Positions 1 to 64,000 of a stretch of 64,000 bases of DNA are shown one piece after another. The DNA is from an uncultured virus (IMG/VR IMGVR_UViG_3300029305_012016). Taxonomy: Duplodnaviria > Heunggongvirae > Uroviricota > Caudoviricetes. Position numbers and translations under genes: made by a program. The stretch's first letter is position 1. Each line of letters begins with the position of its first letter. A model generated the notes under the pieces. It was not told the DNA's origin. It ran no database searches and saw only the letters and a program-made list of their open reading frames with translations. Location of the stretch: IMG/VR virus record IMGVR_UViG_3300029305_012016; one strand, written 5' to 3'.

Positions 1-3000
1 TCATTCTTTGGGTGATATGAGGGATACGGCCTCCTTTGCCCTATTTGCGACGCGAAAAGTAGCCTTTCGTAACTCTCCGGTCACTTTATCATGGAACCAT
101 AGTTCGGTTCCCATGGGGTCTTCATAGGACTTGAGGATGGGATAAACCTTCATCCAGTCGGCGATCGTTCCTCGGTAAATATACTTCTTTGCATTTGCCT
201 GCAATACAGCGACCTTTATGGCGGAAAGCTGGAGTGTGGAATCCCCGTTATAGCTGTCGGATCTTACTCTACAAGAGATACAGAGGGCAGCTCCGTCCTT
301 AATGATGGAGCTGTATTGTTCATACTCCTTTACGAAGCACATTACCTCGATGGACCCGCTGAGATCACAAAGATCAAACGCAGCAAAATTGCGAGAATCT
401 TTTTTTCTCAGCATCTCTCGCTTGTTTCTCACGATACCGCAGATAGTGACGAAACCCTCACCTTCGATATCGGAGATGTTGACTACGCCACGAATCTTCT
501 TTGCAGTAGGGACATACTTTTCAAACGGATTACCGGAAACATAGAATCCAAGTAATTCCATTTCGTCTTCCAGCTTCTTATCGAGGTCTTCTTCTGCCGG
601 CACGTAGACGGCTTCAGCGAGATCCTTTTCCAGAGCATCAACCGCTTTTTTTGCTGTCGCAATAGAACGAAGAATGGATTTTTCGGACTTTGCGTCTTGC
701 ACTTGCGCGAGAGAATCCTCCAGCTCCGCAATTCGAGTCAGCTTCTTTTGCAGTTCCTTCTGCTTGCTCAAGAAACCGCCAATGCCTGCAAGAAGTGATG
801 CACGCTTACCACCGCAGAAAGGATCAAAGGCTCCTGCCTTAATAAGAGTTGTGAAAGCGGATTCCGTCATTTTTGGGATGCGCTTTGCCACATCCTTAAT
901 AGAGGAGAAAGCTCCTTTGGCTCTTTCGGAAACGATTTCGCCACCGATACTGGAGAGTCCCTTGATATCATTGAAGCCGAAATAAATCGTCTTTTTGTCG
1001 GTAGCTGCAAAATTTACATCGGAACGATTGATATTGGGAGGAAGAACAGAGACACCAAACTGAGTGCATTCAGCCAGCAGTCCGGGGAGTTCTTCATGTT
1101 CGGCAATCGACATGACAGCCGCCATGTATTCTGCCGGGTAGTAATATTTGAGCCAAGCGGTCTTATAGGCCACATCTGCGTAGCAGGCAGCATGAGACTT
1201 ATTAAAACAATAATTCGCGAACTCAAGAAGCTGCTCCCAAAACTCGTTTGCTTCTTTTTCAGATGCACCGTTCAAAATGAGACCTTCAATAAAGCGTCCG
1301 TAATAATTCGTCTTTTCGTCCGTCAATACAGACAGCTTCTTCTTGGACATGGCACGACGAATAATATCTGCCTCTCCGAGCGAGAAACCGGCAATTTTAT
1401 GGAAAATCGACATGACCTGTTCTTGATATATAGGATAACCATATGTCGGAGCCAGGATTTCTTCCAGACCCTTTGCAATATAGCGGGGAGTTTTCCTTCC
1501 ATGCTTAACATCTGTAATAGCGGGAAGATACTGCATAGGACCGGGTCTGTAAGCGGCGTTTAACAGAATCAGATCCTCAAAAGAGTCAGGTCCAAAATTC
1601 TTCAGACTCTTTTTCATTCCTCCGGATTCAAACTGAAAAACCGCCGTTGTCTTACCCGCTGCAAAAATCTCTCTGATAACAGTTTTATCGAAAGGCTTTT
1701 GTAACTTCGACACATCAATGGTAATGCCGTAATTTCTATATACAGCTCTTACGGTATCTGTGATAATCTTGAGGTTCTTCAGACCAAGAAAGTCAAATTT
1801 GAGAAGCCCGAGCTTTCCTTCAGCCTCGACCATATCGCACTGGGCGACCCATTGTTTCTTGTCTGTGTTGAAGTGCAGCGGGACATAGTCGCTGAGGTCG
1901 TCAGAATCAGAGATAATGATGCCTGCTGCATGCATTCCGTACTGTACACAGACGGATTGCATTTTCTTTGCATCGTCCACAAGCTTCTTTGCTACGGGAT
2001 CAGCCGCACACAGCATATCTAACTCTGGAGAGTCGAAGGAGTCAGAGAACTTAGAACAAACCTTTTCCACCAAGCTCAACGGGACTCCGGTAACACGGCC
2101 CGCAGCTCGAATAGCACCTTTGCCTGCAAGAGTGCCTTTCGTAATAATGCCGGAAATTGCCTTTTGACCGTAGAGCTCTCTTACATGGTCGATAACCTTA
2201 CCTCGGATATCGGGGCTATAGTCCGTATCGATATCGGGCATGCTGACTCGTTCAGGATTCAAAAATCGCTCGAAGAGCAATCCATATTCCATCGGATCGA
2301 TATCGGTAATCCCACACAGATATGCGGCCAAAGAGCCTGCGGCACTTCCTCTACCGGGGCCAATGGTGTATCCAACTTTTTCAGGATACTCCTGAATGAG
2401 GCTCCGACCATACGCGATATTGTCTTGCACGATGCAAAGGTAGTCGGAAAAGCCCATCTTTTCAATAACTTCCAGCTCATATTGGAGGCGCTGCTCTTTC
2501 TCTGCGTCCCAATTGGAGGGGTAGCGAGAAGAAATACCTTCATAACAAAGACGCTTTAACCGCTCTCCGGGGGTTTCATCAGGAAGGCCACCCTTGAAAG
2601 TGGGATAGTGTTTTCCTTCGGGGAAGCTAAAATTGCAGGCATCCACGATAGCCTTGATGCCATCCATTGCCTTATGACAAGTTTCCTCCGTCAAAATCCT
2701 TCGCAAGGAAGTAAAAAGCTCTTCATCAGTTTTAATGTAAAGCTCTCCGTATCCCTCCTCCTTGAAGGTTTCCGGGGTAATCACTTGATTAAAGCGCGTT
2801 GCAGTAATTAACGCACGGGCGTAGGCATCTTCCGGCAGTGCATAATGTGCGTCATTTGCTGCAACAACTGGAACATTCATCTCATGTGCGATCTCTGCAA
2901 GAATTGGCATGCAATAGGCTTCAGCGGAAATCCCGTGATACTGTAGCTCTATAAAGAAATTGCCTTCGCCAAAAACGCTGACAAAATAAGCGCAAGCCTT

Positions 3001-3900
3001 CTTTGCCTCAGCTTTCAGCACATCAACGGATTCATGAGAGGCCATCAATTCCTTGATTTGAGCTTCCAATGCAAGCCACTTATCGGCACTTTCTTTTTGG
3101 GCTTTCAGACCCTTCCCGGCTTCTGTGCGACCTTTTTTCTTCTTGGCAATTTCTTTTTTAAGAAGATCTAACGTCTGCTTAGCATCCTCAATCTTTTGGA
3201 TTTCGGCTTTCAAGGCCAAACATTCTTCCGTACCTTCATCAAGAGCTTTCAGACGGCGAACCATGCCAGCCGTACTGCGTTTTGCAACAGCAGAGATTTC
3301 ATCCCTCTGCTTGATCAAGGCGTCAATTTCCTCGGCAGCCATTTTGTCTGCTTGCATTGCTGACATATAGCTTTCGTCAGCAGGAGTATACTTGGCCTGT
3401 TTCTTTCTGAGAGACTGAATTGTGCTGTTATGACGTTCATTACGGCGCAGGATTGCGGCCAAAACACCACCGGCGCAAGCGCTTGTGGCGATAACATGGC
3501 CATGACCAATAGAACCGGGTCCAAACCATCGCTCTAAGGTAGCATTGGTCATTCTCGGATATTGTTCCTTGCCAACAAAGATAGCCGAGGAGTAAGATTC
3601 CTCAACAGCCTTCATCAACGATTGATATCCAACAAAGTCCTTTGTCCAAAGAATAATGTGGTCTTTATCCGGTTCCTCCATCGTCTTTGCGTGATAGCCC
3701 TCCACGCCAATAACAGGCTTTACTCCTGCTTTGTTGCATTTTTCAACAAAACTGATTACCCCTGTTAAATAGGCATGATCGGATAGTCCGATAGCTTTTG
3801 CTCCCAGTTCTGCACCGCGATCTACGAGCTGGCCGATTGACATTTCTGAATCTCGCACGGAACAGTCAGTGTGACAGTGTAGTATTCCGTCTTTTATCAT
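1..3900 (-). CDS. dnaE: DNA polymerase III alpha subunit (DnaE-type) with two coiled-coil insertions
   Basis: PHP motifs HCHT, DH, GVE, SAC, NDAHY; GPGRGSAAGS; catalytic PDIDTD and LLKFDFLGL; FNKSHA; C-terminal OB fold. Confidence 0.97.
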   Translation of the reverse strand: MIKDGILHCHTDCSVRDSEMSIGQLVDRGAELGAKAIGLSDHAYLTGVISFVEKCNKAGVKPVIGVEGYHAKTMEEPDKDHIILWTKDFVGYQSLMKAVEESYSSAIFVGKEQYPRMTNATLERWFGPGSIGHGHVIATSACAGGVLAAILRRNERHNSTIQSLRKKQAKYTPADESYMSAMQADKMAAEEIDALIKQRDEISAVAKRSTAGMVRRLKALDEGTEECLALKAEIQKIEDAKQTLDLLKKEIAKKKKGRTEAGKGLKAQKESADKWLALEAQIKELMASHESVDVLKAEAKKACAYFVSVFGEGNFFIELQYHGISAEAYCMPILAEIAHEMNVPVVAANDAHYALPEDAYARALITATRFNQVITPETFKEEGYGELYIKTDEELFTSLRRILTEETCHKAMDGIKAIVDACNFSFPEGKHYPTFKGGLPDETPGERLKRLCYEGISSRYPSNWDAEKEQRLQYELEVIEKMGFSDYLCIVQDNIAYGRSLIQEYPEKVGYTIGPGRGSAAGSLAAYLCGITDIDPMEYGLLFERFLNPERVSMPDIDTDYSPDIRGKVIDHVRELYGQKAISGIITKGTLAGKGAIRAAGRVTGVPLSLVEKVCSKFSDSFDSPELDMLCAADPVAKKLVDDAKKMQSVCVQYGMHAAGIIISDSDDLSDYVPLHFNTDKKQWVAQCDMVEAEGKLGLLKFDFLGLKNLKIITDTVRAVYRNYGITIDVSKLQKPFDKTVIREIFAAGKTTAVFQFESGGMKKSLKNFGPDSFEDLILLNAAYRPGPMQYLPAITDVKHGRKTPRYIAKGLEEILAPTYGYPIYQEQVMSIFHKIAGFSLGEADIIRRAMSKKKLSVLTDEKTNYYGRFIEGLILNGASEKEANEFWEQLLEFANYCFNKSHAACYADVAYKTAWLKYYYPAEYMAAVMSIAEHEELPGLLAECTQFGVSVLPPNINRSDVNFAATDKKTIYFGFNDIKGLSSIGGEIVSERAKGAFSSIKDVAKRIPKMTESAFTTLIKAGAFDPFCGGKRASLLAGIGGFLSKQKELQKKLTRIAELEDSLAQVQDAKSEKSILRSIATAKKAVDALEKDLAEAVYVPAEEDLDKKLEDEMELLGFYVSGNPFEKYVPTAKKIRGVVNISDIEGEGFVTICGIVRNKREMLRKKDSRNFAAFDLCDLSGSIEVMCFVKEYEQYSSIIKDGAALCISCRVRSDSYNGDSTLQLSAIKVAVLQANAKKYIYRGTIADWMKVYPILKSYEDPMGTELWFHDKVTGELRKATFRVANRAKEAVSLISPKE

Positions 3901-3941
3901 CTTTCTGAACTCCTTTCATCTTATAATATCCAGACACTTAT

Positions 3942-3955
3942 ATTATGTAAGAAAA
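3942..3955 (-). promoter_or_regulatory. Element-specific promoter motif copy (dnaE)
   Basis: minus strand TTTTCTTACATAAT upstream of dnaE RBS. Confidence 0.7.
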
Positions 3956-3966
3956 CCACGACAAAC

Positions 3967-3994
3967 AAAACCCGAGGAGAAAATACCCCTCGGG
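3967..3994 (-). terminator. Intrinsic terminator
   Basis: CCCGAGG/CCTCGGG stem followed by T-run on minus strand after 4003 stop. Confidence 0.65.
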
Positions 3995-4002
3995 AATTGC
4001 GT

Positions 4003-6189
4003 TTAAGATAAATATTTCGCAGGATCAGTCGGCACTCCGTTGTCCCAAATCTCGAAATGAAGTAAGCCGACGTCGGATGTAGTTGGATCTGTTGCAGTGC
4101 GACCGATCCATTGGTCTCTTCGTACCGAATCACCAATAGCTACTGTTACAGTGGATAAATTCTTATATACAGACATAAGGCCGTTCTCATGACGAATCTG
4201 TATATAACTATTGCCCGATGCTTCCGTTCCTACAGCGATTACAGTGCCGTCCTCAACTGCATAGACTTTTGCGTTGAGGTTTGTCTTGAAGTCCATTCCG
4301 TTATGCGGCCCGGAGAAATGAGGGTTATCCGGAATGACACTGCCGAACGGAATTGTCACGGCGATACTGTTTCGGATCGGACAAGCGAGGAAACTGTTAA
4401 CTGAACCGAGAAATTCGTAGTCAATAGATGATGTATATGTCCCGGCGTCAATTACGGTTCCGCCTGTGGGACGAATCACCTTTATGATATTCTGTCTCTT
4501 TGCAGAATATGGACCTATAACACTGACCTTGGTATTTTGCCCTGGCTCAGCGGATGCAATGGAAGACTCAATGATCGTAGCATTTTTTGTTGCAGGGTCA
4601 TATCCAACGAAGATTGCGACATGGTCTCCACCAAAAGAGCCCGTCTCGTTTACCTGAACAGTCATTTGTGTCCCATCCGGAGCCGTTACTACAGTGGGAT
4701 AGTTCCAAACAATAAGGTCTCCCGGTTGCATGAGAGCGAAAACGCCATCGTCGCACTCCCTCAGATAGGATGTGATTTGTCCACGGTCAAGTTCGCTTGT
4801 AGAGCCATCTCTGTTTTCTCGAATATCTCCTTGGTACATTTCTGCGTCACTGGCAGTCTTGTAGCCGCAGTAGTATTTTCCTGTACGGCAAAACAGATGC
4901 GTCGGCTCCGAGTCGGAGAACACAAGAACCCCGTTATTTGTGATTCGATCCACGCCGTTAATTGCAGCATAGACAGCTTGATACTGAATTTGACTACAAT
5001 CTGTAGGTACTTGCGCTCCGATAAAGGCCGAACTATCCTTCCCTTCGAAGCACATCATATTTAGCAGAACTTCAGCGTAAGCCTGTTGCGTCGTGTACGA
5101 TTCGTTTTTACAAAGGAGTGCTACAGCGCGAACAACGTTTTCGACATCCGCTGTCGAGATTGTGTGCCCAGTATAAGGAGATGTAGCTGGCAATATATAG
5201 CGCCCTGCATCGTTGTAGGCAGGAACAATACTGCCAACATGTCTCTCATACGGCGTTTGGGTTTTTTTGGCGTCATATGCAGATTGAGCAGCCGTCGCAT
5301 TTTCTACTCCGTTCCAAATGAGTACACCCGGAGTCGATGATGCCCACGCTTCGATGCCACTTACTGCAGTTCCGTAATAAGTCCAATCAACTCCACAATT
5401 ATACCAGCACCAACTTACAAGAGCGGCACAGTCCAAGTAATAATCCAGGAACCGTCTGGACTGACTATATGGGCCTCGAATACCGAGGCGGGAGTACGCC
5501 AGCTCCACAGCATATCTTTGTTTATCGGCTTGCGAAAGGGCTGTTACGTTAGGAAGTTCTAAATCAGATATATACATATATCCCGTCCCAACGAGATCGT
5601 CGTCAGATGTATATAAGGCATTTATATTGTTTTCTACACTCAAACTTCCATTACCGGACATGATTGTGTATTTAACATGGGCAATTCCGTTAGCATAGCT
5701 ATATACATGTACGAGATCATATCTCTTGAGCTGAACCACCGGCACAGACATCCCGGCATCCGAGTATACCTTTGCAAAGGGAGTTAATACACATCTGGAT
5801 AGATCTGGAGAATTTACTCTTGGGACGCCCGTAACAATGGGAAGGGTTTGGGATGGCTGATTGCCAACAATATATGTAGTCGATATAGTGGAACAAGCTC
5901 GCCCACTGCCGTCAATATATGTCGCTCCCACAACATATTCCCCACCCGATAATTGACGTGCAGGGATTGCGAGTTGCATGGAGCTACCGACTATAGGACT
6001 GGTAATCCCATATGCGATAGCTCCGTTACGCTGGACGACAAGAGAAATTTTACCGTCTGTAGAAATCCCACTTAATGTTACTGTGGCAACACCGGAGTCC
6101 ACAGATAGTCCTACGAGATCTACGCCCTCCGCATAGACCACTGAAAGAAGAAACGATAGAACTAAAAATATGGATATAACTTTTTTCAT
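4003..6189 (-). CDS. Secreted cell-wall hydrolase: SH3-like + split NlpC/P60 (with nested SleB-like domain) + M23 peptidase
   Basis: signal peptide; LDCAALV (Cys254), QPGDLI, GDHVAIFVG (His523); C-terminal HNGMD...LHFEI M23 motifs. Confidence 0.85.
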   Translation of the reverse strand: MKKVISIFLVLSFLLSVVYAEGVDLVGLSVDSGVATVTLSGISTDGKISLVVQRNGAIAYGITSPIVGSSMQLAIPARQLSGGEYVVGATYIDGSGRACSTISTTYIVGNQPSQTLPIVTGVPRVNSPDLSRCVLTPFAKVYSDAGMSVPVVQLKRYDLVHVYSYANGIAHVKYTIMSGNGSLSVENNINALYTSDDDLVGTGYMYISDLELPNVTALSQADKQRYAVELAYSRLGIRGPYSQSRRFLDYYLDCAALVSWCWYNCGVDWTYYGTAVSGIEAWASSTPGVLIWNGVENATAAQSAYDAKKTQTPYERHVGSIVPAYNDAGRYILPATSPYTGHTISTADVENVVRAVALLCKNESYTTQQAYAEVLLNMMCFEGKDSSAFIGAQVPTDCSQIQYQAVYAAINGVDRITNNGVLVFSDSEPTHLFCRTGKYYCGYKTASDAEMYQGDIRENRDGSTSELDRGQITSYLRECDDGVFALMQPGDLIVWNYPTVVTAPDGTQMTVQVNETGSFGGDHVAIFVGYDPATKNATIIESSIASAEPGQNTKVSVIGPYSAKRQNIIKVIRPTGGTVIDAGTYTSSIDYEFLGSVNSFLACPIRNSIAVTIPFGSVIPDNPHFSGPHNGMDFKTNLNAKVYAVEDGTVIAVGTEASGNSYIQIRHENGLMSVYKNLSTVTVAIGDSVRRDQWIGRTATDPTTSDVGLLHFEIWDNGVPTDPAKYLS

Positions 6190-6204
6190 ACAGCGCCCAC
6201 CTTA

Positions 6205-6795
6205 TTAAAGAGATAGTTGGCATCCGTAAGATGCATCACACACAACACAGACCGAAATGCCTTCGGGGAAAGCGGCATCCACAAACACTGCATTAGCTGT
6301 TTCTTGTGCGGAACGAATAGCTGCTTTTACGGCGTCACTCTCAACATCCGTCAAGTTCCTGCCCAACCAAATTCGGAGGAAATCGATTGATTCCTGTGCA
6401 GTGGTTCCACTATAGGCGGTATGAAATAAGGTTCGGAAATACATTCCATCCATTTCATCAATCGTTACTGTTCCACCGGAGACGAGGGGCGCAGTATAGG
6501 AGTTCATAAAATCATCTACAGGCTCGCATACGAAGGGCGTTACAGTATAACCATCAAACCACTGCATAACTACCTGACAGTCTGATCCACTTTCGGAGGA
6601 CGAGATGTCTACCGGATCTGTAGTAGTCGGAGCTACAGTTGTATTTTCGACTTCCGCAGTAGAGGCCGACTCGGTTTGACTTGAATTTGGAGCTGTGCTT
6701 TCGTAAACAGGAAGATCAGAATTAGAATTGTTGCAGGCCGTTAAAACGAAAACAATAGCGAGTAGAAGGATTGAAATTGTTGTCTTCAGTTTCAT
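6205..6795 (-). CDS. Putative lipoprotein
   Basis: lipobox LTAC after hydrophobic signal; S/T-rich linker. Confidence 0.75.
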   Translation of the reverse strand: MKLKTTISILLLAIVFVLTACNNSNSDLPVYESTAPNSSQTESASTAEVENTTVAPTTTDPVDISSSESGSDCQVVMQWFDGYTVTPFVCEPVDDFMNSYTAPLVSGGTVTIDEMDGMYFRTLFHTAYSGTTAQESIDFLRIWLGRNLTDVESDAVKAAIRSAQETANAVFVDAAFPEGISVCVVCDASYGCQLSL

Positions 6796-6812
6796 AAAAT
6801 CACCTCGCTATT

Positions 6813-6826
6813 ATTATATATGAAAA
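6813..6826 (-). promoter_or_regulatory. Element-specific promoter motif copy
   Basis: minus TTTTCATATATAAT upstream of 6795 start. Confidence 0.65.
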
Positions 6827-6869
6827 CCGATAAAAAAAGAGAGAGACGAATAAAACATCTCTCTCTTCC

Positions 6870-7658
6870 TTAGAAGGCGGAATTTTCGTTTTTCCAAACG
6901 GCCTGTGCTGCCGCAGTTGTATACAGGTTGCGGTCGCTGACAGCGAGACCATTTCCGTATTTTCTTGAAATTTCAAGGATTTCATTGCAGGCAGTCTTGA
7001 TAGCTCTCGAAACGCAGGACTCGCCCACAATATCGCACAGCATCTTAGGTAGCGTCGAAGAGTTCCGCGTGCGGAACACTTCTTCGAAGCCCCAAATCCG
7101 AGACTGGCAATGTGTATCGATTATTTGGCGATATATATCCGGATCCTCTCTGAAAAGAGAAAACAGCGGATCTCTGTCTATGCACGTCTTAACGACAAAC
7201 AGAATATTCCCATCGTCTTCTTCAAATTCATCAATTTCGGCTCCTTCGGATCGGAGAGACATCGCGTATTCATAATCATAGGTTGCCTCTTTCGATGCGT
7301 AAACCGGAATTGCGGGCAAATTGATAGTCTGCCTTGCTTCGTATGAGATAAAGCCGAGAGTTTCTTTTTCTTCTGTTTGATAATACTCTTCTCCGCCACA
7401 AATCTCTGCCACGTACTGTACTGCTTCCGGAAAGGAGCAATCGTTTATAGTGGCTACCATATCGAAGACATCCAGTTTTGCCCCACAGGAATAGCACCTT
7501 AACCCTCGATGGTCGAGGAAGCAGCTTCCGATTTTTTTGTCTGCATGAGCCGGACACAAAACCATAATGCGGTTGCCACGACGATGCAATGTCAAACCAA
7601 GACTTTCAGCAACCAAAATCGCATCTGCATCTTGTTTGATAGCTCTTTTATTCAGCAT
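6870..7658 (-). CDS. CHC2 zinc-finger (primase ZBD-like) protein with no TOPRIM domain
   Basis: CPAH...CYSCG..LDVFD..F.EAV pattern of DnaG zinc-binding domain; remainder unrecognised. Confidence 0.8.
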   Translation of the reverse strand: MLNKRAIKQDADAILVAESLGLTLHRRGNRIMVLCPAHADKKIGSCFLDHRGLRCYSCGAKLDVFDMVATINDCSFPEAVQYVAEICGGEEYYQTEEKETLGFISYEARQTINLPAIPVYASKEATYDYEYAMSLRSEGAEIDEFEEDDGNILFVVKTCIDRDPLFSLFREDPDIYRQIIDTHCQSRIWGFEEVFRTRNSSTLPKMLCDIVGESCVSRAIKTACNEILEISRKYGNGLAVSDRNLYTTAAAQAVWKNENSAF

Positions 7659-7699
7659 CCACCTATCACTCCTTTCATCACATAATTAGTCCCTACTAT

Positions 7700-7713
7700 A
7701 TTTTACAAGAAAA
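7700..7713 (-). promoter_or_regulatory. Element-specific promoter motif copy
   Basis: minus TTTTCTTGTAAAAT. Confidence 0.7.
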
Positions 7714-7724
7714 CAAAACGAAAT

Positions 7725-7750
7725 AAAACCCGCACCATTGAAGGTGCGGG
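7725..7750 (-). terminator. Intrinsic terminator
   Basis: CCCGCACC/GGTGCGGG stem + T-run on minus. Confidence 0.7.
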
Positions 7751-7762
7751 CTTAGGTTCTGT

Positions 7763-9805
7763 TTATCCGCTAACGTAATTCTCAAGCTTTAATTCTACCG
7801 TTTGTTCCGAATCGAATTGTTCGAAGCGGATTACTACCGACTGATTTTCGGAATGATACTTCGTAGTTACAATGTTTCCCATCTTATCAACGAGAATTGT
7901 ATACTCCGTAGGAGGCGTGCTTGTATGCTCGTAGTATTTGTTAAACTGAAGAGCCGTTTGGACGGTTTCTATGAAAGCAGACATCTGTTCCGGAGTAATA
8001 GCACCTATCGTGATCTGATAGCGACCTGGGCCTTCAAAATACTGCCCTTCTTCGCCAATGCCGGGGTGAATGATTTGCGCTACAAGACTGGCAATATACG
8101 CCTCTTGTCCTGCTTCATCGATATAGTATTCCGGCTTCAGTTCTATCGTTTGCTCCGAATCAAATCTCTCAAATCGGATCACAACTGACTGCACTTCAGA
8201 ACCGTATTTGATAGTTACGATATTGCCCATTTCATCAGCAAGAATAACAAGCTTAGTGGGCACAGTAACCTTGACCTCATAGTATTTTCCGAATCCTAAT
8301 GTTGTTCGTATAGTTTTCGTGAATGTAGATATCTGTTCCGAGGATACGGCATTTATTGTAATCTGATAGCGACCGGGACCCTCAAAATATTCCGCCTCTT
8401 CGCCGAAACCAGGGTGAATAATTTGTGATATGAGATCAGAAATGTACGCTTCCTGTAACGCAATAGGATCTTCCGTGATTTTTTCAGTGGGGTCTTCCGT
8501 TACAGGTTCGGTTTCAGAAGGTTCCGGTTCGGTAGGCGGCTCCTCCTTAGCGGGAATGGTCCCCAAAATGGAAAGTCTGTGTTTTTGAAGCGAATTATAG
8601 CCTTGACCGGCGAAGTCAAAATAGTTATATACTTGAATCTCACCGGTTTTATCTAAAATCCTTGCCGAAGAAATAGTGATGTCGAGGGTTCCCACTTTTT
8701 CCCCGGTAGCAGCATCACAAACGAGAAGATCAAACTCCGAGGTATATCCATATATCTCCAGAATAATTTCCCCTTTAGTATGATCCATTAAGGAGATAAG
8801 TACATTTTCGCCGTCCTTGAGCTTTTCCAAAATATTTTGAAGGTCGGTTAAGGCCACATTATTCTTCCCGAATCTTTCCTTTGGCAGAGATTTGACGTCG
8901 CATTGAACCCGGTCGTTCTCCAGAACGATGGAAGTTGCAGTTTGGAGATCTGCTGACGTTATTTTTTTACAAGTGATTAAACCAAATCCGTTGCTCGGTA
9001 AGACAAATGAGAGTACGTCCGAATACCAAGACGACTCCATCAAGATGTCTTTGCCTAACAGAGACAGTCTGTTGTGTTCTGTCAGTTTGGTATCACTCAA
9101 AAATACAAGCAAGTCGCTCTCGTTTGCCTCAATGCGGTAGGAGCCATTCGAGTGCTGTTCCAACAAACTGTGGGCTCCGTCTTTGATGGCGTAGGCAAAA
9201 CCGGATCGGGGGAACTGAGCCCACCCGATAAATCCAGAGAAGCGGAATATATTGGGCGAACTTTCGATTACGCTTCCGTTTGCGTGAGACTTGTAATCGT
9301 CTGCCCACAGAATGACATCATTAACCTTAAACGGGTCATTTGCTGCAATTCCAAGATTGCGAATGTAGTTTTCTGCGGCTGATTCATACTTCGCAGGATT
9401 TGTGTTTGTGATAAACAATTCAGCGTAGTCGCTGACTCCATCCTTGTCGTAATCCGGGACGAAAGCGTTGGTCCCGTATTTATTCTCCAGCTCATTGATC
9501 AAGCCATCGCCGTCAAAGTCCTCGTTGGGAGCATTTCGGAACAAAGATATCGCTTCCTCCATGGCTGCATCATTCGGTTTCATCGTAATAGGGGAGGCAG
9601 TTTTTGTCGCATCGGGAGCAGAGAAGACAAGGGGCGGCAGATAAATTATCAATATCAATAAAGCCAAAACACCAATGAGAATCAGCTTCACTCTGGACTT
9701 TTTTGGGGTCACGGCCGGCTTGCCCAAATAATATACAGGGAGGGTGATACTGCCCACCTCTTTTTCTGCGATGGTCATTTTCTTTCTTAATCTATTTCTA
9801 CCCAT
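7763..9805 (-). CDS. Membrane-anchored protein with DxDxDG Ca-binding repeats and a duplicated ~115-aa C-terminal domain
   Basis: N-terminal TM helix; DFDGDGL and DYDKDGVSD; QEAYI..L..QIIHPG.GEE..YFEGPGRYQITI occurs twice. Confidence 0.75.
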   Translation of the reverse strand: MGRNRLRKKMTIAEKEVGSITLPVYYLGKPAVTPKKSRVKLILIGVLALLILIIYLPPLVFSAPDATKTASPITMKPNDAAMEEAISLFRNAPNEDFDGDGLINELENKYGTNAFVPDYDKDGVSDYAELFITNTNPAKYESAAENYIRNLGIAANDPFKVNDVILWADDYKSHANGSVIESSPNIFRFSGFIGWAQFPRSGFAYAIKDGAHSLLEQHSNGSYRIEANESDLLVFLSDTKLTEHNRLSLLGKDILMESSWYSDVLSFVLPSNGFGLITCKKITSADLQTATSIVLENDRVQCDVKSLPKERFGKNNVALTDLQNILEKLKDGENVLISLMDHTKGEIILEIYGYTSEFDLLVCDAATGEKVGTLDITISSARILDKTGEIQVYNYFDFAGQGYNSLQKHRLSILGTIPAKEEPPTEPEPSETEPVTEDPTEKITEDPIALQEAYISDLISQIIHPGFGEEAEYFEGPGRYQITINAVSSEQISTFTKTIRTTLGFGKYYEVKVTVPTKLVILADEMGNIVTIKYGSEVQSVVIRFERFDSEQTIELKPEYYIDEAGQEAYIASLVAQIIHPGIGEEGQYFEGPGRYQITIGAITPEQMSAFIETVQTALQFNKYYEHTSTPPTEYTILVDKMGNIVTTKYHSENQSVVIRFEQFDSEQTVELKLENYVSG

Positions 9806-9841
9806 ATTTTCATCTCCTGTCGGAATAATGTTTGTATCTAT

Positions 9842-9855
9842 ATTATATAAGAAAA
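9842..9855 (-). promoter_or_regulatory. Element-specific promoter motif copy
   Basis: minus TTTTCTTATATAAT. Confidence 0.75.
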
Positions 9856-9860
9856 CTAAG

Positions 9861-9894
9861 AAAAAAACACGCCACCGTAATGATGGCGTGTTTT
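9861..9894 (-). terminator. Intrinsic terminator after recD2 pair
   Basis: AAAACACGCCA/TGGCGTGTTTT inverted repeat. Confidence 0.75.
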
Positions 9895-9900
9895 CGTGTT

Positions 9901-12015
9901 TTACACAGAGTTGATTCTTTCTCGCAATTTTGAGTTTCTTCTGATTGCCGGGACGGTGCCAACAGCTTTTGCTACGCTTCTCGCGTCGCCAAGGAGAACT
10001 AACTTCTTCTTGGGGCGAGTCGCTGCAGTATAGAGAAGGTTCCTCTGGAGCATGACATAATGCTCAGAGTTACAACAGACCACACATCCGTCATATTCCG
10101 AACCCTGCGATTTGTGGACCGTCGTGGCGTAAGCCAAAGATAATTGACTAAAAGCTCTCGACGCCGTATAGTCCAATAAGACGCCGGAGTCGAAGCGCAC
10201 AGAGACTACTTTAGCCTCCGAGTCAACATCAACAATCGTGCCACAATCGCCGTTGGCGATATGATCCTTCCATTCATTTTCCATTTGCATGACTCTGTCG
10301 TGCAGTCGCAGTGTTTTTTCTCCGCTCTCAATATAGGTCCCCGGAGATAAGGGGTTTAGGATGTCCTGAACCACTGTGTTAAGAAGACTGACAGAAGTGG
10401 ATGATCTGGTTCTCATTGGCGATAAGATCACGCACCCCTCCACACCGTACTTTTCGACCATTTGCATATAATGGTGAACGGCAAGATTTGTCATTTGGTC
10501 CTTCGTTGCGGGAACAAATCGGAAAGATTCATCTTGCATAAAAGAATGAACACCCTGCCCATTATTGATGTTTCTGGCATTGCTTGCAATAAAGCCGGAC
10601 TGTCTAAAGCAAAGCGTCAGTTTTACGCTCGGAACGCAAGGAGAAGCAAGAAGGTCTCGGAAAAAATTGCCGGGACCAACCGGAGGAAGCTGATCGACAT
10701 CTCCCACGAAGATAATTCTGGAAGATCTGCTGATCTTTGATAAGAGAGAATCTGCAAGAGTGATATCGAGCATTGACGCTTCATCCACAATAATGAGACT
10801 GTCCTCGATTTTTTCTTCTGTCGTCAAAATAACCTGATGGATCGTTTTGGCCGGAAGCTCCGTGACCTCCGTCATTCTGCGAGATGCCTTTCCGGTGGGA
10901 GCCGCAAGAACAACATTTTCCACATCATTATCATCGGCCAGAAAACAGTCGATAATAGCACGGGTGATCGTGCTTTTACCAGTTCCCGGACCACCTGTAA
11001 TTACGGAGATAGGGTATTTTAAGGCAGTTCGCACAGCGAGACACTGCGTTGCTTCAAGAGATGATTTAGATAAACCCATGTCGATAGCCAAATCTGATAC
11101 AGGAGGAAGAGTCGAATGTCTTGCCTCCCGAATCCTCTTTGCAATACGAGTTTCGGCAGTAAGAAGTCTCTTTCGATAGATTGCCCCATCTTCTTCAACG
11201 ACGAGCTGATTTTTTTCCCACAGTGTTTTTATGCTGTCGGCAATTACGTCAACGCTTGTTTCAACTCCCAACAAATCCGTTAGATTGCTGTGGAGAGTCG
11301 GTGCGTAAATAAAGCAGTGCCCGTCTCCCTCGACTTTGCGGAGAACATACACAATTGCTCCGCAGATGCGTCGAGGATCATCCTTAGGGATACCCAAGGA
11401 TAAGGCGATTTTGTCTGCCGTTTTGAAGCCAACGCCGTCGAGGTCCATAATAAGAATATAAGGGTCGCTTTTTAGCTTCGTCACCGATTCCTCTTTGTAA
11501 AGTTCATAGATAGAAAGAACTTTAGAATCGCTGATTTCGGGAGGAAGATATTCCCGGAGCTTTCGGTAAGCGACATTCTCCCAGTACGACTTAGCAATTT
11601 GGTCGCACATTGCAGGAGAAATGCCCTTGACTTTTGATAATGCCTGGGGATCTTCTTCAATCACCTTGTATGTGTCGGAACCAAACTCTTTGTAGATGCG
11701 TTCTGCTTTTCGGGTTCCAAGTCCCTTAATGAATCCGCTGGAGAGGAAAGAAACGATGGCATCCTTTGTCGCCTTCACTTTCATCTCCGACTTCACAATT
11801 TGGAATTGCGGGCCGTACTTGGGGTCATAGATCCACTTGCCATGTATGGCATACTCCGTTCCGTCATTTTTAGGTTCGTATAGGCTGCCGGAGGCACGGA
11901 ATTCTGAACCCTTATGTTCAGCAACTACACTCGACCAAGAACCGCGAGAGCAGAAGACTCTGCGAATGGTTACACCTTCAAGGGTCATATCTTTATCAAA
12001 TTCCGGTAAGTCCAT
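9901..12015 (-). CDS. recD2: RecD2-family SF1B helicase (copy B)
   Basis: N-terminal HhH (IKGLG); GGPGTGKS; APTGKA; DEASM; GDVDQLPPVG; AYATTVHKSQGSEY. Confidence 0.92.
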   Translation of the reverse strand: MDLPEFDKDMTLEGVTIRRVFCSRGSWSSVVAEHKGSEFRASGSLYEPKNDGTEYAIHGKWIYDPKYGPQFQIVKSEMKVKATKDAIVSFLSSGFIKGLGTRKAERIYKEFGSDTYKVIEEDPQALSKVKGISPAMCDQIAKSYWENVAYRKLREYLPPEISDSKVLSIYELYKEESVTKLKSDPYILIMDLDGVGFKTADKIALSLGIPKDDPRRICGAIVYVLRKVEGDGHCFIYAPTLHSNLTDLLGVETSVDVIADSIKTLWEKNQLVVEEDGAIYRKRLLTAETRIAKRIREARHSTLPPVSDLAIDMGLSKSSLEATQCLAVRTALKYPISVITGGPGTGKSTITRAIIDCFLADDNDVENVVLAAPTGKASRRMTEVTELPAKTIHQVILTTEEKIEDSLIIVDEASMLDITLADSLLSKISRSSRIIFVGDVDQLPPVGPGNFFRDLLASPCVPSVKLTLCFRQSGFIASNARNINNGQGVHSFMQDESFRFVPATKDQMTNLAVHHYMQMVEKYGVEGCVILSPMRTRSSTSVSLLNTVVQDILNPLSPGTYIESGEKTLRLHDRVMQMENEWKDHIANGDCGTIVDVDSEAKVVSVRFDSGVLLDYTASRAFSQLSLAYATTVHKSQGSEYDGCVVCCNSEHYVMLQRNLLYTAATRPKKKLVLLGDARSVAKAVGTVPAIRRNSKLRERINSV

Positions 12016-12018
12016 TTT

Positions 12019-14172
12019 TTATTCCTTTCCCTGCAAGAGAGCCTGCAAATTGGATCTCCGCAGCATAGTTTTTCTGTTTAAGACGCAAGTAGCGATAGAA
12101 CCCTGGGCAACAACGAGGATTACTCGCTTTTTTGCTCTTGTAATAGCCGTGTAGAGCACGTTCCTCTGCAAGAGAGATTTAGGTTCCGAACCTAAAACAC
12201 AGATAGCCGTTGTGTATTCCGATCCTTGTGACTTGTGGATAGTCGTAGCATATGCGAGAGTCAAATCATCGAGATTGCAATGCTCGACAGGGATAACTTC
12301 GTCTCCGACTTTTACAGACAGAGAGTCCTGAGCCACAGAAACAATGGTGCCACAGTCGCCGTTATTATAGCCTGCTTCGTAATTGTTGCGGGTAAACATC
12401 ACCTTATCTCGCAGACAGAATGTCGTTCCACCATATCTCAAAAATTCCTCCCTTGTGGGATTAGCGAGAGCTTGAAGAACAGGATTGAGAGAAGATGTGG
12501 AAGATGAATACTTCCGTCTTGCAGGGGTGAGGACTTGGCAGGCAAAAATATCGTTGGGATCATGCCACTTCTCAAAAAGCTCCTTTACGAGAACAGGAAT
12601 GTCGGAATCATCCGCTTCCAGTACCTCAAAATCAGATCCTTTTTTCATAGATGTGATGCCGTCCCGAATACGCTTCGCATTGTCGATAATCAGACTTTCG
12701 CCGGCTTGTCGGAATGTTTTTGTCAGAGCGCATACCGGAATCCTTCCGCACTGCATAAGGTCAAGCAAGAAATTGCCCGCACCGACAGCAGGAAGCTGAT
12801 CGGGGTCGCCTGTGAAGATTACAGTCGTGCCATTACGAATTGCTCCGCACAAAAGAGCTGCCACTTCCAGAGAAATCATAGACGCTTCATCGACCAGTAA
12901 AAGGTCTGCGTCAATTGGATCCAGCTCATTCTTGTTGGTGAATCCACCTTCAAAGGGCCGGAAGTCCAAAAGACGATGTATGGTAGAGGTTGGAATGGCA
13001 TTTTTACATGCCTCACTCATTCTCTGAGCAGCGCGTCCTGTTGGGGCGCAACCCTTAATCTTGCCATTCGGATTCAACTTCCTAAATGCGGCAATCAGAC
13101 CTCGGATTACAGTGGTCTTGCCTGTGCCGGGACCTCCAGTTACAATACCGACGCCTCCGGTTTCAAGCAAAGAAAATGCTGCAGCCTGACCCTTATCATA
13201 CTTAACTTTCAGGTCATTTTCGACTTCTGTGACCAAGGCATCCTTATCAAAGGAGCATGTCTGCGCAGACCTATTGATCCTCGAAATAGCAGATGCAACA
13301 CGACGCTCTTGGATATACAGAGACTCTAAGTACACTCTGTCTTCATCAAGAACAAAACCGTGCTTGCCGTCACGCAAAACCCTACCGATACAGGCAGACG
13401 CGATGGTCTCTGTATATAGGGTCACGTCAAGCATTTTTTTAACCATAGTTACAACGGACGAATAGGGCGTAAAGGAATGACCTGAATTCGCTTCCTTTGT
13501 AAGAACATGGTTAACTGCACCGACGATCCGGCGTTCATCAAACACTTTGATGCCAGCCAGGTCTTTTGCGATAGCATCGCAGATTTGATAATGGATACCG
13601 GCATTTCGCCCGACCTTGAACGGGTCCGCAAGGAGCTTTGCCACCGATACGACTCCATACTCTTTGAAGATTTTTGCGACTTGGGAATATGTCACATCGT
13701 ACTTCTTGAGTAAAGAAAACAGATTGCGTAGTTCCGTAGTTTCTTTTGCCCAGTCAACAATAGCTTGTGCTCTGTTTTTGCTAACGCCGGGAACAGAAGA
13801 TAATTTTGTGATACCAGCCTCAGAAAGAGCGACATCAAAGATGTTGTTGCCAAACTGCGTTACAAGAAGCTTTGCCGTTGCTTCACCAACGGTGGGGATC
13901 TTCTTGAGCAGCTCCAGTGCTGTTTCGGGATCATTGAATGATTCCTCAACGACGCAATCGACTAACTGCGGCCCACGCTTAGTGTTCTTCCATGTTCCCG
14001 TTACCTCAACCAAGGAGCGCTCCCTTGGGGCAACAAGAGTAGATGAACAAACGATCTCTTTTGCATCCTCTTCTGTTATGACCGAAAAAACAGTATACCC
14101 GCTTTGTTGATCACGGTAAATAATTCTGTTGATTCGCCCGGTCACGATTTGTGTTTTTCCTAATTCGATCAT
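12019..14172 (-). CDS. recD2: RecD2-family SF1B helicase (copy A)
   Basis: GGPGTGKT; APTGRAA; DEASM; GDPDQLPAVG; AYATTIHKSQGSEY; LYTAITRAK. Confidence 0.92.
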   Translation of the reverse strand: MIELGKTQIVTGRINRIIYRDQQSGYTVFSVITEEDAKEIVCSSTLVAPRERSLVEVTGTWKNTKRGPQLVDCVVEESFNDPETALELLKKIPTVGEATAKLLVTQFGNNIFDVALSEAGITKLSSVPGVSKNRAQAIVDWAKETTELRNLFSLLKKYDVTYSQVAKIFKEYGVVSVAKLLADPFKVGRNAGIHYQICDAIAKDLAGIKVFDERRIVGAVNHVLTKEANSGHSFTPYSSVVTMVKKMLDVTLYTETIASACIGRVLRDGKHGFVLDEDRVYLESLYIQERRVASAISRINRSAQTCSFDKDALVTEVENDLKVKYDKGQAAAFSLLETGGVGIVTGGPGTGKTTVIRGLIAAFRKLNPNGKIKGCAPTGRAAQRMSEACKNAIPTSTIHRLLDFRPFEGGFTNKNELDPIDADLLLVDEASMISLEVAALLCGAIRNGTTVIFTGDPDQLPAVGAGNFLLDLMQCGRIPVCALTKTFRQAGESLIIDNAKRIRDGITSMKKGSDFEVLEADDSDIPVLVKELFEKWHDPNDIFACQVLTPARRKYSSSTSSLNPVLQALANPTREEFLRYGGTTFCLRDKVMFTRNNYEAGYNNGDCGTIVSVAQDSLSVKVGDEVIPVEHCNLDDLTLAYATTIHKSQGSEYTTAICVLGSEPKSLLQRNVLYTAITRAKKRVILVVAQGSIATCVLNRKTMLRRSNLQALLQGKE

Positions 14173-14216
14173 TTTATAAAATTACCTCCAATCATCTTGT
14201 ATTTATCCCACACTAT

Positions 14217-14230
14217 ATTTTATAAGAAAA
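14217..14230 (-). promoter_or_regulatory. Element-specific promoter motif copy (recD2 pair)
   Basis: minus TTTTTATC-N8-TTTTCTTATAAAAT. Confidence 0.75.
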
Positions 14231-14241
14231 TCATGCTTGAT

Positions 14242-14273
14242 AAAAACGGGCAGACCGGGGGAACCGGCCTGCC
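14242..14273 (-). terminator. Intrinsic terminator
   Basis: GC-rich stem GGCAG.CCGG/CCGG.CTGCC with T-run on minus. Confidence 0.6.
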
Positions 14274-14297
14274 TCTTGATTGGACGGCATTGGGCCT

Positions 14298-15062
14298 TTA
14301 CTTTGTAATGAGTTCTTCGGTAATCTCGGGAAGAATGCGAAGGAGAGACATCTGAAGATCATGCAGTTCATCCTTAGCCTCGTCGCTATAGGTTCTCATA
14401 AGCGCCATATCCATGAATCGCATGAGCTCATAAGGCTGGATCTCCTGGCCACAAGAATAAATGGCTAAGTACCGGTTCATCAGCGAATGCCTTGCTCTGT
14501 CAGTAGCTCTTTCGGCAGGACTTGCAAAGTGGAGAAGGGAGAGATTCACTTCGCCGAGCTTAGAAGTGAGGCAGCCGACAAGCGAAGAGGACCCGGAATC
14601 GCTTCTGCTACGGACTTCATTCCAAATAGCAACGCGTCCGTTTTGAGCTGGGTTAACCGCATTCCCTTCGTCGTCCAACTCAACGGAAAAATCCTCGATT
14701 CCATCAGTAGCAGCGAAAGCCTCAACCAGAGCCATGTTATCGGCATCAAAGAGAAGATAAGTGTATCCGTCGTAGGGGATGGGGATAACTTGAGTGGCGA
14801 AGCTGTATTCAGATCTCAAACGCTTGCACTCACTTAGCCGGATTCTGTCTGCAAGTCGCGTACGAGCAAAATCGATCACAGTCGAGGAAGGACGAGGGAT
14901 GGCCCCGGTAGCGATAGAGTCTACAACAAACTCGATTTCGTCGCTGAGAAGACGATGATACTCTTCGTTTTGTGCGGAAGCGACATTTTTCTTCGCCACG
15001 CCAAGCACTTTCATAACAGCATCAATGTCCGTGGATTTAATGCGATAGCCAGTTAATTTCAT
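14298..15062 (-). CDS. Hypothetical protein
   Basis: 254-aa ORF with AGGAGG RBS. Confidence 0.75.
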   Translation of the reverse strand: MKLTGYRIKSTDIDAVMKVLGVAKKNVASAQNEEYHRLLSDEIEFVVDSIATGAIPRPSSTVIDFARTRLADRIRLSECKRLRSEYSFATQVIPIPYDGYTYLLFDADNMALVEAFAATDGIEDFSVELDDEGNAVNPAQNGRVAIWNEVRSRSDSGSSSLVGCLTSKLGEVNLSLLHFASPAERATDRARHSLMNRYLAIYSCGQEIQPYELMRFMDMALMRTYSDEAKDELHDLQMSLLRILPEITEELITK

Positions 15063-15132
15063 AATAACCTCCTAAAACTAAAAAAATAGTTTGTTTCTAA
15101 AAAAAATTGAAAAAATTTTTCAAAAAAAACCC

Positions 15133-15148
15133 AAAAAGATATATACAG
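15133..15148 (+). promoter_or_regulatory. 16-bp box AAAAAGATATATACAG, copy 1
   Basis: exact match to copies at 20265, 27199 (reverse) and 27322; just upstream of a -35. Confidence 0.6.
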
Positions 15149-15159
15149 GTCTCCTCGAT

Positions 15160-15188
15160 TTGACTTATTGAAACTTTTATGGTAAAAT
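15160..15188 (+). promoter_or_regulatory. Canonical sigmaA promoter of the sigma-like operon
   Basis: TTGACT-17 bp-TAAAAT with TG extended -10. Confidence 0.75.
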
Positions 15189-15212
15189 ATTAACTGATAA
15201 TATCGGAAAGAG

Positions 15213-15548
15213 GTGAGAATAGTGAATAATCATAAGCCATTAGACCTACGCGGATTGATAGCTAACAGTATTCTTGAATATGCTATCGAGGTCTATGGGC
15301 GATTTGATGATTCTTTCGCTTTTTACAACGCTTGGCTATTTGATGTTGCTCGCAAACGCGGATACCCCATGGGAGATAGCGAGAACTTCGAATTTGCTAT
15401 TGCGATCATCTCTTCTTGCATTCACGCCCCTCTTAATCTTCTCAAGATTGATCAAGAGGTAGAAAGAATGTTTGACTCGCGCATCCTTGGAGAATTGAAT
15501 TTTAGGAACGGAAGGGGAAATAATAATGGAGAAGATTTGCATTACTGA
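15213..15548 (+). CDS. Hypothetical protein overlapping the start of the sigma-like gene
   Basis: 111-aa ORF downstream of promoter and RBS; overlaps next gene. Confidence 0.6.
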   Translation: MRIVNNHKPLDLRGLIANSILEYAIEVYGRFDDSFAFYNAWLFDVARKRGYPMGDSENFEFAIAIISSCIHAPLNLLKIDQEVERMFDSRILGELNFRNGRGNNNGEDLHY

Positions 15549-17352
15549 ATTGATATCTGATTTTCCGGAGAATGTAGTTCCCGGAATGGAGACGCAACTT
15601 GAAGGCAGGGCGTATAAACTGCTCCTTGCCATGATGCGCGGCACGAAGACACCGCTTACTCTCGCCGAGTTTATTCCTGAATATGCCCTGAAGCTTCGTA
15701 TCCCGAAGGCTTCTGTGACATCTACCAGAGAGAAAAAGCCTACAAAGTATCGCACTTGCAATGATGATGCCGATGATACTCAGCAAACAGATTACGAGAA
15801 TTTCGATTATAGCGAGAATGACGAAGGCGGCGACGACTTTATTGAAGAAGATATCGAAGACGAGGTTGAAGAGGACAGCTCTCGCAGATTCACTTTCCAC
15901 GGGAAGGAGGAATTAAGAGCTGTTATGGGCGAAGGTATTTTCGTTAGCACGCCGATCAAGTATCACTATTTGCTGATCCTGAGCAACGAGAATTTGGCCC
16001 ACCTGTACAACACCTCCAGGGACAATCTCAGTTTTTGTCAGCTCGTATCTGCAATCCTCGTAGAACGCAACGAGGGCCTTATTCGAAATATTATTGCCGG
16101 AAAGTGCGGATACCTCCCTGCCGATCAGATGAACGATTATGTGCAGAACGCAAAGCTCCGTATTCTCCTTGCATTAGACGAAGGAAAGTATAATCAGCCC
16201 GGAACATCTCTTCGTAAGGGCAGCAACCCCTTCGATTTGAGATTTGGCACCTTTATCGGGCGTCATATTTTTACAGCTATTGATGAACAGAATGCTGCAA
16301 ACAATGGTGTTTCTCTTCATACATACAGACAGGTCAAGAATCTGACCAGTGCAAGTGCTAAGAGTGAAAAAAGAACTCTTACAGTAGAAGACTTGTGTGA
16401 GACATGTAATTTTGGCCCTCGCTCCTATTCTCACATTAACACAGCAGCTAAGGCCATCAACGGTCATTCCATTGACAGTGGAACTTACGACACTGTAATC
16501 GCCGATAATTCTGATCCCGAATCCGAGTTCATGGAAAAGGAACGCTTGGGGGATATTCAGAGACGGGTAAGAAAAGCAGTCATGGATCTTGGACTTCTTT
16601 TCCCCGGCGAGGAAGAAATTGCAACTGAAGTGTTCTTCAAGCACTACGCTGAAGGCGAAACCAATGTTTCCCTTGCAGCACGCCTTGGAATAGAGCCGAC
16701 TAAAGTTGCCAGCATTCTCCGTATCGCAAAGCCGTATTTTAAGAATAACCCTGAGGTCGCCGCCTTCAATAAAGAGCAGAAGCGTGTCTTCAGCTCTATT
16801 CGCAGCCACATTCTTTCTCTGTCCCAAGTTGACGCGGTGAATAAAGCTGCCGACGAGATTACTGAAGATATCATTCAAGAGAGAGAACGCATCCTGATGG
16901 ATCGCAGATATGAGATGTATTCCGCTTACTTGGACGAGCTTTACGAGAAGCAGGGCACGGATTTAGTCCCTGTGTACCGGAAGCGGTCAGAATTCCGTAG
17001 AGTAACTGCAGGAAAGGAATCCCAGTGGATCCCTATTTCCAACGGTGTCATGGAAATCGGCTTCTTGATTGTCGGCACGCACCCCAATTGCCACCCTGAT
17101 GCAGATTACTACATCGAAGAGGCTTATGTAGTCCCCTCTGCGAGAGGCAAGGGATACATGACCCGCACCTTTAACAACTTCATTCGAGAGCACAAGGGCA
17201 CATACTGTTATTTTGTCCTTACCAAGAATGACAAAGCCAAAGCTTTTTGGGAGAAGAGATTCGCCAAACTCAACTACGAACCCCTCCCCCTCAGAGATGT
17301 GGGTGCAGCAAATGAGCATTGCGTTCAGTATGGATGCCGTCCGTGCTTTTAA
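15526..17352 (+). CDS. Divergent sigma70-family protein fused to a C-terminal GNAT acetyltransferase
   Basis: acidic linker; region 2-like LVERNEGLIRNI..DYVQNA..RFGTFIGRHIFTAI; region 3-like RTLTVEDLCE; region 4 HTH TNVSLAARLGIEPTKV; GNAT motif A YVVPSARGKG and N..A..FW. Confidence 0.72.
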   Translation: MEKICITELISDFPENVVPGMETQLEGRAYKLLLAMMRGTKTPLTLAEFIPEYALKLRIPKASVTSTREKKPTKYRTCNDDADDTQQTDYENFDYSENDEGGDDFIEEDIEDEVEEDSSRRFTFHGKEELRAVMGEGIFVSTPIKYHYLLILSNENLAHLYNTSRDNLSFCQLVSAILVERNEGLIRNIIAGKCGYLPADQMNDYVQNAKLRILLALDEGKYNQPGTSLRKGSNPFDLRFGTFIGRHIFTAIDEQNAANNGVSLHTYRQVKNLTSASAKSEKRTLTVEDLCETCNFGPRSYSHINTAAKAINGHSIDSGTYDTVIADNSDPESEFMEKERLGDIQRRVRKAVMDLGLLFPGEEEIATEVFFKHYAEGETNVSLAARLGIEPTKVASILRIAKPYFKNNPEVAAFNKEQKRVFSSIRSHILSLSQVDAVNKAADEITEDIIQERERILMDRRYEMYSAYLDELYEKQGTDLVPVYRKRSEFRRVTAGKESQWIPISNGVMEIGFLIVGTHPNCHPDADYYIEEAYVVPSARGKGYMTRTFNNFIREHKGTYCYFVLTKNDKAKAFWEKRFAKLNYEPLPLRDVGAANEHCVQYGCRPCF

Positions 17353-17374
17353 CGGAACAACCTAATAATTTTTC

Positions 17375-17415
17375 GCTCAACGCAGCAGACTTATCACTGC
17401 TGCGTTGAGCTTTTT
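17375..17415 (+). terminator. Terminator between convergent genes
   Basis: 14-bp perfect stem GCTCAACGCAGCAG/CTGCTGCGTTGAGC + TTTTT. Confidence 0.8.
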
Positions 17416-17426
17416 GTTCACGGGGC

Positions 17427-18296
17427 TTAGGCCTCAAAGTCTTCTGAAGACATGGTGGCAATTGGCCGAGGAATCTTATCCTCCATGTACATGGATTCGT
17501 TTACCGTACGAAGCAAGACCAAATCCACGCGTAATAAATCGAGAGTTTCTTCCCGCTGCTCGTTGTAGCCAATCGCACATATTTCTTGAGCCCGAGCGAG
17601 CCGTTCTTCGCAGGCAGCGATTTCAGCAGAGATTTGTTCATTGATAGGGGCCATCCATCCGAGCTTTGCATGTCGAGCCATAACAGACTCGCCAAAAACT
17701 GTAGGCATTGCAGCACAAGCATCGAAAAGGCGTACACTAAGATCTCTAAAAAGATCAGCTCTGATGATGGCGGGATCTTCTGCATAATGGAATGAATCAG
17801 CAAAGTCCTGTTGATCAGGGTAAATCCATAGGCTTTCGATGATTCGAGCAATCTTTTTGTCAAGATCCACTTCAATTCGCAAAGTTTGCATGAGCGAAAT
17901 TTTAACTTCCTTGATTGCAATGCGACAATCTGTTTCCTGGGTGATGAAGGACGCCTCCCAAATAACATGCTGTTCATCTCGGATTGCGTGCGCCATGATT
18001 CCCTGGCGGAACGCCAACACTCTTTGGTTCTCCCAAATAACTTTATTTGCAATATCCGGATAGCAGAGGAGGATATCGGGGTTGGAACGCATCTTGGTTT
18101 CGAGATGTACTCTCATGCGCTTGAAGGCTTCGCTGATATCCATGGCTTCGGTTGCTTCTGAATACATCGGCCACCAACGGTTCATGCAATGCGTAATACA
18201 CACCGGATTATCGGAGATTGCGAGACCTATGAGCTCATCGAGCTCCTCAATGCTGGGCCTTCCAACACGGGGCCTTTTGACTGGCTTTACTTTCAT
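17427..18296 (-). CDS. Hypothetical protein, paralog of the N-terminal half of the upstream neighbour
   Basis: colinear shared motifs EAFK..R.H, WE.S.IT, T.RIE, IE..WIY...F.D, P.P.A. Confidence 0.75.
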   Translation of the reverse strand: MKVKPVKRPRVGRPSIEELDELIGLAISDNPVCITHCMNRWWPMYSEATEAMDISEAFKRMRVHLETKMRSNPDILLCYPDIANKVIWENQRVLAFRQGIMAHAIRDEQHVIWEASFITQETDCRIAIKEVKISLMQTLRIEVDLDKKIARIIESLWIYPDQQDFADSFHYAEDPAIIRADLFRDLSVRLFDACAAMPTVFGESVMARHAKLGWMAPINEQISAEIAACEERLARAQEICAIGYNEQREETLDLLRVDLVLLRTVNESMYMEDKIPRPIATMSSEDFEA

Positions 18297-18341
18297 AACT
18301 ATGTACTTCCTTTCTGTGTCGATATCAGTTAATGGGTTGCG

Positions 18342-19910
18342 TCATTGATAGAGAGTAGGCAAATGATCAGGTAGGGAGCCTACGACAATCATTTTTTTCT
18401 CTTTTTCGTAGTAAAAATAAATGCGAATAAGAGATTCCGGGTCGTTTCCCCACACTAAATGCAAATCCATAAAGATCGTTTTTCCGTTGTGTTTTACATT
18501 GTAATCCGGCAGACTCGATAAAGTGCTGGAGGATGGGATTACCCGGAAAGAACGGTTGTACTTGTATGAACACACTTCATTGAGAGCATCCCACTCGGAT
18601 TCTCCGCGCATGCAGTCCAAGTAATCCTCTGCGAGGTACTCAATGGCATCGCACAAGACGTCAAGATTGATATTGCGACCCTTTGATTTTAATAACAGTT
18701 TTGCTGCGCCATCCGTAAGGAATAGTCTGTCTGCAAACTGTTCAGATACCCAGTCGGCGATCTTGTCGAGTTTTATCGGGCGTGACAGCTTGTTTTGTAG
18801 ATGCTGTATAATTTTTTTCTGCTTTCCGATAGTTGTTGCCTGTTGTTTATTCTCTTTTTCGAGGGCATCTATCCGAACCTGTTTCTTTGCGACCAGGTCC
18901 TTTTCGTCAGTGGCAGTCTTCTTTGTCGGAATCTCCGATGGGGCCGGACTGCTACCCTTTTGGAGAAGTGTTTGCTGAAGCTGAGCGATACATGCTGTTT
19001 GTCTCTTGCTTTTTTCATTAGCGGCGTGAAGCTCTATCTTCTTTGTGTCCAGTTCTTTCTCCATCGATACAACCTGTTTTCTGTACGACTTAACCATATC
19101 TGATTCGGAAAGTGCAGTCGTCTTTCTTGAAAATAGCTGCAATGCATAAGGTAGCGGAAGTCGAGCTGAGTTAAAAAATTCTGTACTGCTTTTTAGCGCT
19201 CTGTACACAAATGTCATGGCATCAATATCCTGCGGGTCCAACTTATTAAGTTCTTCAGCGTTGTATATTGCATCTTGAAGCATTTTTAGCATCCCTTCCG
19301 CATCCGGCACTTTTCTTTTATGCCAATCGCATAGAAGCTCATATATAGAGGTTCCGTCCATGGAAGTGGTGTTCTTGCAAACATCTTTGATAAAACCAGC
19401 TAATGCCGATGCACCATGTAAAAAATTCACGGAGTAATCGCAGAAGCAGTTCGGAGACGTATAAATCCATATTTCTTCAATCATATTCACTGGACTCTCC
19501 ACATCCTGCGTTAAGGTCTCAATTCGTATGGTGTGCAACACCCTTCCAAAATTTTTGCCACCAAGTATAACTATAGTGGTAATTGCTGAAAACTCCCAAA
19601 AAGATGAATCTCCGTTGCGACCAACAATCGTCATACGATCTGATGATGCATCTACGACAATTTGCGGCTCAAATAAATATTTTGCGTGACAAAGATAGTC
19701 TTGGTCAGATATTTGCCTATTAGAGAAATGCCCTCTGGCTATCTTAAATGCCTCTTTTGCATTATTGCAGGAAGACAAAGTCGTAAACAGTAGATGCCAG
19801 TCGCCATTAAACCAACGAAGGAAATCCGGGGAGGTGGTCATTGGAATGCAAGTTTCTTGCTGATGTGACCGCGGATTTCCATTACGCTTTTTTTTCGTTT
19901 TCTTTTTCAT
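18342..19910 (-). CDS. Hypothetical protein: unknown N-domain + coiled coil + putative RelE-like C-terminal domain
   Basis: start moved to MKKKTK behind AGAGG; heptad-rich middle; C-terminal HL.WG.D...IRIYF......VVG.LP.HL. Confidence 0.7.
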   Translation of the reverse strand: MKKKTKKKRNGNPRSHQQETCIPMTTSPDFLRWFNGDWHLLFTTLSSCNNAKEAFKIARGHFSNRQISDQDYLCHAKYLFEPQIVVDASSDRMTIVGRNGDSSFWEFSAITTIVILGGKNFGRVLHTIRIETLTQDVESPVNMIEEIWIYTSPNCFCDYSVNFLHGASALAGFIKDVCKNTTSMDGTSIYELLCDWHKRKVPDAEGMLKMLQDAIYNAEELNKLDPQDIDAMTFVYRALKSSTEFFNSARLPLPYALQLFSRKTTALSESDMVKSYRKQVVSMEKELDTKKIELHAANEKSKRQTACIAQLQQTLLQKGSSPAPSEIPTKKTATDEKDLVAKKQVRIDALEKENKQQATTIGKQKKIIQHLQNKLSRPIKLDKIADWVSEQFADRLFLTDGAAKLLLKSKGRNINLDVLCDAIEYLAEDYLDCMRGESEWDALNEVCSYKYNRSFRVIPSSSTLSSLPDYNVKHNGKTIFMDLHLVWGNDPESLIRIYFYYEKEKKMIVVGSLPDHLPTLYQ

Positions 19911-19981
19911 GTTAAAACCTCTTTGTAAGTGATGGGCAGGCATGATAAGTAATTGTGTGCCCGCCCATCGGTATGTTAGTC

Positions 19982-20182
19982 CTATTCGGTGCAGGGATCG
20001 GGATTGTAATGCATAACGTCGTCGCCATCTCTGAATACATGATCTCTTACTAAGCGGTAAAGCTCTTCGGATGTATCCAGGACTTTGAGGGCCGTTTGCA
20101 AATCATCTCCCGCGAGAGGAAGCTCAGGGCTTTGAATTAAAGCCTGACGAACTTTCTTGATATCGTTCTCATACTCTTGCAT
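19982..20182 (-). CDS. Small hypothetical protein
   Basis: 66 aa, AAAGGAG RBS, preceded by promoter motif. Confidence 0.65.
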   Translation of the reverse strand: MQEYENDIKKVRQALIQSPELPLAGDDLQTALKVLDTSEELYRLVRDHVFRDGDDVMHYNPDPCTE

Positions 20183-20213
20183 CGTTTATCTCCTTTCTTT
20201 AGTTCTCATATAT

Positions 20214-20227
20214 ATTATGTAAGAATT
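20214..20227 (-). promoter_or_regulatory. Element-specific promoter motif copy (variant)
   Basis: minus AATTCTTACATAAT. Confidence 0.55.
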
Positions 20228-20264
20228 TGACGAAAAACTAAAACGGAAATATGCTTATATGAAT

Positions 20265-20280
20265 CTGTATATATCTTTTT
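20265..20280 (-). promoter_or_regulatory. 16-bp box copy 2
   Basis: CTGTATATATCTTTTT, exact reverse complement. Confidence 0.6.
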
Positions 20281-20361
20281 GCAATTTTTTTTGAAAAAAT
20301 ATATAAAAATATGGAGCCGCCCCAAATTTTTATGAGGCGGCCCCACTGTTAGAGCTTAGAG

Positions 20362-23300
20362 TTAATCTTTCTTGCCTCTCGTAGTAACGATTACAGCTAC
20401 AGCGAATGCGATTGCGACAGTGGATGCACCGATAACGATCAGCCACTTGTTGCGGTTTCCGGTATCGCCGGTAACGGGATAGTCAACCATGGTAATGGTT
20501 TGAGTCTCTGCAGTATCCTTAACGGTAAACTCGATATCAGCAGCAAGCTCATAACCCTTGGGAGCAGTTACTTCGTGCATGATGTACGTCTCGCCGACAG
20601 TCAATCCTTCAACCTCAAAGGGCTTGTCGGAGGATGTCCACTCATACAGGACCTTGCCTTCCTTATCGATGATCTGGAATACGCCATTGCTCAGAGGCTT
20701 GTCGTCTTCCCCGACCTTAATGAACTCGAACTTTGTCAGCTCGTCGATCATCTCAACCTTCTGGACTTCGCCGGTATCCTTGACTGTGAATTCAACAGAA
20801 GATGCGGTTGCATAACCAAGAGGCGCGAGGTCTTCGTGCAGAATGTAGGTCTTGCCAACTTCAAGGCCGGTAACGATGTGGGGCTCTTCGGTAGAAGTCC
20901 AAGAGTCGATTTCGTTGCCATCCTTATCGGTTAGTTTCAGACTTGCACCGGGAAGCTCTTCGCCGGCCATATCCTTCTTACTGATCTCAACGGTGATGAT
21001 TTCATCAATCATCTTAACCTTCTGAACTTCTTCGGTATCCTTAACGATGAATTCAACGGAAGAAGCCTTTGCATAACCAAGAGGCGCGAGATCTTCGTGC
21101 AGAATGTAGGTCTTGCCGACTTCAAGGCCGGTAACGATGTGAGGCTCTTCGGCAGAAGTCCAAGAGTCGATTTCGTTGCCTTCGGCATCGGTAAGTCTCA
21201 TGCTTGCCCCGGGAAGTTCACTGCCGGAAATATCCTGCTTGCTGATTTCGACGGTAATGGGTTCGTCGATCATCTCGATAAGCTGAATAGCAGTAGTGTC
21301 TGCAACGGTAAACTTGACATCGGGTGCAGTAGCGTAGCCCTTGGGAGGCTGAACCTCATGAAGAGTGTATTCGTTGCCAACGGTCAACTGGGTTACAACG
21401 TGGGGCTGTTCGGAGGATGTCCACTCGTCAATTACGGTGCCATCGGCATCGATTACTTGGAGGATAGCACCTTCAAGGATTTCACCTTCATCGGTCTTCT
21501 TAGTGATACGGACACCAGTAGGAAGGTTTGCCAGTTCAATCTTCTGGACATCGGTAGTATTTAGAACGGTGAATTCCTTGTCGTCTGCAAGGACATAACC
21601 GGGGCGAGTTGCTGTCTCATGGAGAGTGTAAGTTGCACCAACGGTCAGCTTGTCGCAACGATGGGGCTCGCCATTGGTGGTCCATTCATCGATCACTTCA
21701 CCCTCGGAATCGAGGATCTGGAGAGTTGCACCGGTAAAGGGTTTGCCGTTCTCGTCAACCTTATCGATCTGGATCTTTGTGCAATCGTTGATCATTTTGA
21801 CGTTCTGGACATCTTTGGTGTCCTTTACGGTGAAAGGTACGTCCTCCGCGACAACATAGCCGTCAATAGTAGCGGTCTCGTGCAGGATGTATTCGTTACC
21901 AACTGCCAACTTGCCGGTAATGTCGTAAGGCTCGGTGGAACTGATCCATTCGGCATAGACATTGCCTTCGGCATCGATTACCTGGAGAGTTGCACCGGCA
22001 AAGGGCTTGCCGTTCTCGTCCACCTTGTTGATGCGAACGATGGTGGGGAGATTCTTCATAACCACCGTCTGAACTTCGGGGGTTTCTTTTACAGTGATGG
22101 TGACATCTTCCGCAAGAATATATCCAGGCTTAGTGAAGACTTCGTGTACAGTATAGGTCTTACCTACTTCGCACTCTGCAACAAAGTTACGAGGTTCTCC
22201 GTCGGTGGTCCACTCGTCGAGAACATTACCGTTCTCGTCAAGAAGCTGGAGTCCGGCTCCGTAGAAGGGTTCGCCCTTCTCGTCTACCTTCATTACTTGG
22301 ATTCGAGTGGGAAGATCAAGCATCTCAACATACTGAGTTTCTCTCGTCTTTTCGAGAGTGAAAGGAACATCGTCTGCAAGGAGATATCCCTTGGGCGCAT
22401 ATGTTTCATGGAGAGTGTACGGCACACCATAATCAAGACCCTCGATGATGTAAGGATCACTGGTGGTTTCCCATTCGGCTACGATCTTATTATCTGCATC
22501 AATGATCTGAAGCCCTGCGCCGGGAATAAGATTGCCGTTATCGGCCTTCTTGGTAACTTCTACCTTGGTAATGGTGGGAGCCTTAATGCGGAAATATACA
22601 GGGATGGGGTCACGAGATGCAGTGGCGGAAACGAGCTTCTGATCAGTGGTGCCGGCAGCTTCCCATACGGTGATAGTGGAGTCGCAGTCGGTGTACACTG
22701 CCTTGCCGACGGCACTGAAGGTTACGGTTTCGGGGAGAGTAATGTATACATCGGGATCACATTCAATTTTCAGAGTAGTGTTGCTTGTCCGAGTAATTGT
22801 CAGACCCGTGATATCGGACTTGAAGTTGTAATCGGGAAGTGTCTGGAGATTGGGATCGGTGGTATTATCCTTCAGCTCAATCTCGTATTTGCCGGTGGCC
22901 TTGTTGAGAGCAAGTTCGTAGGAGTAGTTATCCAAATTAGAGCTGCTATTGTTACGAGTTGCGAAGGTAGGATATTTTCCGTGACGCAACAATGCATCAT
23001 GCATGGAATTGTATACTGCATAAAGCCCGTCCCATTCGGAAGAAGAGAATGCACTGCAATACATGTTGCTGCAAGAGAAATCGTAAGGACTTCTCGCACC
23101 CAAGATGATTTCCCAAATCATCAACTGAGTGGCAGCGTACTTCTCTTCCTCCATAGCAGGAATATCGCTGAACTGCACTGTGGGGTAGCCGTATGCGGTA
23201 ATCAGAGCGATAGCGTTTTTCTTATCGTAAGAAAGATCTCGCCATGCAGCAAGTTCATCATTAGTTGTGAATCCTGCATAAACGCCAGCATTGGTAATCG

Positions 23301-23970
23301 GCACACCAGGCTCGATACAATAAGCAACTTTCGTCACGCCGTCCTTGGAGAGATAAGTAACAGTAACAGCATCAACTGCTCTGCCATTAGTACCGGTTGC
23401 AAAAGCTCTCGTAGCATTGACGGTGAAGGGACGGTCGATTTCCCAAGGTTTTTCGATAATATCTCGCTTAGGGATATCTTCTGTGGCAGGCTCGACTTCT
23501 TCTGCCTCGGTGACAGCTTCGGCCTCTGAAGTTGTTTCCTCTTCCTCATTAGGAACTTCTGTTTCCTCAACCTCAGTCTCTTCTTCTACAACTGTTTCCG
23601 TGGAGAGTGTCTCCTCAAAGACTTCCTCGGTGGGAACCTCTGTCTCGACTTCACTTTCAGTAGCTTCCTCAACTTCAGTTTCCTCGGTCGCTTCCACGGC
23701 AACAGTCTCTTCTGTAGGCTCTGTAGCCTCTGTAAGTTCTGTGACCGGCTCAGACTCAGGTTCGATCAAGTCATTTGACTCCGAGACTGCCTCGGTGAGT
23801 TCGGCGAGTTCGGTGGGTTCTGCTTCTGCCTGTTCTGCGACAGATTCGGTGGGGGAAGGTTCGACAACGACATTGTCGTCGCTTCCGACGGCGAGCACCG
23901 ATGTCCCAATGTTTGCAATCAATGCGAGCAAAAGTAAAATCGGTACTACATGTTTCTTGATGAATGTCAT
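20362..23970 (-). CDS. Sortase-anchored adhesin with thioester domain and about 8 SpaA/CnaB-type repeats
   Basis: signal peptide from MTFIKK; E/T-rich stalk; AYCIEPG and ATQLMIW; repeated LHE..AP.GY; sorting signal YPVTG + TM + basic tail. Confidence 0.9.
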   Translation of the reverse strand: MTFIKKHVVPILLLLALIANIGTSVLAVGSDDNVVVEPSPTESVAEQAEAEPTELAELTEAVSESNDLIEPESEPVTELTEATEPTEETVAVEATEETEVEEATESEVETEVPTEEVFEETLSTETVVEEETEVEETEVPNEEEETTSEAEAVTEAEEVEPATEDIPKRDIIEKPWEIDRPFTVNATRAFATGTNGRAVDAVTVTYLSKDGVTKVAYCIEPGVPITNAGVYAGFTTNDELAAWRDLSYDKKNAIALITAYGYPTVQFSDIPAMEEEKYAATQLMIWEIILGARSPYDFSCSNMYCSAFSSSEWDGLYAVYNSMHDALLRHGKYPTFATRNNSSSNLDNYSYELALNKATGKYEIELKDNTTDPNLQTLPDYNFKSDITGLTITRTSNTTLKIECDPDVYITLPETVTFSAVGKAVYTDCDSTITVWEAAGTTDQKLVSATASRDPIPVYFRIKAPTITKVEVTKKADNGNLIPGAGLQIIDADNKIVAEWETTSDPYIIEGLDYGVPYTLHETYAPKGYLLADDVPFTLEKTRETQYVEMLDLPTRIQVMKVDEKGEPFYGAGLQLLDENGNVLDEWTTDGEPRNFVAECEVGKTYTVHEVFTKPGYILAEDVTITVKETPEVQTVVMKNLPTIVRINKVDENGKPFAGATLQVIDAEGNVYAEWISSTEPYDITGKLAVGNEYILHETATIDGYVVAEDVPFTVKDTKDVQNVKMINDCTKIQIDKVDENGKPFTGATLQILDSEGEVIDEWTTNGEPHRCDKLTVGATYTLHETATRPGYVLADDKEFTVLNTTDVQKIELANLPTGVRITKKTDEGEILEGAILQVIDADGTVIDEWTSSEQPHVVTQLTVGNEYTLHEVQPPKGYATAPDVKFTVADTTAIQLIEMIDEPITVEISKQDISGSELPGASMRLTDAEGNEIDSWTSAEEPHIVTGLEVGKTYILHEDLAPLGYAKASSVEFIVKDTEEVQKVKMIDEIITVEISKKDMAGEELPGASLKLTDKDGNEIDSWTSTEEPHIVTGLEVGKTYILHEDLAPLGYATASSVEFTVKDTGEVQKVEMIDELTKFEFIKVGEDDKPLSNGVFQIIDKEGKVLYEWTSSDKPFEVEGLTVGETYIMHEVTAPKGYELAADIEFTVKDTAETQTITMVDYPVTGDTGNRNKWLIVIGASTVAIAFAVAVIVTTRGKKD

Positions 23971-24016
23971 AATGAAATCCTCCTTAAAAAATTCGTTGGG
24001 GTCTTGACATGAATAT

Positions 24017-24030
24017 ATTATATAAGAAAA
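24017..24030 (-). promoter_or_regulatory. Element-specific promoter motif copy (adhesin)
   Basis: minus TTTTCTTATATAAT. Confidence 0.75.
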
Positions 24031-24177
24031 CGAAAAAAAAATATGAGTTCCGCGAAAGGCAGGCTTTGTGAAACACATTTTTGATTCAAAAATTTTTATA
24101 TTTTGAAAAAAAGAAAAAGTCTCGCCCAAAAAGACAAGACTTTAGTGTGAATATGTAATTGAACTCAAGGGTTTCGA

Positions 24178-24657
24178 TTAGACGCCGAGCTCAGCTCGCA
24201 TCAGATTATAGATTCTGTCAACATCGGGAAAAATTAAAGGGAACCCTCGTTTATGGAGAGAAAGGACTTGCATGGCGTTTGAAATAACGGATTGAGCGAG
24301 AGAAGAATGAATATTAACACTCGTTCCGGCAATGGTATGCTCGTGATCAATATATTTTTCGATAATAGGGAACATGTTCTGGATTAAAAAAGCGTTATCT
24401 CGCCCACCAAAATTGCCGATTACAATTGTATTGCACTTCCCATGCTTAGCAATCTTTTGTTGCATGATAGCTCTATATTTTGCAATCCTTGAACTTTGGG
24501 GGACGGCCCAAAACAAACCCGGTACTTGCGGGTCTGCGAAAAAGAAAAAATGAGGACGATAGTTTTCGCCTTCTTTATTAGCCATCAACTTTGGATCTCG
24601 TGCTAAGGCAAAGAATTCGTCCTTAATATGATACGATTTTCCAACATTAACTGCCAT
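24178..24657 (-). CDS. cptN: Type III toxin-antitoxin endoribonuclease toxin, CptN family
   Basis: Y.IKD.FF...DP.L..NK...RPH, W.VP.SSRI.KY, AFLIQNMFPI..KYI; preceded by repeats and terminator. Confidence 0.9.
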   Translation of the reverse strand: MAVNVGKSYHIKDEFFALARDPKLMANKEGENYRPHFFFFADPQVPGLFWAVPQSSRIAKYRAIMQQKIAKHGKCNTIVIGNFGGRDNAFLIQNMFPIIEKYIDHEHTIAGTSVNIHSSLAQSVISNAMQVLSLHKRGFPLIFPDVDRIYNLMRAELGV

Positions 24658-24676
24658 AATTCGACGCACTCCTTAT

Positions 24677-24707
24677 GAAAAGGCCCCTGCCCAAAACGGA
24701 CAGGGGC
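24677..24707 (-). terminator. Terminator between cptI repeats and cptN
   Basis: GCCCCTGTCC-GTTTT-GGGCAGGGGC-CTTTT on minus strand. Confidence 0.85.
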
Positions 24708-24812
24708 AACATTTACGAACCAAATAACTTATATCCCGCACCATCGGCAAGCGGCAACATTTACGAACCGAATAATTTATACCCCGCACCATCAGCAAGC
24801 GGCAACATTTAC
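24705..24812 (-). ncRNA. cptI: CptI-type antitoxin RNA, about 2.25 tandem 48-nt repeats
   Basis: GGCAACATTTAC at 24705, 24753, 24801 (48-nt period) between promoter and terminator. Confidence 0.88.
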
Positions 24813-24843
24813 ATACGATATTTGTTGGGGTTTCCCCATACAT

Positions 24844-24872
24844 AGTATACCATGGAACATAGCAAAATGCAA
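24844..24872 (-). promoter_or_regulatory. Canonical sigmaA promoter of cptIN
   Basis: TTGCAT-17 bp-TATACT. Confidence 0.75.
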
Positions 24873-25049
24873 GTCCCGGTAGAAAAAATATGGTCGTAAT
24901 ATTTACCTCGATGTCCATATATCAGTTGAATGGGGGTTTGCGGCGTTATTGCAAAGGTGCAATAGCCGCAATCTGTCGCAAACATTAAACAACTTTCGCA
25001 GCAAGTCAAGGAGGGAAGCTCAACGACCGGCACACAGGACGGGTGTTTA

Positions 25050-25250
25050 CTAACTGCGCACTTTGATGAATTGATCTATGTCTTCCACAATGTAGTTAGG
25101 CCCCGTTGTATGCAGTGCTTCAAAACAGGAATAGATATATTCCCAAACTTGGTATCGGCTAAATAGATCAGACACCTCTTTACCCGTTAACTTCTTGGCG
25201 GACTTATACAGTTCCACGCAATAAATTAAAAAATTTCCTTGATTACTCAT
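25050..25250 (-). CDS. DUF3791-like small protein
   Basis: FLIYCVE.YK....G.EV..LF..Y.V..YI...F.ALHT.G..YIV.DI. Confidence 0.75.
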   Translation of the reverse strand: MSNQGNFLIYCVELYKSAKKLTGKEVSDLFSRYQVWEYIYSCFEALHTTGPNYIVEDIDQFIKVRS

Positions 25251-25252
25251 GT

Positions 25253-25489
25253 TTACCCCTCCGGAATGGAAAAATCTCCTGTCCTTTGTTCTTCCTCGTA
25301 CATACAGAAAAGCGTTAGGGGGCTCAAGTGCCACAGCTTTGTTTCTTCCTGCTCTAACAGAGAATATACCTTAGACTCATAAAAAGCTTTCGTGGCAGTC
25401 ATTTCATCTAATCCATACTTTTGGATGATCAGGCGGACCACCATGGGGACAAGCAGAATAAGCAGTGCTTCAAATTTTTCCTGACTCAT
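25253..25489 (-). CDS. Small helical protein of the DUF3990 triad
   Basis: FYES.VY..LE.EETKLWHLSP..L; coupled to neighbours. Confidence 0.7.
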   Translation of the reverse strand: MSQEKFEALLILLVPMVVRLIIQKYGLDEMTATKAFYESKVYSLLEQEETKLWHLSPLTLFCMYEEEQRTGDFSIPEG

Positions 25490-25980
25490 TAGAGATCCTC
25501 CGGTGGGACAATTCCCAAAAAAGATAAGTAGGAGAGGGCTTTTTCTGAGGTGAGGACCAATTGATTGTACAGCTTTTTGACCTTCAGCGCCTCGATAGTT
25601 TGCTCCTTGGACAGAACCCCGGCGGTATATAGCGTAAAGGTTGTATATACATCATCATTGGCAACTGGGCCATAGATAAAATCATAGATTTTACCGGTAT
25701 ACTTACCGGCTCTGTTCTCAGATACGAAATCTAACCACGCTTCGTCAGGTCTGTCAAATTGCAGAACGGAGCAATCCGAAAAAGCTTTTGCTTCATCAAG
25801 GTGATATACACTCACTGTAGGGACGCCATCCTTACGTCTTTTGGTCACTTTTTCTGCAAAACTAATCGCTTGTGTCTCATTCGTCGTTGTATAAAAGCCA
25901 TATCCAAAATCAAGAAAACGGTTTTGTGTAACCAATTTGGGCTCCGAAACCGTCAAATTGCTTCCGTGATACAAAAACAT
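25489..25980 (-). CDS. DUF3990-like protein (putative ADP-ribosyltransferase fold)
   Basis: LYHGS, DFG.GFYTT...QA, WLDFV..NR, GPVANDD. Confidence 0.8.
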
Positions 25981-25995
25981 GTTGTTTCCTCCGGA

Positions 25996-27081
25996 TTAGC
26001 CGTAATATACACAGAAGGTGTAGGTGTCGGAGGATTCGTCGTAGGTAACGGCAAGGAACATCCGGCAACCATCACTCTCTCCTTCAGTATTATCGGTGGC
26101 TTTCAACCAGTTAATCGTGGCCTGAACAGCTTCAACCGCTTCCGAATTCATCCACGCTTGAGTCGTGTCGATAAGAAGAAGATCTCTTCCTGAATAAACC
26201 GCAGCAGGAAGATATCCACACACACCATAAGGTAGACTGGGATCCACGACGTAACCGAGGCTTGCAATGTAATCATTGCCGATCTGCTGTGCCAGAGCGT
26301 AGTCATAAACGAACTTGAGCTTCTCAACGAAGTTATCCTTGTAGGAATCGCCGCAGTTTACACAGGTATGCTCGGTATAGCCTTCAGCTTCGGTAGTGGG
26401 AGCTACAGTCTTGCAGGAATAGTTGTGATCATGGGGCTGAACGTAGTTGTCGGTGTAGCTGTTGCCGCACTGACAGGTGTATACTGTATAGCCCTGTTCA
26501 ACACAACTGGGGGCAATGGTAGCAGCGGTGTAGCTATGGGGTTTCTTCTCGGTGTAGTTATCGTTGTAGCTCTTTCCGCAAGAACAAGTGAACTTGGTAT
26601 AACCCTTTTGCACACAAGTTGGGGCTACGATAGTAGAGTTGTAACTGTGAGTATGACACTGGGTAGGTGTTACTGTTTCGGTAGGGTCAGGATCATCTTC
26701 AGTGGGGAAAGGCTCAATCTCGGTGGGATCGGGATTCTCAGTAGGCTTGGGCTTATCCTCACCGGGATTAGGGGGATCAAGAAGAGATCCATTTGATTCC
26801 TGCTTCTGTTCTGCGGCAGTTTCTTCGGGTTCAGTGATCTCGACACTCTCAGAAGGAACTGTATTAAGTTCAATTGTCTCAGTGGTGACTTCGGGGCCTT
26901 CAGTTCCGGGGACTGCAAGCTCAGTGGGGGCTTCGGTAGACACCTGGGCTTCAGTGGGCTCACTGTTTTCGGTCATATAGGCGGTTGCTGTTCCGGGTCC
27001 AAAAATGAAATAAATAAATGCGCCGGCAACAATGGCGGTGGGGATCAAAGCCCACAGTAAAGTCTTAAAAACCTTTTTCAT
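25996..27081 (-). CDS. Membrane-anchored protein with P/T/E linker and three Cys/His repeats
   Basis: TM helix; H.Y....VAPTC...GYT...C.CG.SY.DNY x3. Confidence 0.75.
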   Translation of the reverse strand: MKKVFKTLLWALIPTAIVAGAFIYFIFGPGTATAYMTENSEPTEAQVSTEAPTELAVPGTEGPEVTTETIELNTVPSESVEITEPEETAAEQKQESNGSLLDPPNPGEDKPKPTENPDPTEIEPFPTEDDPDPTETVTPTQCHTHSYNSTIVAPTCVQKGYTKFTCSCGKSYNDNYTEKKPHSYTAATIAPSCVEQGYTVYTCQCGNSYTDNYVQPHDHNYSCKTVAPTTEAEGYTEHTCVNCGDSYKDNFVEKLKFVYDYALAQQIGNDYIASLGYVVDPSLPYGVCGYLPAAVYSGRDLLLIDTTQAWMNSEAVEAVQATINWLKATDNTEGESDGCRMFLAVTYDESSDTYTFCVYYG

Positions 27082-27137
27082 ATCAGATTCCTCGCTTTCA
27101 TTCAAAATTCATATACAGGTTTTTGTCTTACACTTGT

Positions 27138-27151
27138 ATTATACAAGAAAA
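27138..27151 (-). promoter_or_regulatory. Element-specific promoter motif copy
   Basis: minus TTTTCTTGTATAAT. Confidence 0.75.
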
Positions 27152-27198
27152 CGAAAATAAAATATTAGGAGTTTTGGGGAAATCTCTAAAAAATCTAT

Positions 27199-27337
27199 CT
27201 GTATATATCTTTTTTCCATTTTAGCATAAAAAAATTAAAAACGCAAGATGAAAATAGCCCAAAAGTTCATATTTATATATAAAATGGCGGTAAAAACGAA
27301 GGCATCGTCTTCACCGCCAACAAAAAGATATATACAG
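27199..27337. promoter_or_regulatory. Inverted pair of 16-bp boxes (27199-27214 reverse, 27322-27337 forward)
   Basis: two exact copies of AAAAAGATATATACAG in opposite orientation around an AT-rich spacer. Confidence 0.6.
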
Positions 27338-27367
27338 AAAATCTTGCAACGAAGATATACCCTGCGA

Positions 27368-28135
27368 TTAGAAAGAAAGACTGAAGGGTTTTGCAATGAC
27401 ATGAAGGGCGATCCCAACAACATCTCCGGTCTTCTTATCCCACGCAAATTCATAGGAGACCTGAATACTCGTCAAGGAATTAACTTCGTTGACGAAGGGA
27501 TCGAGATACTGCTCGGCAAAGTGACGCCAATCCTTTGGTGCAGGGGCTTGGAACAAGAGACAAGCTAACTCAGGGAGAATATCGAAGACTAAAGTTTTGT
27601 GTCCACTGACAAGCATTTGATGTCCGACTTCATATAAGCGCATGGAACCCACGCAGCTAAACTTCATGGCGAGCTCATGAGGAATGGCGGTAAAGTAGGG
27701 GCTGTCGCCGCAAGCTCGTTCGGCAGCAGTTTCCGTAAATTCAACCTCAACAGTTTGAGAATTCGGGTCGATCAAGAATCTCGAAAACAGATTGAGGAGA
27801 CTTACGGTGTAGTTTCTCTCTGCTGCGACGATATACTTTTTTGCCTCCCAAAGACAAGCTCCGATAGCCTCTGACTTTGCCTTTGGTTCGTCTGACTCAG
27901 CCGTGATTCCGTTGAGCTTCATGAATTCGTCGTAGGTAAAGGTTACAACCGGTTTTCGAGTCGTCCGATAAGAGAGACTGTACCATTTGTGCAGACATAT
28001 CATGAAGGTCTGATAAGCTTGAATAGATGGAACCTTCCATAAGTCCATGCATCTTTCAAGCGAGGCGATAACTTTTCTTCTCGCCACCTTGCCAATTTTT
28101 GGCCTTACTTCGAGTTCGTCTTGAAATTTGCTCAT
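27368..28135 (-). CDS. Rep_3 (RepB)-like winged-helix protein, paralog of 32066-33127
   Basis: VGSMRLYE, W.HF...YL..FVNEVNSLTSIQVSYEF...VVGI aligns with main Rep. Confidence 0.75.
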   Translation of the reverse strand: MSKFQDELEVRPKIGKVARRKVIASLERCMDLWKVPSIQAYQTFMICLHKWYSLSYRTTRKPVVTFTYDEFMKLNGITAESDEPKAKSEAIGACLWEAKKYIVAAERNYTVSLLNLFSRFLIDPNSQTVEVEFTETAAERACGDSPYFTAIPHELAMKFSCVGSMRLYEVGHQMLVSGHKTLVFDILPELACLLFQAPAPKDWRHFAEQYLDPFVNEVNSLTSIQVSYEFAWDKKTGDVVGIALHVIAKPFSLSF

Positions 28136-28158
28136 TGATTTGTGTCCTTTCTTATTTT

Positions 28159-29010
28159 CTAATCGGCAGGCAACTGGTCAATCAGCTTTCCAAGTAGTAC
28201 GCATCTTGCGTTCTCAAAGGAGTAATTGCAAGTGGACAACATGAGAAGCTGATCTTCTGCATTGACTTCGATGGAAGAATTTTTCGCCCTGGCATCTGAC
28301 AGGATATCATCCATCTTATCTGCCCAATTTTCATCGTTGTAGCTGATGGCTTGGTATAATTTTAGATCGTCGGAATACGAGGTGATAAGTGCGGCGATGG
28401 GGCAAAACTTGTATGTGACATCCTCGGTAATTACGTACCACTCCGTATGTTCATCGAAATACTCTTGACTTAAAAAATCGTTTATTCCGTGGAACATGGA
28501 CCCATTTTTCATGTTATGGCCATACAGCACTGTACTTTTATCGCTGAAGTCGCTTGCATTACGGTAATCCATAAAAATACTGCCGGCTTCGTTATAGCTC
28601 CCGTCATATAACTTCTTGAGATATTTGGAATTCGTCTCGCCTAAGAGAACCGGATAGTTGATTTGCGTATCCTCGCAATAGATCCATGCTACGACATCGG
28701 GATTTACTGCTTGCAGGGCCGCGAAATCTACAAGGAATGGCGGTTCGATCAGTTTTGGAGGCTCCGGCAAGGTAGGGATAATCACTGTTGACGGCTCTTT
28801 GCTGTCGATTATCGGAGCGATCTCTTTGTTTTCTGTGGCCGTAGTTGTAGGAGAAATGAAGTTCATTTCTGCGTCCTCGTAGACACTTTCTCCGTAGTTA
28901 TACGCCCGATCAATCATGATCGTTTGGAAAACCGCGTACGCTAAGACCATAAATGAGCCTGCGGCTACGATGCAGGCGAGCCATCTTATCAGCTTTTTTA
29001 CACCGTCCAT
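28159..29010 (-). CDS. srtB: Class B sortase
   Basis: TM anchor; NPDVVAWI, INYPV, YGHNM..GSMF, LSTC...R. Confidence 0.92.
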   Translation of the reverse strand: MDGVKKLIRWLACIVAAGSFMVLAYAVFQTIMIDRAYNYGESVYEDAEMNFISPTTTATENKEIAPIIDSKEPSTVIIPTLPEPPKLIEPPFLVDFAALQAVNPDVVAWIYCEDTQINYPVLLGETNSKYLKKLYDGSYNEAGSIFMDYRNASDFSDKSTVLYGHNMKNGSMFHGINDFLSQEYFDEHTEWYVITEDVTYKFCPIAALITSYSDDLKLYQAISYNDENWADKMDDILSDARAKNSSIEVNAEDQLLMLSTCNYSFENARCVLLGKLIDQLPAD

Positions 29011-29044
29011 TTTATTTCTCCTGTTTGTTGGAAAAGTCTTTTGC

Positions 29045-29471
29045 TTACTTGCGTCCCCTCGGACTCAAGCGGAGGATTGCTTCGGATGCGAGTTTGCTTC
29101 GGACGCATTCCGAATCATAGAAAGTTACCTGGCGGCACAGAGAAGAACCGCGCATACGCTCAGCCGCAAAGACAAGACCGTTGGAGCGACTATCCAACCG
29201 GGGATTATCGATCTGATTGGGATCACCGGCAAGGATGATCTTGCTTCCGCGCCCTGCACGAGAAATGATGCCGAATGTCTGAAGGGGAGTCATGTTCTGT
29301 GCTTCGTCGATGATGATCCATGTGTCCGCAACAGAGCGACCACGCATATATGCCATTGCCTGAGCAGAAATCAGGTCTCGTTCAAACAGTTCATCCACGT
29401 AGGTGATAGTCTTGGAGTCGCCTTCGGACTTTGCGGATGCCTCCAATCGGCACAGGTCCTCAAGATTATCC
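29045..29471 (-). pseudogene. phoH: PhoH-family ATPase, C-terminal fragment only
   Basis: YMRGRS, IIDEAQN, SRAG.GSKIIL.GD..QID, RS.LA; Walker A absent; begins at IS right end. Confidence 0.85.
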
Positions 29472-29650
29472 TTGACACTCCCCACATCTAAAGAAGGGGG
29501 ATTCTTGGTTCAACGACTGTTGCCCACCAAATAGGCGGGTCTTACATAGTCTCCGCAAGCGTTAGGTTCGGACGTATCCCGCCCTACCGTATGTTTACAG
29601 GCTATGCCAGAAGGCGCAGTCCTTCGTTTAGGATATTGATCGCCGCATTG
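29452..29650 (-). ncRNA. Predicted TnpB omegaRNA (scaffold + flank-derived guide); boundaries approximate
   Basis: overlaps tnpB 3' end and IS right end, as is established for TnpB systems. Confidence 0.55.
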
Positions 29651-30843
29651 ACATCTCTGTTATGCTTTGCTCCGCAATGCGGGCAAGTCCACTTCCGTAC
29701 TTGAAGATTTTTTACTTCGGGCCGTTGCTGCCCACAGTTACTGCAGATCTGACTCGACGGATAGAGGTGATCAATCGTAACAAGCCGTCTCCCGTACCAC
29801 TGAGCTTTATAGGTGAGCTGCCTGCGCAGCTCGCCCCAGCTCGCATCAGCGACATATTTTGCCAGATAGCGATTTTGCTCTATCTCCTTCACATCGAGAT
29901 CCTCAATGCAGATGATGTCATTGTTTCGAATGATCTTGGTTGTGAGCTTGTGATGCGCATCGTTTCTCTGATTGGCAATATGCTCATGGAGACGGGCAAC
30001 CCGAATGCGGGCCTTATTCCAGTTTGCACTGCCCTTTGTTTTTCGGGACAGTTGCCGCTGGAGGCGAGCCAGCTTCTTTTCGGATTTTGTGAACGGCTTC
30101 GAGTTAAGGTACATCTCTCCATTGGAGGCTACTACAAGATGCTTTGAGCCAAAGTCAAGCCCAATGGAAGCGCCGGTATCCGGTAGCTTCTCAGGTTCCT
30201 GATCCAGACGGCAGCAAAGAGCAACATAGTATTTCCCACTGGCAGACCGAGATACCGTAGCCGACAGGATTTTTCCCTGTACAGCACGGGAGATTCGGCA
30301 CTTCACTGAGCCAAGCTTGGGGAGTTGTACAACATTCTCCAACACTTTGATGTTTGTACCCACACATTTGCTTTTGTAGGATTGCTTGCGGTCGTGCTTG
30401 CTCTTGAATTTGGGATATCCTGGCTTATTGCCTTGTTTTACATGCCGGAAGAAATTTTGGTAAGCATCGTCCAAATCCCGGAGGGAAGACTGCAAAGCTG
30501 TGGCATCCACTTCCCGGAGCCACAGGGTTTCTTCCTGCTGTTTTAGTCTGGTCATATCTTTTGCGCAGGCATAGTAGTTCAGCGTTTTGCCCGTCTGATC
30601 GTAGGTATCTTTACGGAGCGCGAGATAGTGGTTAAAAACAAACCGGCAGCATCCGAAGGTACGCAGTATTAAGTTTGCCTGCTCCCGATTGGGATACAGT
30701 CGGAATTTGTAGGAGTATTCCATTACCTCACTCCTTCCTAACACTTTTAGTATATTGCACAGCCCTATCTATTTGGTGAATGGAGTATGAATTTTGCGCC
30801 TTATATCCCCATAGATAAATCAAGGGGTTTTACGGCGATTTTG
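29472..30843 (-). mobile_element. IS200/IS605-family element, tnpB only (IS1341-like, non-autonomous)
   Basis: left-end hairpin CCCC..GGGG after TTAT; right-end hairpin CCCC..GGGGAGTG ending in TCAA; no tnpA. Confidence 0.85.
29602..30723 (-). CDS. tnpB: TnpB RNA-guided endonuclease
   Basis: [17 protein letters not shown]; RuvC GLDFG / IEDL / RDVNAA intact; zinc ribbon CSNC..CPHC. Confidence 0.95.
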
Positions 30844-30861
30844 ATAATTGGTTCTGAGATT

Positions 30862-30875
30862 ATTATACAAGAAAA
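30862..30875 (-). promoter_or_regulatory. Element-specific promoter motif copy, directly upstream of IS left end
   Basis: minus TTTTCTTGTATAAT. Confidence 0.7.
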
Positions 30876-31070
30876 CTTCAAAAAAATATTAAAAGCTCAA
30901 CATGACTTAAAATTTTGGGTGTTTGGTTCATAAGTCAAAAATTTAGAAATGCAGACAATTCAAAAAAAAAGGAATAAATCAAACTTTTCTCACAGCAAGC
31001 AAAGGACAGGAAGCGAAGCGCAGCAATATTGAGCCCGCGCTAAATTAGTACAAGCTATCCTATCCTATGC

Positions 31071-31200
31071 TATAGAAAATAATAAGAAGATTATATATAT
31101 ATTATATATATTCTTTATATATTCTTTATATAAGAGAGAATATATAGAGAAGAATATAAAATTATTTTCTTTATTTTATTCTCTAAAATTTCTTTCTCTT
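31071..31200. other. AT-rich tract, candidate DNA unwinding element of the origin
   Basis: very AT-rich, with TATATATTCTT direct and inverted repeats, next to iterons. Confidence 0.65.
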
Positions 31201-31267
31201 ATGCAAACTTGACGCCTTAAATTGACTATTGATAAACCTGGGACCTACGTCTTGAACTCTTCAGAAT

Positions 31268-31962
31268 TCTCGTTCACCCATAGTTTGACAGAAAAAAAAT
31301 TCTCGTTCACCCATAGTTTGACATTGCAGAATGTCTCGTTCACCCATAGTTTGACAGAAAAAAATTCTCGTTCACCCATAGTTTGACATTGCAGAATGTC
31401 TCGTTCACCCATAGTTTGACGGAATTTTAACCGGCTCAGACGAAAAATATGCCCTCGATAAGCGCAAAAAATGTAACTTAAAGTGTTCTTTTAACGTCAT
31501 AAATACGGTTTTGAGTTTAATGATTTCTTTGTGCATCTTGTACATTTGTGAATATTTTGTAAAGATGAAGCGAAAAATGACTTGTTGCAAGTCAGTATGC
31601 AATGCTACAAGGCTTTTTGAAATTCTCGTTCACCCATAGCTTGACAAAAAATTTTTCTCGTTCACCCATAGTTTGACATTGCAAAATTTCTCGTTCACCC
31701 ATAGTTTAACAGAATTTCAAAAATTTTATCGGCAAAATACACAAAACTAATTTAATAATTGTAACACGACAGGTTTTCTTTTCTGCCAAACGGATAGAGG
31801 TTGGGACTGGATTGAGTTTTTACAAAAACTTCATTACAATTTTTGTTCCGTACATAAATTTTTGACTTGTTGCGAGCATGAGAGTTTTGAAAGTAGTCTT
31901 TTGTGATTCTCGTTCACCCATACCTTGACGGAATTTCGATTCTTGTTTGCCCATAGTTTGGT
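31268..31962 (+). repeat. Iteron array: ten 22-bp repeats TCTCGTTCACCCATAGTTTGAC in clusters of 5+3+2 (putative oriV)
   Basis: starts 31268, 31301, 31334, 31366, 31399; 31624, 31656, 31689; 31908, 31941 (degenerate); 32-33 bp period; adjacent to Rep_3 gene. Confidence 0.88.
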
Positions 31963-32020
31963 ATAATCTTAGTTAGATTTCTGCTAAATCACGCTTAAAC
32001 CAACACTTGAATTCATAAAA

Positions 32021-32058
32021 AAATCTTACCTTCGGAAGATAGCTTGAAGGTAAGATTT
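32021..32058. terminator. Terminator separating rep from the iterons
   Basis: AAATCTTACCTTC/GAAGGTAAGATTT inverted repeat. Confidence 0.75.
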
Positions 32059-32065
32059 CTAATAT

Positions 32066-33127
32066 TCAGAAATAAAATTCGATGAAATTATTGATCCAAC
32101 GCAGTTTTGCCTCCGGTGGCGACATAGGGCATTTGCGAATTACCGACCGAATCGTGTCGATACACTCGTTCATACGAACGGATATATGCGTGTCCGGATC
32201 TCCCTTTAATATGTCGTCATAGGCTATTGAAGCGATCATATCCACATCCTCTTCGGTGAAGCCTTTTGGTATCAGCGACATTGACAGTCGTGCTCGGAAC
32301 GAAGAAAACATTTTATCAACTTCTTCTTCTCCGGCAGTAATGTACACATCCGATTTTCTCGATACAGAAAAAATTATACCGATTATTTTGTGCCGCTGCC
32401 CCTTCTTAATAAATTTGTATGACACATTGATACTTGTGAAGCGATTGATGTCGTCCACATACTTTGATAAATACTTATAACTGAAATCGGTCCAATTATC
32501 CGGAGGGGACTCAAGCAGCAAGGCGTTTGAAAGCGCCATAAGGTCGTCATATTGTTTGGTCTGTGTTTTTTCCGTAGCTAAGATTTTGCGGCAAATCTCA
32601 TACAACCGCATTGCACCGACCCCTCTAAGAGAGACCATGTCTTTTATCAAGAGAGCGACGCCATCTTTTTCAGACAGCATAATATTATTGGCGATTGCCT
32701 CACTAAACTTTGCGCTAATCTTTTTGTTGGCGTCGTCTATATTGAATACTTCATAAATGTTGACCAATAAGTTCTTTTCGTCGGGGGCAATTAAGATCAG
32801 AAAATTTTCAATACAATGTGCTAACTGAGGCTCGATATGTCGCATACTCTCTTTCGATAACCCGATTGTATCAATCAATTCTTCGAAGGTTATTGCTATC
32901 CTCCTGTCTTTGCGTTCCATTGGCGGTAACTCGGCCCATTTCGCAGATAAGACTTGAAAAGCCCTGTATTCGCTATAAGTAGGAGACCTCCATGCATGGA
33001 CTTGTTGCTCCAGTGAAGGAGGCTGGATATTCCTGATCATTTCGTTTCTGTCGGGATCTTGAGGTATCAGCCCCGCATCAATTAAGGCGTCCGTTTTGGG
33101 TACAACCAATTTCTTTTTTTCCATCAC
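32066..33127 (-). CDS. Plasmid replication initiator, Rep_3 (RepB) family
   Basis: K.DALIDA, MRLYE, F..KYL...V.DIN..T.INVSYKFIKKG..KIIGI.F; adjacent iterons. Confidence 0.82.
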   Translation of the reverse strand: MMEKKKLVVPKTDALIDAGLIPQDPDRNEMIRNIQPPSLEQQVHAWRSPTYSEYRAFQVLSAKWAELPPMERKDRRIAITFEELIDTIGLSKESMRHIEPQLAHCIENFLILIAPDEKNLLVNIYEVFNIDDANKKISAKFSEAIANNIMLSEKDGVALLIKDMVSLRGVGAMRLYEICRKILATEKTQTKQYDDLMALSNALLLESPPDNWTDFSYKYLSKYVDDINRFTSINVSYKFIKKGQRHKIIGIIFSVSRKSDVYITAGEEEVDKMFSSFRARLSMSLIPKGFTEEDVDMIASIAYDDILKGDPDTHISVRMNECIDTIRSVIRKCPMSPPEAKLRWINNFIEFYF

Positions 33128-33206
33128 ATTGGCCCTCTCTCATAGTGCTGTATCCCCCTGTAGTTAAAACAGGGGGATATCTCGTATTATCTGTTGTACA
33201 TTTCGA

Positions 33207-33491
33207 TTAAGAGAAGTCGATTTCCGGAAGAGCATCCCCGATAATGACGTCAGCTCCCCGGTGAATGGAGAAATGCTTGGGAATGGTGTCGGAAAGGATC
33301 TCCAGACCCATCGCACATCCCGTTCTTGCGGAGACATCATAAGTGGGAACGCCTTCATTGGCGGCGACGGCAATACTGATAAAATGAGGAAGTTTGTTAT
33401 CGGCACAGAATGTAGCCAAGTCTTTCATCTTGGCTTGCAGCTCCCGGTACTTATCCTTATCCTCTCTGATGTCGTAGTTTGCAAAGTTCAT
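33207..33491 (-). CDS. Hypothetical protein
   Basis: 94 aa, AGGAGG RBS, between par genes and rep. Confidence 0.7.
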   Translation of the reverse strand: MNFANYDIREDKDKYRELQAKMKDLATFCADNKLPHFISIAVAANEGVPTYDVSARTGCAMGLEILSDTIPKHFSIHRGADVIIGDALPEIDFS

Positions 33492-33544
33492 TGGTTATCC
33501 TCCTGATTTTGTTATCGAATAGGTTTTGGTGGACTATATAGGTG

Positions 33545-34186
33545 CTAAAAATCGAACGCCATCAAATCGTCTGTGTCGTCGGAATTTCCGAAGAATCCGG
33601 ACGAAAATTGCGGTTTCAATGAAGGGCTTTCGTTTGCGTCCTCGGTGTCCTTTGGCGCAGGGACACGGGACGCATGAGGCTTCTGAAGAAGAATATCCTG
33701 TACATCGTTCTTACCAAACGAGTCAGCAATCATGGTGTGAAGAGGAGTCCCTGCTGTAGCACTATTTTCGGAAGCTAACAGTTTTTTTACATCCATGTTG
33801 GCAAGGAACTGCTGAAACAGAGAAATGAATACGGGAGAATTTCTCTGTTCTTCATCGGCAGTTTCAATGCAAACCTTGATAGACTCCTTAGAAATAGCGT
33901 TCCGAATGAGGGCCTTGAAGAAAGCATTGGCCCTCCCTCGGGGAACGGTTCTGAGGAACTCGATAATATCATCATCACGCTTTTCGAGCAACTGCACGGA
34001 GAAGACCTTGTCCGTTAACTCTTCTTTCGGGAATGTAAATGCGGGGGGAAGATTGATAACGCTCTTTTCGTTGTTCATATGTGCCCGGATAATATCGCGA
34101 ACAACCTTTGCGAAATTATAACACGAGGCAATAATATGAATGTCGCTGTCGTCTCTCCTGACGCGAATATGCAGAGTCTTCGGCAC
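33545..34186 (-). CDS. Putative ParR-like DNA-binding adaptor
   Basis: directly downstream of ParM; two RHH-like segments (D.DII.FL..VP.G..N.F.K.LIR); disordered tail. Confidence 0.6.
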   Translation of the reverse strand: MPKTLHIRVRRDDSDIHIIASCYNFAKVVRDIIRAHMNNEKSVINLPPAFTFPKEELTDKVFSVQLLEKRDDDIIEFLRTVPRGRANAFFKALIRNAISKESIKVCIETADEEQRNSPVFISLFQQFLANMDVKKLLASENSATAGTPLHTMIADSFGKNDVQDILLQKPHASRVPAPKDTEDANESPSLKPQFSSGFFGNSDDTDDLMAFDF

Positions 34187-34208
34187 GGGAGATCACCGTC
34201 CTTTATGT

Positions 34209-35390
34209 TTATTTCTTCGGCTGCTTCATTTCGGTGACGACGCGGAAAATGTAGTAGCCACGGACATTGCTGAAAAGAAGATCGAGACTGGGGTCGTTCT
34301 GATTGGAAACGACAATGGTAATGGGAAGATCCTTGTATCTCTCGCGGATCAAGGGCAGCCATGCTGCACCGGTGCCGCCGGTCACGATCAAATAGTCGAA
34401 GCCGGTATAGACATCGTACTCCTGCTCAACAGCGGTCATAGCCTTTTCGAAGACCTGTTCCAGATTCTTTTGGAAGATAGGAGTAATATCCACGGTGTTG
34501 ACGGTCCTTCTACGACGATCAGGAATTCGGACAGAACCTTCTTTGAGCAGTCGAGGGAGCGTATGGGAATGAACTTCGTACTGATAGGACAGGCGGATGT
34601 CATTTGCGGTGCCTTCGTAAACGGCCTTCATTCCCAAGCCGGCGAAGGTTCTTGCGTTGCCGGCAACCTTGTTCTCAATAGGGAAAACATCAAGGGTGCC
34701 GAAGCCTCCGTCAAAGACGAGAGTTCTTGCGGTCAGATAGGACTTTCCTTTTGCATCAGGGGCAATATTGGAACCGTCAGAAAGCTTGCCGGCAGAATAT
34801 ACGGAACCGATAGGCTGACTGGTCACATGGATATTGGATGCGGAAAGTTCAAAGGAAAAATGTTCCCAGTCTCCGCCGCCGACTCGGACCCAAAACTCAT
34901 GCTTGCCGGTCAAAGCTTCGATCATGAGATTGGTGTCGATCGCACGGTACTGAGGGGGCAGACCGGTCTGCAGGAACAGGGGGAGGGACTTATCGTACTT
35001 GCCGTATTGATTTTCACGAAGGCCGAGGGCAATGCCGGTTCTTGCGATGATAAGGAAGGTCTTAGAGAAATAGCGGTCACGACCATACAGAGAAACAGAG
35101 GAGTCTTCTGTGTCGTTGAGTGCGGTCTGGCTGATGGCTCTTTCGCCTACAGCGTAAACAATGCCTTCCTCGTCCCGGTACATGATGTCGGTAGGGTCGG
35201 GGGTTCCGAGGAACTCGCCTCGCTGAACTCTCGTAAAGGACGGAAATACATAGATGGAATTGGGGGACATGCCCTTTACGGCGGAGTAGCCGATATCGAG
35301 GGCTACGGGATACATATTGTTGGGGGTCAGGTTTTTCTTTTCTGCAATAAGGGTCTTGGGACAGAATCTTTCAGTATTTGTGATGCTCAT
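34209..35390 (-). CDS. parM: Actin-like partition ATPase, ParM/StbA family
   Basis: ALDIGYSAVK, TGLP, SQP.G, FDGGFGTLD, VTGGTG. Confidence 0.9.
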   Translation of the reverse strand: MSITNTERFCPKTLIAEKKNLTPNNMYPVALDIGYSAVKGMSPNSIYVFPSFTRVQRGEFLGTPDPTDIMYRDEEGIVYAVGERAISQTALNDTEDSSVSLYGRDRYFSKTFLIIARTGIALGLRENQYGKYDKSLPLFLQTGLPPQYRAIDTNLMIEALTGKHEFWVRVGGGDWEHFSFELSASNIHVTSQPIGSVYSAGKLSDGSNIAPDAKGKSYLTARTLVFDGGFGTLDVFPIENKVAGNARTFAGLGMKAVYEGTANDIRLSYQYEVHSHTLPRLLKEGSVRIPDRRRRTVNTVDITPIFQKNLEQVFEKAMTAVEQEYDVYTGFDYLIVTGGTGAAWLPLIRERYKDLPITIVVSNQNDPSLDLLFSNVRGYYIFRVVTEMKQPKK

Positions 35391-35469
35391 AGTTTTACCT
35401 CCATATGGTATTCCTTATATTTTTTCTTCTTCGATAGCTTATGAAAGAAAGTTATGACGAAAGATTAAA

Positions 35470-35676
35470 TCAAAAATCCTCTCCATAGAAAATAGTGCCG
35501 GCCTTTTCTGTTCCGTGATACAATGTTGTGGAGGATATCCCGGAAGCAAAGGTTTTGAATTCTGTAGGAATATGCGAACAGAAAATCTTGTAAGCCTCGT
35601 AATTAGCTTTCTTTCGGTCGAGGGCACTCACAATAATAATCCATCCCTTGTAGGACACTTGATACTCTCGTGGCAT
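35470..35676 (-). CDS. Small hypothetical protein
   Basis: 68 aa, AAAGGAG RBS, first gene after promoter motif. Confidence 0.6.
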   Translation of the reverse strand: MPREYQVSYKGWIIIVSALDRKKANYEAYKIFCSHIPTEFKTFASGISSTTLYHGTEKAGTIFYGEDF

Positions 35677-35707
35677 AATTTTCTCTCCTTTCTTATCAGC
35701 TATCTAT

Positions 35708-35721
35708 ATTATATAAGAAAA
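35708..35721 (-). promoter_or_regulatory. Element-specific promoter motif copy (par/rep operon)
   Basis: minus TTTTCTTATATAAT. Confidence 0.75.
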
Positions 35722-35735
35722 TGGAGAAAAAATAT

Positions 35736-35751
35736 AAATAGATATATACAG
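35736..35751 (+). promoter_or_regulatory. 16-bp box copy 5 (one mismatch)
   Basis: AAATAGATATATACAG just upstream of the par/rep promoter. Confidence 0.5.
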
Positions 35752-35941
35752 AAATTCTTCCGTGAAAATAGGCTTTGATGATGTAAACCGAACGATCCGC
35801 AGCAAGTTATCGGCAAATTAAATTTAGGACGAAAATATGGAATAACACTTAATTTTGCCGCCAAATGTTACTTTTACGGCTGTATAGCGAGATGTAGGCA
35901 AATTACCGGCAAGTTAAATCATTTCGGGCAAGAGAAACAAA

Positions 35942-36229
35942 TCATTTGTTATCGACGGGGGTGAAGTTAATTTCCAAGCCTAATGCTTCAAGGAGCTTTA
36001 AGACAACTTCAATTCCCGCTTGTCGTTGTAACTTTTCAATTTTGGCAATTGTTACACGGTTTACTCCGCTCTTTTCTGCGAGGGTTTGTTGCGACCAACC
36101 GAGAGCAGTTCTTCGATCGAAAACGCATTTGGCAAACTGAACATTGAAAGAAAATTTTACTAACTCTTCATCAGTTAAGACTGAGCGCATTGCATCCGGT
36201 GCATCATTATCTAATTTGATTTTGTACAT
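35942..36229 (-). CDS. XRE-family HTH regulator
   Basis: RR..LGWSQQTLAEKSGVNRVTIAKIE. Confidence 0.88.
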   Translation of the reverse strand: MYKIKLDNDAPDAMRSVLTDEELVKFSFNVQFAKCVFDRRTALGWSQQTLAEKSGVNRVTIAKIEKLQRQAGIEVVLKLLEALGLEINFTPVDNK

Positions 36230-36315
36230 GATTTCAATCCTCTCTAAAAAGGGGGTCTTATAAGGCTTAGCCACGATTTGGCTGAGGCTTAACTCAACCT
36301 AAGTTAAGTCTTATC

Positions 36316-37356
36316 TTAATTCGAGTTGCCCGTAGGTGGCGTGTATTCTCCGGTGTTCGGATCGAATCCGGGAATAACTTCTTCGTTCAAAACGGTGGAG
36401 GGAAAACGATTGATTTCAGTGGGCCCTTCTTTCTTCGTAGAAACCAATTCGCCGTCAATATCAAAGATGCGAGTAACTTTCATCTCATAGACTACAACCC
36501 AGCCATCGACGGTGTCGGTATAAGTAAAGGTTTCGGTCTCAGAATAACCTTCCTTTTCTCCTTCACTGCCTGTGATAATGTTTACCACCATGTTGCTGCC
36601 GGAGGAGCTTCCGCTGTTGGTGGTGCCAACGGAAGGCTGCTGTGCAGAAGGAAGGTTCAGCCCGTTGCTGCCGGAGATAATTTCATTTCCTTGGGGCACA
36701 TCTTCGGTAGACAAGAAGGGATTGTCAATTTCCCTCCAAGCAACATTACCGGCATCATCGGTATATCTTTGCATGTAGGCAATGAGTACGCCAAACTCGT
36801 TGTAGACCGCGTAAATATCATTACCCAATGCCATATAGTTGTCGGGAATAGTGTCGGTTTTCGGAGCGATATCCTCAATAGGGTTTCCGTTTTCGTCAAC
36901 TTCAGTGAAGAAGAATGTATCGTCAGCGTTTCGTGTGTACTTCATATATTTCACGCTGCCATCTTCTGCGACGACTTTATATACATTTTCAAGACCTTCA
37001 ACGGGAATATAATCTTCCGGGATGTGAGGATCGACATCCTTCCAAATCCATGATCCGTCTTCGGCTTTTTCCCTGTGTCGATACTTAATGACTCCGCCAT
37101 CTTTATCGACAACCATGTAGAGCTCGTCTTCCCCAATGACGGGGATGTAGTTTGCGGGGATCTCAGGGTCAAGAACCCATTCCGGGTCAACCTCAGGTTT
37201 ATTGTTGTTTGTCTGCATTTGCGTTGACTCCTCCCACCATCGGGAGCCCCCACTGCCTTCAGCTTTAACATCAAGCGAGCTCAGCTTAATGACCCAAATT
37301 GCAATAAAGGTAGAGAGAAGAAGTCCGATAATAATAAAAGATGAAAATTTCTTCAT
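36316..37356 (-). CDS. Membrane-anchored protein with three ~50-aa repeats
   Basis: N-terminal TM; IP.NY..V.G...LY.VV..DG.V.Y x3. Confidence 0.75.
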   Translation of the reverse strand: MKKFSSFIIIGLLLSTFIAIWVIKLSSLDVKAEGSGGSRWWEESTQMQTNNNKPEVDPEWVLDPEIPANYIPVIGEDELYMVVDKDGGVIKYRHREKAEDGSWIWKDVDPHIPEDYIPVEGLENVYKVVAEDGSVKYMKYTRNADDTFFFTEVDENGNPIEDIAPKTDTIPDNYMALGNDIYAVYNEFGVLIAYMQRYTDDAGNVAWREIDNPFLSTEDVPQGNEIISGSNGLNLPSAQQPSVGTTNSGSSSGSNMVVNIITGSEGEKEGYSETETFTYTDTVDGWVVVYEMKVTRIFDIDGELVSTKKEGPTEINRFPSTVLNEEVIPGFDPNTGEYTPPTGNSN

Positions 37357-37390
37357 TTGTCACACTCCTTTTGCGGTATTCCTATGATAT

Positions 37391-37404
37391 ATTATATAAG
37401 AAAA
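37391..37404 (-). promoter_or_regulatory. Element-specific promoter motif copy
   Basis: minus TTTTCTTATATAAT. Confidence 0.75.
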
Positions 37405-37447
37405 TGACAAAAAAATGAAACTTGTCGGAAATTCATGGCTAAATAAC

Positions 37448-37476
37448 AAAGAAGCCGCCCCCAAGGGAGCGGCTTC
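37448..37476 (-). terminator. Intrinsic terminator
   Basis: GAAGCCGC/GCGGCTTC stem + T-run on minus. Confidence 0.7.
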
Positions 37477-37527
37477 GCTACATATTTGTAGTTAATTAGC
37501 TACAAAGCTGTAGCTACTATAGAGCTT

Positions 37528-37866
37528 TTAGTTAATTCTTGCAATACTTCCTCTCGGACACTGACCGCAATACTGCCACAGGGGGCCAAGTCTTATGAAG
37601 GTAGTGTATGTCGGTTCAAAGGGACGAGCCTCAATAACCTTCGGTAAGACTTGCACAAGAGATCCCTGTTGGATATCCGGCTCAAGCTTTCGATATGCAT
37701 CCACAACACTGTAATGCACGAAGCTGCCGGGAGCTGGCAGTGGGGGAGGGAAAGTGTATACAGTTTCTTTTTTTTGAATCGTATCAAGCGATTCGGGGGG
37801 ACAGTTGCAGATTTCGCCATAGTCCAAGGCAGATCCGCATCTCTCGCAAATTTTATATTTTGCCAT
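37528..37866 (-). CDS. Hypothetical protein with N-terminal zinc ribbon
   Basis: CERCG..LD.GE.C.C; GGAGG RBS. Confidence 0.7.
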   Translation of the reverse strand: MAKYKICERCGSALDYGEICNCPPESLDTIQKKETVYTFPPPLPAPGSFVHYSVVDAYRKLEPDIQQGSLVQVLPKVIEARPFEPTYTTFIRLGPLWQYCGQCPRGSIARIN

Positions 37867-37936
37867 AAAGCATCCTCCATTCTGTTCTACTGTCAAAATT
37901 CCTTGCTTGCTTTCGGCTTAAACTTGAACGAATTGG

Positions 37937-39226
37937 TTAAAAACAGATATTCAATTTTTCGGGATACAAAGATACAGTGCAATCGTTGCAATTGACATTT
38001 ATAGGCATATCCTTTGGTAAAACCTCCAGATAATCGATCATCTCGCTTACGGTACGCATAACATTTTCCGTAGAGGGATAAAGAAGATCGCTAAGACAAC
38101 ATTCTTCCTGTGGATTGTATGCTTTTACCGCAAAACTAACAGATTGGCAGTATGTGCGGCAATCGCAAGACCTCGTTTCAAGACACATCAAAAGATCCTC
38201 AACGGTGCGAATATAAATAACATCCTCAGGCTCTTCAACGTCAGAGAACACACCGGCTCTTGCCTTTGCTTTCGCGAGAAGGGAGTGGATGGACCATCCG
38301 CAGACGGCAACCAAAAGCCCATTCAAATCCTTTTCGAGAATAGCTTTCAAAAGGTAATATCCTTTCTTACGATAGGTTTCATCGTCAGTTTGGATCTCCT
38401 CTTCAAAAACTTCTGCGAGAAGTATGCAGAGCTCGTCATTATTCATCGCCGCAACGAGATCGCTATCGGGAACCTTCTCATAAAGAGAGGGGAGGGAACT
38501 TGTGGTAAGACCGGCATTACATCTGTTGTCCGTATTTGTCTGTCCTTCCGCAATCTTCTTGAGAGAATCATCAATTCCTCTTAGTGTCTCAATTAAATCA
38601 GGGAGCTGCTTGTTATAACGGCACTGTGACTTTACTGAATCATTGACGACAGAAGTCTTTTTAATCAAATCAGGAGTCTTTACTCCAGCAGCTTGCAAAA
38701 TGCCGATTACATACTCCTGAATGTCCTTTGCGATATCAAAGGATACATCAGTTTCATCTCCACTTTCCGGAATTAGTTCAACTCCGAGCAAATTACAGTA
38801 TTCCCGGAACAGCTCCCAACAGTGCTGTTCTGCTTCGTCAAAAAAGCCGAGTCGAGAGCAGTCAACGGCGACTTCAGGAATCTTAATGGCGTGCTCGTCT
38901 CCAATAGGGACGATGTGTGACGAAAGCCCATTGTCACCTTGCGAAGTGGTAAGGCGGATCGTGAAGATAGAGGGATTCTCCGGGGGAACATCAGAGCCTC
39001 TGTGCTTGGCGCTGGGGTCAAAGTTGCAACAATGCCCTTCACACACAGGGGCGCAGTTTTGGTTCGTGTCGTCTCGGTGCATGCATTCATCACACAGCAT
39101 CATCACGTTTCCGCAAACAGGACAAAACGCGGTAAGGCCATGCTCTTTGTAATTCCACATAAATTCATTCTCTTCACCGCAGTGGGGACAGACCTCGACG
39201 ACAGAAATTTTTTCATTCATAAGCAT
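37937..39226 (-). CDS. Composite hypothetical protein with Cys-rich N-terminus
   Basis: CPHC..CPVC..CDEC..; 429-aa ORF with RBS. Confidence 0.7.
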   Translation of the reverse strand: MLMNEKISVVEVCPHCGEENEFMWNYKEHGLTAFCPVCGNVMMLCDECMHRDDTNQNCAPVCEGHCCNFDPSAKHRGSDVPPENPSIFTIRLTTSQGDNGLSSHIVPIGDEHAIKIPEVAVDCSRLGFFDEAEQHCWELFREYCNLLGVELIPESGDETDVSFDIAKDIQEYVIGILQAAGVKTPDLIKKTSVVNDSVKSQCRYNKQLPDLIETLRGIDDSLKKIAEGQTNTDNRCNAGLTTSSLPSLYEKVPDSDLVAAMNNDELCILLAEVFEEEIQTDDETYRKKGYYLLKAILEKDLNGLLVAVCGWSIHSLLAKAKARAGVFSDVEEPEDVIYIRTVEDLLMCLETRSCDCRTYCQSVSFAVKAYNPQEECCLSDLLYPSTENVMRTVSEMIDYLEVLPKDMPINVNCNDCTVSLYPEKLNICF

Positions 39227-39297
39227 CTTTCTCCTTAATATTTATTTGGCTCTATAAGTTAAAAAACCCCAAATATCACTTATATCACCATATTATT

Positions 39298-39311
39298 ATT
39301 TTATAAGAAAA
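39298..39311 (-). promoter_or_regulatory. Element-specific promoter motif copy
   Basis: minus TTTTTATC-N8-TTTTCTTATAAAAT. Confidence 0.75.
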
Positions 39312-39322
39312 TGAATGCAGAT

Positions 39323-39358
39323 AAAAAACAACCGATCTCCAAAAGCGGAGACCGGTTG
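39323..39358 (-). terminator. Terminator after yoeB
   Basis: CAACCG.TCTCC/GGAGA.CGGTTG stem + T-run on minus. Confidence 0.7.
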
Positions 39359-39380
39359 CAACCGTATTTAGATTTTTGGC

Positions 39381-39644
39381 TTAGCGTTCATAGTGAGTCC
39401 ATAGACTGAGTATTTTGATTGTCTTAGTCTCTTCAAAAACCTCATATACAAGACGATGCTGCACGTTGATTCGTCTTGAATAAAGACCATCAAGGTCGCC
39501 TATGAGTTTCTCATATGTTGGCGGCGTCTTGTAAGGGTTCTCTCGAATCAGCTCAATCAAAGCTTTCGCCTTTTTGTCCAAATGTGCGCCTTGTAGCTTT
39601 GGGATGTCCTTTATAGCAGTTTTGGTGTAGAATATTTCATACAT
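39381..39644 (-). CDS. yoeB: Txe/YoeB family toxin
   Basis: P.YEKL.GDL.G.YSRRIN.QHRLVY...W.HY. Confidence 0.93.
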   Translation of the reverse strand: MYEIFYTKTAIKDIPKLQGAHLDKKAKALIELIRENPYKTPPTYEKLIGDLDGLYSRRINVQHRLVYEVFEETKTIKILSLWTHYER

Positions 39645-39893
39645 CTACCATATGACCTCCTCTTCAGGCACACAGTCGGCCAGCGGGGTGTTCTTTCCGG
39701 CAATCAGTTTCTCCTTCATTACGGGATTCGAGGATAACAAAAGAGTTTCAATCATACTCCTGTAATCCTCTTCGCTTAGGACAACTGCATTGCCATCCTT
39801 CGTACTGATGTTAATGGGCTCATTGTAGCGAATAGTTTGCTCCAACAAAGCAAAGATATTTTTGCGAAACGCTGTTATATTAGTGTTCAACAT
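39645..39893 (-). CDS. yefM: Phd/YefM family antitoxin
   Basis: T.FRKN...L......EP..I....GNAVVLSEEDY....ETL.L. Confidence 0.9.
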   Translation of the reverse strand: MLNTNITAFRKNIFALLEQTIRYNEPINISTKDGNAVVLSEEDYRSMIETLLLSSNPVMKEKLIAGKNTPLADCVPEEEVIW

Positions 39894-39910
39894 TTTTACA
39901 CACCTCCCAC

Positions 39911-39945
39911 ATGTACATTATAGCGTACATTTTTGAAAAAGTCAA
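39911..39945 (-). promoter_or_regulatory. Canonical sigmaA promoter with TGTAC operator palindromes (yefM-yoeB)
   Basis: TTGACT-17 bp-TATAAT overlapped by ATGTAC...GTACAT. Confidence 0.8.
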
Positions 39946-40015
39946 GAATAGAATACATACCAAGATAGGAAAACGTGCTTCTCTTCTCAGTAAAGCATTC
40001 TACTCTATCTTCTCT

Positions 40016-40555
40016 TCAACCGTTTGATTTGCGATAGTAGCGAATCTCCAAGGCAACGATTTGATCTTCCTCGTTAATCTTCGCGAAGACGGGACAAGTT
40101 CCATCGCCGTCTCTTGTGCTTCCAAAGAAGCCTTCATTGCAAAGGAGAAAGTTTCCGGCATAGCGAGGAGGGTCGATGATCGGAAAATCTGCTTCCCCAT
40201 GAAGTCTGTCCATCAGCTCAGACCACTCTTCTCGGCTGTAATTTGGCTTATCCATGAAGATGCCTGCATTGCCGGAATCAACACCGATATATCCCACACG
40301 CTTCATTTCGAGAGGAGCGAAAAGAGGAATATCAACGTGATAAATGCCAACAGCGTATACAGAACGGTCTACTACAATCCGATTGGAGTGGGGACGATGA
40401 TGCTGTTCGTCATTTCTCCAGACAACACAGTTGTAGCTACCGGAAAGGACATGCCTCCTCGGAGTGTAGCCATTGCCCTTTTGGTAGCAGGGGTCTGTTA
40501 CTTCTACTCTTCCGGAAAACTCTTTCTGGCCTATGATTTGAGGCACTAAATTCAT
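40016..40555 (-). CDS. Hypothetical protein (DUF4241-like motifs)
   Basis: VTDPCY, IGVDSG.AG, GDG..PV. Confidence 0.65.
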   Translation of the reverse strand: MNLVPQIIGQKEFSGRVEVTDPCYQKGNGYTPRRHVLSGSYNCVVWRNDEQHHRPHSNRIVVDRSVYAVGIYHVDIPLFAPLEMKRVGYIGVDSGNAGIFMDKPNYSREEWSELMDRLHGEADFPIIDPPRYAGNFLLCNEGFFGSTRDGDGTCPVFAKINEEDQIVALEIRYYRKSNG

Positions 40556-40571
40556 ATTTACATCTCCTTCT

Positions 40572-40940
40572 TTAGAATTCATATTCTTTGCAAAAAATGT
40601 TGTGATTACGAAGCCATTCTGCCACTAAATGACGATGGCAAAAATTACCGGGCTTCTCATAACATACTAACGCGATGTGGTATGTGGGATCCGGACGATA
40701 CGCTTCCAGGAATTTAACAAGATTATGCGGGTCATACCCCCACAACACCTCGTTATAGTAGTGTCTTATGTAGTAGTCGTTGTCGTGGGTTTGCTTCCAC
40801 TTTGAAAAGAATCCGTATTTCGGGGCAAGCCCTTTGAATTGTATCCCTTTATACCAATCCGGGGCTTTTGCACAGATGGAGATCGGGATCACATTTTGGG
40901 GTAAACACGAGAGCTTAGCAAAATATGTCGTGTAAATCAT
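40572..40940 (-). CDS. DUF488-like protein
   Basis: IYT.YFA, LAP, L.CYEKP..FCHRHLVA.WL. Confidence 0.8.
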   Translation of the reverse strand: MIYTTYFAKLSCLPQNVIPISICAKAPDWYKGIQFKGLAPKYGFFSKWKQTHDNDYYIRHYYNEVLWGYDPHNLVKFLEAYRPDPTYHIALVCYEKPGNFCHRHLVAEWLRNHNIFCKEYEF

Positions 40941-41296
40941 TTTTCCTCAACCTCCTTGTTCTCTCTTGTGAATTCTTTGTATTGATCACAATACTTTGAT
41001 GCTGAGCACCGGTTGCATTCGTTCGGATCGAAGTAGTCACAGGTGAAATTGCAATTCTTGACGAGAACAACCCGATCCTTAGGGTCTTCCCAGTCAAGAT
41101 ATCGCATTCCTTTCTTATAATACTTATCCGCAGACTTCATCCTGGTCGCTTCAATCTCTGTAAAACGAGCATCTTCGCAGCAATCAGTATGCATCGCTAT
41201 AACTTTAGCTTTGCCTCGTGTCTCTGCAAATATAACTGTTGCGCAGAACTCTCCTTTTTCACGAACGAGCCAAGCTTTCATCGAGGTTCTCTTCAT
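40937..41296 (-). CDS. Hypothetical protein, Cys-rich C-terminus
   Basis: coupled ORF; VIFAETRGKAK. Confidence 0.65.
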   Translation of the reverse strand: MKRTSMKAWLVREKGEFCATVIFAETRGKAKVIAMHTDCCEDARFTEIEATRMKSADKYYKKGMRYLDWEDPKDRVVLVKNCNFTCDYFDPNECNRCSASKYCDQYKEFTRENKEVEEK

Positions 41297-42102
41297 AACG
41301 CATCGACAATAGCCTCTTGACTTTCGACAAATAGGCTGAGTTGGGCGAGAACATCACGAAGATGATTCGTTCTGGCGTGGAACTCACTGGAGAGAAACTC
41401 TATTGAGTTCTTATCACACAGATGAAAAGATTCCGGGTCAAGGATTTCCCAGTTTATCTTGTCCACCTCATTGTAAGAAAGAGATAGTATACCTTCCTGC
41501 ACAAGCACAAGGAAACAGCCAGAATAGCAATCGTCCGGGAACGGATAATGCCAATACAGGCTATTTCCGTAGCTTTCTACATATGCCTCTTCACAAATGT
41601 CAGAAAGAGCTTCCCAATTGCATCCTGCGGCAATGAGCTTGCTTGTAAGCTCGTTTTTCGTCATAAGCTTGCGAAGGTCTACGGATTTGCCGTCCACAAA
41701 TATCATCTTTGTGGCAGCATCGGAAAAACGAGGGGCGCCATCCCATTGACCGGTGATCCATATTGCGTCATCCGAAACGAATAGGTGGTGCCATTCGTCG
41801 ATAACGACGCGCTTGAGTAAGGCAGTACATAATGACATACCAAGGCTCTTGCTTCCGTCGGAGTCAGAAGGCACGTTCTCTTCAAACATATCCTTGTCTC
41901 CATTCAGATATTTGACCAGGGCAACAATTTCATTGTTGTCAAACTGCCGATCAGTTGCACGAAGCCCCCAGTAAGACTCTTCTGCATCGGCAGTGGCAAC
42001 GCAAGTAACAGTTCTGCCGAGGATTTCTGTCAGAAAACCACTCAAACACTGCCCAACCTGAGGCAGCTCCAGCTTGACAGTTCGAAAACTTTCGAAATTC
42101 AT
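41293..42102 (-). CDS. Hypothetical protein
   Basis: AAGGAGG RBS before MNFESF. Confidence 0.7.
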   Translation of the reverse strand: MNFESFRTVKLELPQVGQCLSGFLTEILGRTVTCVATADAEESYWGLRATDRQFDNNEIVALVKYLNGDKDMFEENVPSDSDGSKSLGMSLCTALLKRVVIDEWHHLFVSDDAIWITGQWDGAPRFSDAATKMIFVDGKSVDLRKLMTKNELTSKLIAAGCNWEALSDICEEAYVESYGNSLYWHYPFPDDCYSGCFLVLVQEGILSLSYNEVDKINWEILDPESFHLCDKNSIEFLSSEFHARTNHLRDVLAQLSLFVESQEAIVDAL

Positions 42103-42145
42103 ATTCAAATTTTCCTCCTTGTTTATTAAATAGATATATACGATT

Positions 42146-42376
42146 TTACAACAGGGGTACTTCTTCTTCATAATCCTCGCTATGGGGATTATTCCAGATT
42201 AGAGCACGTAAAGCTCCTTCGGGCGGACACTCCACCAATACCCTCGGACGAGAAAGCCGTTCCCCGTTATCATCTTCGGAAATGTATTCCACATCGATGC
42301 CGGGGTAATCAGGGTCGGCAGAAACGGTAGCAACGAGATAACCACCCTGCACTTTAACTTTGAGCGTTTCTTTCAT
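42146..42376 (-). CDS. Small hypothetical protein
   Basis: RBS before MKETLK; DPDYPGIDVEY. Confidence 0.6.
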   Translation of the reverse strand: MKETLKVKVQGGYLVATVSADPDYPGIDVEYISEDDNGERLSRPRVLVECPPEGALRALIWNNPHSEDYEEEVPLL

Positions 42377-42396
42377 TACAGATAGCCTTCCTTTCA

Positions 42397-42810
42397 TTAT
42401 GTCTCTTTTGGCGGGAGAGGTAAGCATATCGGAGCCCAATGCGTAACGCAATCTCCCCAGCGCACCCATTTGCCATCGTGAACTCTATCGGTATCGACCT
42501 TGACAGCGTTATACCGGTTGTTTCCCAACCATACAATAACACGCTGGTCTTCTGCCGGTGGATTATCTGCCGAGATCCAAGTTTGTGCCATTACGCCGCG
42601 GGCTTTCTCCTTACTTAATTCGGATACTGCTTTTGCCCACATATCACGCAGCCGTTCATTGTCGGCTTTCAATTCTCGGATATCGTCCGATGTGGCTACG
42701 CCGTTTGCGATCAAGTCCGTTGCCGTGCATGGTGCTGTCAGCAAACCACGCTTTTCATACTGTTCTGCAAAAGAGTTGTTCAGTAATTCCACCAGTTTTT
42801 CCTTGTCCAT
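42397..42810 (-). CDS. DUF551-like phage-type protein
   Basis: WIS....P...VIV ... VTHW.P..LP. Confidence 0.7.
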   Translation of the reverse strand: MDKEKLVELLNNSFAEQYEKRGLLTAPCTATDLIANGVATSDDIRELKADNERLRDMWAKAVSELSKEKARGVMAQTWISADNPPAEDQRVIVWLGNNRYNAVKVDTDRVHDGKWVRWGDCVTHWAPICLPLPPKET

Positions 42811-42812
42811 TG

Positions 42813-43094
42813 TTATATCTCCTCATAGCAATCTTTCAAGTGTTTGTTTCTGCGGCAATAGGAACATTTTCGATGCCGGTTTTTCCATCTACAAGTGTCG
42901 CAACCATCAACTTGGATGTAATCCGCAAAAAACGGAGAATACATTTGACTTTCCAACAGTTGTTGAATGTTCAGCAGAGCCGTATCCATGTGTGGAGAAA
43001 CACGCTGATTCATTCTGGCTTCCTTCAGCCATTCAATTAAGTCGCTAACACTTATATACAGTTTTTCTTTTTCTGCTATCTTCACCCTATCCAC
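42813..43094 (-). CDS. Hypothetical protein with Cys cluster
   Basis: CDTC..CSYCRR...DCY; RBS. Confidence 0.6.
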   Translation of the reverse strand: MDRVKIAEKEKLYISVSDLIEWLKEARMNQRVSPHMDTALLNIQQLLESQMYSPFFADYIQVDGCDTCRWKNRHRKCSYCRRNKHLKDCYEEI

Positions 43095-43103
43095 CTCGCG
43101 AAG

Positions 43104-43424
43104 TCAGAAAATGTTTAAGGTGTCGCAGTTGGAAATATGAGTGCAGTTTTCACCATGCTGGTGTACTTCAGTAAGGGATGTTTCGTGCCCAAAAGCTTTA
43201 TAGGCAGCTTCTTTGGCATTCCCTGCCATGATCAATACTTTCTTCTTACAACGAGAGCACTCGACTAAAAACAATCGGCTTTCGCAGTAGTAGGCTTCAA
43301 GCTCCTGACCGCAGCAGTTACACTTTACTCCTGTATCCTTTGATAAATAGTCGGTGCCGTTACCATTACTGGCAAACAGCTTGTGACACAACTTATCAAA
43401 GGACGTTGCACCTTTTTCGATCAT
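43104..43424 (-). CDS. Hypothetical zinc-ribbon protein
   Basis: CNCC..CSRC; RBS before MIEKG. Confidence 0.55.
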   Translation of the reverse strand: MIEKGATSFDKLCHKLFASNGNGTDYLSKDTGVKCNCCGQELEAYYCESRLFLVECSRCKKKVLIMAGNAKEAAYKAFGHETSLTEVHQHGENCTHISNCDTLNIF

Positions 43425-43425
43425 T

Positions 43426-43719
43426 TTATTTTTTCCTTTCTCCGTAGGAACAGAAATGGTCTTCTCGCACCGCATTTCCACCAACCCGAATGCCGTTGAT
43501 AATCCGTCCACATCTGCCACACATAAGCCTTGATGCTACTCCTTCATATGAGTGCTTGCAATCTTTGCAACGAACCACAAGAACGGCATCAACGGTGGGT
43601 GCCTGATTCAGCATCATAACAATGTTGCTTACTTCCAGGTACGTGGTATGGCATCCGGTAGCAAAAGCAATAATTCTTCGTTTAGCTTCATTGACATCAA
43701 TCAGCCTATTATCAGCCAT
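43426..43719 (-). CDS. Phage-type hypothetical protein
   Basis: RLID...APTVDAV.VVRCKDCK...FCSYGER pattern common in Bacillota phages. Confidence 0.7.
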   Translation of the reverse strand: MADNRLIDVNEAKRRIIAFATGCHTTYLEVSNIVMMLNQAPTVDAVLVVRCKDCKHSYEGVASRLMCGRCGRIINGIRVGGNAVREDHFCSYGERKK

Positions 43720-44165
43720 TATCTGCACCCCCCGTTCAGCAGCTCGGGATTATCGTGAATATTACCGACAACTTCCATGTCCGCCATGTCTACAGGGTAA
43801 GGTTGTACGCCATTTCTATCCACAAGAAGAAACCGGGCTGATTTATTCTTCCATATTACATAGAATAGCTCTGGTGTAAGATTTTTTCTGCGAAGGAGCA
43901 CGACATCTCCCTCAAAGATCTTTTTGCATTTTTTGTCGGTTCGTCCAACGAACTGCGCTACGGTTTTGGGGTCTACTTCATACCAAGTCATATTGGACTT
44001 CAGGACAGTCGGTCTTCCGTCAATACAGCTTGTGTCAAACTCCTGTTTAAGAATAAACGAAGACATTATACCAAGAAGGGGATTGGCTTTCATCACAAGA
44101 AAGCCTTCGACCCATTCGCCGGTTCCTTTTCGCTTTCCACGGAACAAAATTTCGCGAATCAACAT
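43719..44165 (-). CDS. YopX family protein
   Basis: REILFRGK...WVEG, TV.QF.G.TDK..KKIFEGD, EVVGNIHDNPELL. Confidence 0.9.
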   Translation of the reverse strand: MLIREILFRGKRKGTGEWVEGFLVMKANPLLGIMSSFILKQEFDTSCIDGRPTVLKSNMTWYEVDPKTVAQFVGRTDKKCKKIFEGDVVLLRRKNLTPELFYVIWKNKSARFLLVDRNGVQPYPVDMADMEVVGNIHDNPELLNGGCR

Positions 44166-44207
44166 ATCGCATTCCTTCCTTTCGCATTTATAAGAAAGTG
44201 TTATATT

Positions 44208-44426
44208 TCAAACAAAAAGAAAGGCTTTTCGGCGGTTGAAAATAAGACGATTTTCGACCTCCATATTTTCCACTTTTCGTTTATATAAGATCATATCAAC
44301 ATCCGTGGCTATCCAGCCATTAACAGGTCCGCTGTATATAACCTTGTTTTCAGATAACTGAATTATTGTTAACTCCTCAAGATTATATTTTTGTAGCAAC
44401 CCTCGTACAACATTCTTTACTCGCAT
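44208..44426 (-). CDS. Small hypothetical protein
   Basis: AGGAG RBS before MRVKN. Confidence 0.5.
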   Translation of the reverse strand: MRVKNVVRGLLQKYNLEELTIIQLSENKVIYSGPVNGWIATDVDMILYKRKVENMEVENRLIFNRRKAFLFV

Positions 44427-44517
44427 ATAACAGACTCCTAACGGGAGGGGCAACAGGTGCCCCTCCATGTTCTTTGGTTCCAGATAAAAATTTTTGCGGT
44501 GAAGCAAGAGCCGATTA

Positions 44518-44973
44518 TCAGTCGTTCGGGTTAACACACTCGACGCTATAGTCGATGGAGAGCCCCGGGAAAGCCTTAGCCAGAGTTTCGCCTACATAGC
44601 TCATTGCTCTTTCGTAAGCGTTCCCTTCGCTAAATGCACCAAACTTAATGGTCCCACCTGCACACGGAGCTCCGCAAAGGCTGACCTCGTATTCATACTC
44701 CTTATAGTTCAATGCGGAGGTTTTGAAAGGACAATCCTTACTCTTGCATTCGTCCGTCATGTAACAGGGGGAATCATCGGAATGGAAGGGGTGGCAGGGA
44801 TCATATTTTTCCGCAAGAAGTGCTTCAACTGCACAGGTTACTTCTCCGATGATTTCCATACTCCACTCAATCTCTCCTCCATTCCCCTTGTTTTGAAGGG
44901 CGTTAATGAGATCAAACGCCGCATTATCAATTTCGTCGTTCTTCTGAACGAGATAGTTTTCAAAGTCTTTCAT
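44518..44973 (-). CDS. Hypothetical protein
   Basis: 151 aa, AGGAGG RBS. Confidence 0.7.
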   Translation of the reverse strand: MKDFENYLVQKNDEIDNAAFDLINALQNKGNGGEIEWSMEIIGEVTCAVEALLAEKYDPCHPFHSDDSPCYMTDECKSKDCPFKTSALNYKEYEYEVSLCGAPCAGGTIKFGAFSEGNAYERAMSYVGETLAKAFPGLSIDYSVECVNPND

Positions 44974-44987
44974 TTTGTCCTCCTGCT

Positions 44988-46040
44988 TTAAGCAACTTTG
45001 TAGCTTAGTTTATATCCTTTATCACAAGGCAAGTATTGGTCGGGATGCTCATAAATTGTGGCCCGAATTCTCGCCTTAAAATTAGCGTTCTTTTTCGCTT
45101 TAGGATGTTCGGTGAGCTTGATGTAGAGAGTCTGCAAATCAGCCTTGCCACCGAGGGATTCCATGGTACTGCGAATAAGATGATGCCAGGTGATAGATGG
45201 ATCGTCTTGCTTCGTAACATCAAAGATCCCGGTCATTGTTTTCGCAAACTGGAAAACCAACGGATCTTTTTTCTGAAAAAGCAAAAGGTATTCCGTTACG
45301 ATAGGAATGAAGGGCTTTGTATATGTCCGGTTGTCGGATACGCAGTTGTACTGCCCCTTCACAATGAATGACTCGAAGTCTCCGAGCTTCATCATATCGG
45401 ACTGCATACTATAGAATTGGCCCTTCAATCTCATATCTCCCACAAGTACAGCGAGGCGGCCATCCTTACGGAGAGCAGCATACAGCTTTTTGAGAACGAA
45501 GTTCATCTTATCAATGAATTCTTTCCAACTGCTGCATCTGGACAAATCATCAGGATGTGGGTTGCCCCACACACTACCGGAGTAGGTAATCATGCTGTGG
45601 TACGGAGGATGGAAGAAAATTAAGTCGGCGGATTCGTCAACATCATTCTTCAGTGCATTCCAACCACATTTACCATGGGGAGCGTTCGGGTTGAGGTCGT
45701 ACAGAACGGATCTGACGCCGAGCTTATCTGCTGCAAATTTTGAGGTCCCGCTGCCGGACATGGGGTCAAGCAGAGTGAAGTCCGAAATGTCTTTTCCGTA
45801 GTATCGCTTGGAATCAAGCACATACTTGGCAACGGCCTCAACGACCTTCGGGGAACAATTGCCTCGCCAAGAGCTTTTGCCACCGTCGCCCCTTTCTGGG
45901 AAGGCAACGAAGCTGGTCAGTTCTTTGCCCACTCGACGGCGCAGATCTTCCGTTCCGAGAGTCTGAACAATAGCTTGCCAGTTTGAGCCAAATTCTGCTT
46001 CGAGGAGCCGGATCGCTCTGAGGCGTTCTTCGTTATTCAT
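44988..46040 (-). CDS. Orphan DNA amino-methyltransferase (HPPY variant)
   Basis: WRGN, LDPMSGSGT (SAM binding), FFHPPY (catalytic); C-terminal HTH-like segment. Confidence 0.85.
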   Translation of the reverse strand: MNNEERLRAIRLLEAEFGSNWQAIVQTLGTEDLRRRVGKELTSFVAFPERGDGGKSSWRGNCSPKVVEAVAKYVLDSKRYYGKDISDFTLLDPMSGSGTSKFAADKLGVRSVLYDLNPNAPHGKCGWNALKNDVDESADLIFFHPPYHSMITYSGSVWGNPHPDDLSRCSSWKEFIDKMNFVLKKLYAALRKDGRLAVLVGDMRLKGQFYSMQSDMMKLGDFESFIVKGQYNCVSDNRTYTKPFIPIVTEYLLLFQKKDPLVFQFAKTMTGIFDVTKQDDPSITWHHLIRSTMESLGGKADLQTLYIKLTEHPKAKKNANFKARIRATIYEHPDQYLPCDKGYKLSYKVA

Positions 46041-46713
46041 GGTTCTCCTCCTTTCTCTCAAAAGGCTTAAAGGGGAGATCCTCACGACTGTATGCCCATT
46101 TTGCAATGAAGTTCATTTCGTCATAGCTATCGCCTTCACGACCGCACACAAAATCTGCTTGAGAATACATCTCGCGATACCATAAGAACTCCTCCTGCCG
46201 ATCTCTGTAAAAGAGGCCTGAGGATTGTGCTACAGCCTTTTCTGTTGCTATTTGAGCTTTTGCTTCAGAGAATGCCTTCGTTTCAATAGCAGGGATCTGT
46301 TCCCATGCATCTTCCTTTGTGGCAAAGGCAAGAGGTAAACCATCTTCTCCTACGCAAGCCGCATCTGTTGCGTTATCCCAAATAATATATTTGAGGGAGG
46401 CTTGCGGCTCGTTCAGACTATTGGCGAGTGTCGCAGCGTTATCGGTTACAAGGAACCGTTTCTTTGACAGCCGCTTGTCAGCGGAATAGTAATACCATTC
46501 GCCATGGAACAGATCAGGAAGGGTTCCCCAAAAGGCTTCTGCGTTACCGGCACATTCTTCGTAAAGCTCGATAATTCGAGGTGCATCGACAATCATGATT
46601 TCCCAAGATTCAACCGTCGAATCCCAGTTCATATAGATTATCCAAATCTCGTTTTCGTTTCCATGAATCTTCCCGGGAAGAAACACGGCATCTTTTTCAA
46701 AGTTTTCATCCAT
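46033..46713 (-). CDS. Hypothetical protein
   Basis: 226-aa ORF, first after promoter and leader motif. Confidence 0.65.
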   Translation of the reverse strand: MDENFEKDAVFLPGKIHGNENEIWIIYMNWDSTVESWEIMIVDAPRIIELYEECAGNAEAFWGTLPDLFHGEWYYYSADKRLSKKRFLVTDNAATLANSLNEPQASLKYIIWDNATDAACVGEDGLPLAFATKEDAWEQIPAIETKAFSEAKAQIATEKAVAQSSGLFYRDRQEEFLWYREMYSQADFVCGREGDSYDEMNFIAKWAYSREDLPFKPFERKEENHE

Positions 46714-46740
46714 AGATTCTCATTCTCCCATTTTTTATTT

Positions 46741-46789
46741 GGTTTTGTGATATTTCTAATTTCAACTCCAATCATCACATAAATTAACC
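46741..46789 (-). promoter_or_regulatory. Conserved 5' leader hairpin (GUGAUGAUUGGAG)
   Basis: UGUGAU pairs AUCACA; GGUU pairs AACC. Confidence 0.55.
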
Positions 46790-46797
46790 ATACTAAT

Positions 46798-46811
46798 ATT
46801 ATATATGAATT
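46798..46811 (-). promoter_or_regulatory. Element-specific promoter motif copy (variant)
   Basis: minus TTTTTATT-N8-AATTCATATATAAT. Confidence 0.6.
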
Positions 46812-46822
46812 CACTTAACAAT

Positions 46823-46854
46823 AAAAAATGACCAACCCCGAAGGGTTGGCCATT
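46823..46854 (-). terminator. Terminator after MoxR/VWA operon
   Basis: ATG.CCAACCC/GGGTTGG.CAT stem + T-run on minus. Confidence 0.75.
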
Positions 46855-46868
46855 ACGCTATTTGTATA

Positions 46869-47594
46869 TTAGTTTGTAGCTCCTCGTTCACGCAAAGCAG
46901 AGGCAACGGCTTCCGCAGCGTTACGAATTTCATCATCAGTAGCGTTTGCCACGAAAGCGGCTACACTTGCATACCCGTTAATAAAAACGGCCAGCGATGT
47001 AAATCTCGCAACATTCTTCAAAAAAGCAACCAAACGGTCTCTCCCATAGTAGCGAGAGACATCGACACAGCTAAGCCACTGTTTGCAGTAACGAACAATG
47101 CAGGCTCTTTCTCTGGAATTTTCGGGAAGTGATGTCGCATATGCGTTCAGAGGGTGAAGGGCAGCCTCTTCGATCTCATGGAGAACCTCAGACGGAGTCA
47201 ACCCTACATAGGGACCACCGGTCATTCTCTCCGACGAAATTTCTTGCATGGGGCTGTAGGGGACGGCACGAGCAAGATCTTCAGACGAAGGGGCGGATAA
47301 GGGAACCGCAGGCTCCAAGCCTTCAACGACAAGAACCTTTTCCTCAGCTTTAGGCACGGAAGGCATCTCAGACTCTTTTTTAACTACATCGGGCATTTTC
47401 TCCTTTGGAGGTGCCGGAGCAGTCTGAACGGAAGAGGATTGCTTTGCCACCGTAGGCGGAGGACAGGGGTTAGGGGCAAACATTTTACAAAGGTGTTGCA
47501 TCATAGCATGAATTGCAGCATCCTGTTCTTCAGACGGGCCATCAATCACGATGATAGTGCGATTTCCGTCTTTCAACATTTGCATTCCAAACAT
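46869..47594 (-). CDS. Hypothetical protein with Pro-rich linker
   Basis: third gene of MoxR/VWA operon. Confidence 0.7.
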   Translation of the reverse strand: MFGMQMLKDGNRTIIVIDGPSEEQDAAIHAMMQHLCKMFAPNPCPPPTVAKQSSSVQTAPAPPKEKMPDVVKKESEMPSVPKAEEKVLVVEGLEPAVPLSAPSSEDLARAVPYSPMQEISSERMTGGPYVGLTPSEVLHEIEEAALHPLNAYATSLPENSRERACIVRYCKQWLSCVDVSRYYGRDRLVAFLKNVARFTSLAVFINGYASVAAFVANATDDEIRNAAEAVASALRERGATN

Positions 47595-47609
47595 GACTAT
47601 CGTCCTTTC

Positions 47610-50207
47610 TTACCATTTCTTAATTTCCTTCTTCATTAGCTTAGCTAACTCAGAAAAAAGCTTGTTAATGTTCGAACAATGTACGAAATTGTAACCATAC
47701 ATAGCTCGATGCGCTTTCGGATTACCATTACCAAGGAGAACTCCGAAAACCGTGGCATTCTTTGATGCTTCTTTTATTGCCAAGGCTGTATCGGTGACAC
47801 CATGCTCTCTACCATTATACGCCCGCGCAGCAGGAGTGCCATCTGAAACCACAAAGAGAATCTTGTGGCTTTCCGGACGTTTCTTCAGTAACTCGGCGGC
47901 ATAGCGAATGGAATAGCCGTCAAAATTGTTACTCCGGGCAGAGATGTTCAATAGCCGACGCCGAGTTTCAGCGGTGTTCTTGCCATTGATGTAGTGGTAA
48001 TGAATTGCATCATAACCACGTTCATCAGCAGTAAAGCCGATTATCGACATCGGAACTTTACATATGGCAAAAGCCTCAGCAAATCCTATTGCGGCTGTTT
48101 TGGCAGCATAATATTTATTATCAGAAATCATGCTGCCACTTTCGTCAACGAGGATCATGACATAGACATCAGAGTCGCTCGGTGCTCGTCTCTTTTCGAA
48201 CACATTAGCTGTCAAACGACCGGAACTATACCGGGGAATAGAGAGCTTTCCTGATGTTCGATAAGCCGTGTCTGCTTGATCGCTTCGGAAAAGCCGTTCT
48301 AAGGTGCTTGCAAAATTTCTCGGCTTCGAACCCAGTAAGGACAGAATTGCATTATACTCCTCCTGCGGACCTTGAGAGGTTGCTTTTTCGCTCAGATTAC
48401 GTTTCCCTTTACATACACCTTTATAGCCATTTGAAACAGTGACATCAAAATCATCATCTTCTTTTTCTTCCGGTTCGGGGAGAGATTTCAGTTCTTCCAG
48501 AAGCTCACTCAAATCTTTCTTGCTGAGATTTAACTCAGACTCCAAAGATTCAAGTGCGCGATCTAACGCGGCATTCAGATCTTCTACTGAAGTGTTTCCT
48601 TCCGGACTATTCTCCTCAGAAGAATCAGAACTATCGCTCGACGATGCAGCGCTGTCTTCTGAGCTGCTTGGATGGCCGGACCCCTCACTTGCTTCAGCGG
48701 GAGTAGTCCGACCACGAGAGGATGATTCCGAATCCGAAGAGTGATCCGACTTGGCAGATGAAGAGCTCGAATCGCCAGAAGAATCATCTGCATCCCGAGA
48801 GGGGGAATTCTCGTTAAGAGAGCCGCACTTCTTGGTGCAATTTCTTTCTGTCTCACCATCTGCTTCTCCATTGCCCATCTCACTGTCAAAATCATCATCG
48901 CCGTCGAGATCATCATCGCCGTCGAGATCATCATCGCCGTCGAAATCATCATCGTCGTCGAAACCATCATCGTCGTCGAAATCATCATCGGAAGTCACGT
49001 CAGCATCAGAGCCTTCTTCATCTTCAGCGGAATTATCCTTTTCAGAGGCGGAACCTTTCTTAGAAGATGAATCGGTATCTGCGTCAGGACGATCCTCAGA
49101 AGAATCTCCCTTAGATGTAAATCCTTTACCCGCAGATGTGCTTTCTTCAGAGACAGAGCTTTCATTAGGTGATTTGCTTTTCGACGGGCCTCCGGTTGCG
49201 GTAGTGTTTTTATCGCTTGAGGAGTCGTCACTATCTTCTGCAGACAGAGGCAACGGCACTTCGACAGCAGATCCGCCGGTCTCGCGATTTTCATCGAGAA
49301 TGCCATCTTCCGGAACAAGAATAGTGATATCCCCTTCGTCCGGAATATTTTCGGTCTCTTTCTTCTTAGCCTCTTCGTATTCCTCGCGAGTAACAATTTC
49401 TATAGTCACCCGACGGCGAGAAGCCCGTGCCGATGAATCGGGAGCAGGCTCTTCGAGGCTCTCTAATGGAGAGCCGGATATTCCTCCTCCGGAAACATCT
49501 TTACCGAATCGGTTCTTCTGCAACTTTCGAAGAAGTTCTTCAAAGGCCTCTTGCTTTTTCGCTTCCTCTTCCCACAAGGGGCGAGTTTGCTCGGTTAAGT
49601 CGCGGGCCATCTGAAAACGCTTATCCGGATCCGGTTCGCGGATTACTCCATCTAAATAGGGGAGAGCATCCACAAAGGCCTTTCTTGCCTCGGGGAATGA
49701 CCACGTACCCTTAATCAACCCAACATCACCAAACTGAATAATGGCGTTGATGAATTGATGAAAAGGCGTTGTCGCTGCATCAATAGGATCCGTACATTTA
49801 TTGATGGTTGCACGGGAGAAATCAAGGTCTCGGATCAACTCACCGGAAAGGATCCCCTCAGCAGCAGCTTCAATATACGAATCTTCCAAAATGTTGTTTA
49901 ACATCTGAAAAATTCTTGCTTCCGAATTCTTTTTGTAAGGATTATTCTTGAACTTTGAAAGAAGAATATGCATTATTTCGTGAGCAAACACACCACGAAG
50001 GAAACTGACGAGTTTTGCTTTTGAAAGGCCTGCACAATATTCGTGTTCAAAATTCAAAAATATCTCTCTGCTTGATGTAGCATATCCTATATCATTGGAT
50101 CCCTTAGGTATCTGCTTGACATTCACCGATACCCCACACACACCTCGCGCGATAGATTTCAGACGACGAAGAAGTGCACATACTTCGTTTGCCTTAAACT
50201 TACTCAT
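47610..50207 (-). CDS. VWA-domain protein (CobT/NorD-like) with N-terminal HExxH domain and long acidic linker
   Basis: AHEIMH, N.LED..IE; MIDAS DESGSM; VSDGTP. Confidence 0.88.
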   Translation of the reverse strand: MSKFKANEVCALLRRLKSIARGVCGVSVNVKQIPKGSNDIGYATSSREIFLNFEHEYCAGLSKAKLVSFLRGVFAHEIMHILLSKFKNNPYKKNSEARIFQMLNNILEDSYIEAAAEGILSGELIRDLDFSRATINKCTDPIDAATTPFHQFINAIIQFGDVGLIKGTWSFPEARKAFVDALPYLDGVIREPDPDKRFQMARDLTEQTRPLWEEEAKKQEAFEELLRKLQKNRFGKDVSGGGISGSPLESLEEPAPDSSARASRRRVTIEIVTREEYEEAKKKETENIPDEGDITILVPEDGILDENRETGGSAVEVPLPLSAEDSDDSSSDKNTTATGGPSKSKSPNESSVSEESTSAGKGFTSKGDSSEDRPDADTDSSSKKGSASEKDNSAEDEEGSDADVTSDDDFDDDDGFDDDDDFDGDDDLDGDDDLDGDDDFDSEMGNGEADGETERNCTKKCGSLNENSPSRDADDSSGDSSSSSAKSDHSSDSESSSRGRTTPAEASEGSGHPSSSEDSAASSSDSSDSSEENSPEGNTSVEDLNAALDRALESLESELNLSKKDLSELLEELKSLPEPEEKEDDDFDVTVSNGYKGVCKGKRNLSEKATSQGPQEEYNAILSLLGSKPRNFASTLERLFRSDQADTAYRTSGKLSIPRYSSGRLTANVFEKRRAPSDSDVYVMILVDESGSMISDNKYYAAKTAAIGFAEAFAICKVPMSIIGFTADERGYDAIHYHYINGKNTAETRRRLLNISARSNNFDGYSIRYAAELLKKRPESHKILFVVSDGTPAARAYNGREHGVTDTALAIKEASKNATVFGVLLGNGNPKAHRAMYGYNFVHCSNINKLFSELAKLMKKEIKKW
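48889..48990. repeat. In-frame 18-bp tandem repeat encoding DDD(F/L)D(G/D)
   Basis: ATCATCATCGCCGTCGA(G/A) units, about 5.5 copies. Confidence 0.8.
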
Positions 50208-50220
50208 TGCAAGTCCCTCC

Positions 50221-51876
50221 TTACAGCGGACTCCGCTTAGAAGTCACGCATGCCTCATAGACTTCGTCTGCGAGGATGGGATCTCTCAATCTGATTGCCC
50301 CGATCATGGTGTTGAATATAGCGTCATTATAAGAAACGCCACGCTTCAGCAGCCGAAGTGCGCCTAAACAATGACGCAGGGACACGGCCATCGCCAATTC
50401 TTCGGAGCCTGCCTCTTCCTTGAGATAATCAAGAATGGAGGTGTACGCCGAATACACGGCTTTACACTCTTTCTTCCCGTAGCCCTTCTTTTCCAAGATT
50501 GATAAAAACGCATCTTTCTCGGGGTCGTCAATGGTGATCGTGAGGGGGAAACGAGAAGAAAATGCCTCGTTGGGTTCACGAGATCCCTGTGTGCCAATAT
50601 TCATTGTGCCTATAATAACACACATCGGATGTCGGTGCACCTCCTTATATCCGTCTTCATAAAGGACAAAAGGAGCCTCGACTGCTTGGCCGAGACAACC
50701 CTGCATCAGTCCTGGATCGGCCAGGTTGAACTCCTCAAGGACAATAATGCCACCGTTCTTGTATGCTTCAAGAAACGGCGTACTTTTGAATGCGAATCCG
50801 CCTTCTTGGACCTTGGTCATTCCCTGGAATACATCCTCTTCGGTATTTTTTGTGACCGGAACCGTATAAATAGGCAGCCCAATGGTGGCAGATAATGCTG
50901 CCGCCGTGGTAGTCTTTCCGGTGCCGGGTTTGCCGCAGAGAATTACATTGAGGTAATCATCTGCAATCGCGTCAACCGGATCCATGCCCATGCTGATTCT
51001 GTCTGCTACAGCAGTTAAGCAGGCAAATGACTCTTCTACGAGCAGCTTGTGAGCTGCGTTCGGAATGAACTCGTCCAGAAACTCGGGACGGCGAATCTTT
51101 ACAGCCTGCTCCGGACTGCACTCAAATCCGACATCGAAATCACCATTCTTCGCCTTCTCATACCAAGGGGCTTCACCAGAAGGGCTCGCCTTGGAACTTC
51201 CGGGATCAGTGGGAGGGGCCAGCTCGACATGAGCAAACACCTTGCTGAATCGGCTATGCATTTCCGAGGGGATGGGAGGGAAGTAGTCTTGGGGGAGAAC
51301 AATGTTTCGGGTATTTACTGCTTGCTGGATCTCACGAAGCTTATGCCCTGGCATTGCATCGAGAACATAGCTATTTATTCCGCAAGCTTTTGTGTCCTCA
51401 TAGAAAGCGTCACAAAGATAGGCAAGCAGCAGTGAATCTACAGCACCTCCGGATGCGTATTCGCTCGCGACCATTCCCATAACGGTAGATGTTTCTTCCA
51501 ACTCGGAATTCACATCAAGCAGAGAATAGAGCAATAGGGCAGCAAGGGGAGCTGTGTAACTATTGTCCGTCGATGTTGTCAGGATTATATTGCCTCCGTC
51601 ATAGAAAAATGCTTGACCCTTGTACTCAAAGTATACGCTTCTTTCGCCGCACAGTACCGAGATTTCGCCTGTTAAAAGTTTTGATGCAACAAGAGCTAAT
51701 CTCGATGCCTTCATGGTCCGGGTGGTAGCATAGCTTTTTCTTGCGCTACCATAACTTGAGGTGCCAATCGGGTAGTTCCTGCCCAGGGTGCAAGTCGGGG
51801 AGATGTCTATTACCGTTCTCGCCGTCGAAGCACTGATAGAGTACAACGCTTCTGCCAATGATTTAGTCGTGCTCAT
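50221..51876 (-). CDS. MoxR/CbbQ-type AAA+ ATPase
   Basis: GKPGTGKT, VLEEFN, IIGTMN, NEAFSSRF, SLR; adjacent VWA gene. Confidence 0.88.
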   Translation of the reverse strand: MSTTKSLAEALYSISASTARTVIDISPTCTLGRNYPIGTSSYGSARKSYATTRTMKASRLALVASKLLTGEISVLCGERSVYFEYKGQAFFYDGGNIILTTSTDNSYTAPLAALLLYSLLDVNSELEETSTVMGMVASEYASGGAVDSLLLAYLCDAFYEDTKACGINSYVLDAMPGHKLREIQQAVNTRNIVLPQDYFPPIPSEMHSRFSKVFAHVELAPPTDPGSSKASPSGEAPWYEKAKNGDFDVGFECSPEQAVKIRRPEFLDEFIPNAAHKLLVEESFACLTAVADRISMGMDPVDAIADDYLNVILCGKPGTGKTTTAAALSATIGLPIYTVPVTKNTEEDVFQGMTKVQEGGFAFKSTPFLEAYKNGGIIVLEEFNLADPGLMQGCLGQAVEAPFVLYEDGYKEVHRHPMCVIIGTMNIGTQGSREPNEAFSSRFPLTITIDDPEKDAFLSILEKKGYGKKECKAVYSAYTSILDYLKEEAGSEELAMAVSLRHCLGALRLLKRGVSYNDAIFNTMIGAIRLRDPILADEVYEACVTSKRSPL

Positions 51877-51894
51877 TTTTAATCATCCTTTCAC

Positions 51895-51942
51895 ATTTTT
51901 TTCGATATTCTATTTTTGACTCCCAATCATCACATAAAATAT
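51895..51942 (-). promoter_or_regulatory. Conserved 5' leader hairpin (GUGAUGAUUGGGAG)
   Basis: UGAU pairs AUCG; AUAUUUU pairs AAAAUGU. Confidence 0.5.
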
Positions 51943-51953
51943 CCGACAAATAC

Positions 51954-51967
51954 ATTGTATAAGAAAA
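51954..51967 (-). promoter_or_regulatory. Element-specific promoter motif copy (MoxR operon)
   Basis: minus TTTTTATC-N8-TTTTCTTATACAAT. Confidence 0.75.
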
Positions 51968-52009
51968 CGAACGAAGATAAAAAATGAAGGCAACTCAGCC
52001 AAAAAATGT

Positions 52010-52042
52010 CCGTTTTTATCTTCCTTCGTTTTTATATATAAT
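52010..52042 (+). promoter_or_regulatory. Element-specific promoter motif copy on plus strand (divergent)
   Basis: CCGTTTTTATCTTCCTTCGTTTTTATATATAAT; first 22 nt identical to the promoter at 59.6 kb. Confidence 0.65.
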
Positions 52043-52101
52043 AATAATGGAAGCCTAAATGATGTATGGACTTCAATTTTTACGAAAAGAGGAACGCAAA
52101 C

Positions 52102-52206
52102 ATGGGTAACGCAAATAACTCAGGCCCCTCCGATCCTATTCCCGGCAAAGAATTTGCAGTGCTTGTTACTACGCTTCAGCCGCAAAATCTTCTTAAAAAG
52201 ACATAA
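52102..52206 (+). CDS. Possible 34-aa small ORF or pseudogene remnant
   Basis: AAGAGG RBS, ATG..TAA, follows plus-strand promoter. Confidence 0.35.
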   Translation: MGNANNSGPSDPIPGKEFAVLVTTLQPQNLLKKT

Positions 52207-52510
52207 AAACAATGTCAGAATAAGAAAAGTATTTCGCAAAGAAGCAAAGGGACAAACAGAAGCAAAAGGCTCTCGTGGAAAACGGAAAAAAGGGCTCCCT
52301 TGAAAAATTTGTTGTTTACATGAGTTGTATTCCAAAGGGCACTGCGCCGGTGGAATTCCGGCGCATTTAACGATCATGGGAAACTCCGTGTACGGATCCG
52401 GACCGGTTGTCGGAGTTGCAATGGTCGCAAATCAGAATAAAAAAACAAAAGGGGCGGTGCATCCGGTTGGAGATGTATCGTCCTTTTTGTATGTAAAATT
52501 GATTTTCCTC

Positions 52511-52539
52511 TTGACAAAATACCGAATTAAGGGCATAAT
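52511..52539 (+). promoter_or_regulatory. Canonical sigmaA promoter
   Basis: TTGACA-17 bp-CATAAT. Confidence 0.7.
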
Positions 52540-52576
52540 AAAGAAGAAAGCAAAAGAAAGAGGGGGGAAATAAATC

Positions 52577-52909
52577 ATGCGTGTAACGATGGGTGATGAA
52601 GCGTTTTTGAATGGAAGATACGGGTATTTTACATTGAATGAAAACAACGAATTAGAACTCCACGGATTTTCCAACATGAAGGCTGACGACGAAGTGCATG
52701 TGCGGTTTCAAGACGAGAAGCTTTTTATCATTGTTCCTCAAGACGGAGACGATTTTGAAACGAAAAATACAACGTCTTACAAGTTTGATGGGTCCGCACA
52801 ATGTAACAAGCACCTTATCGACATTCTGAACATGACAGGCTCCTTGAACTGCCTGTTTGTTTGGATGATGGGCATGTATATGCAGTTGCCGGGGGCAAAA
52901 ATTGATTAG
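52577..52909 (+). CDS. Hypothetical protein
   Basis: 110 aa with promoter, RBS and downstream terminator-like hairpin. Confidence 0.7.
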   Translation: MRVTMGDEAFLNGRYGYFTLNENNELELHGFSNMKADDEVHVRFQDEKLFIIVPQDGDDFETKNTTSYKFDGSAQCNKHLIDILNMTGSLNCLFVWMMGMYMQLPGAKID

Positions 52910-53035
52910 CAATAAAAAAACGGGTTGCGGTAGAATCGCTGCCCGTTTTTCTTGATGTTTTATAAATACACGAGCCATGGGGGTTCCCCATGGCTCGCTT
53001 CATTTATTTTAGGACTTTATTTTGACTATTTGTTA

Positions 53036-53695
53036 TCATGCAGGAGTGAGTTCGTTACCAAAGACAAAAGCTTCGGAACCGTCAAAAAATCTTACGGTAT
53101 AAAGGCCTCCGTTTTCAGCATCTACCATTGAAGTGCTGTTATGCAGTACCGTACATACTTCACCATTGTGCTCGCATAGCTCACCATCGTCCGTATCGTG
53201 AAGTGTGAGCTTATATCTCTTGCCGACGGTGATCTTACTAAGAAAATAGATTTCTATGTTGGGGAGCTGATGGCCAAATACTTCTTGCAGAATCGTCAGA
53301 ACCGTAGCCCAATCTCCCCCTCCGAGGCCACAGCCAATCTTATATGGAATACGGATCGGACTGTGCGGGAAAGCGTTCTTAACCATCTGGAAAGCACTTC
53401 GGAGAGCGTCGTAGTCGGTATGACAACGATCTGTCCCATAGCTGTACTGTCCAAAAAGGTTTGCAATGATGTACCCGTCGGAAGAAATAGCGGACACAAA
53501 TTGTGCTTCGCCCAACGGAATGGGATCATGTCCACATCTGTCCAGATACATCTTGTAGGCTTGCGGATGCTTAAACCGGATCTCCTTTGCGAGACCGGCT
53601 CCCATTACGCCCATGCAGTTTACTTGATGGCACACAATCGGAATATCGCTGCCTTCCATACACGGGGTAAGAATGTTTCCACAGAAAAACTTCAT
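53036..53695 (-). CDS. Macrodomain protein (Poa1p/DarG-like ADP-ribose hydrolase) with extra C-terminal domain
   Basis: HQVNC.GVMGAGLA, IANLFGQ, PYKIGCGLGGGDW. Confidence 0.88.
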   Translation of the reverse strand: MKFFCGNILTPCMEGSDIPIVCHQVNCMGVMGAGLAKEIRFKHPQAYKMYLDRCGHDPIPLGEAQFVSAISSDGYIIANLFGQYSYGTDRCHTDYDALRSAFQMVKNAFPHSPIRIPYKIGCGLGGGDWATVLTILQEVFGHQLPNIEIYFLSKITVGKRYKLTLHDTDDGELCEHNGEVCTVLHNSTSMVDAENGGLYTVRFFDGSEAFVFGNELTPA

Positions 53696-53728
53696 GATTT
53701 CACTTCCTTTATCCTGTATATAGTTTAT

Positions 53729-53962
53729 TTATTCGAATGCTTTTTCGGTGAAGCAATCATTGGGGTCAGCATCAGGGTCTTCTGTTGCGTCAGTTGCTTC
53801 CCATTCATCAGACCAACTCACCGAATCGGTCAACTGATGGTTGGCAATTTCCAGAGCTTCGGTTTCAGATTTAGCTGTGACGAAGATACACCCAGTCCGA
53901 ACAACGGTTACGCAGTAGGTCTTATTTTCTTCATCAGTGATAGGTTTCGCATTTTCACTCAT
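53729..53962 (-). CDS. Small acidic protein (DpnD/PcfM-like pattern)
   Basis: Y.VTV......VTAKSETEALEIA. Confidence 0.6.
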   Translation of the reverse strand: MSENAKPITDEENKTYCVTVVRTGCIFVTAKSETEALEIANHQLTDSVSWSDEWEATDATEDPDADPNDCFTEKAFE

Positions 53963-53996
53963 ATTATTGTACCTTCCTTTTTTAATTAGTCAACGG

Positions 53997-54665
53997 TCAG
54001 TGGAACACATCGATTACACTCAATGAAGACTCTTGGTCAAAAAACTCTTCTATCTCGATAGCTCCGTAATAAGGACATTGCTTAGGATCCAACTCATGAT
54101 CATAACACCAGTCTTCAAACATGGCTTCTGCATTAAGGTTAGATTCTTTTATAAAAGCGAGAGCTTCTTCGTGGGTTTTGGCACCATATTTAAGTAAGAG
54201 GCTATCAATCTTTCTATCTCCGGAATCGCATTCATCGTAGACAGAGAAAATGACATCGCATCTGTGAGCCTGGACATTCTCCCTGACAGAATTTAGATCG
54301 CCGGAAGCAATAGCGGTAGAGAAAGCAACAAATGTCTCTATGATAGAAACAGGACAATCCCTTAATTTCATTTCCATTTTACTGCGGACCTTGTGATACT
54401 GATCTACCAGACAATCGCCTTTCTGCCGAGCTTCAGCATCCTCCCTTGCATTGAATAAGACAAATTCGCCACTATATTCTGGCTCATATTGTTCATGACA
54501 GGGGATAGCGTATTCTCCAAGGCTGAGGTCCTTGTAAAATTTATGTCCGAATGTGTCGGTAAGGTATTTTCTTCCAACGGACACCTCAACCTCTCTTATA
54601 GATACCCCCATGCGTTTTGCGTTGCTTCTTGGGAGGGCATACAGATATGCCTTACGCTTTTCCAA
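53997..54665 (-). CDS. Hypothetical protein
   Basis: TTG start with AAAGGAG RBS. Confidence 0.65.
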   Translation of the reverse strand: MEKRKAYLYALPRSNAKRMGVSIREVEVSVGRKYLTDTFGHKFYKDLSLGEYAIPCHEQYEPEYSGEFVLFNAREDAEARQKGDCLVDQYHKVRSKMEMKLRDCPVSIIETFVAFSTAIASGDLNSVRENVQAHRCDVIFSVYDECDSGDRKIDSLLLKYGAKTHEEALAFIKESNLNAEAMFEDWCYDHELDPKQCPYYGAIEIEEFFDQESSLSVIDVFH

Positions 54666-54759
54666 TTTCGCATCTCCTTTCGTTTTTTTTGCTTCTCGTT
54701 TCTTACAGAAGGAGAGAGGGCAAGTGAGCTGCCCTCTGCTCCAAAATCACTATATATAG

Positions 54760-54773
54760 ATTATATAAGAAAA
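54760..54773 (-). promoter_or_regulatory. Element-specific promoter motif copy
   Basis: minus TTTTCTTATATAAT followed by GTGATTTTGGAG and a hairpin. Confidence 0.7.
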
Positions 54774-54782
54774 CGAATAAAC

Positions 54783-55214
54783 TTAATCCTTTTCCCACAC
54801 AAAGTTTCCGTCTGCATCTTCGATGATGGTATGTTCCATATCGATGTCTTCGAGAGGACCATAATCAGCATCCTGGTAAGCTTCGGTCGCTTTGGCTTTA
54901 GCTTCTTCGACGCTTTCCGCATATACATGGGCCACGTGTCGTCCTTCGACTTTCATAGTTACCCAGTATTCGTTGCCACTCACAGCACATTCGGTGTCGG
55001 CTGTTAGTTCAAGCAATCGCTTGCGTAACAAGTCGGCCTTCTTCTCGAAGAAAGATCGAATGGTTTCTGCTTTGCTACCGGCTTCAAATTCTTTTGCCCA
55101 TGCAGTAAAAAGACCAGTCAATTCTTCGGAATCAAAAAGATCCATTCGGGGGGTGGAGGCGATTTCTTTGCCCCACAACACAGCGAATGCAACAATAATA
55201 TCAGACATACTCAT
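54783..55214 (-). CDS. Hypothetical protein with DpnD/PcfM-like C-terminus
   Basis: YWVTM......HVYAESVEEAKAKA...Y. Confidence 0.65.
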   Translation of the reverse strand: MSMSDIIVAFAVLWGKEIASTPRMDLFDSEELTGLFTAWAKEFEAGSKAETIRSFFEKKADLLRKRLLELTADTECAVSGNEYWVTMKVEGRHVAHVYAESVEEAKAKATEAYQDADYGPLEDIDMEHTIIEDADGNFVWEKD

Positions 55215-55240
55215 TCTCCTTTGTTTGATAGCTTTATAGA

Positions 55241-55609
55241 CTAAATTCCCGTAATGGTTGTAAGATGAAATTCATCATCGCAAGGAGGGTCATAGCCATC
55301 GAACCAAGTGATATGACCATTTTCGTCCTTGAATCCGAAGCCATCAGCGATGATTTCCGGTACACCGTTTGTATATAACTCAGTGCTACCGTACACATTA
55401 GGTGCTTCGACTACTTTGTATTGGAGAACAACGCCTCTTTCGTATCCGAGCTGAAACCTATCAAGAATGAATTGCTGCCATGTTTCTTGAGTGAATGTGG
55501 TAAGTGCAATGCCTAAACGCTGTCGCAAAAATACATCTCTAAAGGATTCTTCTATGTCATACACCTTCGTTTTACCGGGTTCGGTAACATGCTCATATAT
55601 AATCTTCAT
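55241..55609 (-). CDS. Hypothetical protein
   Basis: 122 aa, AAAGGAG RBS. Confidence 0.65.
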   Translation of the reverse strand: MKIIYEHVTEPGKTKVYDIEESFRDVFLRQRLGIALTTFTQETWQQFILDRFQLGYERGVVLQYKVVEAPNVYGSTELYTNGVPEIIADGFGFKDENGHITWFDGYDPPCDDEFHLTTITGI

Positions 55610-55655
55610 CTTTGATTCTCCTTTCAGTTATATATAAAAGAATTAACTTTCGGAA

Positions 55656-57545
55656 TCAAAGAAGAAGGGGCTGAGAGCTTGTAGCGATGATGAAATTATC
55701 GGGGGCAGCGTACACCTTGTCGTACTCTTTTTCTCCCTGGAATTCATCAATAACCGCTCTTTCCTCAGCGGTCATGTCGCTATAGCGCACCTTTCCATAA
55801 GTGGGAGGCAGCCAATTATACTTGCTGCCGGCAAAAATATTGAGCCGGTCGAGGATGTGCTGCGCTTCATCTTTGAATCGTATATGGCATGTGCCTTTCT
55901 TGTAAAAACGAGCGGTGAAATAGGTGCAGTCGATCTCTGCTTTACCACAACGGTTTGCTCTCCGGACTTCCAATTCAATATTGGTATGGTAGGCTGTTTC
56001 CCCTCTATCAAGATAATCCATGACTTTTACCAGATCGCACATGATGTTGAAAATGCGATAGGAATCAAGCATTTCTCCGCACCAAGAGTCTGCGTAGGCA
56101 CCGTTTACGGGAATAATAACCTTCTTGCCCACCTTATGAGCCTTGTTCGTTTTCCATCCGGTGTAATACCACCGGTTTTTCCCAGTCTCGGGAAGGTAAG
56201 AGTGTTCTGCGGACAGTTTTTGGAAGAGATCAAGAATAGCTTGTTCCATACCGGCGTTTAACTGAAGCTGGATATCGTAGATAAATTGTCGGATGTTAAA
56301 TTCATCAAACTCGTAACTCGCCATTTTATCCAGCTTGTCACGATAATCTTCGAGCATCGCAGACGGCATTGCTCCGGTCTTTTCCTGAAGACGATCATTG
56401 TACATAAACAGTCTCCAGTATTTATACCGTACAGAATCCAGATAATCATTGATAAGCTTCGTTTCATTGATATCTCCACCCCATACGGAGTGAGAACCAA
56501 TTTGCAGCTTAATGTGAGGTGTTGCGTCGCTCTTGTCTGTGACGCGGATGTATGGTGCAATCCGGACATACTCCTGCAGGAAAGTAACGCCACCATCGCA
56601 CTCAATGCGATACCCGGTAAGAAGTTCATGAATCCAGTCTTCTTTTACGGCCAAAGCAGATGGACCAAAGTTATCAGCCTCATATCGCTGCGCTCTTTTC
56701 AGATCCTCAAAAATCTTGGAAGGTCGCACTACCCTCGGGATAGAAATTGTGATAATAGCAATTTCTACATCCGTGGGATGTTCAGATCTTTTGAATGCGT
56801 CCCTTACGAATTCAACTCTTGCCCCATACTCTGAGAGCTTCTGCAGAAGAAGCTTGCGAGAATTTGTATATGGATTGCGAATGGTCTCCGCATTCAAAAT
56901 ACAACAGATCTGCCCACCATTTTCCTGCAACATAATAGCTTTGAGCAGATGCTTTTCTCCCTCAAAGAACGGAGGGTTCATCAGAATGACATCATAGCGC
57001 TTTCTGGCGTTGTGGCGAAGGAAATCATCATCAATAAGACGATATCCCTTGCCCCTCAAAACAAACTGGAGGTTAGGATCTAACTCAATTACATCAACGT
57101 CCTTTTTGACGTCGATACGACAACATTTGCGGGTTTTATCGATGAACCGAGCAAGCCCCTCAAGAATGTCTCCCTTTCCGGCAGACGGTTCTAAGACGCT
57201 GCTAACGTCCTTCCAATTGATTCCGGAAAGCATTTTTCCTACAATCGCAGCGGGCGTGGGGTAGAACTGCAATTCTTCGTTTGCGGGGAGCAAATTGCAT
57301 GGGGCTCTGCGTTTGCTCTGTTCCTCCTTATAGGCCTTCTCAGCAAGCTTTTTCGCTTCGAATACATTGTTCCGGGTGCCGACATGACAAAGTCTGTCGT
57401 AAGAATCATTGATCGCTACACGGAAATCACCGTCGCGACATTCGTAGATCTCACCGACTTGCTTCCCATCGTAAATATTGATGGCTCGTAGCTCTCTACA
57501 GCCATCTCGTCTTTTTTGCGAATGACGTTCTTCACGGAATACCAT
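55656..57545 (-). CDS. Orphan N6-adenine methyltransferase with DUF4942-like C-terminal domain
   Basis: QFYPTP, VLEPSAGKG, IELD, MNPPF; GWKTN, YF..RFYKKGT.H, WLP. Confidence 0.88.
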   Translation of the reverse strand: MVFREERHSQKRRDGCRELRAINIYDGKQVGEIYECRDGDFRVAINDSYDRLCHVGTRNNVFEAKKLAEKAYKEEQSKRRAPCNLLPANEELQFYPTPAAIVGKMLSGINWKDVSSVLEPSAGKGDILEGLARFIDKTRKCCRIDVKKDVDVIELDPNLQFVLRGKGYRLIDDDFLRHNARKRYDVILMNPPFFEGEKHLLKAIMLQENGGQICCILNAETIRNPYTNSRKLLLQKLSEYGARVEFVRDAFKRSEHPTDVEIAIITISIPRVVRPSKIFEDLKRAQRYEADNFGPSALAVKEDWIHELLTGYRIECDGGVTFLQEYVRIAPYIRVTDKSDATPHIKLQIGSHSVWGGDINETKLINDYLDSVRYKYWRLFMYNDRLQEKTGAMPSAMLEDYRDKLDKMASYEFDEFNIRQFIYDIQLQLNAGMEQAILDLFQKLSAEHSYLPETGKNRWYYTGWKTNKAHKVGKKVIIPVNGAYADSWCGEMLDSYRIFNIMCDLVKVMDYLDRGETAYHTNIELEVRRANRCGKAEIDCTYFTARFYKKGTCHIRFKDEAQHILDRLNIFAGSKYNWLPPTYGKVRYSDMTAEERAVIDEFQGEKEYDKVYAAPDNFIIATSSQPLLL

Positions 57546-57604
57546 ATTTGTTGTTCCTTTCACATTGTTTTTTTGTTTGGAGCATAGGTTAGCGAGAATG
57601 TTTA

Positions 57605-57745
57605 CTATCGGATAAACTTGAACTTGCTATAGTTAGCTTCGTCAACGAGGTAGTACCCATCACCAGACTTGTAAACCTCGATGTTGCCAATGCGACCGCA
57701 GGGGGCGTAGCTGAAGCTGATAATCTTGGAACCAGACTTAGACAT
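57605..57745 (-). CDS. 46-aa small protein not in the ORF track
   Basis: GAAAGGATG RBS; MSKSGSKIISFSYAPCGRIGNIEVYKSGDGYYLVDEANYSKFKFIR. Confidence 0.6.
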   Translation of the reverse strand: MSKSGSKIISFSYAPCGRIGNIEVYKSGDGYYLVDEANYSKFKFIR

Positions 57746-57799
57746 ATTTTTCATCCTTTCTTCTGTGTAAGATTCGTACAGTTTTGATTTTTTGCTTAA

Positions 57800-58135
57800 T
57801 CAGATACCTTCAAACGGGCATCCATTTGCCTTCATTTCGCTTGGGATGATTTCGTCGGGATACGCCTGCATCACATGCCCGTCCTCGAATTTGATGTCCC
57901 ACATAGGAAGACACTCCAAATCGACGGCTTCTTCTGATGCACGGCCTATTACGACAAAGGGCTTTCCATGATAGTCGGGGAAATCGCCACCCTGACTCCA
58001 GAATTTGTCTGAGAAGCCTTCCTTTTCATAGAGATCGAAGCAATCGCCAACAAATTCTCGTTCTCTGTCCACACTCATTTCGTCTCTAAACTCGGGATAT
58101 TTCTTTCTCATATCATCCCATGTCTGAACCGCCAT
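57800..58135 (-). CDS. Hypothetical protein
   Basis: GAGGAGG RBS before MAVQTW. Confidence 0.7.
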   Translation of the reverse strand: MAVQTWDDMRKKYPEFRDEMSVDREREFVGDCFDLYEKEGFSDKFWSQGGDFPDYHGKPFVVIGRASEEAVDLECLPMWDIKFEDGHVMQAYPDEIIPSEMKANGCPFEGI

Positions 58136-58235
58136 GTTTTTCACCTCCTCAATATTGAAGCAATTGAGCAATCCCTCTGCCCGGAACAGGGCAGAGGGAT
58201 TTTTGGATTTTTTTGTATATCACGATAAAAATATG

Positions 58236-58490
58236 CTACCACGAAGATTCCTTTTTTAACCACTCGTTTGAGCAGTAGCAGGGGAGGTCTGCAACAGAGA
58301 TGTAGAGTGCTCGTCCGGGGATAATGCTCGGCCCAAAAATAAGGGGCACGGGGGAGAGGCTTTCTACACCAACACCAAATGCTTGGGACAACGCAATTAG
58401 CTTATCGCCAACTTCTTCCGGTGTTTCATAGAGACCATAACACTTGTTGCCGGATTCATCCGTATAGCAAAGAACCCATTTTTCTATCAT
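58236..58490 (-). CDS. Small hypothetical protein
   Basis: ATGA overlap with upstream gene. Confidence 0.5.
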   Translation of the reverse strand: MIEKWVLCYTDESGNKCYGLYETPEEVGDKLIALSQAFGVGVESLSPVPLIFGPSIIPGRALYISVADLPCYCSNEWLKKESSW

Positions 58491-58882
58491 ACGATGGTGT
58501 ATACCGAGTTCCGGGTTTCAAACATTTGCTCATTGACCACACGGAATACGGTAGAGGTAATCATTTTTGCCCCATCCACCAAGAGCTCAGCCCGCTCGCC
58601 CTCGCGAATGGGGCACAGAATCTCGGTTGTGGCGGAGTTGAGGGCAACAGTTCTCTTCTGCACGAAATGCGGGTGCAAGATCGTGTAAACCGAGCCGGAC
58701 TCAGTAACAAATCTTACGGAGTGGCCATAAGCATTTGCACTTACGACAGAGGATGTTCTGTAATCCCTGCCATTTGCACTGAATACTGCCGGAGCACCAA
58801 CAACCAGCGCACACATAAATTTCGCACCTTCGAAAAAGTGGTTCGTTGTTGCATTTGCAACATTAACATCATTTTTTGCCAT
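58487..58882 (-). CDS. Hypothetical protein with internal duplication
   Basis: TS.V......F.T.SGSVYT / TS.V......FETRNSVYT. Confidence 0.65.
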   Translation of the reverse strand: MAKNDVNVANATTNHFFEGAKFMCALVVGAPAVFSANGRDYRTSSVVSANAYGHSVRFVTESGSVYTILHPHFVQKRTVALNSATTEILCPIREGERAELLVDGAKMITSTVFRVVNEQMFETRNSVYTIV

Positions 58883-58983
58883 TTTTCATCATCCTTTCGA
58901 ATATTCTTTCGTTGAATTGTTTTGGACTCTGCGACAAGCTCGATTGATGCTTGTCGCAGAGAATTGCAGAGATTGCCGAAGGG

Positions 58984-59478
58984 TTAATTGACGAACTTTT
59001 CCAGATCTATGGTCTTGCGACCAGCGGGGGTGTGATAGTAGTAGAGATCGGAAAGCAGGCCGGTAATAACCCTCTTTGCACAGCGCATGGAGCAGTTTTC
59101 GACACAGATACGAGCCTCCGTAACAACTGCATCTACATCTACTCCGTCGTGAAAGCCCACAGTGTACACAGAATATGCTTTGCGAGAGCCCGCACCTCTG
59201 TTGTAGGAGACTACCAGGTTGATGCCTTCGGTTACTACGCAGTCGCAGAATTTCGCGTTGGAGCAACAGGTGGGGTCTACATTAACAAAGGTCTTGCCGA
59301 AACTATTGTTTGCACGAACAGTGTTCAGAATAAGCTTCGCAATGCCGGACGGCGTCATATTCAAGCCAACAAGAGGGAGATATCTTGCACAGTATGCAAG
59401 GGGATCATTCTGAGGCCGGTACGAAATTACTGCCTCTTTCAATTCTCTGCGAGATCTGAGCGATTCATGGTGCTTCAT
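58984..59478 (-). CDS. Hypothetical protein
   Basis: 164 aa, GAAAGGA RBS. Confidence 0.65.
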   Translation of the reverse strand: MKHHESLRSRRELKEAVISYRPQNDPLAYCARYLPLVGLNMTPSGIAKLILNTVRANNSFGKTFVNVDPTCCSNAKFCDCVVTEGINLVVSYNRGAGSRKAYSVYTVGFHDGVDVDAVVTEARICVENCSMRCAKRVITGLLSDLYYYHTPAGRKTIDLEKFVN

Positions 59479-59531
59479 TTTTTTGTCCTTTCTTCCCCGC
59501 GCAATAGGATGCCGAGGATAAAAAATAGTTT

Positions 59532-59604
59532 GACGGCTATCGTGATATCGTTTTTTTTAGATGTATTTACTTCAAAAAACTCCAAGCATCACAATAAAAC
59601 CATC
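59532..59604 (-). promoter_or_regulatory. Conserved 5' leader hairpin (GUGAUGCUUGGAG)
   Basis: GAUGGUU/AGCCGUC and AUUGUGAU/AUCACGAU stems with G-U pairs on minus strand only. Confidence 0.55.
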
Positions 59605-59611
59605 TGATTAT

Positions 59612-59625
59612 ATTTTATAAGAAAA
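59612..59625 (-). promoter_or_regulatory. Element-specific promoter motif copy
   Basis: minus TTTTTATC-N8-TTTTCTTATAAAAT. Confidence 0.75.
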
Positions 59626-59718
59626 CGAAGGAAGATAAAAACGGAGTATTTTCTTGACAAAAAGAAGAGGCCCCGCCTTCGTAGAACGAAAACAGAGCCT
59701 CAGTTATTTGGGTATAGG

Positions 59719-60219
59719 TTATTTTGTGCGAATCAGCTTACCACCACAGGTGGCACACCGGTATTGCTCCGGAAAACGGATTACTTTAGTCATTTTCTCA
59801 CGACGAACCTCTCTTTGGCAGCAAGTACACTTTAGAACGTATCTGATATTGCGCTCTCTCGGGGCGCACTCCAGTCCCTTTTCTGTGTGGGAGGTGGTTC
59901 TCTTTATTGTGTATTGTGGTAAGAGGCGATTGACCTTGTTTGCAAGCTCAAGCCATTTACCCTTGTGACCGTTGCAACCTTTTACCGCATGGAGGAGTTC
60001 ATGCATAATCGTATCCTTTGCAGCCTTATCAGAAAGATTATCTTGCAGCAAAGACGAAGCAATACTAATTTCGTATATGCCTGAGGCTATGCATTTACAT
60101 TGCCCCCATCTCCTTTTTGCGCGAGTGTTAATTTTCCACCCAGCAATATAACCAGGTTCTATCCCAATATGGAACAGATCGTTCAAGCATTCGTTTGCCA
60201 ATTTCTCCAAATCTTTCAT
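59719..60219 (-). CDS. SprT-like zinc metalloprotease
   Basis: R...RWG.C, HELLH, GH.G.W, C-terminal C.CC..C..C ribbon. Confidence 0.85.
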   Translation of the reverse strand: MKDLEKLANECLNDLFHIGIEPGYIAGWKINTRAKRRWGQCKCIASGIYEISIASSLLQDNLSDKAAKDTIMHELLHAVKGCNGHKGKWLELANKVNRLLPQYTIKRTTSHTEKGLECAPRERNIRYVLKCTCCQREVRREKMTKVIRFPEQYRCATCGGKLIRTK

Positions 60220-60237
60220 AAAAACTCCTCGCTATGG

Positions 60238-61482
60238 TCAAATTTCTTGCGGCTCTTCAATGGAGAGTAACTTTCCGTGAGTCCAGGCGGAACCCACAAA
60301 ACCATAGACTTCATCCACTCCACATTCGTTAAGTAGACCGCTACTGCTGTCCGGCGAAGCGTCGCGAATAAACCGAATAGGAAGCTCAATGTCCTTTTCC
60401 AGCTCAATTTCAAACAGACTACCGGCCCCGTTCCATGGGTCAAACAATCCACAGAAGGTTCTCTTAGACAGAGTGATAGAACCGCAATCAGGGCGCTTAG
60501 AAGCGTCATAGATCGGCTTTTCGTTTGGCGTTTGACCCTTCATAAGAGTTGCAATTCTCAAAATCTCCTCCACAGTTAATCTCACAAGAAATGTCACCGC
60601 ATTCATATGGGTGGAAATATTGAGGATTTCTTGATGAACAGAGCGAAGAAATTTACTTTCCGTTTTGCCACCACGCAAGACGGCAAGAAGCTCATTTTTA
60701 GTGTATCCCTGTTGCTCGGTTAGCCACAGAATTCCGGCCTTCTCATGGACAGGCTCATTCCGGTCTGCTCCGTATGCAGGGAAGGTGTGATTGAGGGTAA
60801 AGTCGTAGTTGCCGTCGCCTGTGTCTACGGTAATGGCAACATTGAATTTCTGCCGGAGGTAATGGTCATAGGGAAGATCAAAGTGGACATGCTCTGCAAG
60901 ATAATCTTCCAAAAACTCTGCTTCTTCAGCAGTTAGGTTGTGGAGAAGAGCAGACTCCTCAATTTCGGAGTTAACGGCATCCTTGAGTCTTTTCATACAT
61001 TCGTAGGTTTCATCTCCATACCATAGCCCGATTTTTCCACGGAATAAATCCATGTAGTCGGCATCTTCTCGCCGCAAAATTTCAAAGACGGTTTCCTTTG
61101 GGAAGGTATCTCTGTAATCTGCATACATTTCGATAGAAATACTTCCGTCCTTATCTTTCTTGACGTTGAATTCGGAGAAGATTGTTTCTTCCACAATCCG
61201 CTTCATTTCTTCTTTTCGGAAGGCCTTCTCGTCTTCTTCCGTCATTTCTTCGCAAACTGCCCCCTCAATGAGGAGATAGCAGTTCTCAGCGCCGAACTCA
61301 GTTCGGTCCATATAGATATACCGAGCGTCGTTCTCGACTTCATCTGCCTCGGAAAGGGGAACTGTATTCCCAATCGTAATGCTGGCGAGCGCGATAGCAT
61401 CGGCTGCGGTACAGGCATCTACAACCGTGGTTTGCAGCTCAATTCCGGCTCCGGGGTAAAGAGCAACTTTATATAATGACAT
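60238..61482 (-). CDS. Hypothetical protein
   Basis: 414 aa, AAAGGAG RBS; CGLFDPW.GAGS..EIEL. Confidence 0.75.
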   Translation of the reverse strand: MSLYKVALYPGAGIELQTTVVDACTAADAIALASITIGNTVPLSEADEVENDARYIYMDRTEFGAENCYLLIEGAVCEEMTEEDEKAFRKEEMKRIVEETIFSEFNVKKDKDGSISIEMYADYRDTFPKETVFEILRREDADYMDLFRGKIGLWYGDETYECMKRLKDAVNSEIEESALLHNLTAEEAEFLEDYLAEHVHFDLPYDHYLRQKFNVAITVDTGDGNYDFTLNHTFPAYGADRNEPVHEKAGILWLTEQQGYTKNELLAVLRGGKTESKFLRSVHQEILNISTHMNAVTFLVRLTVEEILRIATLMKGQTPNEKPIYDASKRPDCGSITLSKRTFCGLFDPWNGAGSLFEIELEKDIELPIRFIRDASPDSSSGLLNECGVDEVYGFVGSAWTHGKLLSIEEPQEI

Positions 61483-61497
61483 TTTTGATTTCTCCTT

Positions 61498-61926
61498 TCA
61501 TACGCAACCGGGTTTGACATAGTCAGCGAGTTCATCGGGAACATCCTCTTGGTTTTCGAAGTACAGATATTCCTCAATAATTTTGCCGTCAGCCTTTGCC
61601 TGTAGATAGATCTTTTCACCATCTTCTTCAGGTATATACCATGTAAGAAAATGGCCAACCGAAAGGGTGTTTGGAAATAGCTCGGGGAAGATCTTTTCAA
61701 AGTAGGTAGCGGGAATTACGAAATTGACCTCTCCGATAGCTTCGTCGTCTTCCTCAGGGCTGCGATAGATCCATCGACGATTTAACTGAATGTTTCCTTC
61801 ATCTTCAACTTCGCACCAGTGATAAGCATGTGTTTCTCCGGTTACAACAGGGAGTCCAAGATCCGCAAGATCATCTAATCCGGTCGTGGAAGCGGCCTGC
61901 TGTGCTTGAGTAGGTTTGCCTTTCAT
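61498..61926 (-). CDS. Acidic hypothetical protein
   Basis: GGAGG RBS before MKGK. Confidence 0.7.
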   Translation of the reverse strand: MKGKPTQAQQAASTTGLDDLADLGLPVVTGETHAYHWCEVEDEGNIQLNRRWIYRSPEEDDEAIGEVNFVIPATYFEKIFPELFPNTLSVGHFLTWYIPEEDGEKIYLQAKADGKIIEEYLYFENQEDVPDELADYVKPGCV

Positions 61927-61968
61927 TATTTGTACCTCCAATGTTCTATCGTCATGGACGATGAATTT

Positions 61969-62015
61969 GGATTTTTAGCGATATTCAATAAACCCCAATC
62001 ATCACATAAAAATCC
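61969..62015 (-). promoter_or_regulatory. Conserved 5' leader hairpin (GUGAUGAUUGGGG)
   Basis: GGAUUUUUA/UAAAAAUCC and GUGAU/AUCGC stems. Confidence 0.6.
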
Positions 62016-62023
62016 TTAAAAAT

Positions 62024-62037
62024 ATTATATAAGAAAA
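62024..62037 (-). promoter_or_regulatory. Element-specific promoter motif copy
   Basis: minus TTTTCTTATATAAT. Confidence 0.75.
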
Positions 62038-62072
62038 CAGAAGCGGACAAAATTGGACTATTTGGGGGACGC

Positions 62073-62101
62073 AAAAAAGCCGACCCCGGAGGATCGGCTT
62101 T
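62073..62101 (-). terminator. Intrinsic terminator
   Basis: AAAGCCGA.CC/GG.TCGGCTTT stem + T-run on minus. Confidence 0.75.
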
Positions 62102-62104
62102 CCG

Positions 62105-64000
62105 CTATGAATTAGAACTATTTTCCGCTAAGCTTTTAATGCCTCTCTTAGAAAAAGCGACAATTATGGTGAAGCTTGTATAGACTCGCTGAGAAATGCC
62201 CCTATTATCTGTATACCCTTTGTATCTGCTGTCATTTGAGGACGTATGATATTCAAACGGTGTACCTACTTCTGAGACAGCGTCCGTGACAGAGAGAAGG
62301 GGATTCCCGAGGGTGTGGTGTCCCGCTTTACGATAGCCACGAAGAATCTTTGGGAGATTATTTTCTCCCACTAATGCTTCAATGGACTTCCAATGGTTAA
62401 ATCGAATTATAAAAAATTGGGACGCCCTCACACAGCCGTCTTTAACGCAACAGAAATATACTCCATTTTTTCCGCGAGCGTTTAGCGGATGCCTTCCATG
62501 CCACAAATCATCGAAATTTGCAGGAAAGTCTGATTTTGGATGCCCGTTAGAGCTTTCTTGATGAATGATTTCTATTCCTTCAGGAAATGATTTACCCCCC
62601 TTATACTTTTCTGCACACCATCTGAAGATTTGTTCCTTGTGGTCGATGATCGCCTGATCCCACCACTCAAGAACTGCTTCTGTTCCACCGAACGAAAAGA
62701 ACTCTTCTGCTATTCGGTCCTTCAGATATTCAGCAAGTTGAACTCGTGCCTGCTGATAGGCGATCAAGTCCATTCGCCGCCCTGTTGCAACAAATTCGAC
62801 ATCCGGCACGAGAGAAGCGTCCGCCAAATCTGTGGAACAAAGCCGCTTTATGTGCGAATTTGCTTCTAACAGGGCTTCCGTTCGGAGAGCAAAACCTTCT
62901 CCATATTCATCAATAAAAAGCTGACAATCGTCACGGAAGTCGGGCTCTTCGTCTACCTGTTTTGTTATAAAATGGCCGTATTCATTGTGATCAAAAGTAT
63001 AACTATCTGTTTTTCTTTTGGATGAATCGTAAGTCACATTGAGAGCTCCGCTCAATACATCTTCAGAGGTGATATTGACGGTGTATTCACTGTGTTGTAA
63101 TGCGATTTCACTATCGTTTGGGACAACCAATGCCTCTATGCCGGGGATAGGCTGTGCTAAATTGCGAGGAAGTAAGGAGTCTATGTATTTTACCCGAATG
63201 TCAGTGAGCTGTACCCCCGAATACTTGGAATTCAGCAAGATCATGGAAATCACAAGCGGCATGTAGCCTTCGGGAGCAAGATTAAAAAATGCGAGCTTTT
63301 CCTGATCTATGATGTGCTTCGTTGCAAAACCAAGATAATCGTGCTCAGAGAAGTCGAAGATGAAGTTATATGGAAATAACTCATACTTCTTATTCTCTGC
63401 GTATCTGGCATTTCTACGCCTCTTATGCTGTCCGGGGTACGCTTCGTCAATGCGTTCATTAACGAAAAGAATGTTGCCGTTACTCTTGATCATAAAGCCG
63501 AAATATCCGTCAACAGAACCTCCTTCGTTAATATAGCAAAGATACATTCCATCCTTTGCACTTTCAACAGCAAGTAGGCACTCCGAGAGGCGATTAAAAA
63601 CATGGATATGGGTAGAGTAATTCTTAATAGGATGAATCTCTCCACCTTTTTTGAATAGATCAATCTTGCACTCCTGTAGCTGCGTTGTAGCAACTTCTAT
63701 GGATTCCATTAAGGCTGCCTTTTCTGATGATAAATCGCGATCCCCGAGTCTCTTGATCGGAGAAATAGTCTCCAACAAATGATCAAATTTGCCAAGAAGG
63801 TCTTGCTCCAACCTTTGGACATCTTGGGAACAAAAAATAGATATCATTTCTTTTTCATCCCGCAAATATTCCGGATTGGTCAGAACATCAAATGCAGAGA
63901 CTTTGGCAGTCTTCATCAACTTCAGAAATGCGCTTTTAGCGAAAAGGACAGCAAATACTCCGTTCGGATCGTAATCGAGAATACCTTTGATCTTCTCGCA
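62105..64000 (-). CDS. Large hypothetical protein, 5' end probably beyond the window
   Basis: frame stays open from 63919 to the window edge (CEKIKGILDYDPNG...). Confidence 0.7.
   Translation of the reverse strand, partial: CEKIKGILDYDPNGVFAVLFAKSAFLKLMKTAKVSAFDVLTNPEYLRDEKEMISIFCSQDVQRLEQDLLGKFDHLLETISPIKRLGDRDLSSEKAALMESIEVATTQLQECKIDLFKKGGEIHPIKNYSTHIHVFNRLSECLLAVESAKDGMYLCYINEGGSVDGYFGFMIKSNGNILFVNERIDEAYPGQHKRRRNARYAENKKYELFPYNFIFDFSEHDYLGFATKHIIDQEKLAFFNLAPEGYMPLVISMILLNSKYSGVQLTDIRVKYIDSLLPRNLAQPIPGIEALVVPNDSEIALQHSEYTVNITSEDVLSGALNVTYDSSKRKTDSYTFDHNEYGHFITKQVDEEPDFRDDCQLFIDEYGEGFALRTEALLEANSHIKRLCSTDLADASLVPDVEFVATGRRMDLIAYQQARVQLAEYLKDRIAEEFFSFGGTEAVLEWWDQAIIDHKEQIFRWCAEKYKGGKSFPEGIEIIHQESSNGHPKSDFPANFDDLWHGRHPLNARGKNGVYFCCVKDGCVRASQFFIIRFNHWKSIEALVGENNLPKILRGYRKAGHHTLGNPLLSVTDAVSEVGTPFEYHTSSNDSRYKGYTDNRGISQRVYTSFTIIVAFSKRGIKSLAENSSNS

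Follow-up and report, generated by a model that had tools for sequence, protein, structure and literature searches.

An element from animal-gut bacteria carries one gene in which a sigma-like transcription factor is joined to an acetyltransferase. The gene lies at positions 15526..17352 (+ strand, stop codon within the range) of the 64,000-nt stretch of DNA analysed here, referred to as the window. It encodes 608 residues in a single uninterrupted frame with an ATG start, and GGAAGGGG is found 8 nt 5' of the start. We are confident that the sigma-plus-GNAT fusion is real. Taken as a whole, it is best explained as a lineage-specific fusion of a sigma factor and a GNAT acetyltransferase with a cascade layout, a reading to which we give a probability of about 0.55. 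The combination of a sigma factor with an acetyltransferase has not been described before. The original prediction knew of no characterised example, and none was found in the literature searched.

The gene and its modules

The open reading frame contains the features first reported for it, namely an acidic tract, stretches colinear with sigma factors and the GNAT strings YVVPSARGKG (residue 534) and NDKAKAFW (residue 568). All the modules lie on the + strand. The N-terminal region, residues 1–77 (15526..15756), is partly shared by P0141 and P0153, which are relatives of the sigma part, and has no assignment to a known fold. The acidic tract follows at residues 78–118 (15757..15879), where 21 of the 41 residues are D or E and none is K or R; P0141 and P0153 also have an acidic tract. 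Sigma domain 2 is assigned to residues ~151–262 (15976..16311), with a D-x-V-Q sequence in region 2.2, a 12-residue insertion, and GRHIF in region 2.3 (within TFIGRHIFTAI, placed at residue 242). Domain 3 and the region 3.2 linker occupy residues ~263–327 (16312..16506), and domain 4, with a helix-turn-helix, residues ~331–412 (16516..16761). The next segment, residues 413–457 (16762..16896), is a helical C-terminal extension common to the three family members, for which the model has low confidence. The GNAT module starts at Met458, in the string MDRRYEM (nt 16897), and comprises residues 458–608 (16897..17349).

The gene is the second of a two-gene unit. It is preceded by an orphan open reading frame of 111 residues (orf111, 15213..15548, + strand) with a GTG start and AAGAGGTGA upstream, which overlaps the start of the 608-residue frame by 23 nt. 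No family or relative of orf111 was found in Pfam, PHROGs, NCBIfam, the PDB or plasmids. Ahead of the unit is a site resembling a host sigma-A-type promoter (15160..15188, + strand; TTGACT-17-TAAAAT, with TG before the -10 hexamer), which matches the consensus at 10 of 12 positions. Since the scan gave 5 such sites against 4.5 expected in shuffles, this is to be read as a consensus match only. Downstream of the fusion gene there is a terminator-like hairpin (17375..17410, + strand), with a 14-bp stem containing 9 G-C pairs, followed by a run of T.

From residue ~120 to 412 the protein consists of a sigma-70-family module that has diverged strongly and comprises domains 2, 3 and 4. The assignment is based on profile-profile comparison, on the best PDB sequence and fold matches, and on language-model features. 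Compared by hhalign with RpoS, FliA, RpoH and RpoD, the family profile (A4) gave a probability of 93.3% and an E-value of 2.7e-7, with 254 columns aligned in order from region 1.2/2.1 through to 4.2, spanning RpoS 28–315. All 12 controls were negative: one reversed and 10 column-shuffled versions of A4 gave at most 0.2% probability and E-values of at least 0.25, and the GNAT alignment A3, used as an unrelated profile, reached 0.45%. In a PDB profile search, 7 of the 10 matches were sigma factors, at colinear places. The folds of sigma domains 2 and 4 were both found, and the ~65 residues between them align to RpoS region 3 (RpoS 164–242) and are modelled as a three-helix unit (model residues 145–210). 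The colinearity with sigma regions 2, 3 and 4 that had been claimed is thus borne out.

The divergence is nevertheless extreme, with an identity to group 3 sigmas of about 15%. A Pfam scan of the 608-residue protein finds no sigma family at E ≤ 1, and residues 1–457 return none at E ≤ 5. P0141 and P0153 score below threshold (Sigma70_r2, 13.6 and 15.6 bits against 24; r4_2, 12.2 against 25.7). A phmmer search of the PDB with the single protein gave 0 matches, and the single-sequence AlphaFold model (pLDDT 36.4) is too poor to use. The three members of the family are mutually 24–28% identical, and it can be argued that the presence of all three domains in order across such distant members reflects selection on the whole sigma architecture. 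In region 2.2, all three keep D204 and Q207; relative to the D-L-I-Q-E-G-N-x-G-L of four E. coli sigmas, G-N-x-G-L has become A-K-L-R-I-L, with loss of the glycines.

The original prediction noted that the WW dyad of region 2.3 is replaced, and read this as a sign of altered promoter recognition. The replacement is there, R-H standing at this position in all three members, but it is not a special feature: the same columns have WW in RpoD and RpoS, QR in FliA, HW in RpoH and RC in the sporulation sigma 8b3z. Because genuine alternative sigmas also lack WW, its absence excludes groups 1 and 2 only, and not the sigma-70 family. The presence of domain 3 makes the module group-3-like, and not ECF. 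It probably still works as a sigma factor.

Residues 458–608 form a complete GNAT domain, in agreement with the original prediction. Residues 496–577 match the Pfam family Acetyltransf_1 with 22.8 bits, above its cut-off of 20.7, PHROG acetyltransferase families match with E-values of 0.0017 and 0.0025, and an Atlas model of residues 456–608 superimposes on GNAT clusters with TM scores of 0.86/0.81 over 147 residues, both sides of the comparison being predicted. All 17 invariant or near-invariant columns of the GNAT family are kept in the fusion copy. The motif that binds the pyrophosphate of acetyl-CoA is defined as R/Q-x-x-G-x-G/A. The putative motif here, R540-G-K-G543-Y-M545, keeps the R and the G and has M in the last position. 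Among the 148 GNAT-only relatives listed (from the best 150 of 318 phmmer matches), R..G.M occurs in 94 and R..G.[GA] in 24, so that the M is a family-wide variant and no defect of the fusion copy.

These 148 relatives match only residues 427–608. Of those listed, 140 are free-standing proteins of 200 residues or fewer, and the aligned free-standing relatives have their starts only a few residues from Met458. In P0007, P0037 and P0100 the GNAT follows N-terminal modules of other, unrelated kinds. In one metagenome locus, L003, the GNAT relative has a gene to itself, which overlaps an upstream open reading frame of no relation. Metagenome contigs gave 5 GNAT-related loci in all, of which L003 was the one read, viral contigs none, and genome contigs 0 loci for 2 relatives counted. 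Of the members read in 9 clusters, none carries a name. The nearest solved GNAT by sequence is the polyamine acetyltransferase Dpa (8a9n/8a9o), at a weak E-value of 0.003. The GNAT part thus belongs, in intact form, to a family of small GNATs of large mobile elements that normally stand alone.

The element, its promoter-like motif and a proposed mechanism

The element is large and plasmid-like, with a length of at least 239 kb, of which 64 kb were seen in the window. It is read as a plasmid because it encodes two Rep3-type initiators, a ParM/Alp-like partition protein, a YoeB/YefM pair, a sortase and an adhesin. A phage origin was considered and thought less likely, there being 0 capsid, tail or terminase families (PHROGs) among the 62 open reading frames scanned in the window. 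No other sigma factor is found in the window, and no anti-sigma gene was recognised near the fusion gene.

An 18-nt motif, GTTTTCTTATA, has 16 matches in the window against 1.63 expected, and none of 100 shuffles reached 16. Fifteen of the 16 are on the coding strand, and most lie 20–120 nt 5' of a ribosome-binding site and ATG. These promoter-like sites carry a host-type TATAAT. All the copies located here are on the - strand, and they are putative targets of the sigma. One (3946..3956) is 45 nt before the gene for DNA polymerase III alpha. Others precede a primase-like gene (7704..7714), a RecD2-like helicase pair (14221..14231) and the point at which the adhesin gene probably begins (24021..24031). 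The remainder are at 6817..6827, 9846..9856, 27142..27152, 30866..30876, 35712..35722, 37395..37405, 39302..39312, 51958..51968, 54764..54774, 59616..59626 and 62028..62038. There is no copy before the sigma-GNAT unit. An exact scan of viral contigs gave 12 single matches, which are scattered and uninformative. That the motif is the promoter of this particular sigma is a tentative proposal, which we consider rather less probable than its contrary.

On the basis of these observations, we hypothesise that the unit formed by orf111 and the fusion gene would be transcribed by the housekeeping holoenzyme of the host, starting at an ordinary extended -10 promoter. The fusion protein would use domain 2 to bind the core RNA polymerase of the host, and the sigma would then direct the polymerase to the element's promoters, for which the best candidates are the 15 copies of the 18-nt motif before minus-strand genes. 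The acetyltransferase would thereby be carried into the initiation complex, where it might acetylate a nearby protein, such as a subunit of RNA polymerase, the sigma itself or a protein bound at the promoter. If this is true, a GNAT borne on the holoenzyme would lie close to the beta flap and the alpha C-terminal domains, as well as to upstream DNA and to proteins bound at the promoter. Action of the GNAT on the transcription machinery is a doubtful step. The fuller proposal is less likely again: that the sigma is itself an enzyme, with which the element re-aims host polymerase to the 18-nt promoters and, at these sites, also acetylates the polymerase, nucleoid proteins or the host sigma that has been displaced.

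Integrity and distribution of the fusion, and alternative explanations

The exact 608-residue protein is present on 7 contigs from two repositories, the longest of 239,378 bp. Word-indexed protein searches returned nothing for the whole protein, and searches with family profiles returned P0141 and P0153 only. Viral contigs gave 1 relative of the whole protein by count and 0 loci, and no loci related to the sigma part were found in viral, genome or metagenome contigs. The original prediction made much depend on whether homologs keep the fusion. They do not: among the matches listed, both relatives of the sigma part, P0141 and P0153, end in acidic tails and lack the GNAT. The fusion therefore appears to be lineage-specific. 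Under the refuting condition set by the original prediction this tells against a conserved fusion, but in the element itself the fusion is real DNA (7 contigs, two runs). These statements refer to the best 150 of 318 phmmer matches, beyond which weaker relatives of the sigma part may lie. It is worth adding that the fusion protein sits behind a cluster representative of only 145 residues (P0002), and other fused forms could sit likewise.

It is very unlikely that the fusion is an artefact of assembly or sequencing, or a fresh, pseudogene-like read-through. The evidence does all come from metagenome assemblies, and one of the runs that hold the fusion may be the source of the window. However, contigs of two runs from two studies (X1 and X2) span nt 16897 without differences or gaps, X6 and X10 having no contig there, and no indels are listed in any of the 4 runs. 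In addition, all 608 codons are open, and strain SNPs within the frame lean synonymous (6 synonymous, 5 non-synonymous). A more serious contender, though still an improbable one, is that the fusion is real but incidental: a free GNAT gene downstream was joined in frame and keeps its usual job, perhaps on a small molecule or an unrelated protein, the sigma works regardless, and a free GNAT may even be made from Met458. The free-standing habit of the listed relatives, the separate gene in L003 and the association with other modules in P0007, P0037 and P0100 all fit such an origin, as do the absence of the GNAT from P0141 and P0153, the lack of a linker at the junction, the difference in GC3 between the sigma part and the GNAT part and the weak match to a polyamine acetyltransferase. 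The original prediction had warned that the internal Met might mark a recent fusion, and the caution was apt in that free-standing relatives begin near this residue. Against this, it is the fused form that was assembled, on 7 contigs and in two runs, and none of the variants splits the parts, the window has no second copy of the GNAT, and Met458 is not preceded by a good ribosome-binding site, there being merely a purine run, AAGAGAGAGAA, 9 nt upstream. A TGATG stop-start overlap at the junction was given no weight: it concerns another frame, is a 1-in-16 event given the ATG, and that frame is open for 18 codons.

Two further explanations concern what the parts do. The GNAT might be a built-in regulator or sensor that turns the sigma on or off, either through binding of acetyl-CoA or a substrate or through acetylation of the sigma. 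By analogy with ECF sigmas, some of which have C-terminal extensions that stand in for an anti-sigma factor, and where such extensions are described as the second most common form of regulation, with 19 groups (available text of PMC7826278 and PMC8999054), this has some appeal, and it would fit the lack of a recognised anti-sigma gene nearby and the long acidic tails that P0141 and P0153 carry at the position of the GNAT and that could be auto-inhibitory. Yet the extensions named in the available text of PMC7826278 are SnoaL-like, TPR, Cys-rich or membrane segments, and neither 'acetyltransferase' nor 'GNAT' appears anywhere in the main text of the two ECF surveys, PMC7826278 and PMC8999054. 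The present protein has domain 3 and hence is no ECF sigma, and because the family-conserved GNAT residues are all kept, an active enzyme fits better than a degenerate sensor. We regard a sensor as improbable. Slightly less probable again is that the sigma-like module is no initiation factor, and either docks on RNA polymerase, as a competitor of host sigma or as a handle for the GNAT, or is an ordinary DNA-binding regulator. The extreme divergence, with no curated sigma model passed and the region 2.2 glycines lost, and the TATAAT of the motif promoters are compatible with such a role, and the available text of PMC10601692 was also counted in its favour. It does not readily account for three sigma domains kept in order in proteins that have diverged so far. 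A lineage-specific fusion of a sigma and a GNAT is the explanation that we prefer.

Significance and comparison with known systems

Sigma factors can carry sensor extensions, and mobile elements modify host RNA polymerase by means of separate enzymes. Both ideas would come together in a sigma to which an apparently active acetyltransferase is covalently attached, and this would offer a simple, testable model for how a modifying enzyme can be aimed at the transcription machinery. If the GNAT is active on the machinery, no earlier bacterial initiation factor would have had such a protein-modifying activity built into it. Even if the fusion is incidental, the analysis defines a three-member sigma-like family missed by curated models, a large family of small GNATs that has no name and occurs in the big mobile elements of gut bacteria, and a promoter-like motif, sharply conserved, at most of the transcription units of the plasmid-like element.

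Among solved structures, the best matches to the sigma-like module are 8b3z_A (the N-terminal domain of SigE) and 8hkc_E (sigma-32). The fusion has the same order of domains 2, 3 and 4 as the group 3 sigmas (SigE/SigK type, FliA, RpoS/RpoH), and shares with them the D-x-[VI]-Q of region 2.2, an R at the first W position as in 8b3z, and the helix-turn-helix of domain 4. It is unlike them in the insertion within domain 2, the N-terminal region of about 117 residues including the acidic tract, the 45-residue extension and the GNAT. The ECF sigmas (ECF41/56 with SnoaL-like, ECF42 with TPR and CorE with Cys-rich extensions) are similar in having an extra domain behind domain 4, but they belong to group 4, have no domain 3, and have extensions that are described as non-enzymatic sensors (available text of PMC7826278 and PMC8999054). 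Sigmas of Bacillus and other phages in BFVD (for example those of the Bacillus phages vB_BmeM-Goe8, Eldridge and Deep Blue) are also encoded by an element and have the same predicted fold class, with Foldseek E-values of 2e-4 to 1e-2 and 11–20% identity; no acetyltransferase is described in the BFVD rows listed.

On the GNAT side, the match to Dpa covers the GNAT core, with about 90 residues aligned including the R-x-x-G motif. The Dpa substrate is not transferable, because the conserved C-H-P, second Cys and Trp of the present family are absent from the features of the match.

The closest parallel in layout is the plasmid sigma SigN (ZpdN) of pBS32 in Bacillus subtilis, which is transcribed from host SigA promoters and drives a plasmid regulon (available text of PMC6751061). 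SigN too is a sigma-70-family factor on a large, low-copy plasmid, in a Bacillota host, and the same layout may be inferred for the fusion element. The two differ in that SigN has its own SigN-dependent promoter, whereas the fusion gene has no copy of the motif upstream. A tblastn search of 72,556 plasmids with the fusion protein gave one match, to the GNAT, and none to SigN. SigN is not known to have a fused enzyme, an acidic tract or a C-terminal extension.

For the activity proposed here, the nearest precedent is the GNAT Rac, gp28 of LUZ19 and further phiKMV-like phages, which inactivates transcription in the host via the alpha subunit of RNA polymerase (available text of PMC7552054). Rac is a free protein with no sigma tether, and its host is of a different phylum. 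Both would be cases of a mobile element aiming a small GNAT at the host transcription machinery, a likeness of function with no sequence relation seen here.

The sigma-like part

The fusion ORF (15526–17352, plus strand) is uninterrupted, starts with ATG and encodes 608 aa; GGAAGGGG lies 8 nt 5' of the ATG. All the strings quoted in the original prediction are present (TFIGRHIFTAI at residue 242, MDRRYEM at 458 or nt 16897, YVVPSARGKG at 534 and NDKAKAFW at 568), as is the acidic tract (residues 78–118), which has D or E at 21 of 41 positions and K or R at 0 of 41. Domain limits were taken from the hhalign map together with the predicted model. An N-terminal region with no assigned fold (residues 1–77) and the acidic tract precede sigma domain 2 (~151–262), sigma domain 3 with a linker (~263–327), sigma domain 4 with its helix-turn-helix (~331–412), a helical extension common to three family members (413–457) and the GNAT (458–608). 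The presence of domain 3 means that the protein is not an ECF sigma.

Several lines of evidence identify the N-terminal part as a sigma factor, though a very divergent one. Curated models find no sigma family in the whole protein at E ≤ 1, nor in residues 1–457 at E ≤ 5, and phmmer of the fusion protein against the PDB gave no match. At the sensitivity available, the sigma part has only two relatives, P0141 (537 aa, 28% identity over residues 101–453) and P0153 (558 aa). These have colinear sub-threshold Pfam matches to Sigma70_r2 (E = 0.059 and 0.014) and, in its colinear place, to Sigma70_r4_2 (E = 0.15). The top PDB sequence for profiles of the three sequences is 8b3z_A, a sigma factor domain (E = 0.007 for profile A2, 0.0039 for the sigma-family profile A4). 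Sigma factors make up seven of the ten PDB sequences matched by A4 at E ≤ 10, with SigA aligned in region 2.3/2.4 and FliA where regions 3.2 and 4.1 meet.

A reference alignment was made of E. coli RpoS, FliA, RpoH and the C-terminal 244 residues of RpoD (annotated K-12 record). Against it, hhalign gave the sigma-family profile a probability of 93.3% (E = 2.7e-7), with 254 profile columns aligning in order to RpoS 28–315, which bears out the proposed colinearity with sigma70 regions 2, 3 and 4. The controls scored 0.45% (unrelated GNAT profile, E = 0.13), 0.1% (reversed sigma alignment) and ≤0.2% (ten column shuffles, E ≥ 0.25). A single-sequence structure model was of poor quality (pLDDT 36.4); the model from the three-sequence alignment reached pLDDT 57.9 and pTM 0.47, with domains 2 and 3 at 70–80. 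Foldseek of this model against the PDB returned 49 rows, all sigma-factor or RNAP-holoenzyme entries with chain lengths fitting a sigma subunit (best E 6.2e-4), and the TM is just 0.2–0.4 because the domain arrangement differs. Phage sigma or RNAP-subunit proteins account for 26 of the 29 named rows in BFVD. Language-model features score 0.95 to Sigma70_r2 clusters, and the structure rows of that search are sigma clusters in 10 of 10 cases, at TM < 0.5.

The original prediction took replacement of the region 2.3 WW dyad as a sign of altered promoter recognition. The replacement is real, the tryptophan columns being R-H in all three family members. They are WW in RpoD and RpoS, QR in FliA, HW in RpoH and RC in the sporulation-type sigma of 8b3z. 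Since the last three also lack WW, R-H puts the fusion protein among the alternative sigmas, and the case for altered recognition gains little. Region 2.2 retains its D and Q and has lost its glycines, and between regions 2.2 and 2.3 the window protein alone among the three has a 12-residue insertion.

The GNAT part and the junction

The predicted complete GNAT is supported by Pfam Acetyltransf_1 (residues 496–577, 22.8 bits against a cut-off of 20.7) and by the Atlas model of residues 456–608, which superposes on GNAT clusters with TM 0.86/0.81. PHROG gave weak matches to two acetyltransferase families, and an NCBIfam scan of the fusion protein gave none. An exhaustive phmmer search against 1.84 billion representatives yielded 318 proteins with E ≤ 0.001. 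Among the best 150 of these 318, 148 match query residues 427–608 alone; also present are P0002 (145 aa, 95% identical), which is an N-terminal fragment of the fusion protein, and P0141, which matches its middle part. The GNAT-only matches listed are at most 200 aa long in 140 of 148 cases (median 162.5 aa); the C-terminal part is thus a GNAT usually encoded as a protein of its own. When 20 such relatives are aligned with it, the free-standing proteins start no more than a few residues from Met458, and the window GNAT retains 6/6 invariant and 11/11 nearly invariant columns. The subfamily signature is N-C-H-P-D, a second conserved Cys, R-x-x-G-x-M and N-x-x-A-x-x-F-W. The closest solved GNAT by sequence is a polyamine acetyltransferase, at an E of 0.003 that is too weak for its substrate to be transferred.

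The conserved set of this subfamily is unusual, with Cys-His-Pro (522–524) and a second invariant Cys (561) in the fusion's GNAT module (16897–17349) and the GNAT alignment A3, Trp at 575, and M at the last place of the CoA motif. Many GNATs have Tyr at the position corresponding to Trp 575. The collection holds no names for members of the subfamily. The same GNAT occurs as a tandem pair in P0007 (323 aa), while in P0037 (288 aa) and P0100 (302 aa) it follows different N-terminal modules to which Pfam assigns no family. In the one related locus examined, L003 (7463–8534, from a 243-kb metagenome contig), the GNAT relative is a separate 165-aa gene whose sequence shares 8 nt with the end of an unrelated 193-aa ORF, and its neighbours, judged from translations alone, are dUTPase-like and SNF2-helicase-like genes.

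The fusion is real DNA: the identical 608-aa sequence is found in two repositories on seven contigs of up to 239,378 bp, and the junction is unchanged in independent contigs. Part of the stretch is present in 20 public runs from 17 studies, and at least half of the sampled words in 7; the runs' own records describe animal feces and gut metagenomes. Contigs of four runs (X1, X2, X6 and X10), one of them possibly the source of the window, were compared over 15100–17500. The junction is bridged only by those of X1 (16043–17103) and X2 (16508–17091), each with 0 differences and 0 gaps. No insertions or deletions are listed in any of the four runs over this range, and strain differences within the ORF amount to 6 synonymous and 5 non-synonymous changes. 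The fusion is not conserved, as P0141 and P0153 lack the GNAT and follow the shared segment with acidic tails of ~75–90 residues. GC3 is 0.583 in the GNAT part and 0.484 in the sigma part; the former lies above the mean of 18 large window genes (0.474, sd 0.042, range 0.408–0.594), a weak hint that the two parts have separate origins.

Transcription units and the element

The fusion ORF comes second in a small plus-strand unit surrounded by minus-strand genes. This unit opens with a host-type promoter-like site (15160–15188, TTGACT-17-TAAAAT with TG), followed by an orphan 111-aa ORF (15213–15548) that overlaps the fusion ORF by 23 nt, and a terminator with a 14-bp stem (17375–17410) lies 3' of the fusion ORF. 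Met458 is not preceded by a strong ribosome-binding site, and neither module has a second copy within the window.

The motif GTTTTCTTATA occurs 16 times in the window at ≤1 mismatch against 1.63 expected, a count reached by 0 of 100 shuffles. Fifteen copies are on the minus strand, ending at 3956, 6827, 7714, 9856, 14231, 24031, 27152, 30876, 35722, 37405, 39312, 51968, 54774, 59626 and 62038. For 12 of these 15 the next listed minus-strand start is 21–121 nt away; copies 24031 and 35722 have a ribosome-binding site and ATG ~40 nt downstream, outside the gene list, and no start codon is evident after 59626. The 15 sites give an 18-nt consensus, [G/A]TTTTCTT[A/G]TA[T/A]AATATA, preceded by a T-rich stretch and with no conserved -35 hexamer. 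The motif marks most transcription units of the element and not the sigma-GNAT unit, which has no copy. No other sigma gene was found within the window, and the motif is a candidate target set of the fusion protein, although its perfect TATAAT means that host sigma A might recognise it without help.

The leaders of about 6 of the 15 units share a second element, GAT(A)TTTTATGTGATGATTGGAG, running into the ribosome-binding site ~15–45 nt 3' of copies 3956, 7714, 14231, 51968, 59626 and 62038 (minus strand); a leader or regulatory role is possible. Motif copy 24031 (24021–24031) lies inside the listed ORF of a TED/SpaA adhesin (20362–24129, minus strand). Some 40 nt past it are AAGGAGG and an ATG opening MTFIKKH and a signal-peptide-like stretch, and the listed TTG start is probably too far upstream.

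Besides this adhesin, the window encodes DNA polymerase III alpha, a primase-like protein, two RecD2-like helicases, two Rep3-type initiators, a ParM/Alp-like partition protein, a YoeB/YefM pair, DNA methyltransferases, a TnpB-like gene and a sortase. PHROGs find no capsid, tail or terminase families in the 62 ORFs scanned. Among plasmids, the closest DnaE is encoded by a 420-kb replicon of Ruminococcus albus 7 (38.8% identity, 94% of query). We take the element to be large and plasmid-like, with a host that, by inference, belongs to the gut Clostridia. The helicases are in tandem, 3 nt apart (9901–12015, 704 aa, and 12019–14172, 717 aa, both minus strand). A 146-aa ORF (29045–29485, minus strand) matches PhoH in its C-terminal half alone (profile positions 94–200 of 205) and adjoins the TnpB/IS605 OrfB-like gene (29602–30744, minus strand), whose insertion may therefore have interrupted a PhoH gene. 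A 143-aa ORF (54783–55214, minus strand) has a sub-threshold match to Pfam RNA_pol_inhib (E = 0.0013, 19.1 bits, cut-off 27), which is no more than a hint of a second RNA-polymerase-directed protein.

Function and comparison with known systems

The best reading, to which we give a probability of about 0.55, is that the sigma works and the GNAT tethered to it is active. The element would use a host promoter to express a sigma of its own, this sigma would recruit host core polymerase to the element promoters, and the acetyltransferase would be carried with it into the initiation complex. By analogy, a host-type promoter for the sigma unit with the motif at other units would be the layout of a sigma cascade. 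A less probable alternative, still to be taken seriously, is that the fusion is incidental and the GNAT performs its usual unassigned job; its relatives mostly stand alone, and the two sigma relatives do without it.

It is rather unlikely that the GNAT is instead a built-in sensor or regulator of the sigma, for which the C-terminal extensions of ECF sigmas offer a likeness (PMC7826278, PMC8999054). Slightly less likely still is a sigma-like module that merely docks or competes; regions 2, 3 and 4 are all represented in the alignment. With the junction intact in X1 and X2, an artefact is very improbable.

The original prediction knew of no characterised sigma-GNAT fusion, and a search of the full-text literature likewise found none, its matches appearing to concern PadR repressors and an acetyltransferase that binds Hfq. 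The words "acetyltransferase" and "GNAT" have 0 occurrences in two ECF-wide surveys (main text). A sigma factor with this fused enzyme appears to be new, and is so far confined to one lineage. The nearest likeness in layout is SigN of pBS32, described as made from SigA promoters and driving a plasmid regulon (PMC6751061); the fusion gene likewise has a host-type promoter-like site, with the motif copies as a candidate target set. For the enzyme, the phage GNAT Rac is described as acting on the RNAP alpha subunit (PMC7552054), which shows that the polymerase is a possible target for GNATs of mobile elements.

Follow-up and report, generated by a model that had tools for sequence, protein, structure and literature searches.

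A promoter-coupled leader motif, usually set in a 5' hairpin, at DNA-metabolism and establishment operons of large plasmids of rumen Clostridia

A stretch of 64,000 nucleotides from an uncultured virus (IMG/VR IMGVR_UViG_3300029305_012016), called the window here in its full length, carries a short sequence that recurs at the start of several predicted transcripts. The question it raises is whether this sequence acts in RNA, as part of a leader hairpin, or in DNA, as part of the promoter region. The original prediction took it for an undescribed cis-regulatory RNA (for instance a protein-binding operator, a nut-like antitermination site or a zygotic-induction switch). The observation behind that prediction is confirmed; its interpretation holds in part.

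The motif, its promoters and its genes

The motif GTGATGMTTGGRG has three exact matches in the window, all on the minus strand and against 0.01 expected (three or more occurred in 0 of 100 shuffles), and allowing up to two mismatches gives seven, again all on the minus strand, against 1.88 expected. The promoter box TTTTCTTATAWAAT has 15 minus-strand copies across the window. Each motif copy of the window begins 15-20 nt downstream of a -10, which lies within the range noted for the cargo operons, and 16-20 nt is the distance for all true copies when the related plasmid pRUMAL01 is taken into account. The motif is real, given these exact matches and variants at every place originally named, among them 39.27 kb (GTGATATTTGGGG) and 54.75 kb (GTGATTTTGGAG). 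The 51.9 kb copy is also present, but it reads GTGATGATTGGGAG, with one extra G, and so is one base away from the strict pattern. The 7.68 and 14.19 kb copies, first described as partial, exist but are not degenerate: their GGAG is the Shine-Dalgarno sequence of real genes. An additional copy lies at 3.9 kb (AAGATGAAAGGAG).

62024..62037, minus strand: plasmid-type promoter box TTTTCTTATATAAT of the 62.0 kb operon, its last six bases being the -10
61993..62005, minus strand: leader motif GTGATGATTGGGG, exact match
61969..62015, minus strand: 5'-terminal stem-loop of the 62.0 kb operon (MFE -15.1 kcal/mol, z -2.86)
59612..59625, minus strand: promoter box TTTTCTTATAAAAT
59580..59592, minus strand: leader motif GTGATGCTTGGAG, exact match
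59532..59604, minus strand: long 5' stem-loop at 59.6 kb, strongly G-U-dependent (z -5.27)
54760..54773, minus strand: promoter box TTTTCTTATATAAT
54739..54750, minus strand: leader motif variant GTGATTTTGGAG, GGAG paired with CUCC downstream
54704..54754, minus strand: atypical G+C-rich, terminator-like hairpin including GGAG (sense z -3.48, antisense z -2.98)
51954..51967, minus strand: promoter box TTTTCTTATACAAT of the MoxR-AAA/VWA operon
51920..51933, minus strand: leader motif GTGATGATTGGGAG, one-base insertion variant
51904..51943, minus strand: 5' stem-loop GAUAUUUUAU.../...AUAGAAUAUC, motif in the apical part (z -2.92)
46798..46811, minus strand: weaker promoter box AATTCATATATAAT
46766..46778, minus strand: leader motif GTGATGATTGGAG, exact match
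46740..46790, minus strand: predicted stem-loop GGUU/AACC plus UGUGAUG/UAUCACA (z -0.24, no better than shuffles)
39298..39311, minus strand: promoter box TTTTCTTATAAAAT
39267..39279, minus strand: leader motif variant GTGATATTTGGGG
39247..39290, minus strand: 5' stem-loop UAUAAGU/ACUUAUA, loop containing GAUAUUUGGGG (z -2.41)
15526..17352, plus strand: sigma-70-like protein with C-terminal GNAT domain (canonical promoter TTGACT-N17-TAAAAT at about 15160-15195)
14186..14198, minus strand: motif AAGATGATTGGAG(G), ribosome-binding site of recD2 (ATG at 14172; promoter box 14217-14230)
7669..7681, minus strand: motif GTGATGAAAGGAG, ribosome-binding site of a CHC2 primase-like gene (start 7658; promoter box 7700-7713)
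3910..3922, minus strand: motif AAGATGAAAGGAG, ribosome-binding site of dnaE (ATG at 3900; promoter box 3942-3955)

The closest replicon is pRUMAL01 of Ruminococcus albus 7, which is syntenic with the window and encodes proteins 35-39% identical to those found there. It has 60 TTTTC...TA[ATC]AAT boxes and, at the same distance from the promoter as in the window, the motif variant TTGATAA-N1-3-TGGAG(T); the 51.9 kb operon is orthologous to pRUMAL01 69004-73198, whose leader has TTGACAAGCTGGAGT. A regular expression for the motif found 40 matches on pRUMAL01, 27 of them with a -10 located 13-22 nt upstream; the remaining 13 are at about the chance level (9.05 in shuffles), so away from promoters there is no excess. 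The promoter-proximal element is kept in a related replicon, and the promoter-coupled leader module belongs to one family of large plasmids of rumen Clostridia (the window element, pRUMAL01 and one metagenome contig). Information content is about 2 bits in the motif columns and 0.1-0.6 bits in the 16 nt between -10 and motif, and the motif has hardly changed between plasmids although identity in their core proteins is down to about 35%. So little change is unusual for an operator/repressor pair, and contact with conserved host machinery fits better. The element does appear to be undescribed, as had been proposed: its leaders matched no Rfam family, whether at the gathering score or at E<=10, and no published description was found in literature searches. 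Nor was it found in any RNA sequencing run searched.

Motif-bearing promoters precede DNA-metabolism and establishment genes, and motif-free promoters precede partition, Rep and surface-protein genes. Among pRUMAL01 first genes having a Pfam or annotated name, the former group comprises RecD2-like, DnaE, RecJ-like, DnaG, SSB and N6/N4 methylase genes together with MazF, MoxR, DUF4314, DUF1848 and DUF4241, and the latter Rep3, ParM, sortase, SpaA adhesin, TSP3, dockerin, RemA, SpoVS, resolvase and IS1595; the same functional split is seen in the window. Zygotic induction, one of the functions first suggested, gains from this in that establishment-type operons are the ones marked, but the precedent cited for it (pLS20/p576) uses a DNA-binding repressor, Reg576, rather than an RNA (PMC6294495).

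The search for a regulator of the motif in the window and pRUMAL01 gave no candidate. Neither CsrA nor a NusG paralog was found on pRUMAL01, RNA-binding families were not found among the ORFs of the window (which covers only part of the element), and no small protein common to the window and pRUMAL01 was found. Both plasmids encode a sigma-70-like protein, and the sigma-70-like/GNAT protein of the window is a candidate reader of the plasmid-type promoters.

Leader hairpins and the GGAG sequence

Five of the six window leaders are clearly structured on the sense strand (z from -2.41 to -5.27). The predicted 3' arm AUAUC(A/G) is found in all four main copies, and the outer stems fold as claimed: at 62.0 kb the outer stem GGAUUUUUA/UAAAAAUCC encloses an inner stem GUGAU/AUCGC with the motif at the apex, and at 59.6 kb the stems are GAUGGUU/AGCCGUC and GUGAUG/CGAUAUCAC. 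The exception is the 46.8 kb leader, which is not clearly structured (z -0.24). Dependence on G-U pairs and hence on the transcribed strand was borne out at 59.6 kb, where the sense leader folds at -22.7 and the antisense at -7.4 kcal/mol (antisense z -0.26); the 54.7 kb hairpin is equally stable on both strands.

Pairing was also assessed by a swap test, in which the 5' and 3' parts of 29 non-redundant long leaders were compared with swapped parts over 20000 permutations. Own parts gain -7.08 kcal/mol and swapped parts -4.77, a difference matched in 0 of the 20000 permutations, although in about a third of long leaders no hairpin better than with swapped partners was seen (those of pRUMAL01 include 55838, 115663, 238630, 395185 and 398251). 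The mean sense fold is -11.1 kcal/mol against -7.5 for antisense, sense being better in 26/29 (Wilcoxon 2e-7), with G-U making up 63 of the 351 pairs; this advantage is partly compositional because the sense strand is rich in G and U. Folded as ssDNA, the leaders are weak (mean -4.8 kcal/mol). The 35 motif leaders have a mean z of -1.28, compared with -0.53 for 42 promoters that lack the motif (p=0.014). In the 38 MFE folds, GGAG is enclosed by the hairpin in 34 and the hairpin base lies 5-11 nt downstream of the -10 in most. Stem sequences are unrelated among copies (for example, AGAACCUGUAG/CUACAGGUUCU in L005), and the inner pair, UUGAUAU/AUAUCAA in pRUMAL01, is GUGAU/AUCAC in the window. 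Aligning 11 hairpins by sequence yielded 0 consensus pairs, so neither column-wise covariation nor a covariance model could be obtained. What survives of the structural claim is a strand-specific hairpin with differing, complementary arms, but not one alignable structure. The RNA hairpin layer is shown statistically: the flanks pair from about +1 and leave GGAG near the tip.

GGAG is a real ribosome-binding site in six operons, including the 3.9, 7.68 and 14.19 kb copies, where a start codon follows 8-15 nt downstream (dnaE, the CHC2 primase-like gene and recD2). In the 29 long leaders it is no more than about 25 nt away from the predicted 5' end and is at least half unpaired in 23, and an ATG 5-11 nt downstream occurs in one (any of ATG, GTG or TTG in eight); with so few start codons, the long-leader motif does not begin a conserved small ORF. 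Simple 16S pairing is disfavoured as an account of GGAG, since the flanking bases are conserved U in all but four of the six direct ribosome-binding-site copies, those four reading GGAGG.

What the module may do

The best reading, held tentatively at a probability of about 0.38, is that of a protective 5' hairpin combined with an operator for a putative trans-acting factor. The module would begin with a promoter consisting of a TTTATC-like -35 followed by TTTTC-N3-TATAAT, with transcription probably starting about 7 nt after the -10, often inside TAGA (+1 is inferred from the -10), and an invariant (T/G)TGAT(A/G)A-N1-3-TGGAG(T) at about +10 to +24. In long leaders, the first 10 or so transcript nucleotides would pair just 3' of the motif to form a 5'-terminal stem-loop, which may act as a 5' stabiliser and protect the mRNA against decay that depends on the 5' end (of the RNase J or RNase Y type). 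Where leaders are short and GGAG is a real ribosome-binding site, a ribosome bound close to the 5' end could take over this protection. A separate sequence layer is suggested by a motif that appears constrained independently of pairing, its 5' side never varying while the 3' arm adapts. The motif would then be the recognition site of the putative factor, uniting DNA-metabolism and establishment operons as one regulon, which the factor would let be expressed in a burst once the plasmid has entered a naive cell and would then shut down. It is slightly more probable that such a factor reads the nascent or folded RNA loop than duplex DNA at +10 to +24; as a linear motif at a fixed distance from the -10 and in one orientation, the site would suit an operator or promoter-proximal element in DNA roughly as well as it would suit an operator in RNA.

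A purely DNA-level motif, with the hairpins as an unrelated generic 5' stabiliser, is the strongest alternative, if a doubtful one. As an operator at +10 to +24, the motif could serve a plasmid repressor comparable to Reg576, KorA or ArdK; alternatively, it could be a promoter-proximal element read by RNA polymerase with a plasmid sigma factor (for example, a -10-like GATAAT and then a TGGA discriminator, causing a sigma-dependent pause). Its occurrence only beside promoters and at a fixed distance from the -10 favours this reading; sequence is kept rather than structure, the 5' arm being invariant even when paired, and hairpin-free and ribosome-binding-site copies have the identical motif. 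The TTGAT-GGAG spacing, nearly fixed at 10-11 nt by an eye count, and the sigma-70-like protein on both plasmids point the same way, as do the p576 operators, DNA heptamers that lie close to promoters and immediately upstream of ribosome-binding sites (PMC6294495). Those heptamers, however, occur in both orientations, and the motif here is asymmetric and in one orientation; its internal spacing ranges from 9 to 12 nt, less than half of the copies (by eye) have a T at the T(-7) position of the supposed -10-like hexamer, and no regulator was found on the window or pRUMAL01. A DNA-level account also leaves the coincidence of the hairpin apex with GGAG unexplained.

It is unlikely that the element is a stabiliser of the STAB-SD type alone, in which the loop GGAG docks the 30S subunit without translation and stem plus 30S block 5'-to-3' decay, with no dedicated regulator. 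The mostly unpaired GGAG near the 5' end, beginning no small ORF in long leaders and serving as a real ribosome-binding site in six operons, suits this mechanism, for which there is a precedent (PMC4113751), and deep conservation is compatible with a host-ribosome partner. But the 16S tail can pair with no more than four bases, the flanking U do not extend the pairing (true ribosome-binding sites of the same plasmids are AAGGAGG), the TTGATAA half is unaccounted for and the gene-function split is not predicted.

A promoter-proximal attenuator or antitermination site, at which the hairpin is an early terminator or pause and read-through is decided by a factor on the nascent motif or by a nut/put/ops-type modification of polymerase, is less probable still. 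U runs follow the pRUMAL01 leader hairpins at 376938 (U8), 382046 (U6), 58667 (U8) and 253981, L005 site A resembles these, the 54.7 kb leader is a G+C-rich terminator-like hairpin, and all genes point the same way, with terminators separating the operons. In most copies, the four main ones of the window among them, the stem is nonetheless not directly followed by a U run, and with a promoter for every operon there is no need for processive antitermination. The nut-type site originally suggested is further disfavoured by the missing NusG paralog on pRUMAL01 and by the lack of a boxA, JUMPstart or other Rfam match.

Very little credence can be given to a fossil, the leftover ribosome-binding site of a promoter-plus-RBS cassette copied before incoming genes and functionless in long leaders: the promoter-motif unit is indeed promoter and ribosome-binding site for replication genes, and metagenome contigs break exactly between -10 and hairpin (X9 at 62016) and also near the 51.9 kb promoter, which shows cargo exchange at the promoter, but the high motif and low spacer information is more than gene conversion can explain and requires purifying selection, conservation spans plasmids at about 35% protein identity, and the complementary 3' arms evolved separately, leader by leader.

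Comparison with known systems

Frpo-type ssDNA promoters in plasmid leading regions form strand-specific hairpins before ssb, anti-restriction and primase-type early genes, and the leaders here likewise place strand-specific hairpins ahead of early-type genes. Unlike in Frpo, both -10 and -35 precede the hairpin and are not part of it, the hairpins are weak as ssDNA, and stems of 5-18 bp are too short to carry a promoter. Antitermination recruitment sites (lambda nut, HK022 put, RfaH ops/JUMPstart) are also short, conserved, early-transcribed elements at several operons of a mobile element, partly hairpins with a conserved loop; the present replicons differ in having tens of sites rather than one to few, a promoter and terminator for each operon, and no boxA-like element. 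CsrA/RsmA targets, of which the B. subtilis hag leader is an example, combine a GGA in a hairpin loop with another one at the ribosome-binding site. The module is similar in its 5' hairpin with loop GGA and in having, 30-90 nt downstream, a ribosome-binding site that also contains GGA, but it lacks the conserved A two bases upstream of GGA, its conserved part far exceeds a CsrA site in length, and csrA was not found on pRUMAL01 or in the window.

Among plasmid regulons, KorA/KorB (IncP) and ArdK (IncW) are looser parallels. Closer are the Reg576 operators, which are likewise short conserved sequences repeated at establishment-gene promoters. In the p576/pLS20 family, Reg576, an RHH repressor, holds down establishment genes such as ardC in established cells and allows a burst after transfer, acting through paired TTATCCC heptamers that occur in either orientation and are placed ahead of the -35, within the spacer or close to the ribosome-binding site (PMC6294495). 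The element described here is instead a single asymmetric motif of 13-15 nt, always transcribed, always at +10 to +24 and usually in an RNA hairpin.

Messages such as aprE, ermC and ompA are stabilised by a 5'-terminal stem-loop. The module resembles Gram-positive 5' stabilisers in having, right at the 5' end of an untranslated leader, structure or an SD-like sequence that is unused for initiation. In STAB-SD of B. thuringiensis cry3A, an SD-like sequence at the 5' end of an untranslated leader hinders 5'-end decay via RNase J1 (PMC4113751). Here, unlike in STAB-SD, the core is just GGAG between conserved U, joined to an invariant TTGATAA half. Over 40 promoters of a single replicon carry it, with its spacing to the -10 fixed and the genes behind it restricted to one functional class.

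A promoter-coupled leader motif in the window and in pRUMAL01

The leader motif, UGUGAUG(A/C)UUGG(A/G)G and its variants, is a conserved promoter-coupled sequence, present in one orientation and at a fixed distance from the promoter. The form GTGATGMTTGGRG has three exact matches in the window (46766-78, 59580-92 and 61993-62005) where 0.01 are expected, and none of 100 shuffles gave three; allowing up to two mismatches yields seven matches against 1.88 expected, all seven on the minus strand, which is also the coding strand of nearly all window genes. Re-reading the four main sites (46.8, 51.9, 59.6 and 62.0 kb) and the variants at 39.3 and 54.7 kb bore out the motif sequences of the original prediction, as well as the AUAUC(A/G) 3′ arm and both outer stems that it described; at 51.9 kb a G is inserted, giving GGGAG. 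Decay does not account for the copies that it called "partial", at 7.68 and 14.19 kb: there GGAG serves as Shine-Dalgarno sequence for the downstream gene (a CHC2 primase-like gene and recD2, respectively), as it also does in an additional copy at 3.9 kb, upstream of dnaE.

Every motif copy in the window is preceded by the box TTTTCTTATAWAAT (TTTTC-N3-TATAAT type, the last six bases being the -10), with the first motif base 15-20 nt downstream of the -10. With at most two mismatches the box has 17 matches in the window (2.3 expected), of which 15 are on the minus strand:

3942-3955, minus strand, promoter box
6813-6826, minus strand, promoter box
7700-7713, minus strand, promoter box
9842-9855, minus strand, promoter box
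14217-14230, minus strand, promoter box
24017-24030, minus strand, promoter box
27138-27151, minus strand, promoter box
30862-30875, minus strand, promoter box
35708-35721, minus strand, promoter box
37391-37404, minus strand, promoter box
39298-39311, minus strand, promoter box
51954-51967, minus strand, promoter box
54760-54773, minus strand, promoter box
59612-59625, minus strand, promoter box
62024-62037, minus strand, promoter box

A TTTATC-like -35 lies upstream, no TTGACA was found there at the window's box promoters, and the box looks like a promoter type peculiar to this replicon family. The leaders had been proposed to be an undescribed RNA, and no Rfam family matches them: covariance models run over the whole window gave no match at the gathering score, and at E<=10 the interval 39000-62200 gave seven weak matches, six of them outside the leaders. 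The MIR1507 match (24.6 bits vs a gathering score of 73) covers the 51.9 kb promoter box.

Judged by Pfam, the window is a portion of a large Firmicutes plasmid. It encodes two Rep3-like initiators, an actin-like ParM, a sortase with an SpaA/thioester adhesin, DnaE, two RecD2-like helicases, a CHC2 protein, a methylase, a MoxR-VWA pair, macro, DUF4942 and SprT-like proteins, a YoeB/Phd toxin-antitoxin pair and TnpB. Five loci deserve separate mention:

27368-28135, minus strand, weak Rep3-like initiator gene
29045-29485, minus strand, 146-aa PhoH-like fragment
29602-30744, minus strand, IS605-type TnpB gene
32066-33127, minus strand, weak Rep3-like initiator gene
39381-39893, minus strand, YoeB/ParE-like toxin and Phd/YefM-like antitoxin pair

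The two Rep3-like genes, about 4 kb apart, flank the TnpB insertion, which the PhoH-like fragment adjoins, and a gene-poor stretch at 30.8-32.0 kb; the toxin-antitoxin pair sits directly upstream of the 39.3 kb leader copy. In pRUMAL01 there are three TnpB copies, whose upstream regions likewise start with a box promoter and the motif variant TTAATAACTGGAGG.

This plasmid of Ruminococcus albus 7 is the closest replicon by protein (ParM 37% and DnaE 39% identical) and has the gene order RecD2-RecD2-hyp-CHC2-DnaE in common with the window. Near-identical DNA was found neither in PLSDB nor in phage records (megablast, query 46000-52200); blastn with the 62.0 kb leader returned noise only, and with a pRUMAL01 leader a full-length match to itself only, plus three short chance matches. 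The whole pRUMAL01 record (420,706 bp) holds 60 TTTTC...TA[ATC]AAT boxes, and the stricter ATTTTCNNNTATAAT occurs 37 times vs 0 in the control. Downstream of about half of the 60 boxes lies TTGATAA-N1-3-TGGAG(T), a variant form of the window motif, which in all true copies starts 16-20 nt after the -10. The motif regex matches 40 places in pRUMAL01: 27 of them follow a -10 at a distance of 13-22 nt and the remaining 13 are at about the shuffle level (9.05), so the motif is strictly promoter-proximal and does not occur between cistrons above chance.

Pattern scans of genomes and metagenomes used the promoter and motif of the window type. Among GTDB genome contigs there was one chance match, in dnaK; among metagenome contigs there were six matches, of which a single contig (L005) was real, adding two further motif copies, one with a perfect 11-bp hairpin (AGAACCUGUAG/CUACAGGUUCU, loop UUGAUAAUUGGAGUUAUA). 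Three scans of IMG/VR viral contigs gave 0, 8 and 6 matches, all chance by inspection. B. proteoclasticus pCY360 (ParM 37% identical) has neither promoter nor motif, and a Monoglobus record matching DnaE was set aside as a housekeeping locus. The element itself (query 52101-62100) is present in 19 listed runs from 15 studies, with source material that is mostly animal faeces and goat/sheep gut metagenomes; none of the 19 is an RNA run. Contigs from four runs are ~99% identical copies with mosaic break points, and cargo seems to be exchanged at conserved promoters. Searches of the literature on pRUMAL01, pCY360 and the B. proteoclasticus episomes found no description of such a leader. A 2011 paper in Plasmid on those episomes reportedly mentions conserved intergenic sequences, so related promoters may already have been described. 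On contigs of runs X9 and X12 (window 62016, 51999-52050) the promoter is in common and the sequences then diverge; on one of these metagenome contigs the break falls precisely in the gap from the -10 to the leader hairpin (62016).

Genes behind the box promoters

The motif is restricted to DNA-metabolism and establishment operons, and in six of these (RBS-type operons) it is the true ribosome binding site. Of 47 first ORFs downstream of box promoters in pRUMAL01, 42 were run through Pfam (RecD2 and DnaE, already annotated, and the three TnpB copies were left out). Among first genes that could be named, motif-bearing promoters lead into those for RecJ-like, DnaG, SSB, N6/N4 methylase, MazF, MoxR, DUF4314, DUF1848, DUF4241, RecD2-like and DnaE proteins; motif-free promoters lead into genes for Rep3, ParM, sortase, SpaA adhesin, TSP3, dockerin, RemA-like, SpoVS, serine recombinase, IS1595, DUF6465 and PsbP-like proteins. 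The window has the same split: its seven motif-free box promoters (6.8, 9.8, 24.0, 27.1, 30.9, 35.7 and 37.4 kb) have short leaders followed by secreted or surface proteins wherever the product is readable. The MoxR-VWA operon is orthologous in the two replicons and carries the leader in both. No other finding argues as strongly as this functional split for a motif that marks a regulon, as opposed to a general expression aid.

The probable reader of the promoter type itself is a sigma-like protein encoded on the plasmid and expressed from a host-type promoter. In pRUMAL01 there is one sigma-70 gene (414313-415305), on the opposite strand and adjoining the replication module, and the equivalent place in the window is occupied as follows:

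15160-15195 (about), plus strand, canonical TTGACT-N17-TAAAAT promoter of the operon
15526-17352, plus strand, gene for a 608-aa protein

The 608-aa protein falls among sigma-70 factors at 0.96-0.97 in the ESM Atlas, where the ten best family-bearing matches are all to sigma families; tblastn against the pRUMAL01 sigma gives a weak match (E 0.13), and Pfam detects a C-terminal GNAT domain only, with sigma domains undetected. A sigma-like protein under such a promoter makes plausible a cascade in which a host sigma would transcribe the plasmid sigma and this in turn the box promoters.

Leader hairpins and sequence constraint

The leaders have a strand-specific tendency to form a hairpin from about +1. 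In the MFE folds of 34 of the 38 copies, the motif lies at the apex of a hairpin whose base is 5-11 nt past the -10, close to the predicted +1. Because MFE folding always finds something, four controls were used. Among 29 non-redundant long leaders, a register-free swap test gave a mean energy gain of -7.08 kcal/mol for joining a leader's own 5′ and 3′ parts vs -4.77 with foreign 3′ parts, a value reached in 0 of 20000 permutations; roughly one third of the copies rank first or second among 28 alternatives, and about a third are without a specific hairpin. Against shuffles, mean z was -1.28 for 35 motif leaders vs -0.53 for 42 motif-free promoters (p=0.014), and for the six window leaders -2.86, -5.27, -2.92, -0.24, -2.41 and -3.48 (five of six at or below -2.4). 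Sense folds average -11.1 vs -7.5 kcal/mol for antisense and are better in 26/29 (Wilcoxon 2e-7), an advantage that is partly compositional, with 63 of 351 pairs in sense folds being G-U. The same hairpins as ssDNA reach a mean of only -4.8 kcal/mol.

Stem sequences are unrelated between copies, and the inner pair UUGAUAU/AUAUCAA of pRUMAL01 becomes GUGAU/AUCAC in the window. One result points the other way: a MAFFT alignment of 11 hairpins gave no RNAalifold consensus pairs, since the spacing from motif to 3′ arm differs among copies and the 3′ arms are not positionally homologous. The 5′-terminal stem-loop of the sense-strand RNA is, taken together, a real tendency of the leaders, evolved copy by copy and not universal. 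Some hairpins have a further feature: at pRUMAL01 376938, 382046, 58667 and 253981 and at 1228-1275 of L005 they are followed directly by runs of U6-U8 and resemble intrinsic terminators placed 40-60 nt into the transcript. None of the four main window copies has a U run directly after the hairpin. In the 54.7 kb leader (54704-54754, minus strand) GGAG pairs with CUCC in a G+C-rich hairpin of equal stability on both strands, followed by a U-rich stretch; it may act in attenuation or be what is left of a terminator.

The TGAT and GG positions of the motif have an information content of about 2 bits, compared with only 0.1-0.6 bits in the 16 nt between -10 and motif and downstream of it, which shows that the motif itself is selected and is no carry-over from recent duplication. 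Its 5′ half is invariant even when paired, the adapting side being the 3′ arm. The bases on either side of GGAG are conserved as U in the long leaders, and in four of the six RBS-type operons GGAG becomes GGAGG. Such a pattern speaks against simple selection for 16S pairing and for sequence-specific recognition. At 5-11 nt after the GGAG of long leaders an ATG is found in 1/29 and any of ATG, GTG or TTG in 8/29, so a conserved small ORF is ruled out. Other identities were also rejected: a second promoter with TTGATA as its -35 (inspection showed no consistent -10), colinear pairing of GUGAU and GGAG with the 16S tail (wrong order, by reasoning), a DnaA or Fur box (resemblance by eye only, with unsuitable spacing), and a palindromic DNA operator TTGATAA...TTATCAA (half-to-half distance from 12 to about 49 nt). 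An ssDNA priming site is improbable in view of the fixed coupling to the -10 and the low stability of the folds as DNA.

Readings of the leader module and known systems

The best reading is a two-layer module, a 5′ hairpin stabiliser combined with an operator for a trans-acting factor, to which we give a probability of about 0.38. The stem-loop would shield the 5′ end of long-leader messages, and the invariant motif would be the operator for a putative factor giving the early-gene class its own timing. Passages on Gram-positive 5′ stabilisers and RNase J1 (PMC4113751) supply the logic for the first layer, and passages on Reg576 of plasmid p576 (PMC6294495) that for the second. The candidate factor would somewhat more probably read RNA than DNA, given a hairpin apex that coincides with GGAG, a single orientation throughout and a variable internal spacing.

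A purely DNA-level operator, or a promoter-proximal element linked to the sigma factor, is the best placed alternative, though a doubtful one. Like the Reg576-type DNA operator, the motif is short and repeated at establishment-gene promoters; it differs in being a single motif in a single orientation, as opposed to paired or dual motifs in either orientation, and no cognate RHH repressor or other conserved small regulator turned up in the window or among proteins common to it and pRUMAL01 (the window being part of its element only). It is unlikely that the UGGAG loop displayed by the hairpin forms, together with its UUGAUAA shoulder, an RNA operator for a single plasmid-encoded trans-acting factor. 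Such a factor, whether a protein or a small RNA that pairs with the loop (UUGG being a U-turn of the YUNR type), would recognise the 5′ ends of some 40 early-gene transcripts and so set the timing of replication, anti-restriction and establishment functions when a rumen megaplasmid enters a new cell: zygotic induction acting on RNA, with a plasmid-encoded sigma factor upstream of it. CsrA/RsmA sites present GGA in a hairpin loop, as do the leaders; the A(N)GGA context is not conserved here, and csrA is absent from pRUMAL01 and the window.

Still less likely is docking of the 30S subunit as at a STAB-SD. The leader GGAG resembles one in lying ~20-25 nt after the inferred start without directing initiation. 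The STAB-SD of cry3A has extended complementarity to 16S rRNA (GAAAGGAGG); such complementarity to the 16S 3′ end is absent here, where the core is GGAG only. Attenuation or antitermination, in favour of which stand the U6-U8 runs after some of the pRUMAL01 hairpins, is improbable. In distinction from nut, put and ops sites, there is no NusG paralog or other NusG-family match on pRUMAL01 and no JUMPstart or other Rfam match. A functionless fossil ribosome binding site, which would leave GGAG as a relic of its role in the RBS-type operons, is very improbable beside a motif that is itself selected.

The leader element is of interest for its scale, with more than 40 sites on one replicon, for the clean split by gene function, for the sigma factor that the plasmid probably encodes and for a host that can be cultivated. 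Hardly any work exists on large plasmids of rumen and gut Clostridia, and the timing of Gram-positive plasmid establishment genes is known for very few systems. Here an expression system spanning the plasmid consists of a dedicated promoter type and a leader module, the latter setting the operons for DNA metabolism and establishment apart from those for maintenance and surface proteins. With R. albus 7 cultivable and more than 40 copies available, the reader of the motif and the choice between RNA and DNA are directly testable. An RNA-binding reader would make this a new class of plasmid regulon; a stabiliser with a DNA operator only would be a tidy but ordinary variation on known themes.

Among known elements, the Frpo ssDNA promoter differs in that the leader -10 lies 5-11 nt upstream of the hairpin base and not within the stem. 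A 5′-terminal protective stem-loop is a stable hairpin beginning a few nt from the 5′ end; the leader hairpin has its base 5-11 nt after the -10 in most copies, close to the predicted 5′ end, and about a third of all copies have no specific hairpin. The element is not demonstrably a new kind; it is akin to two known ones, the stabilisers of 5′ leaders and the operators of plasmid establishment genes.
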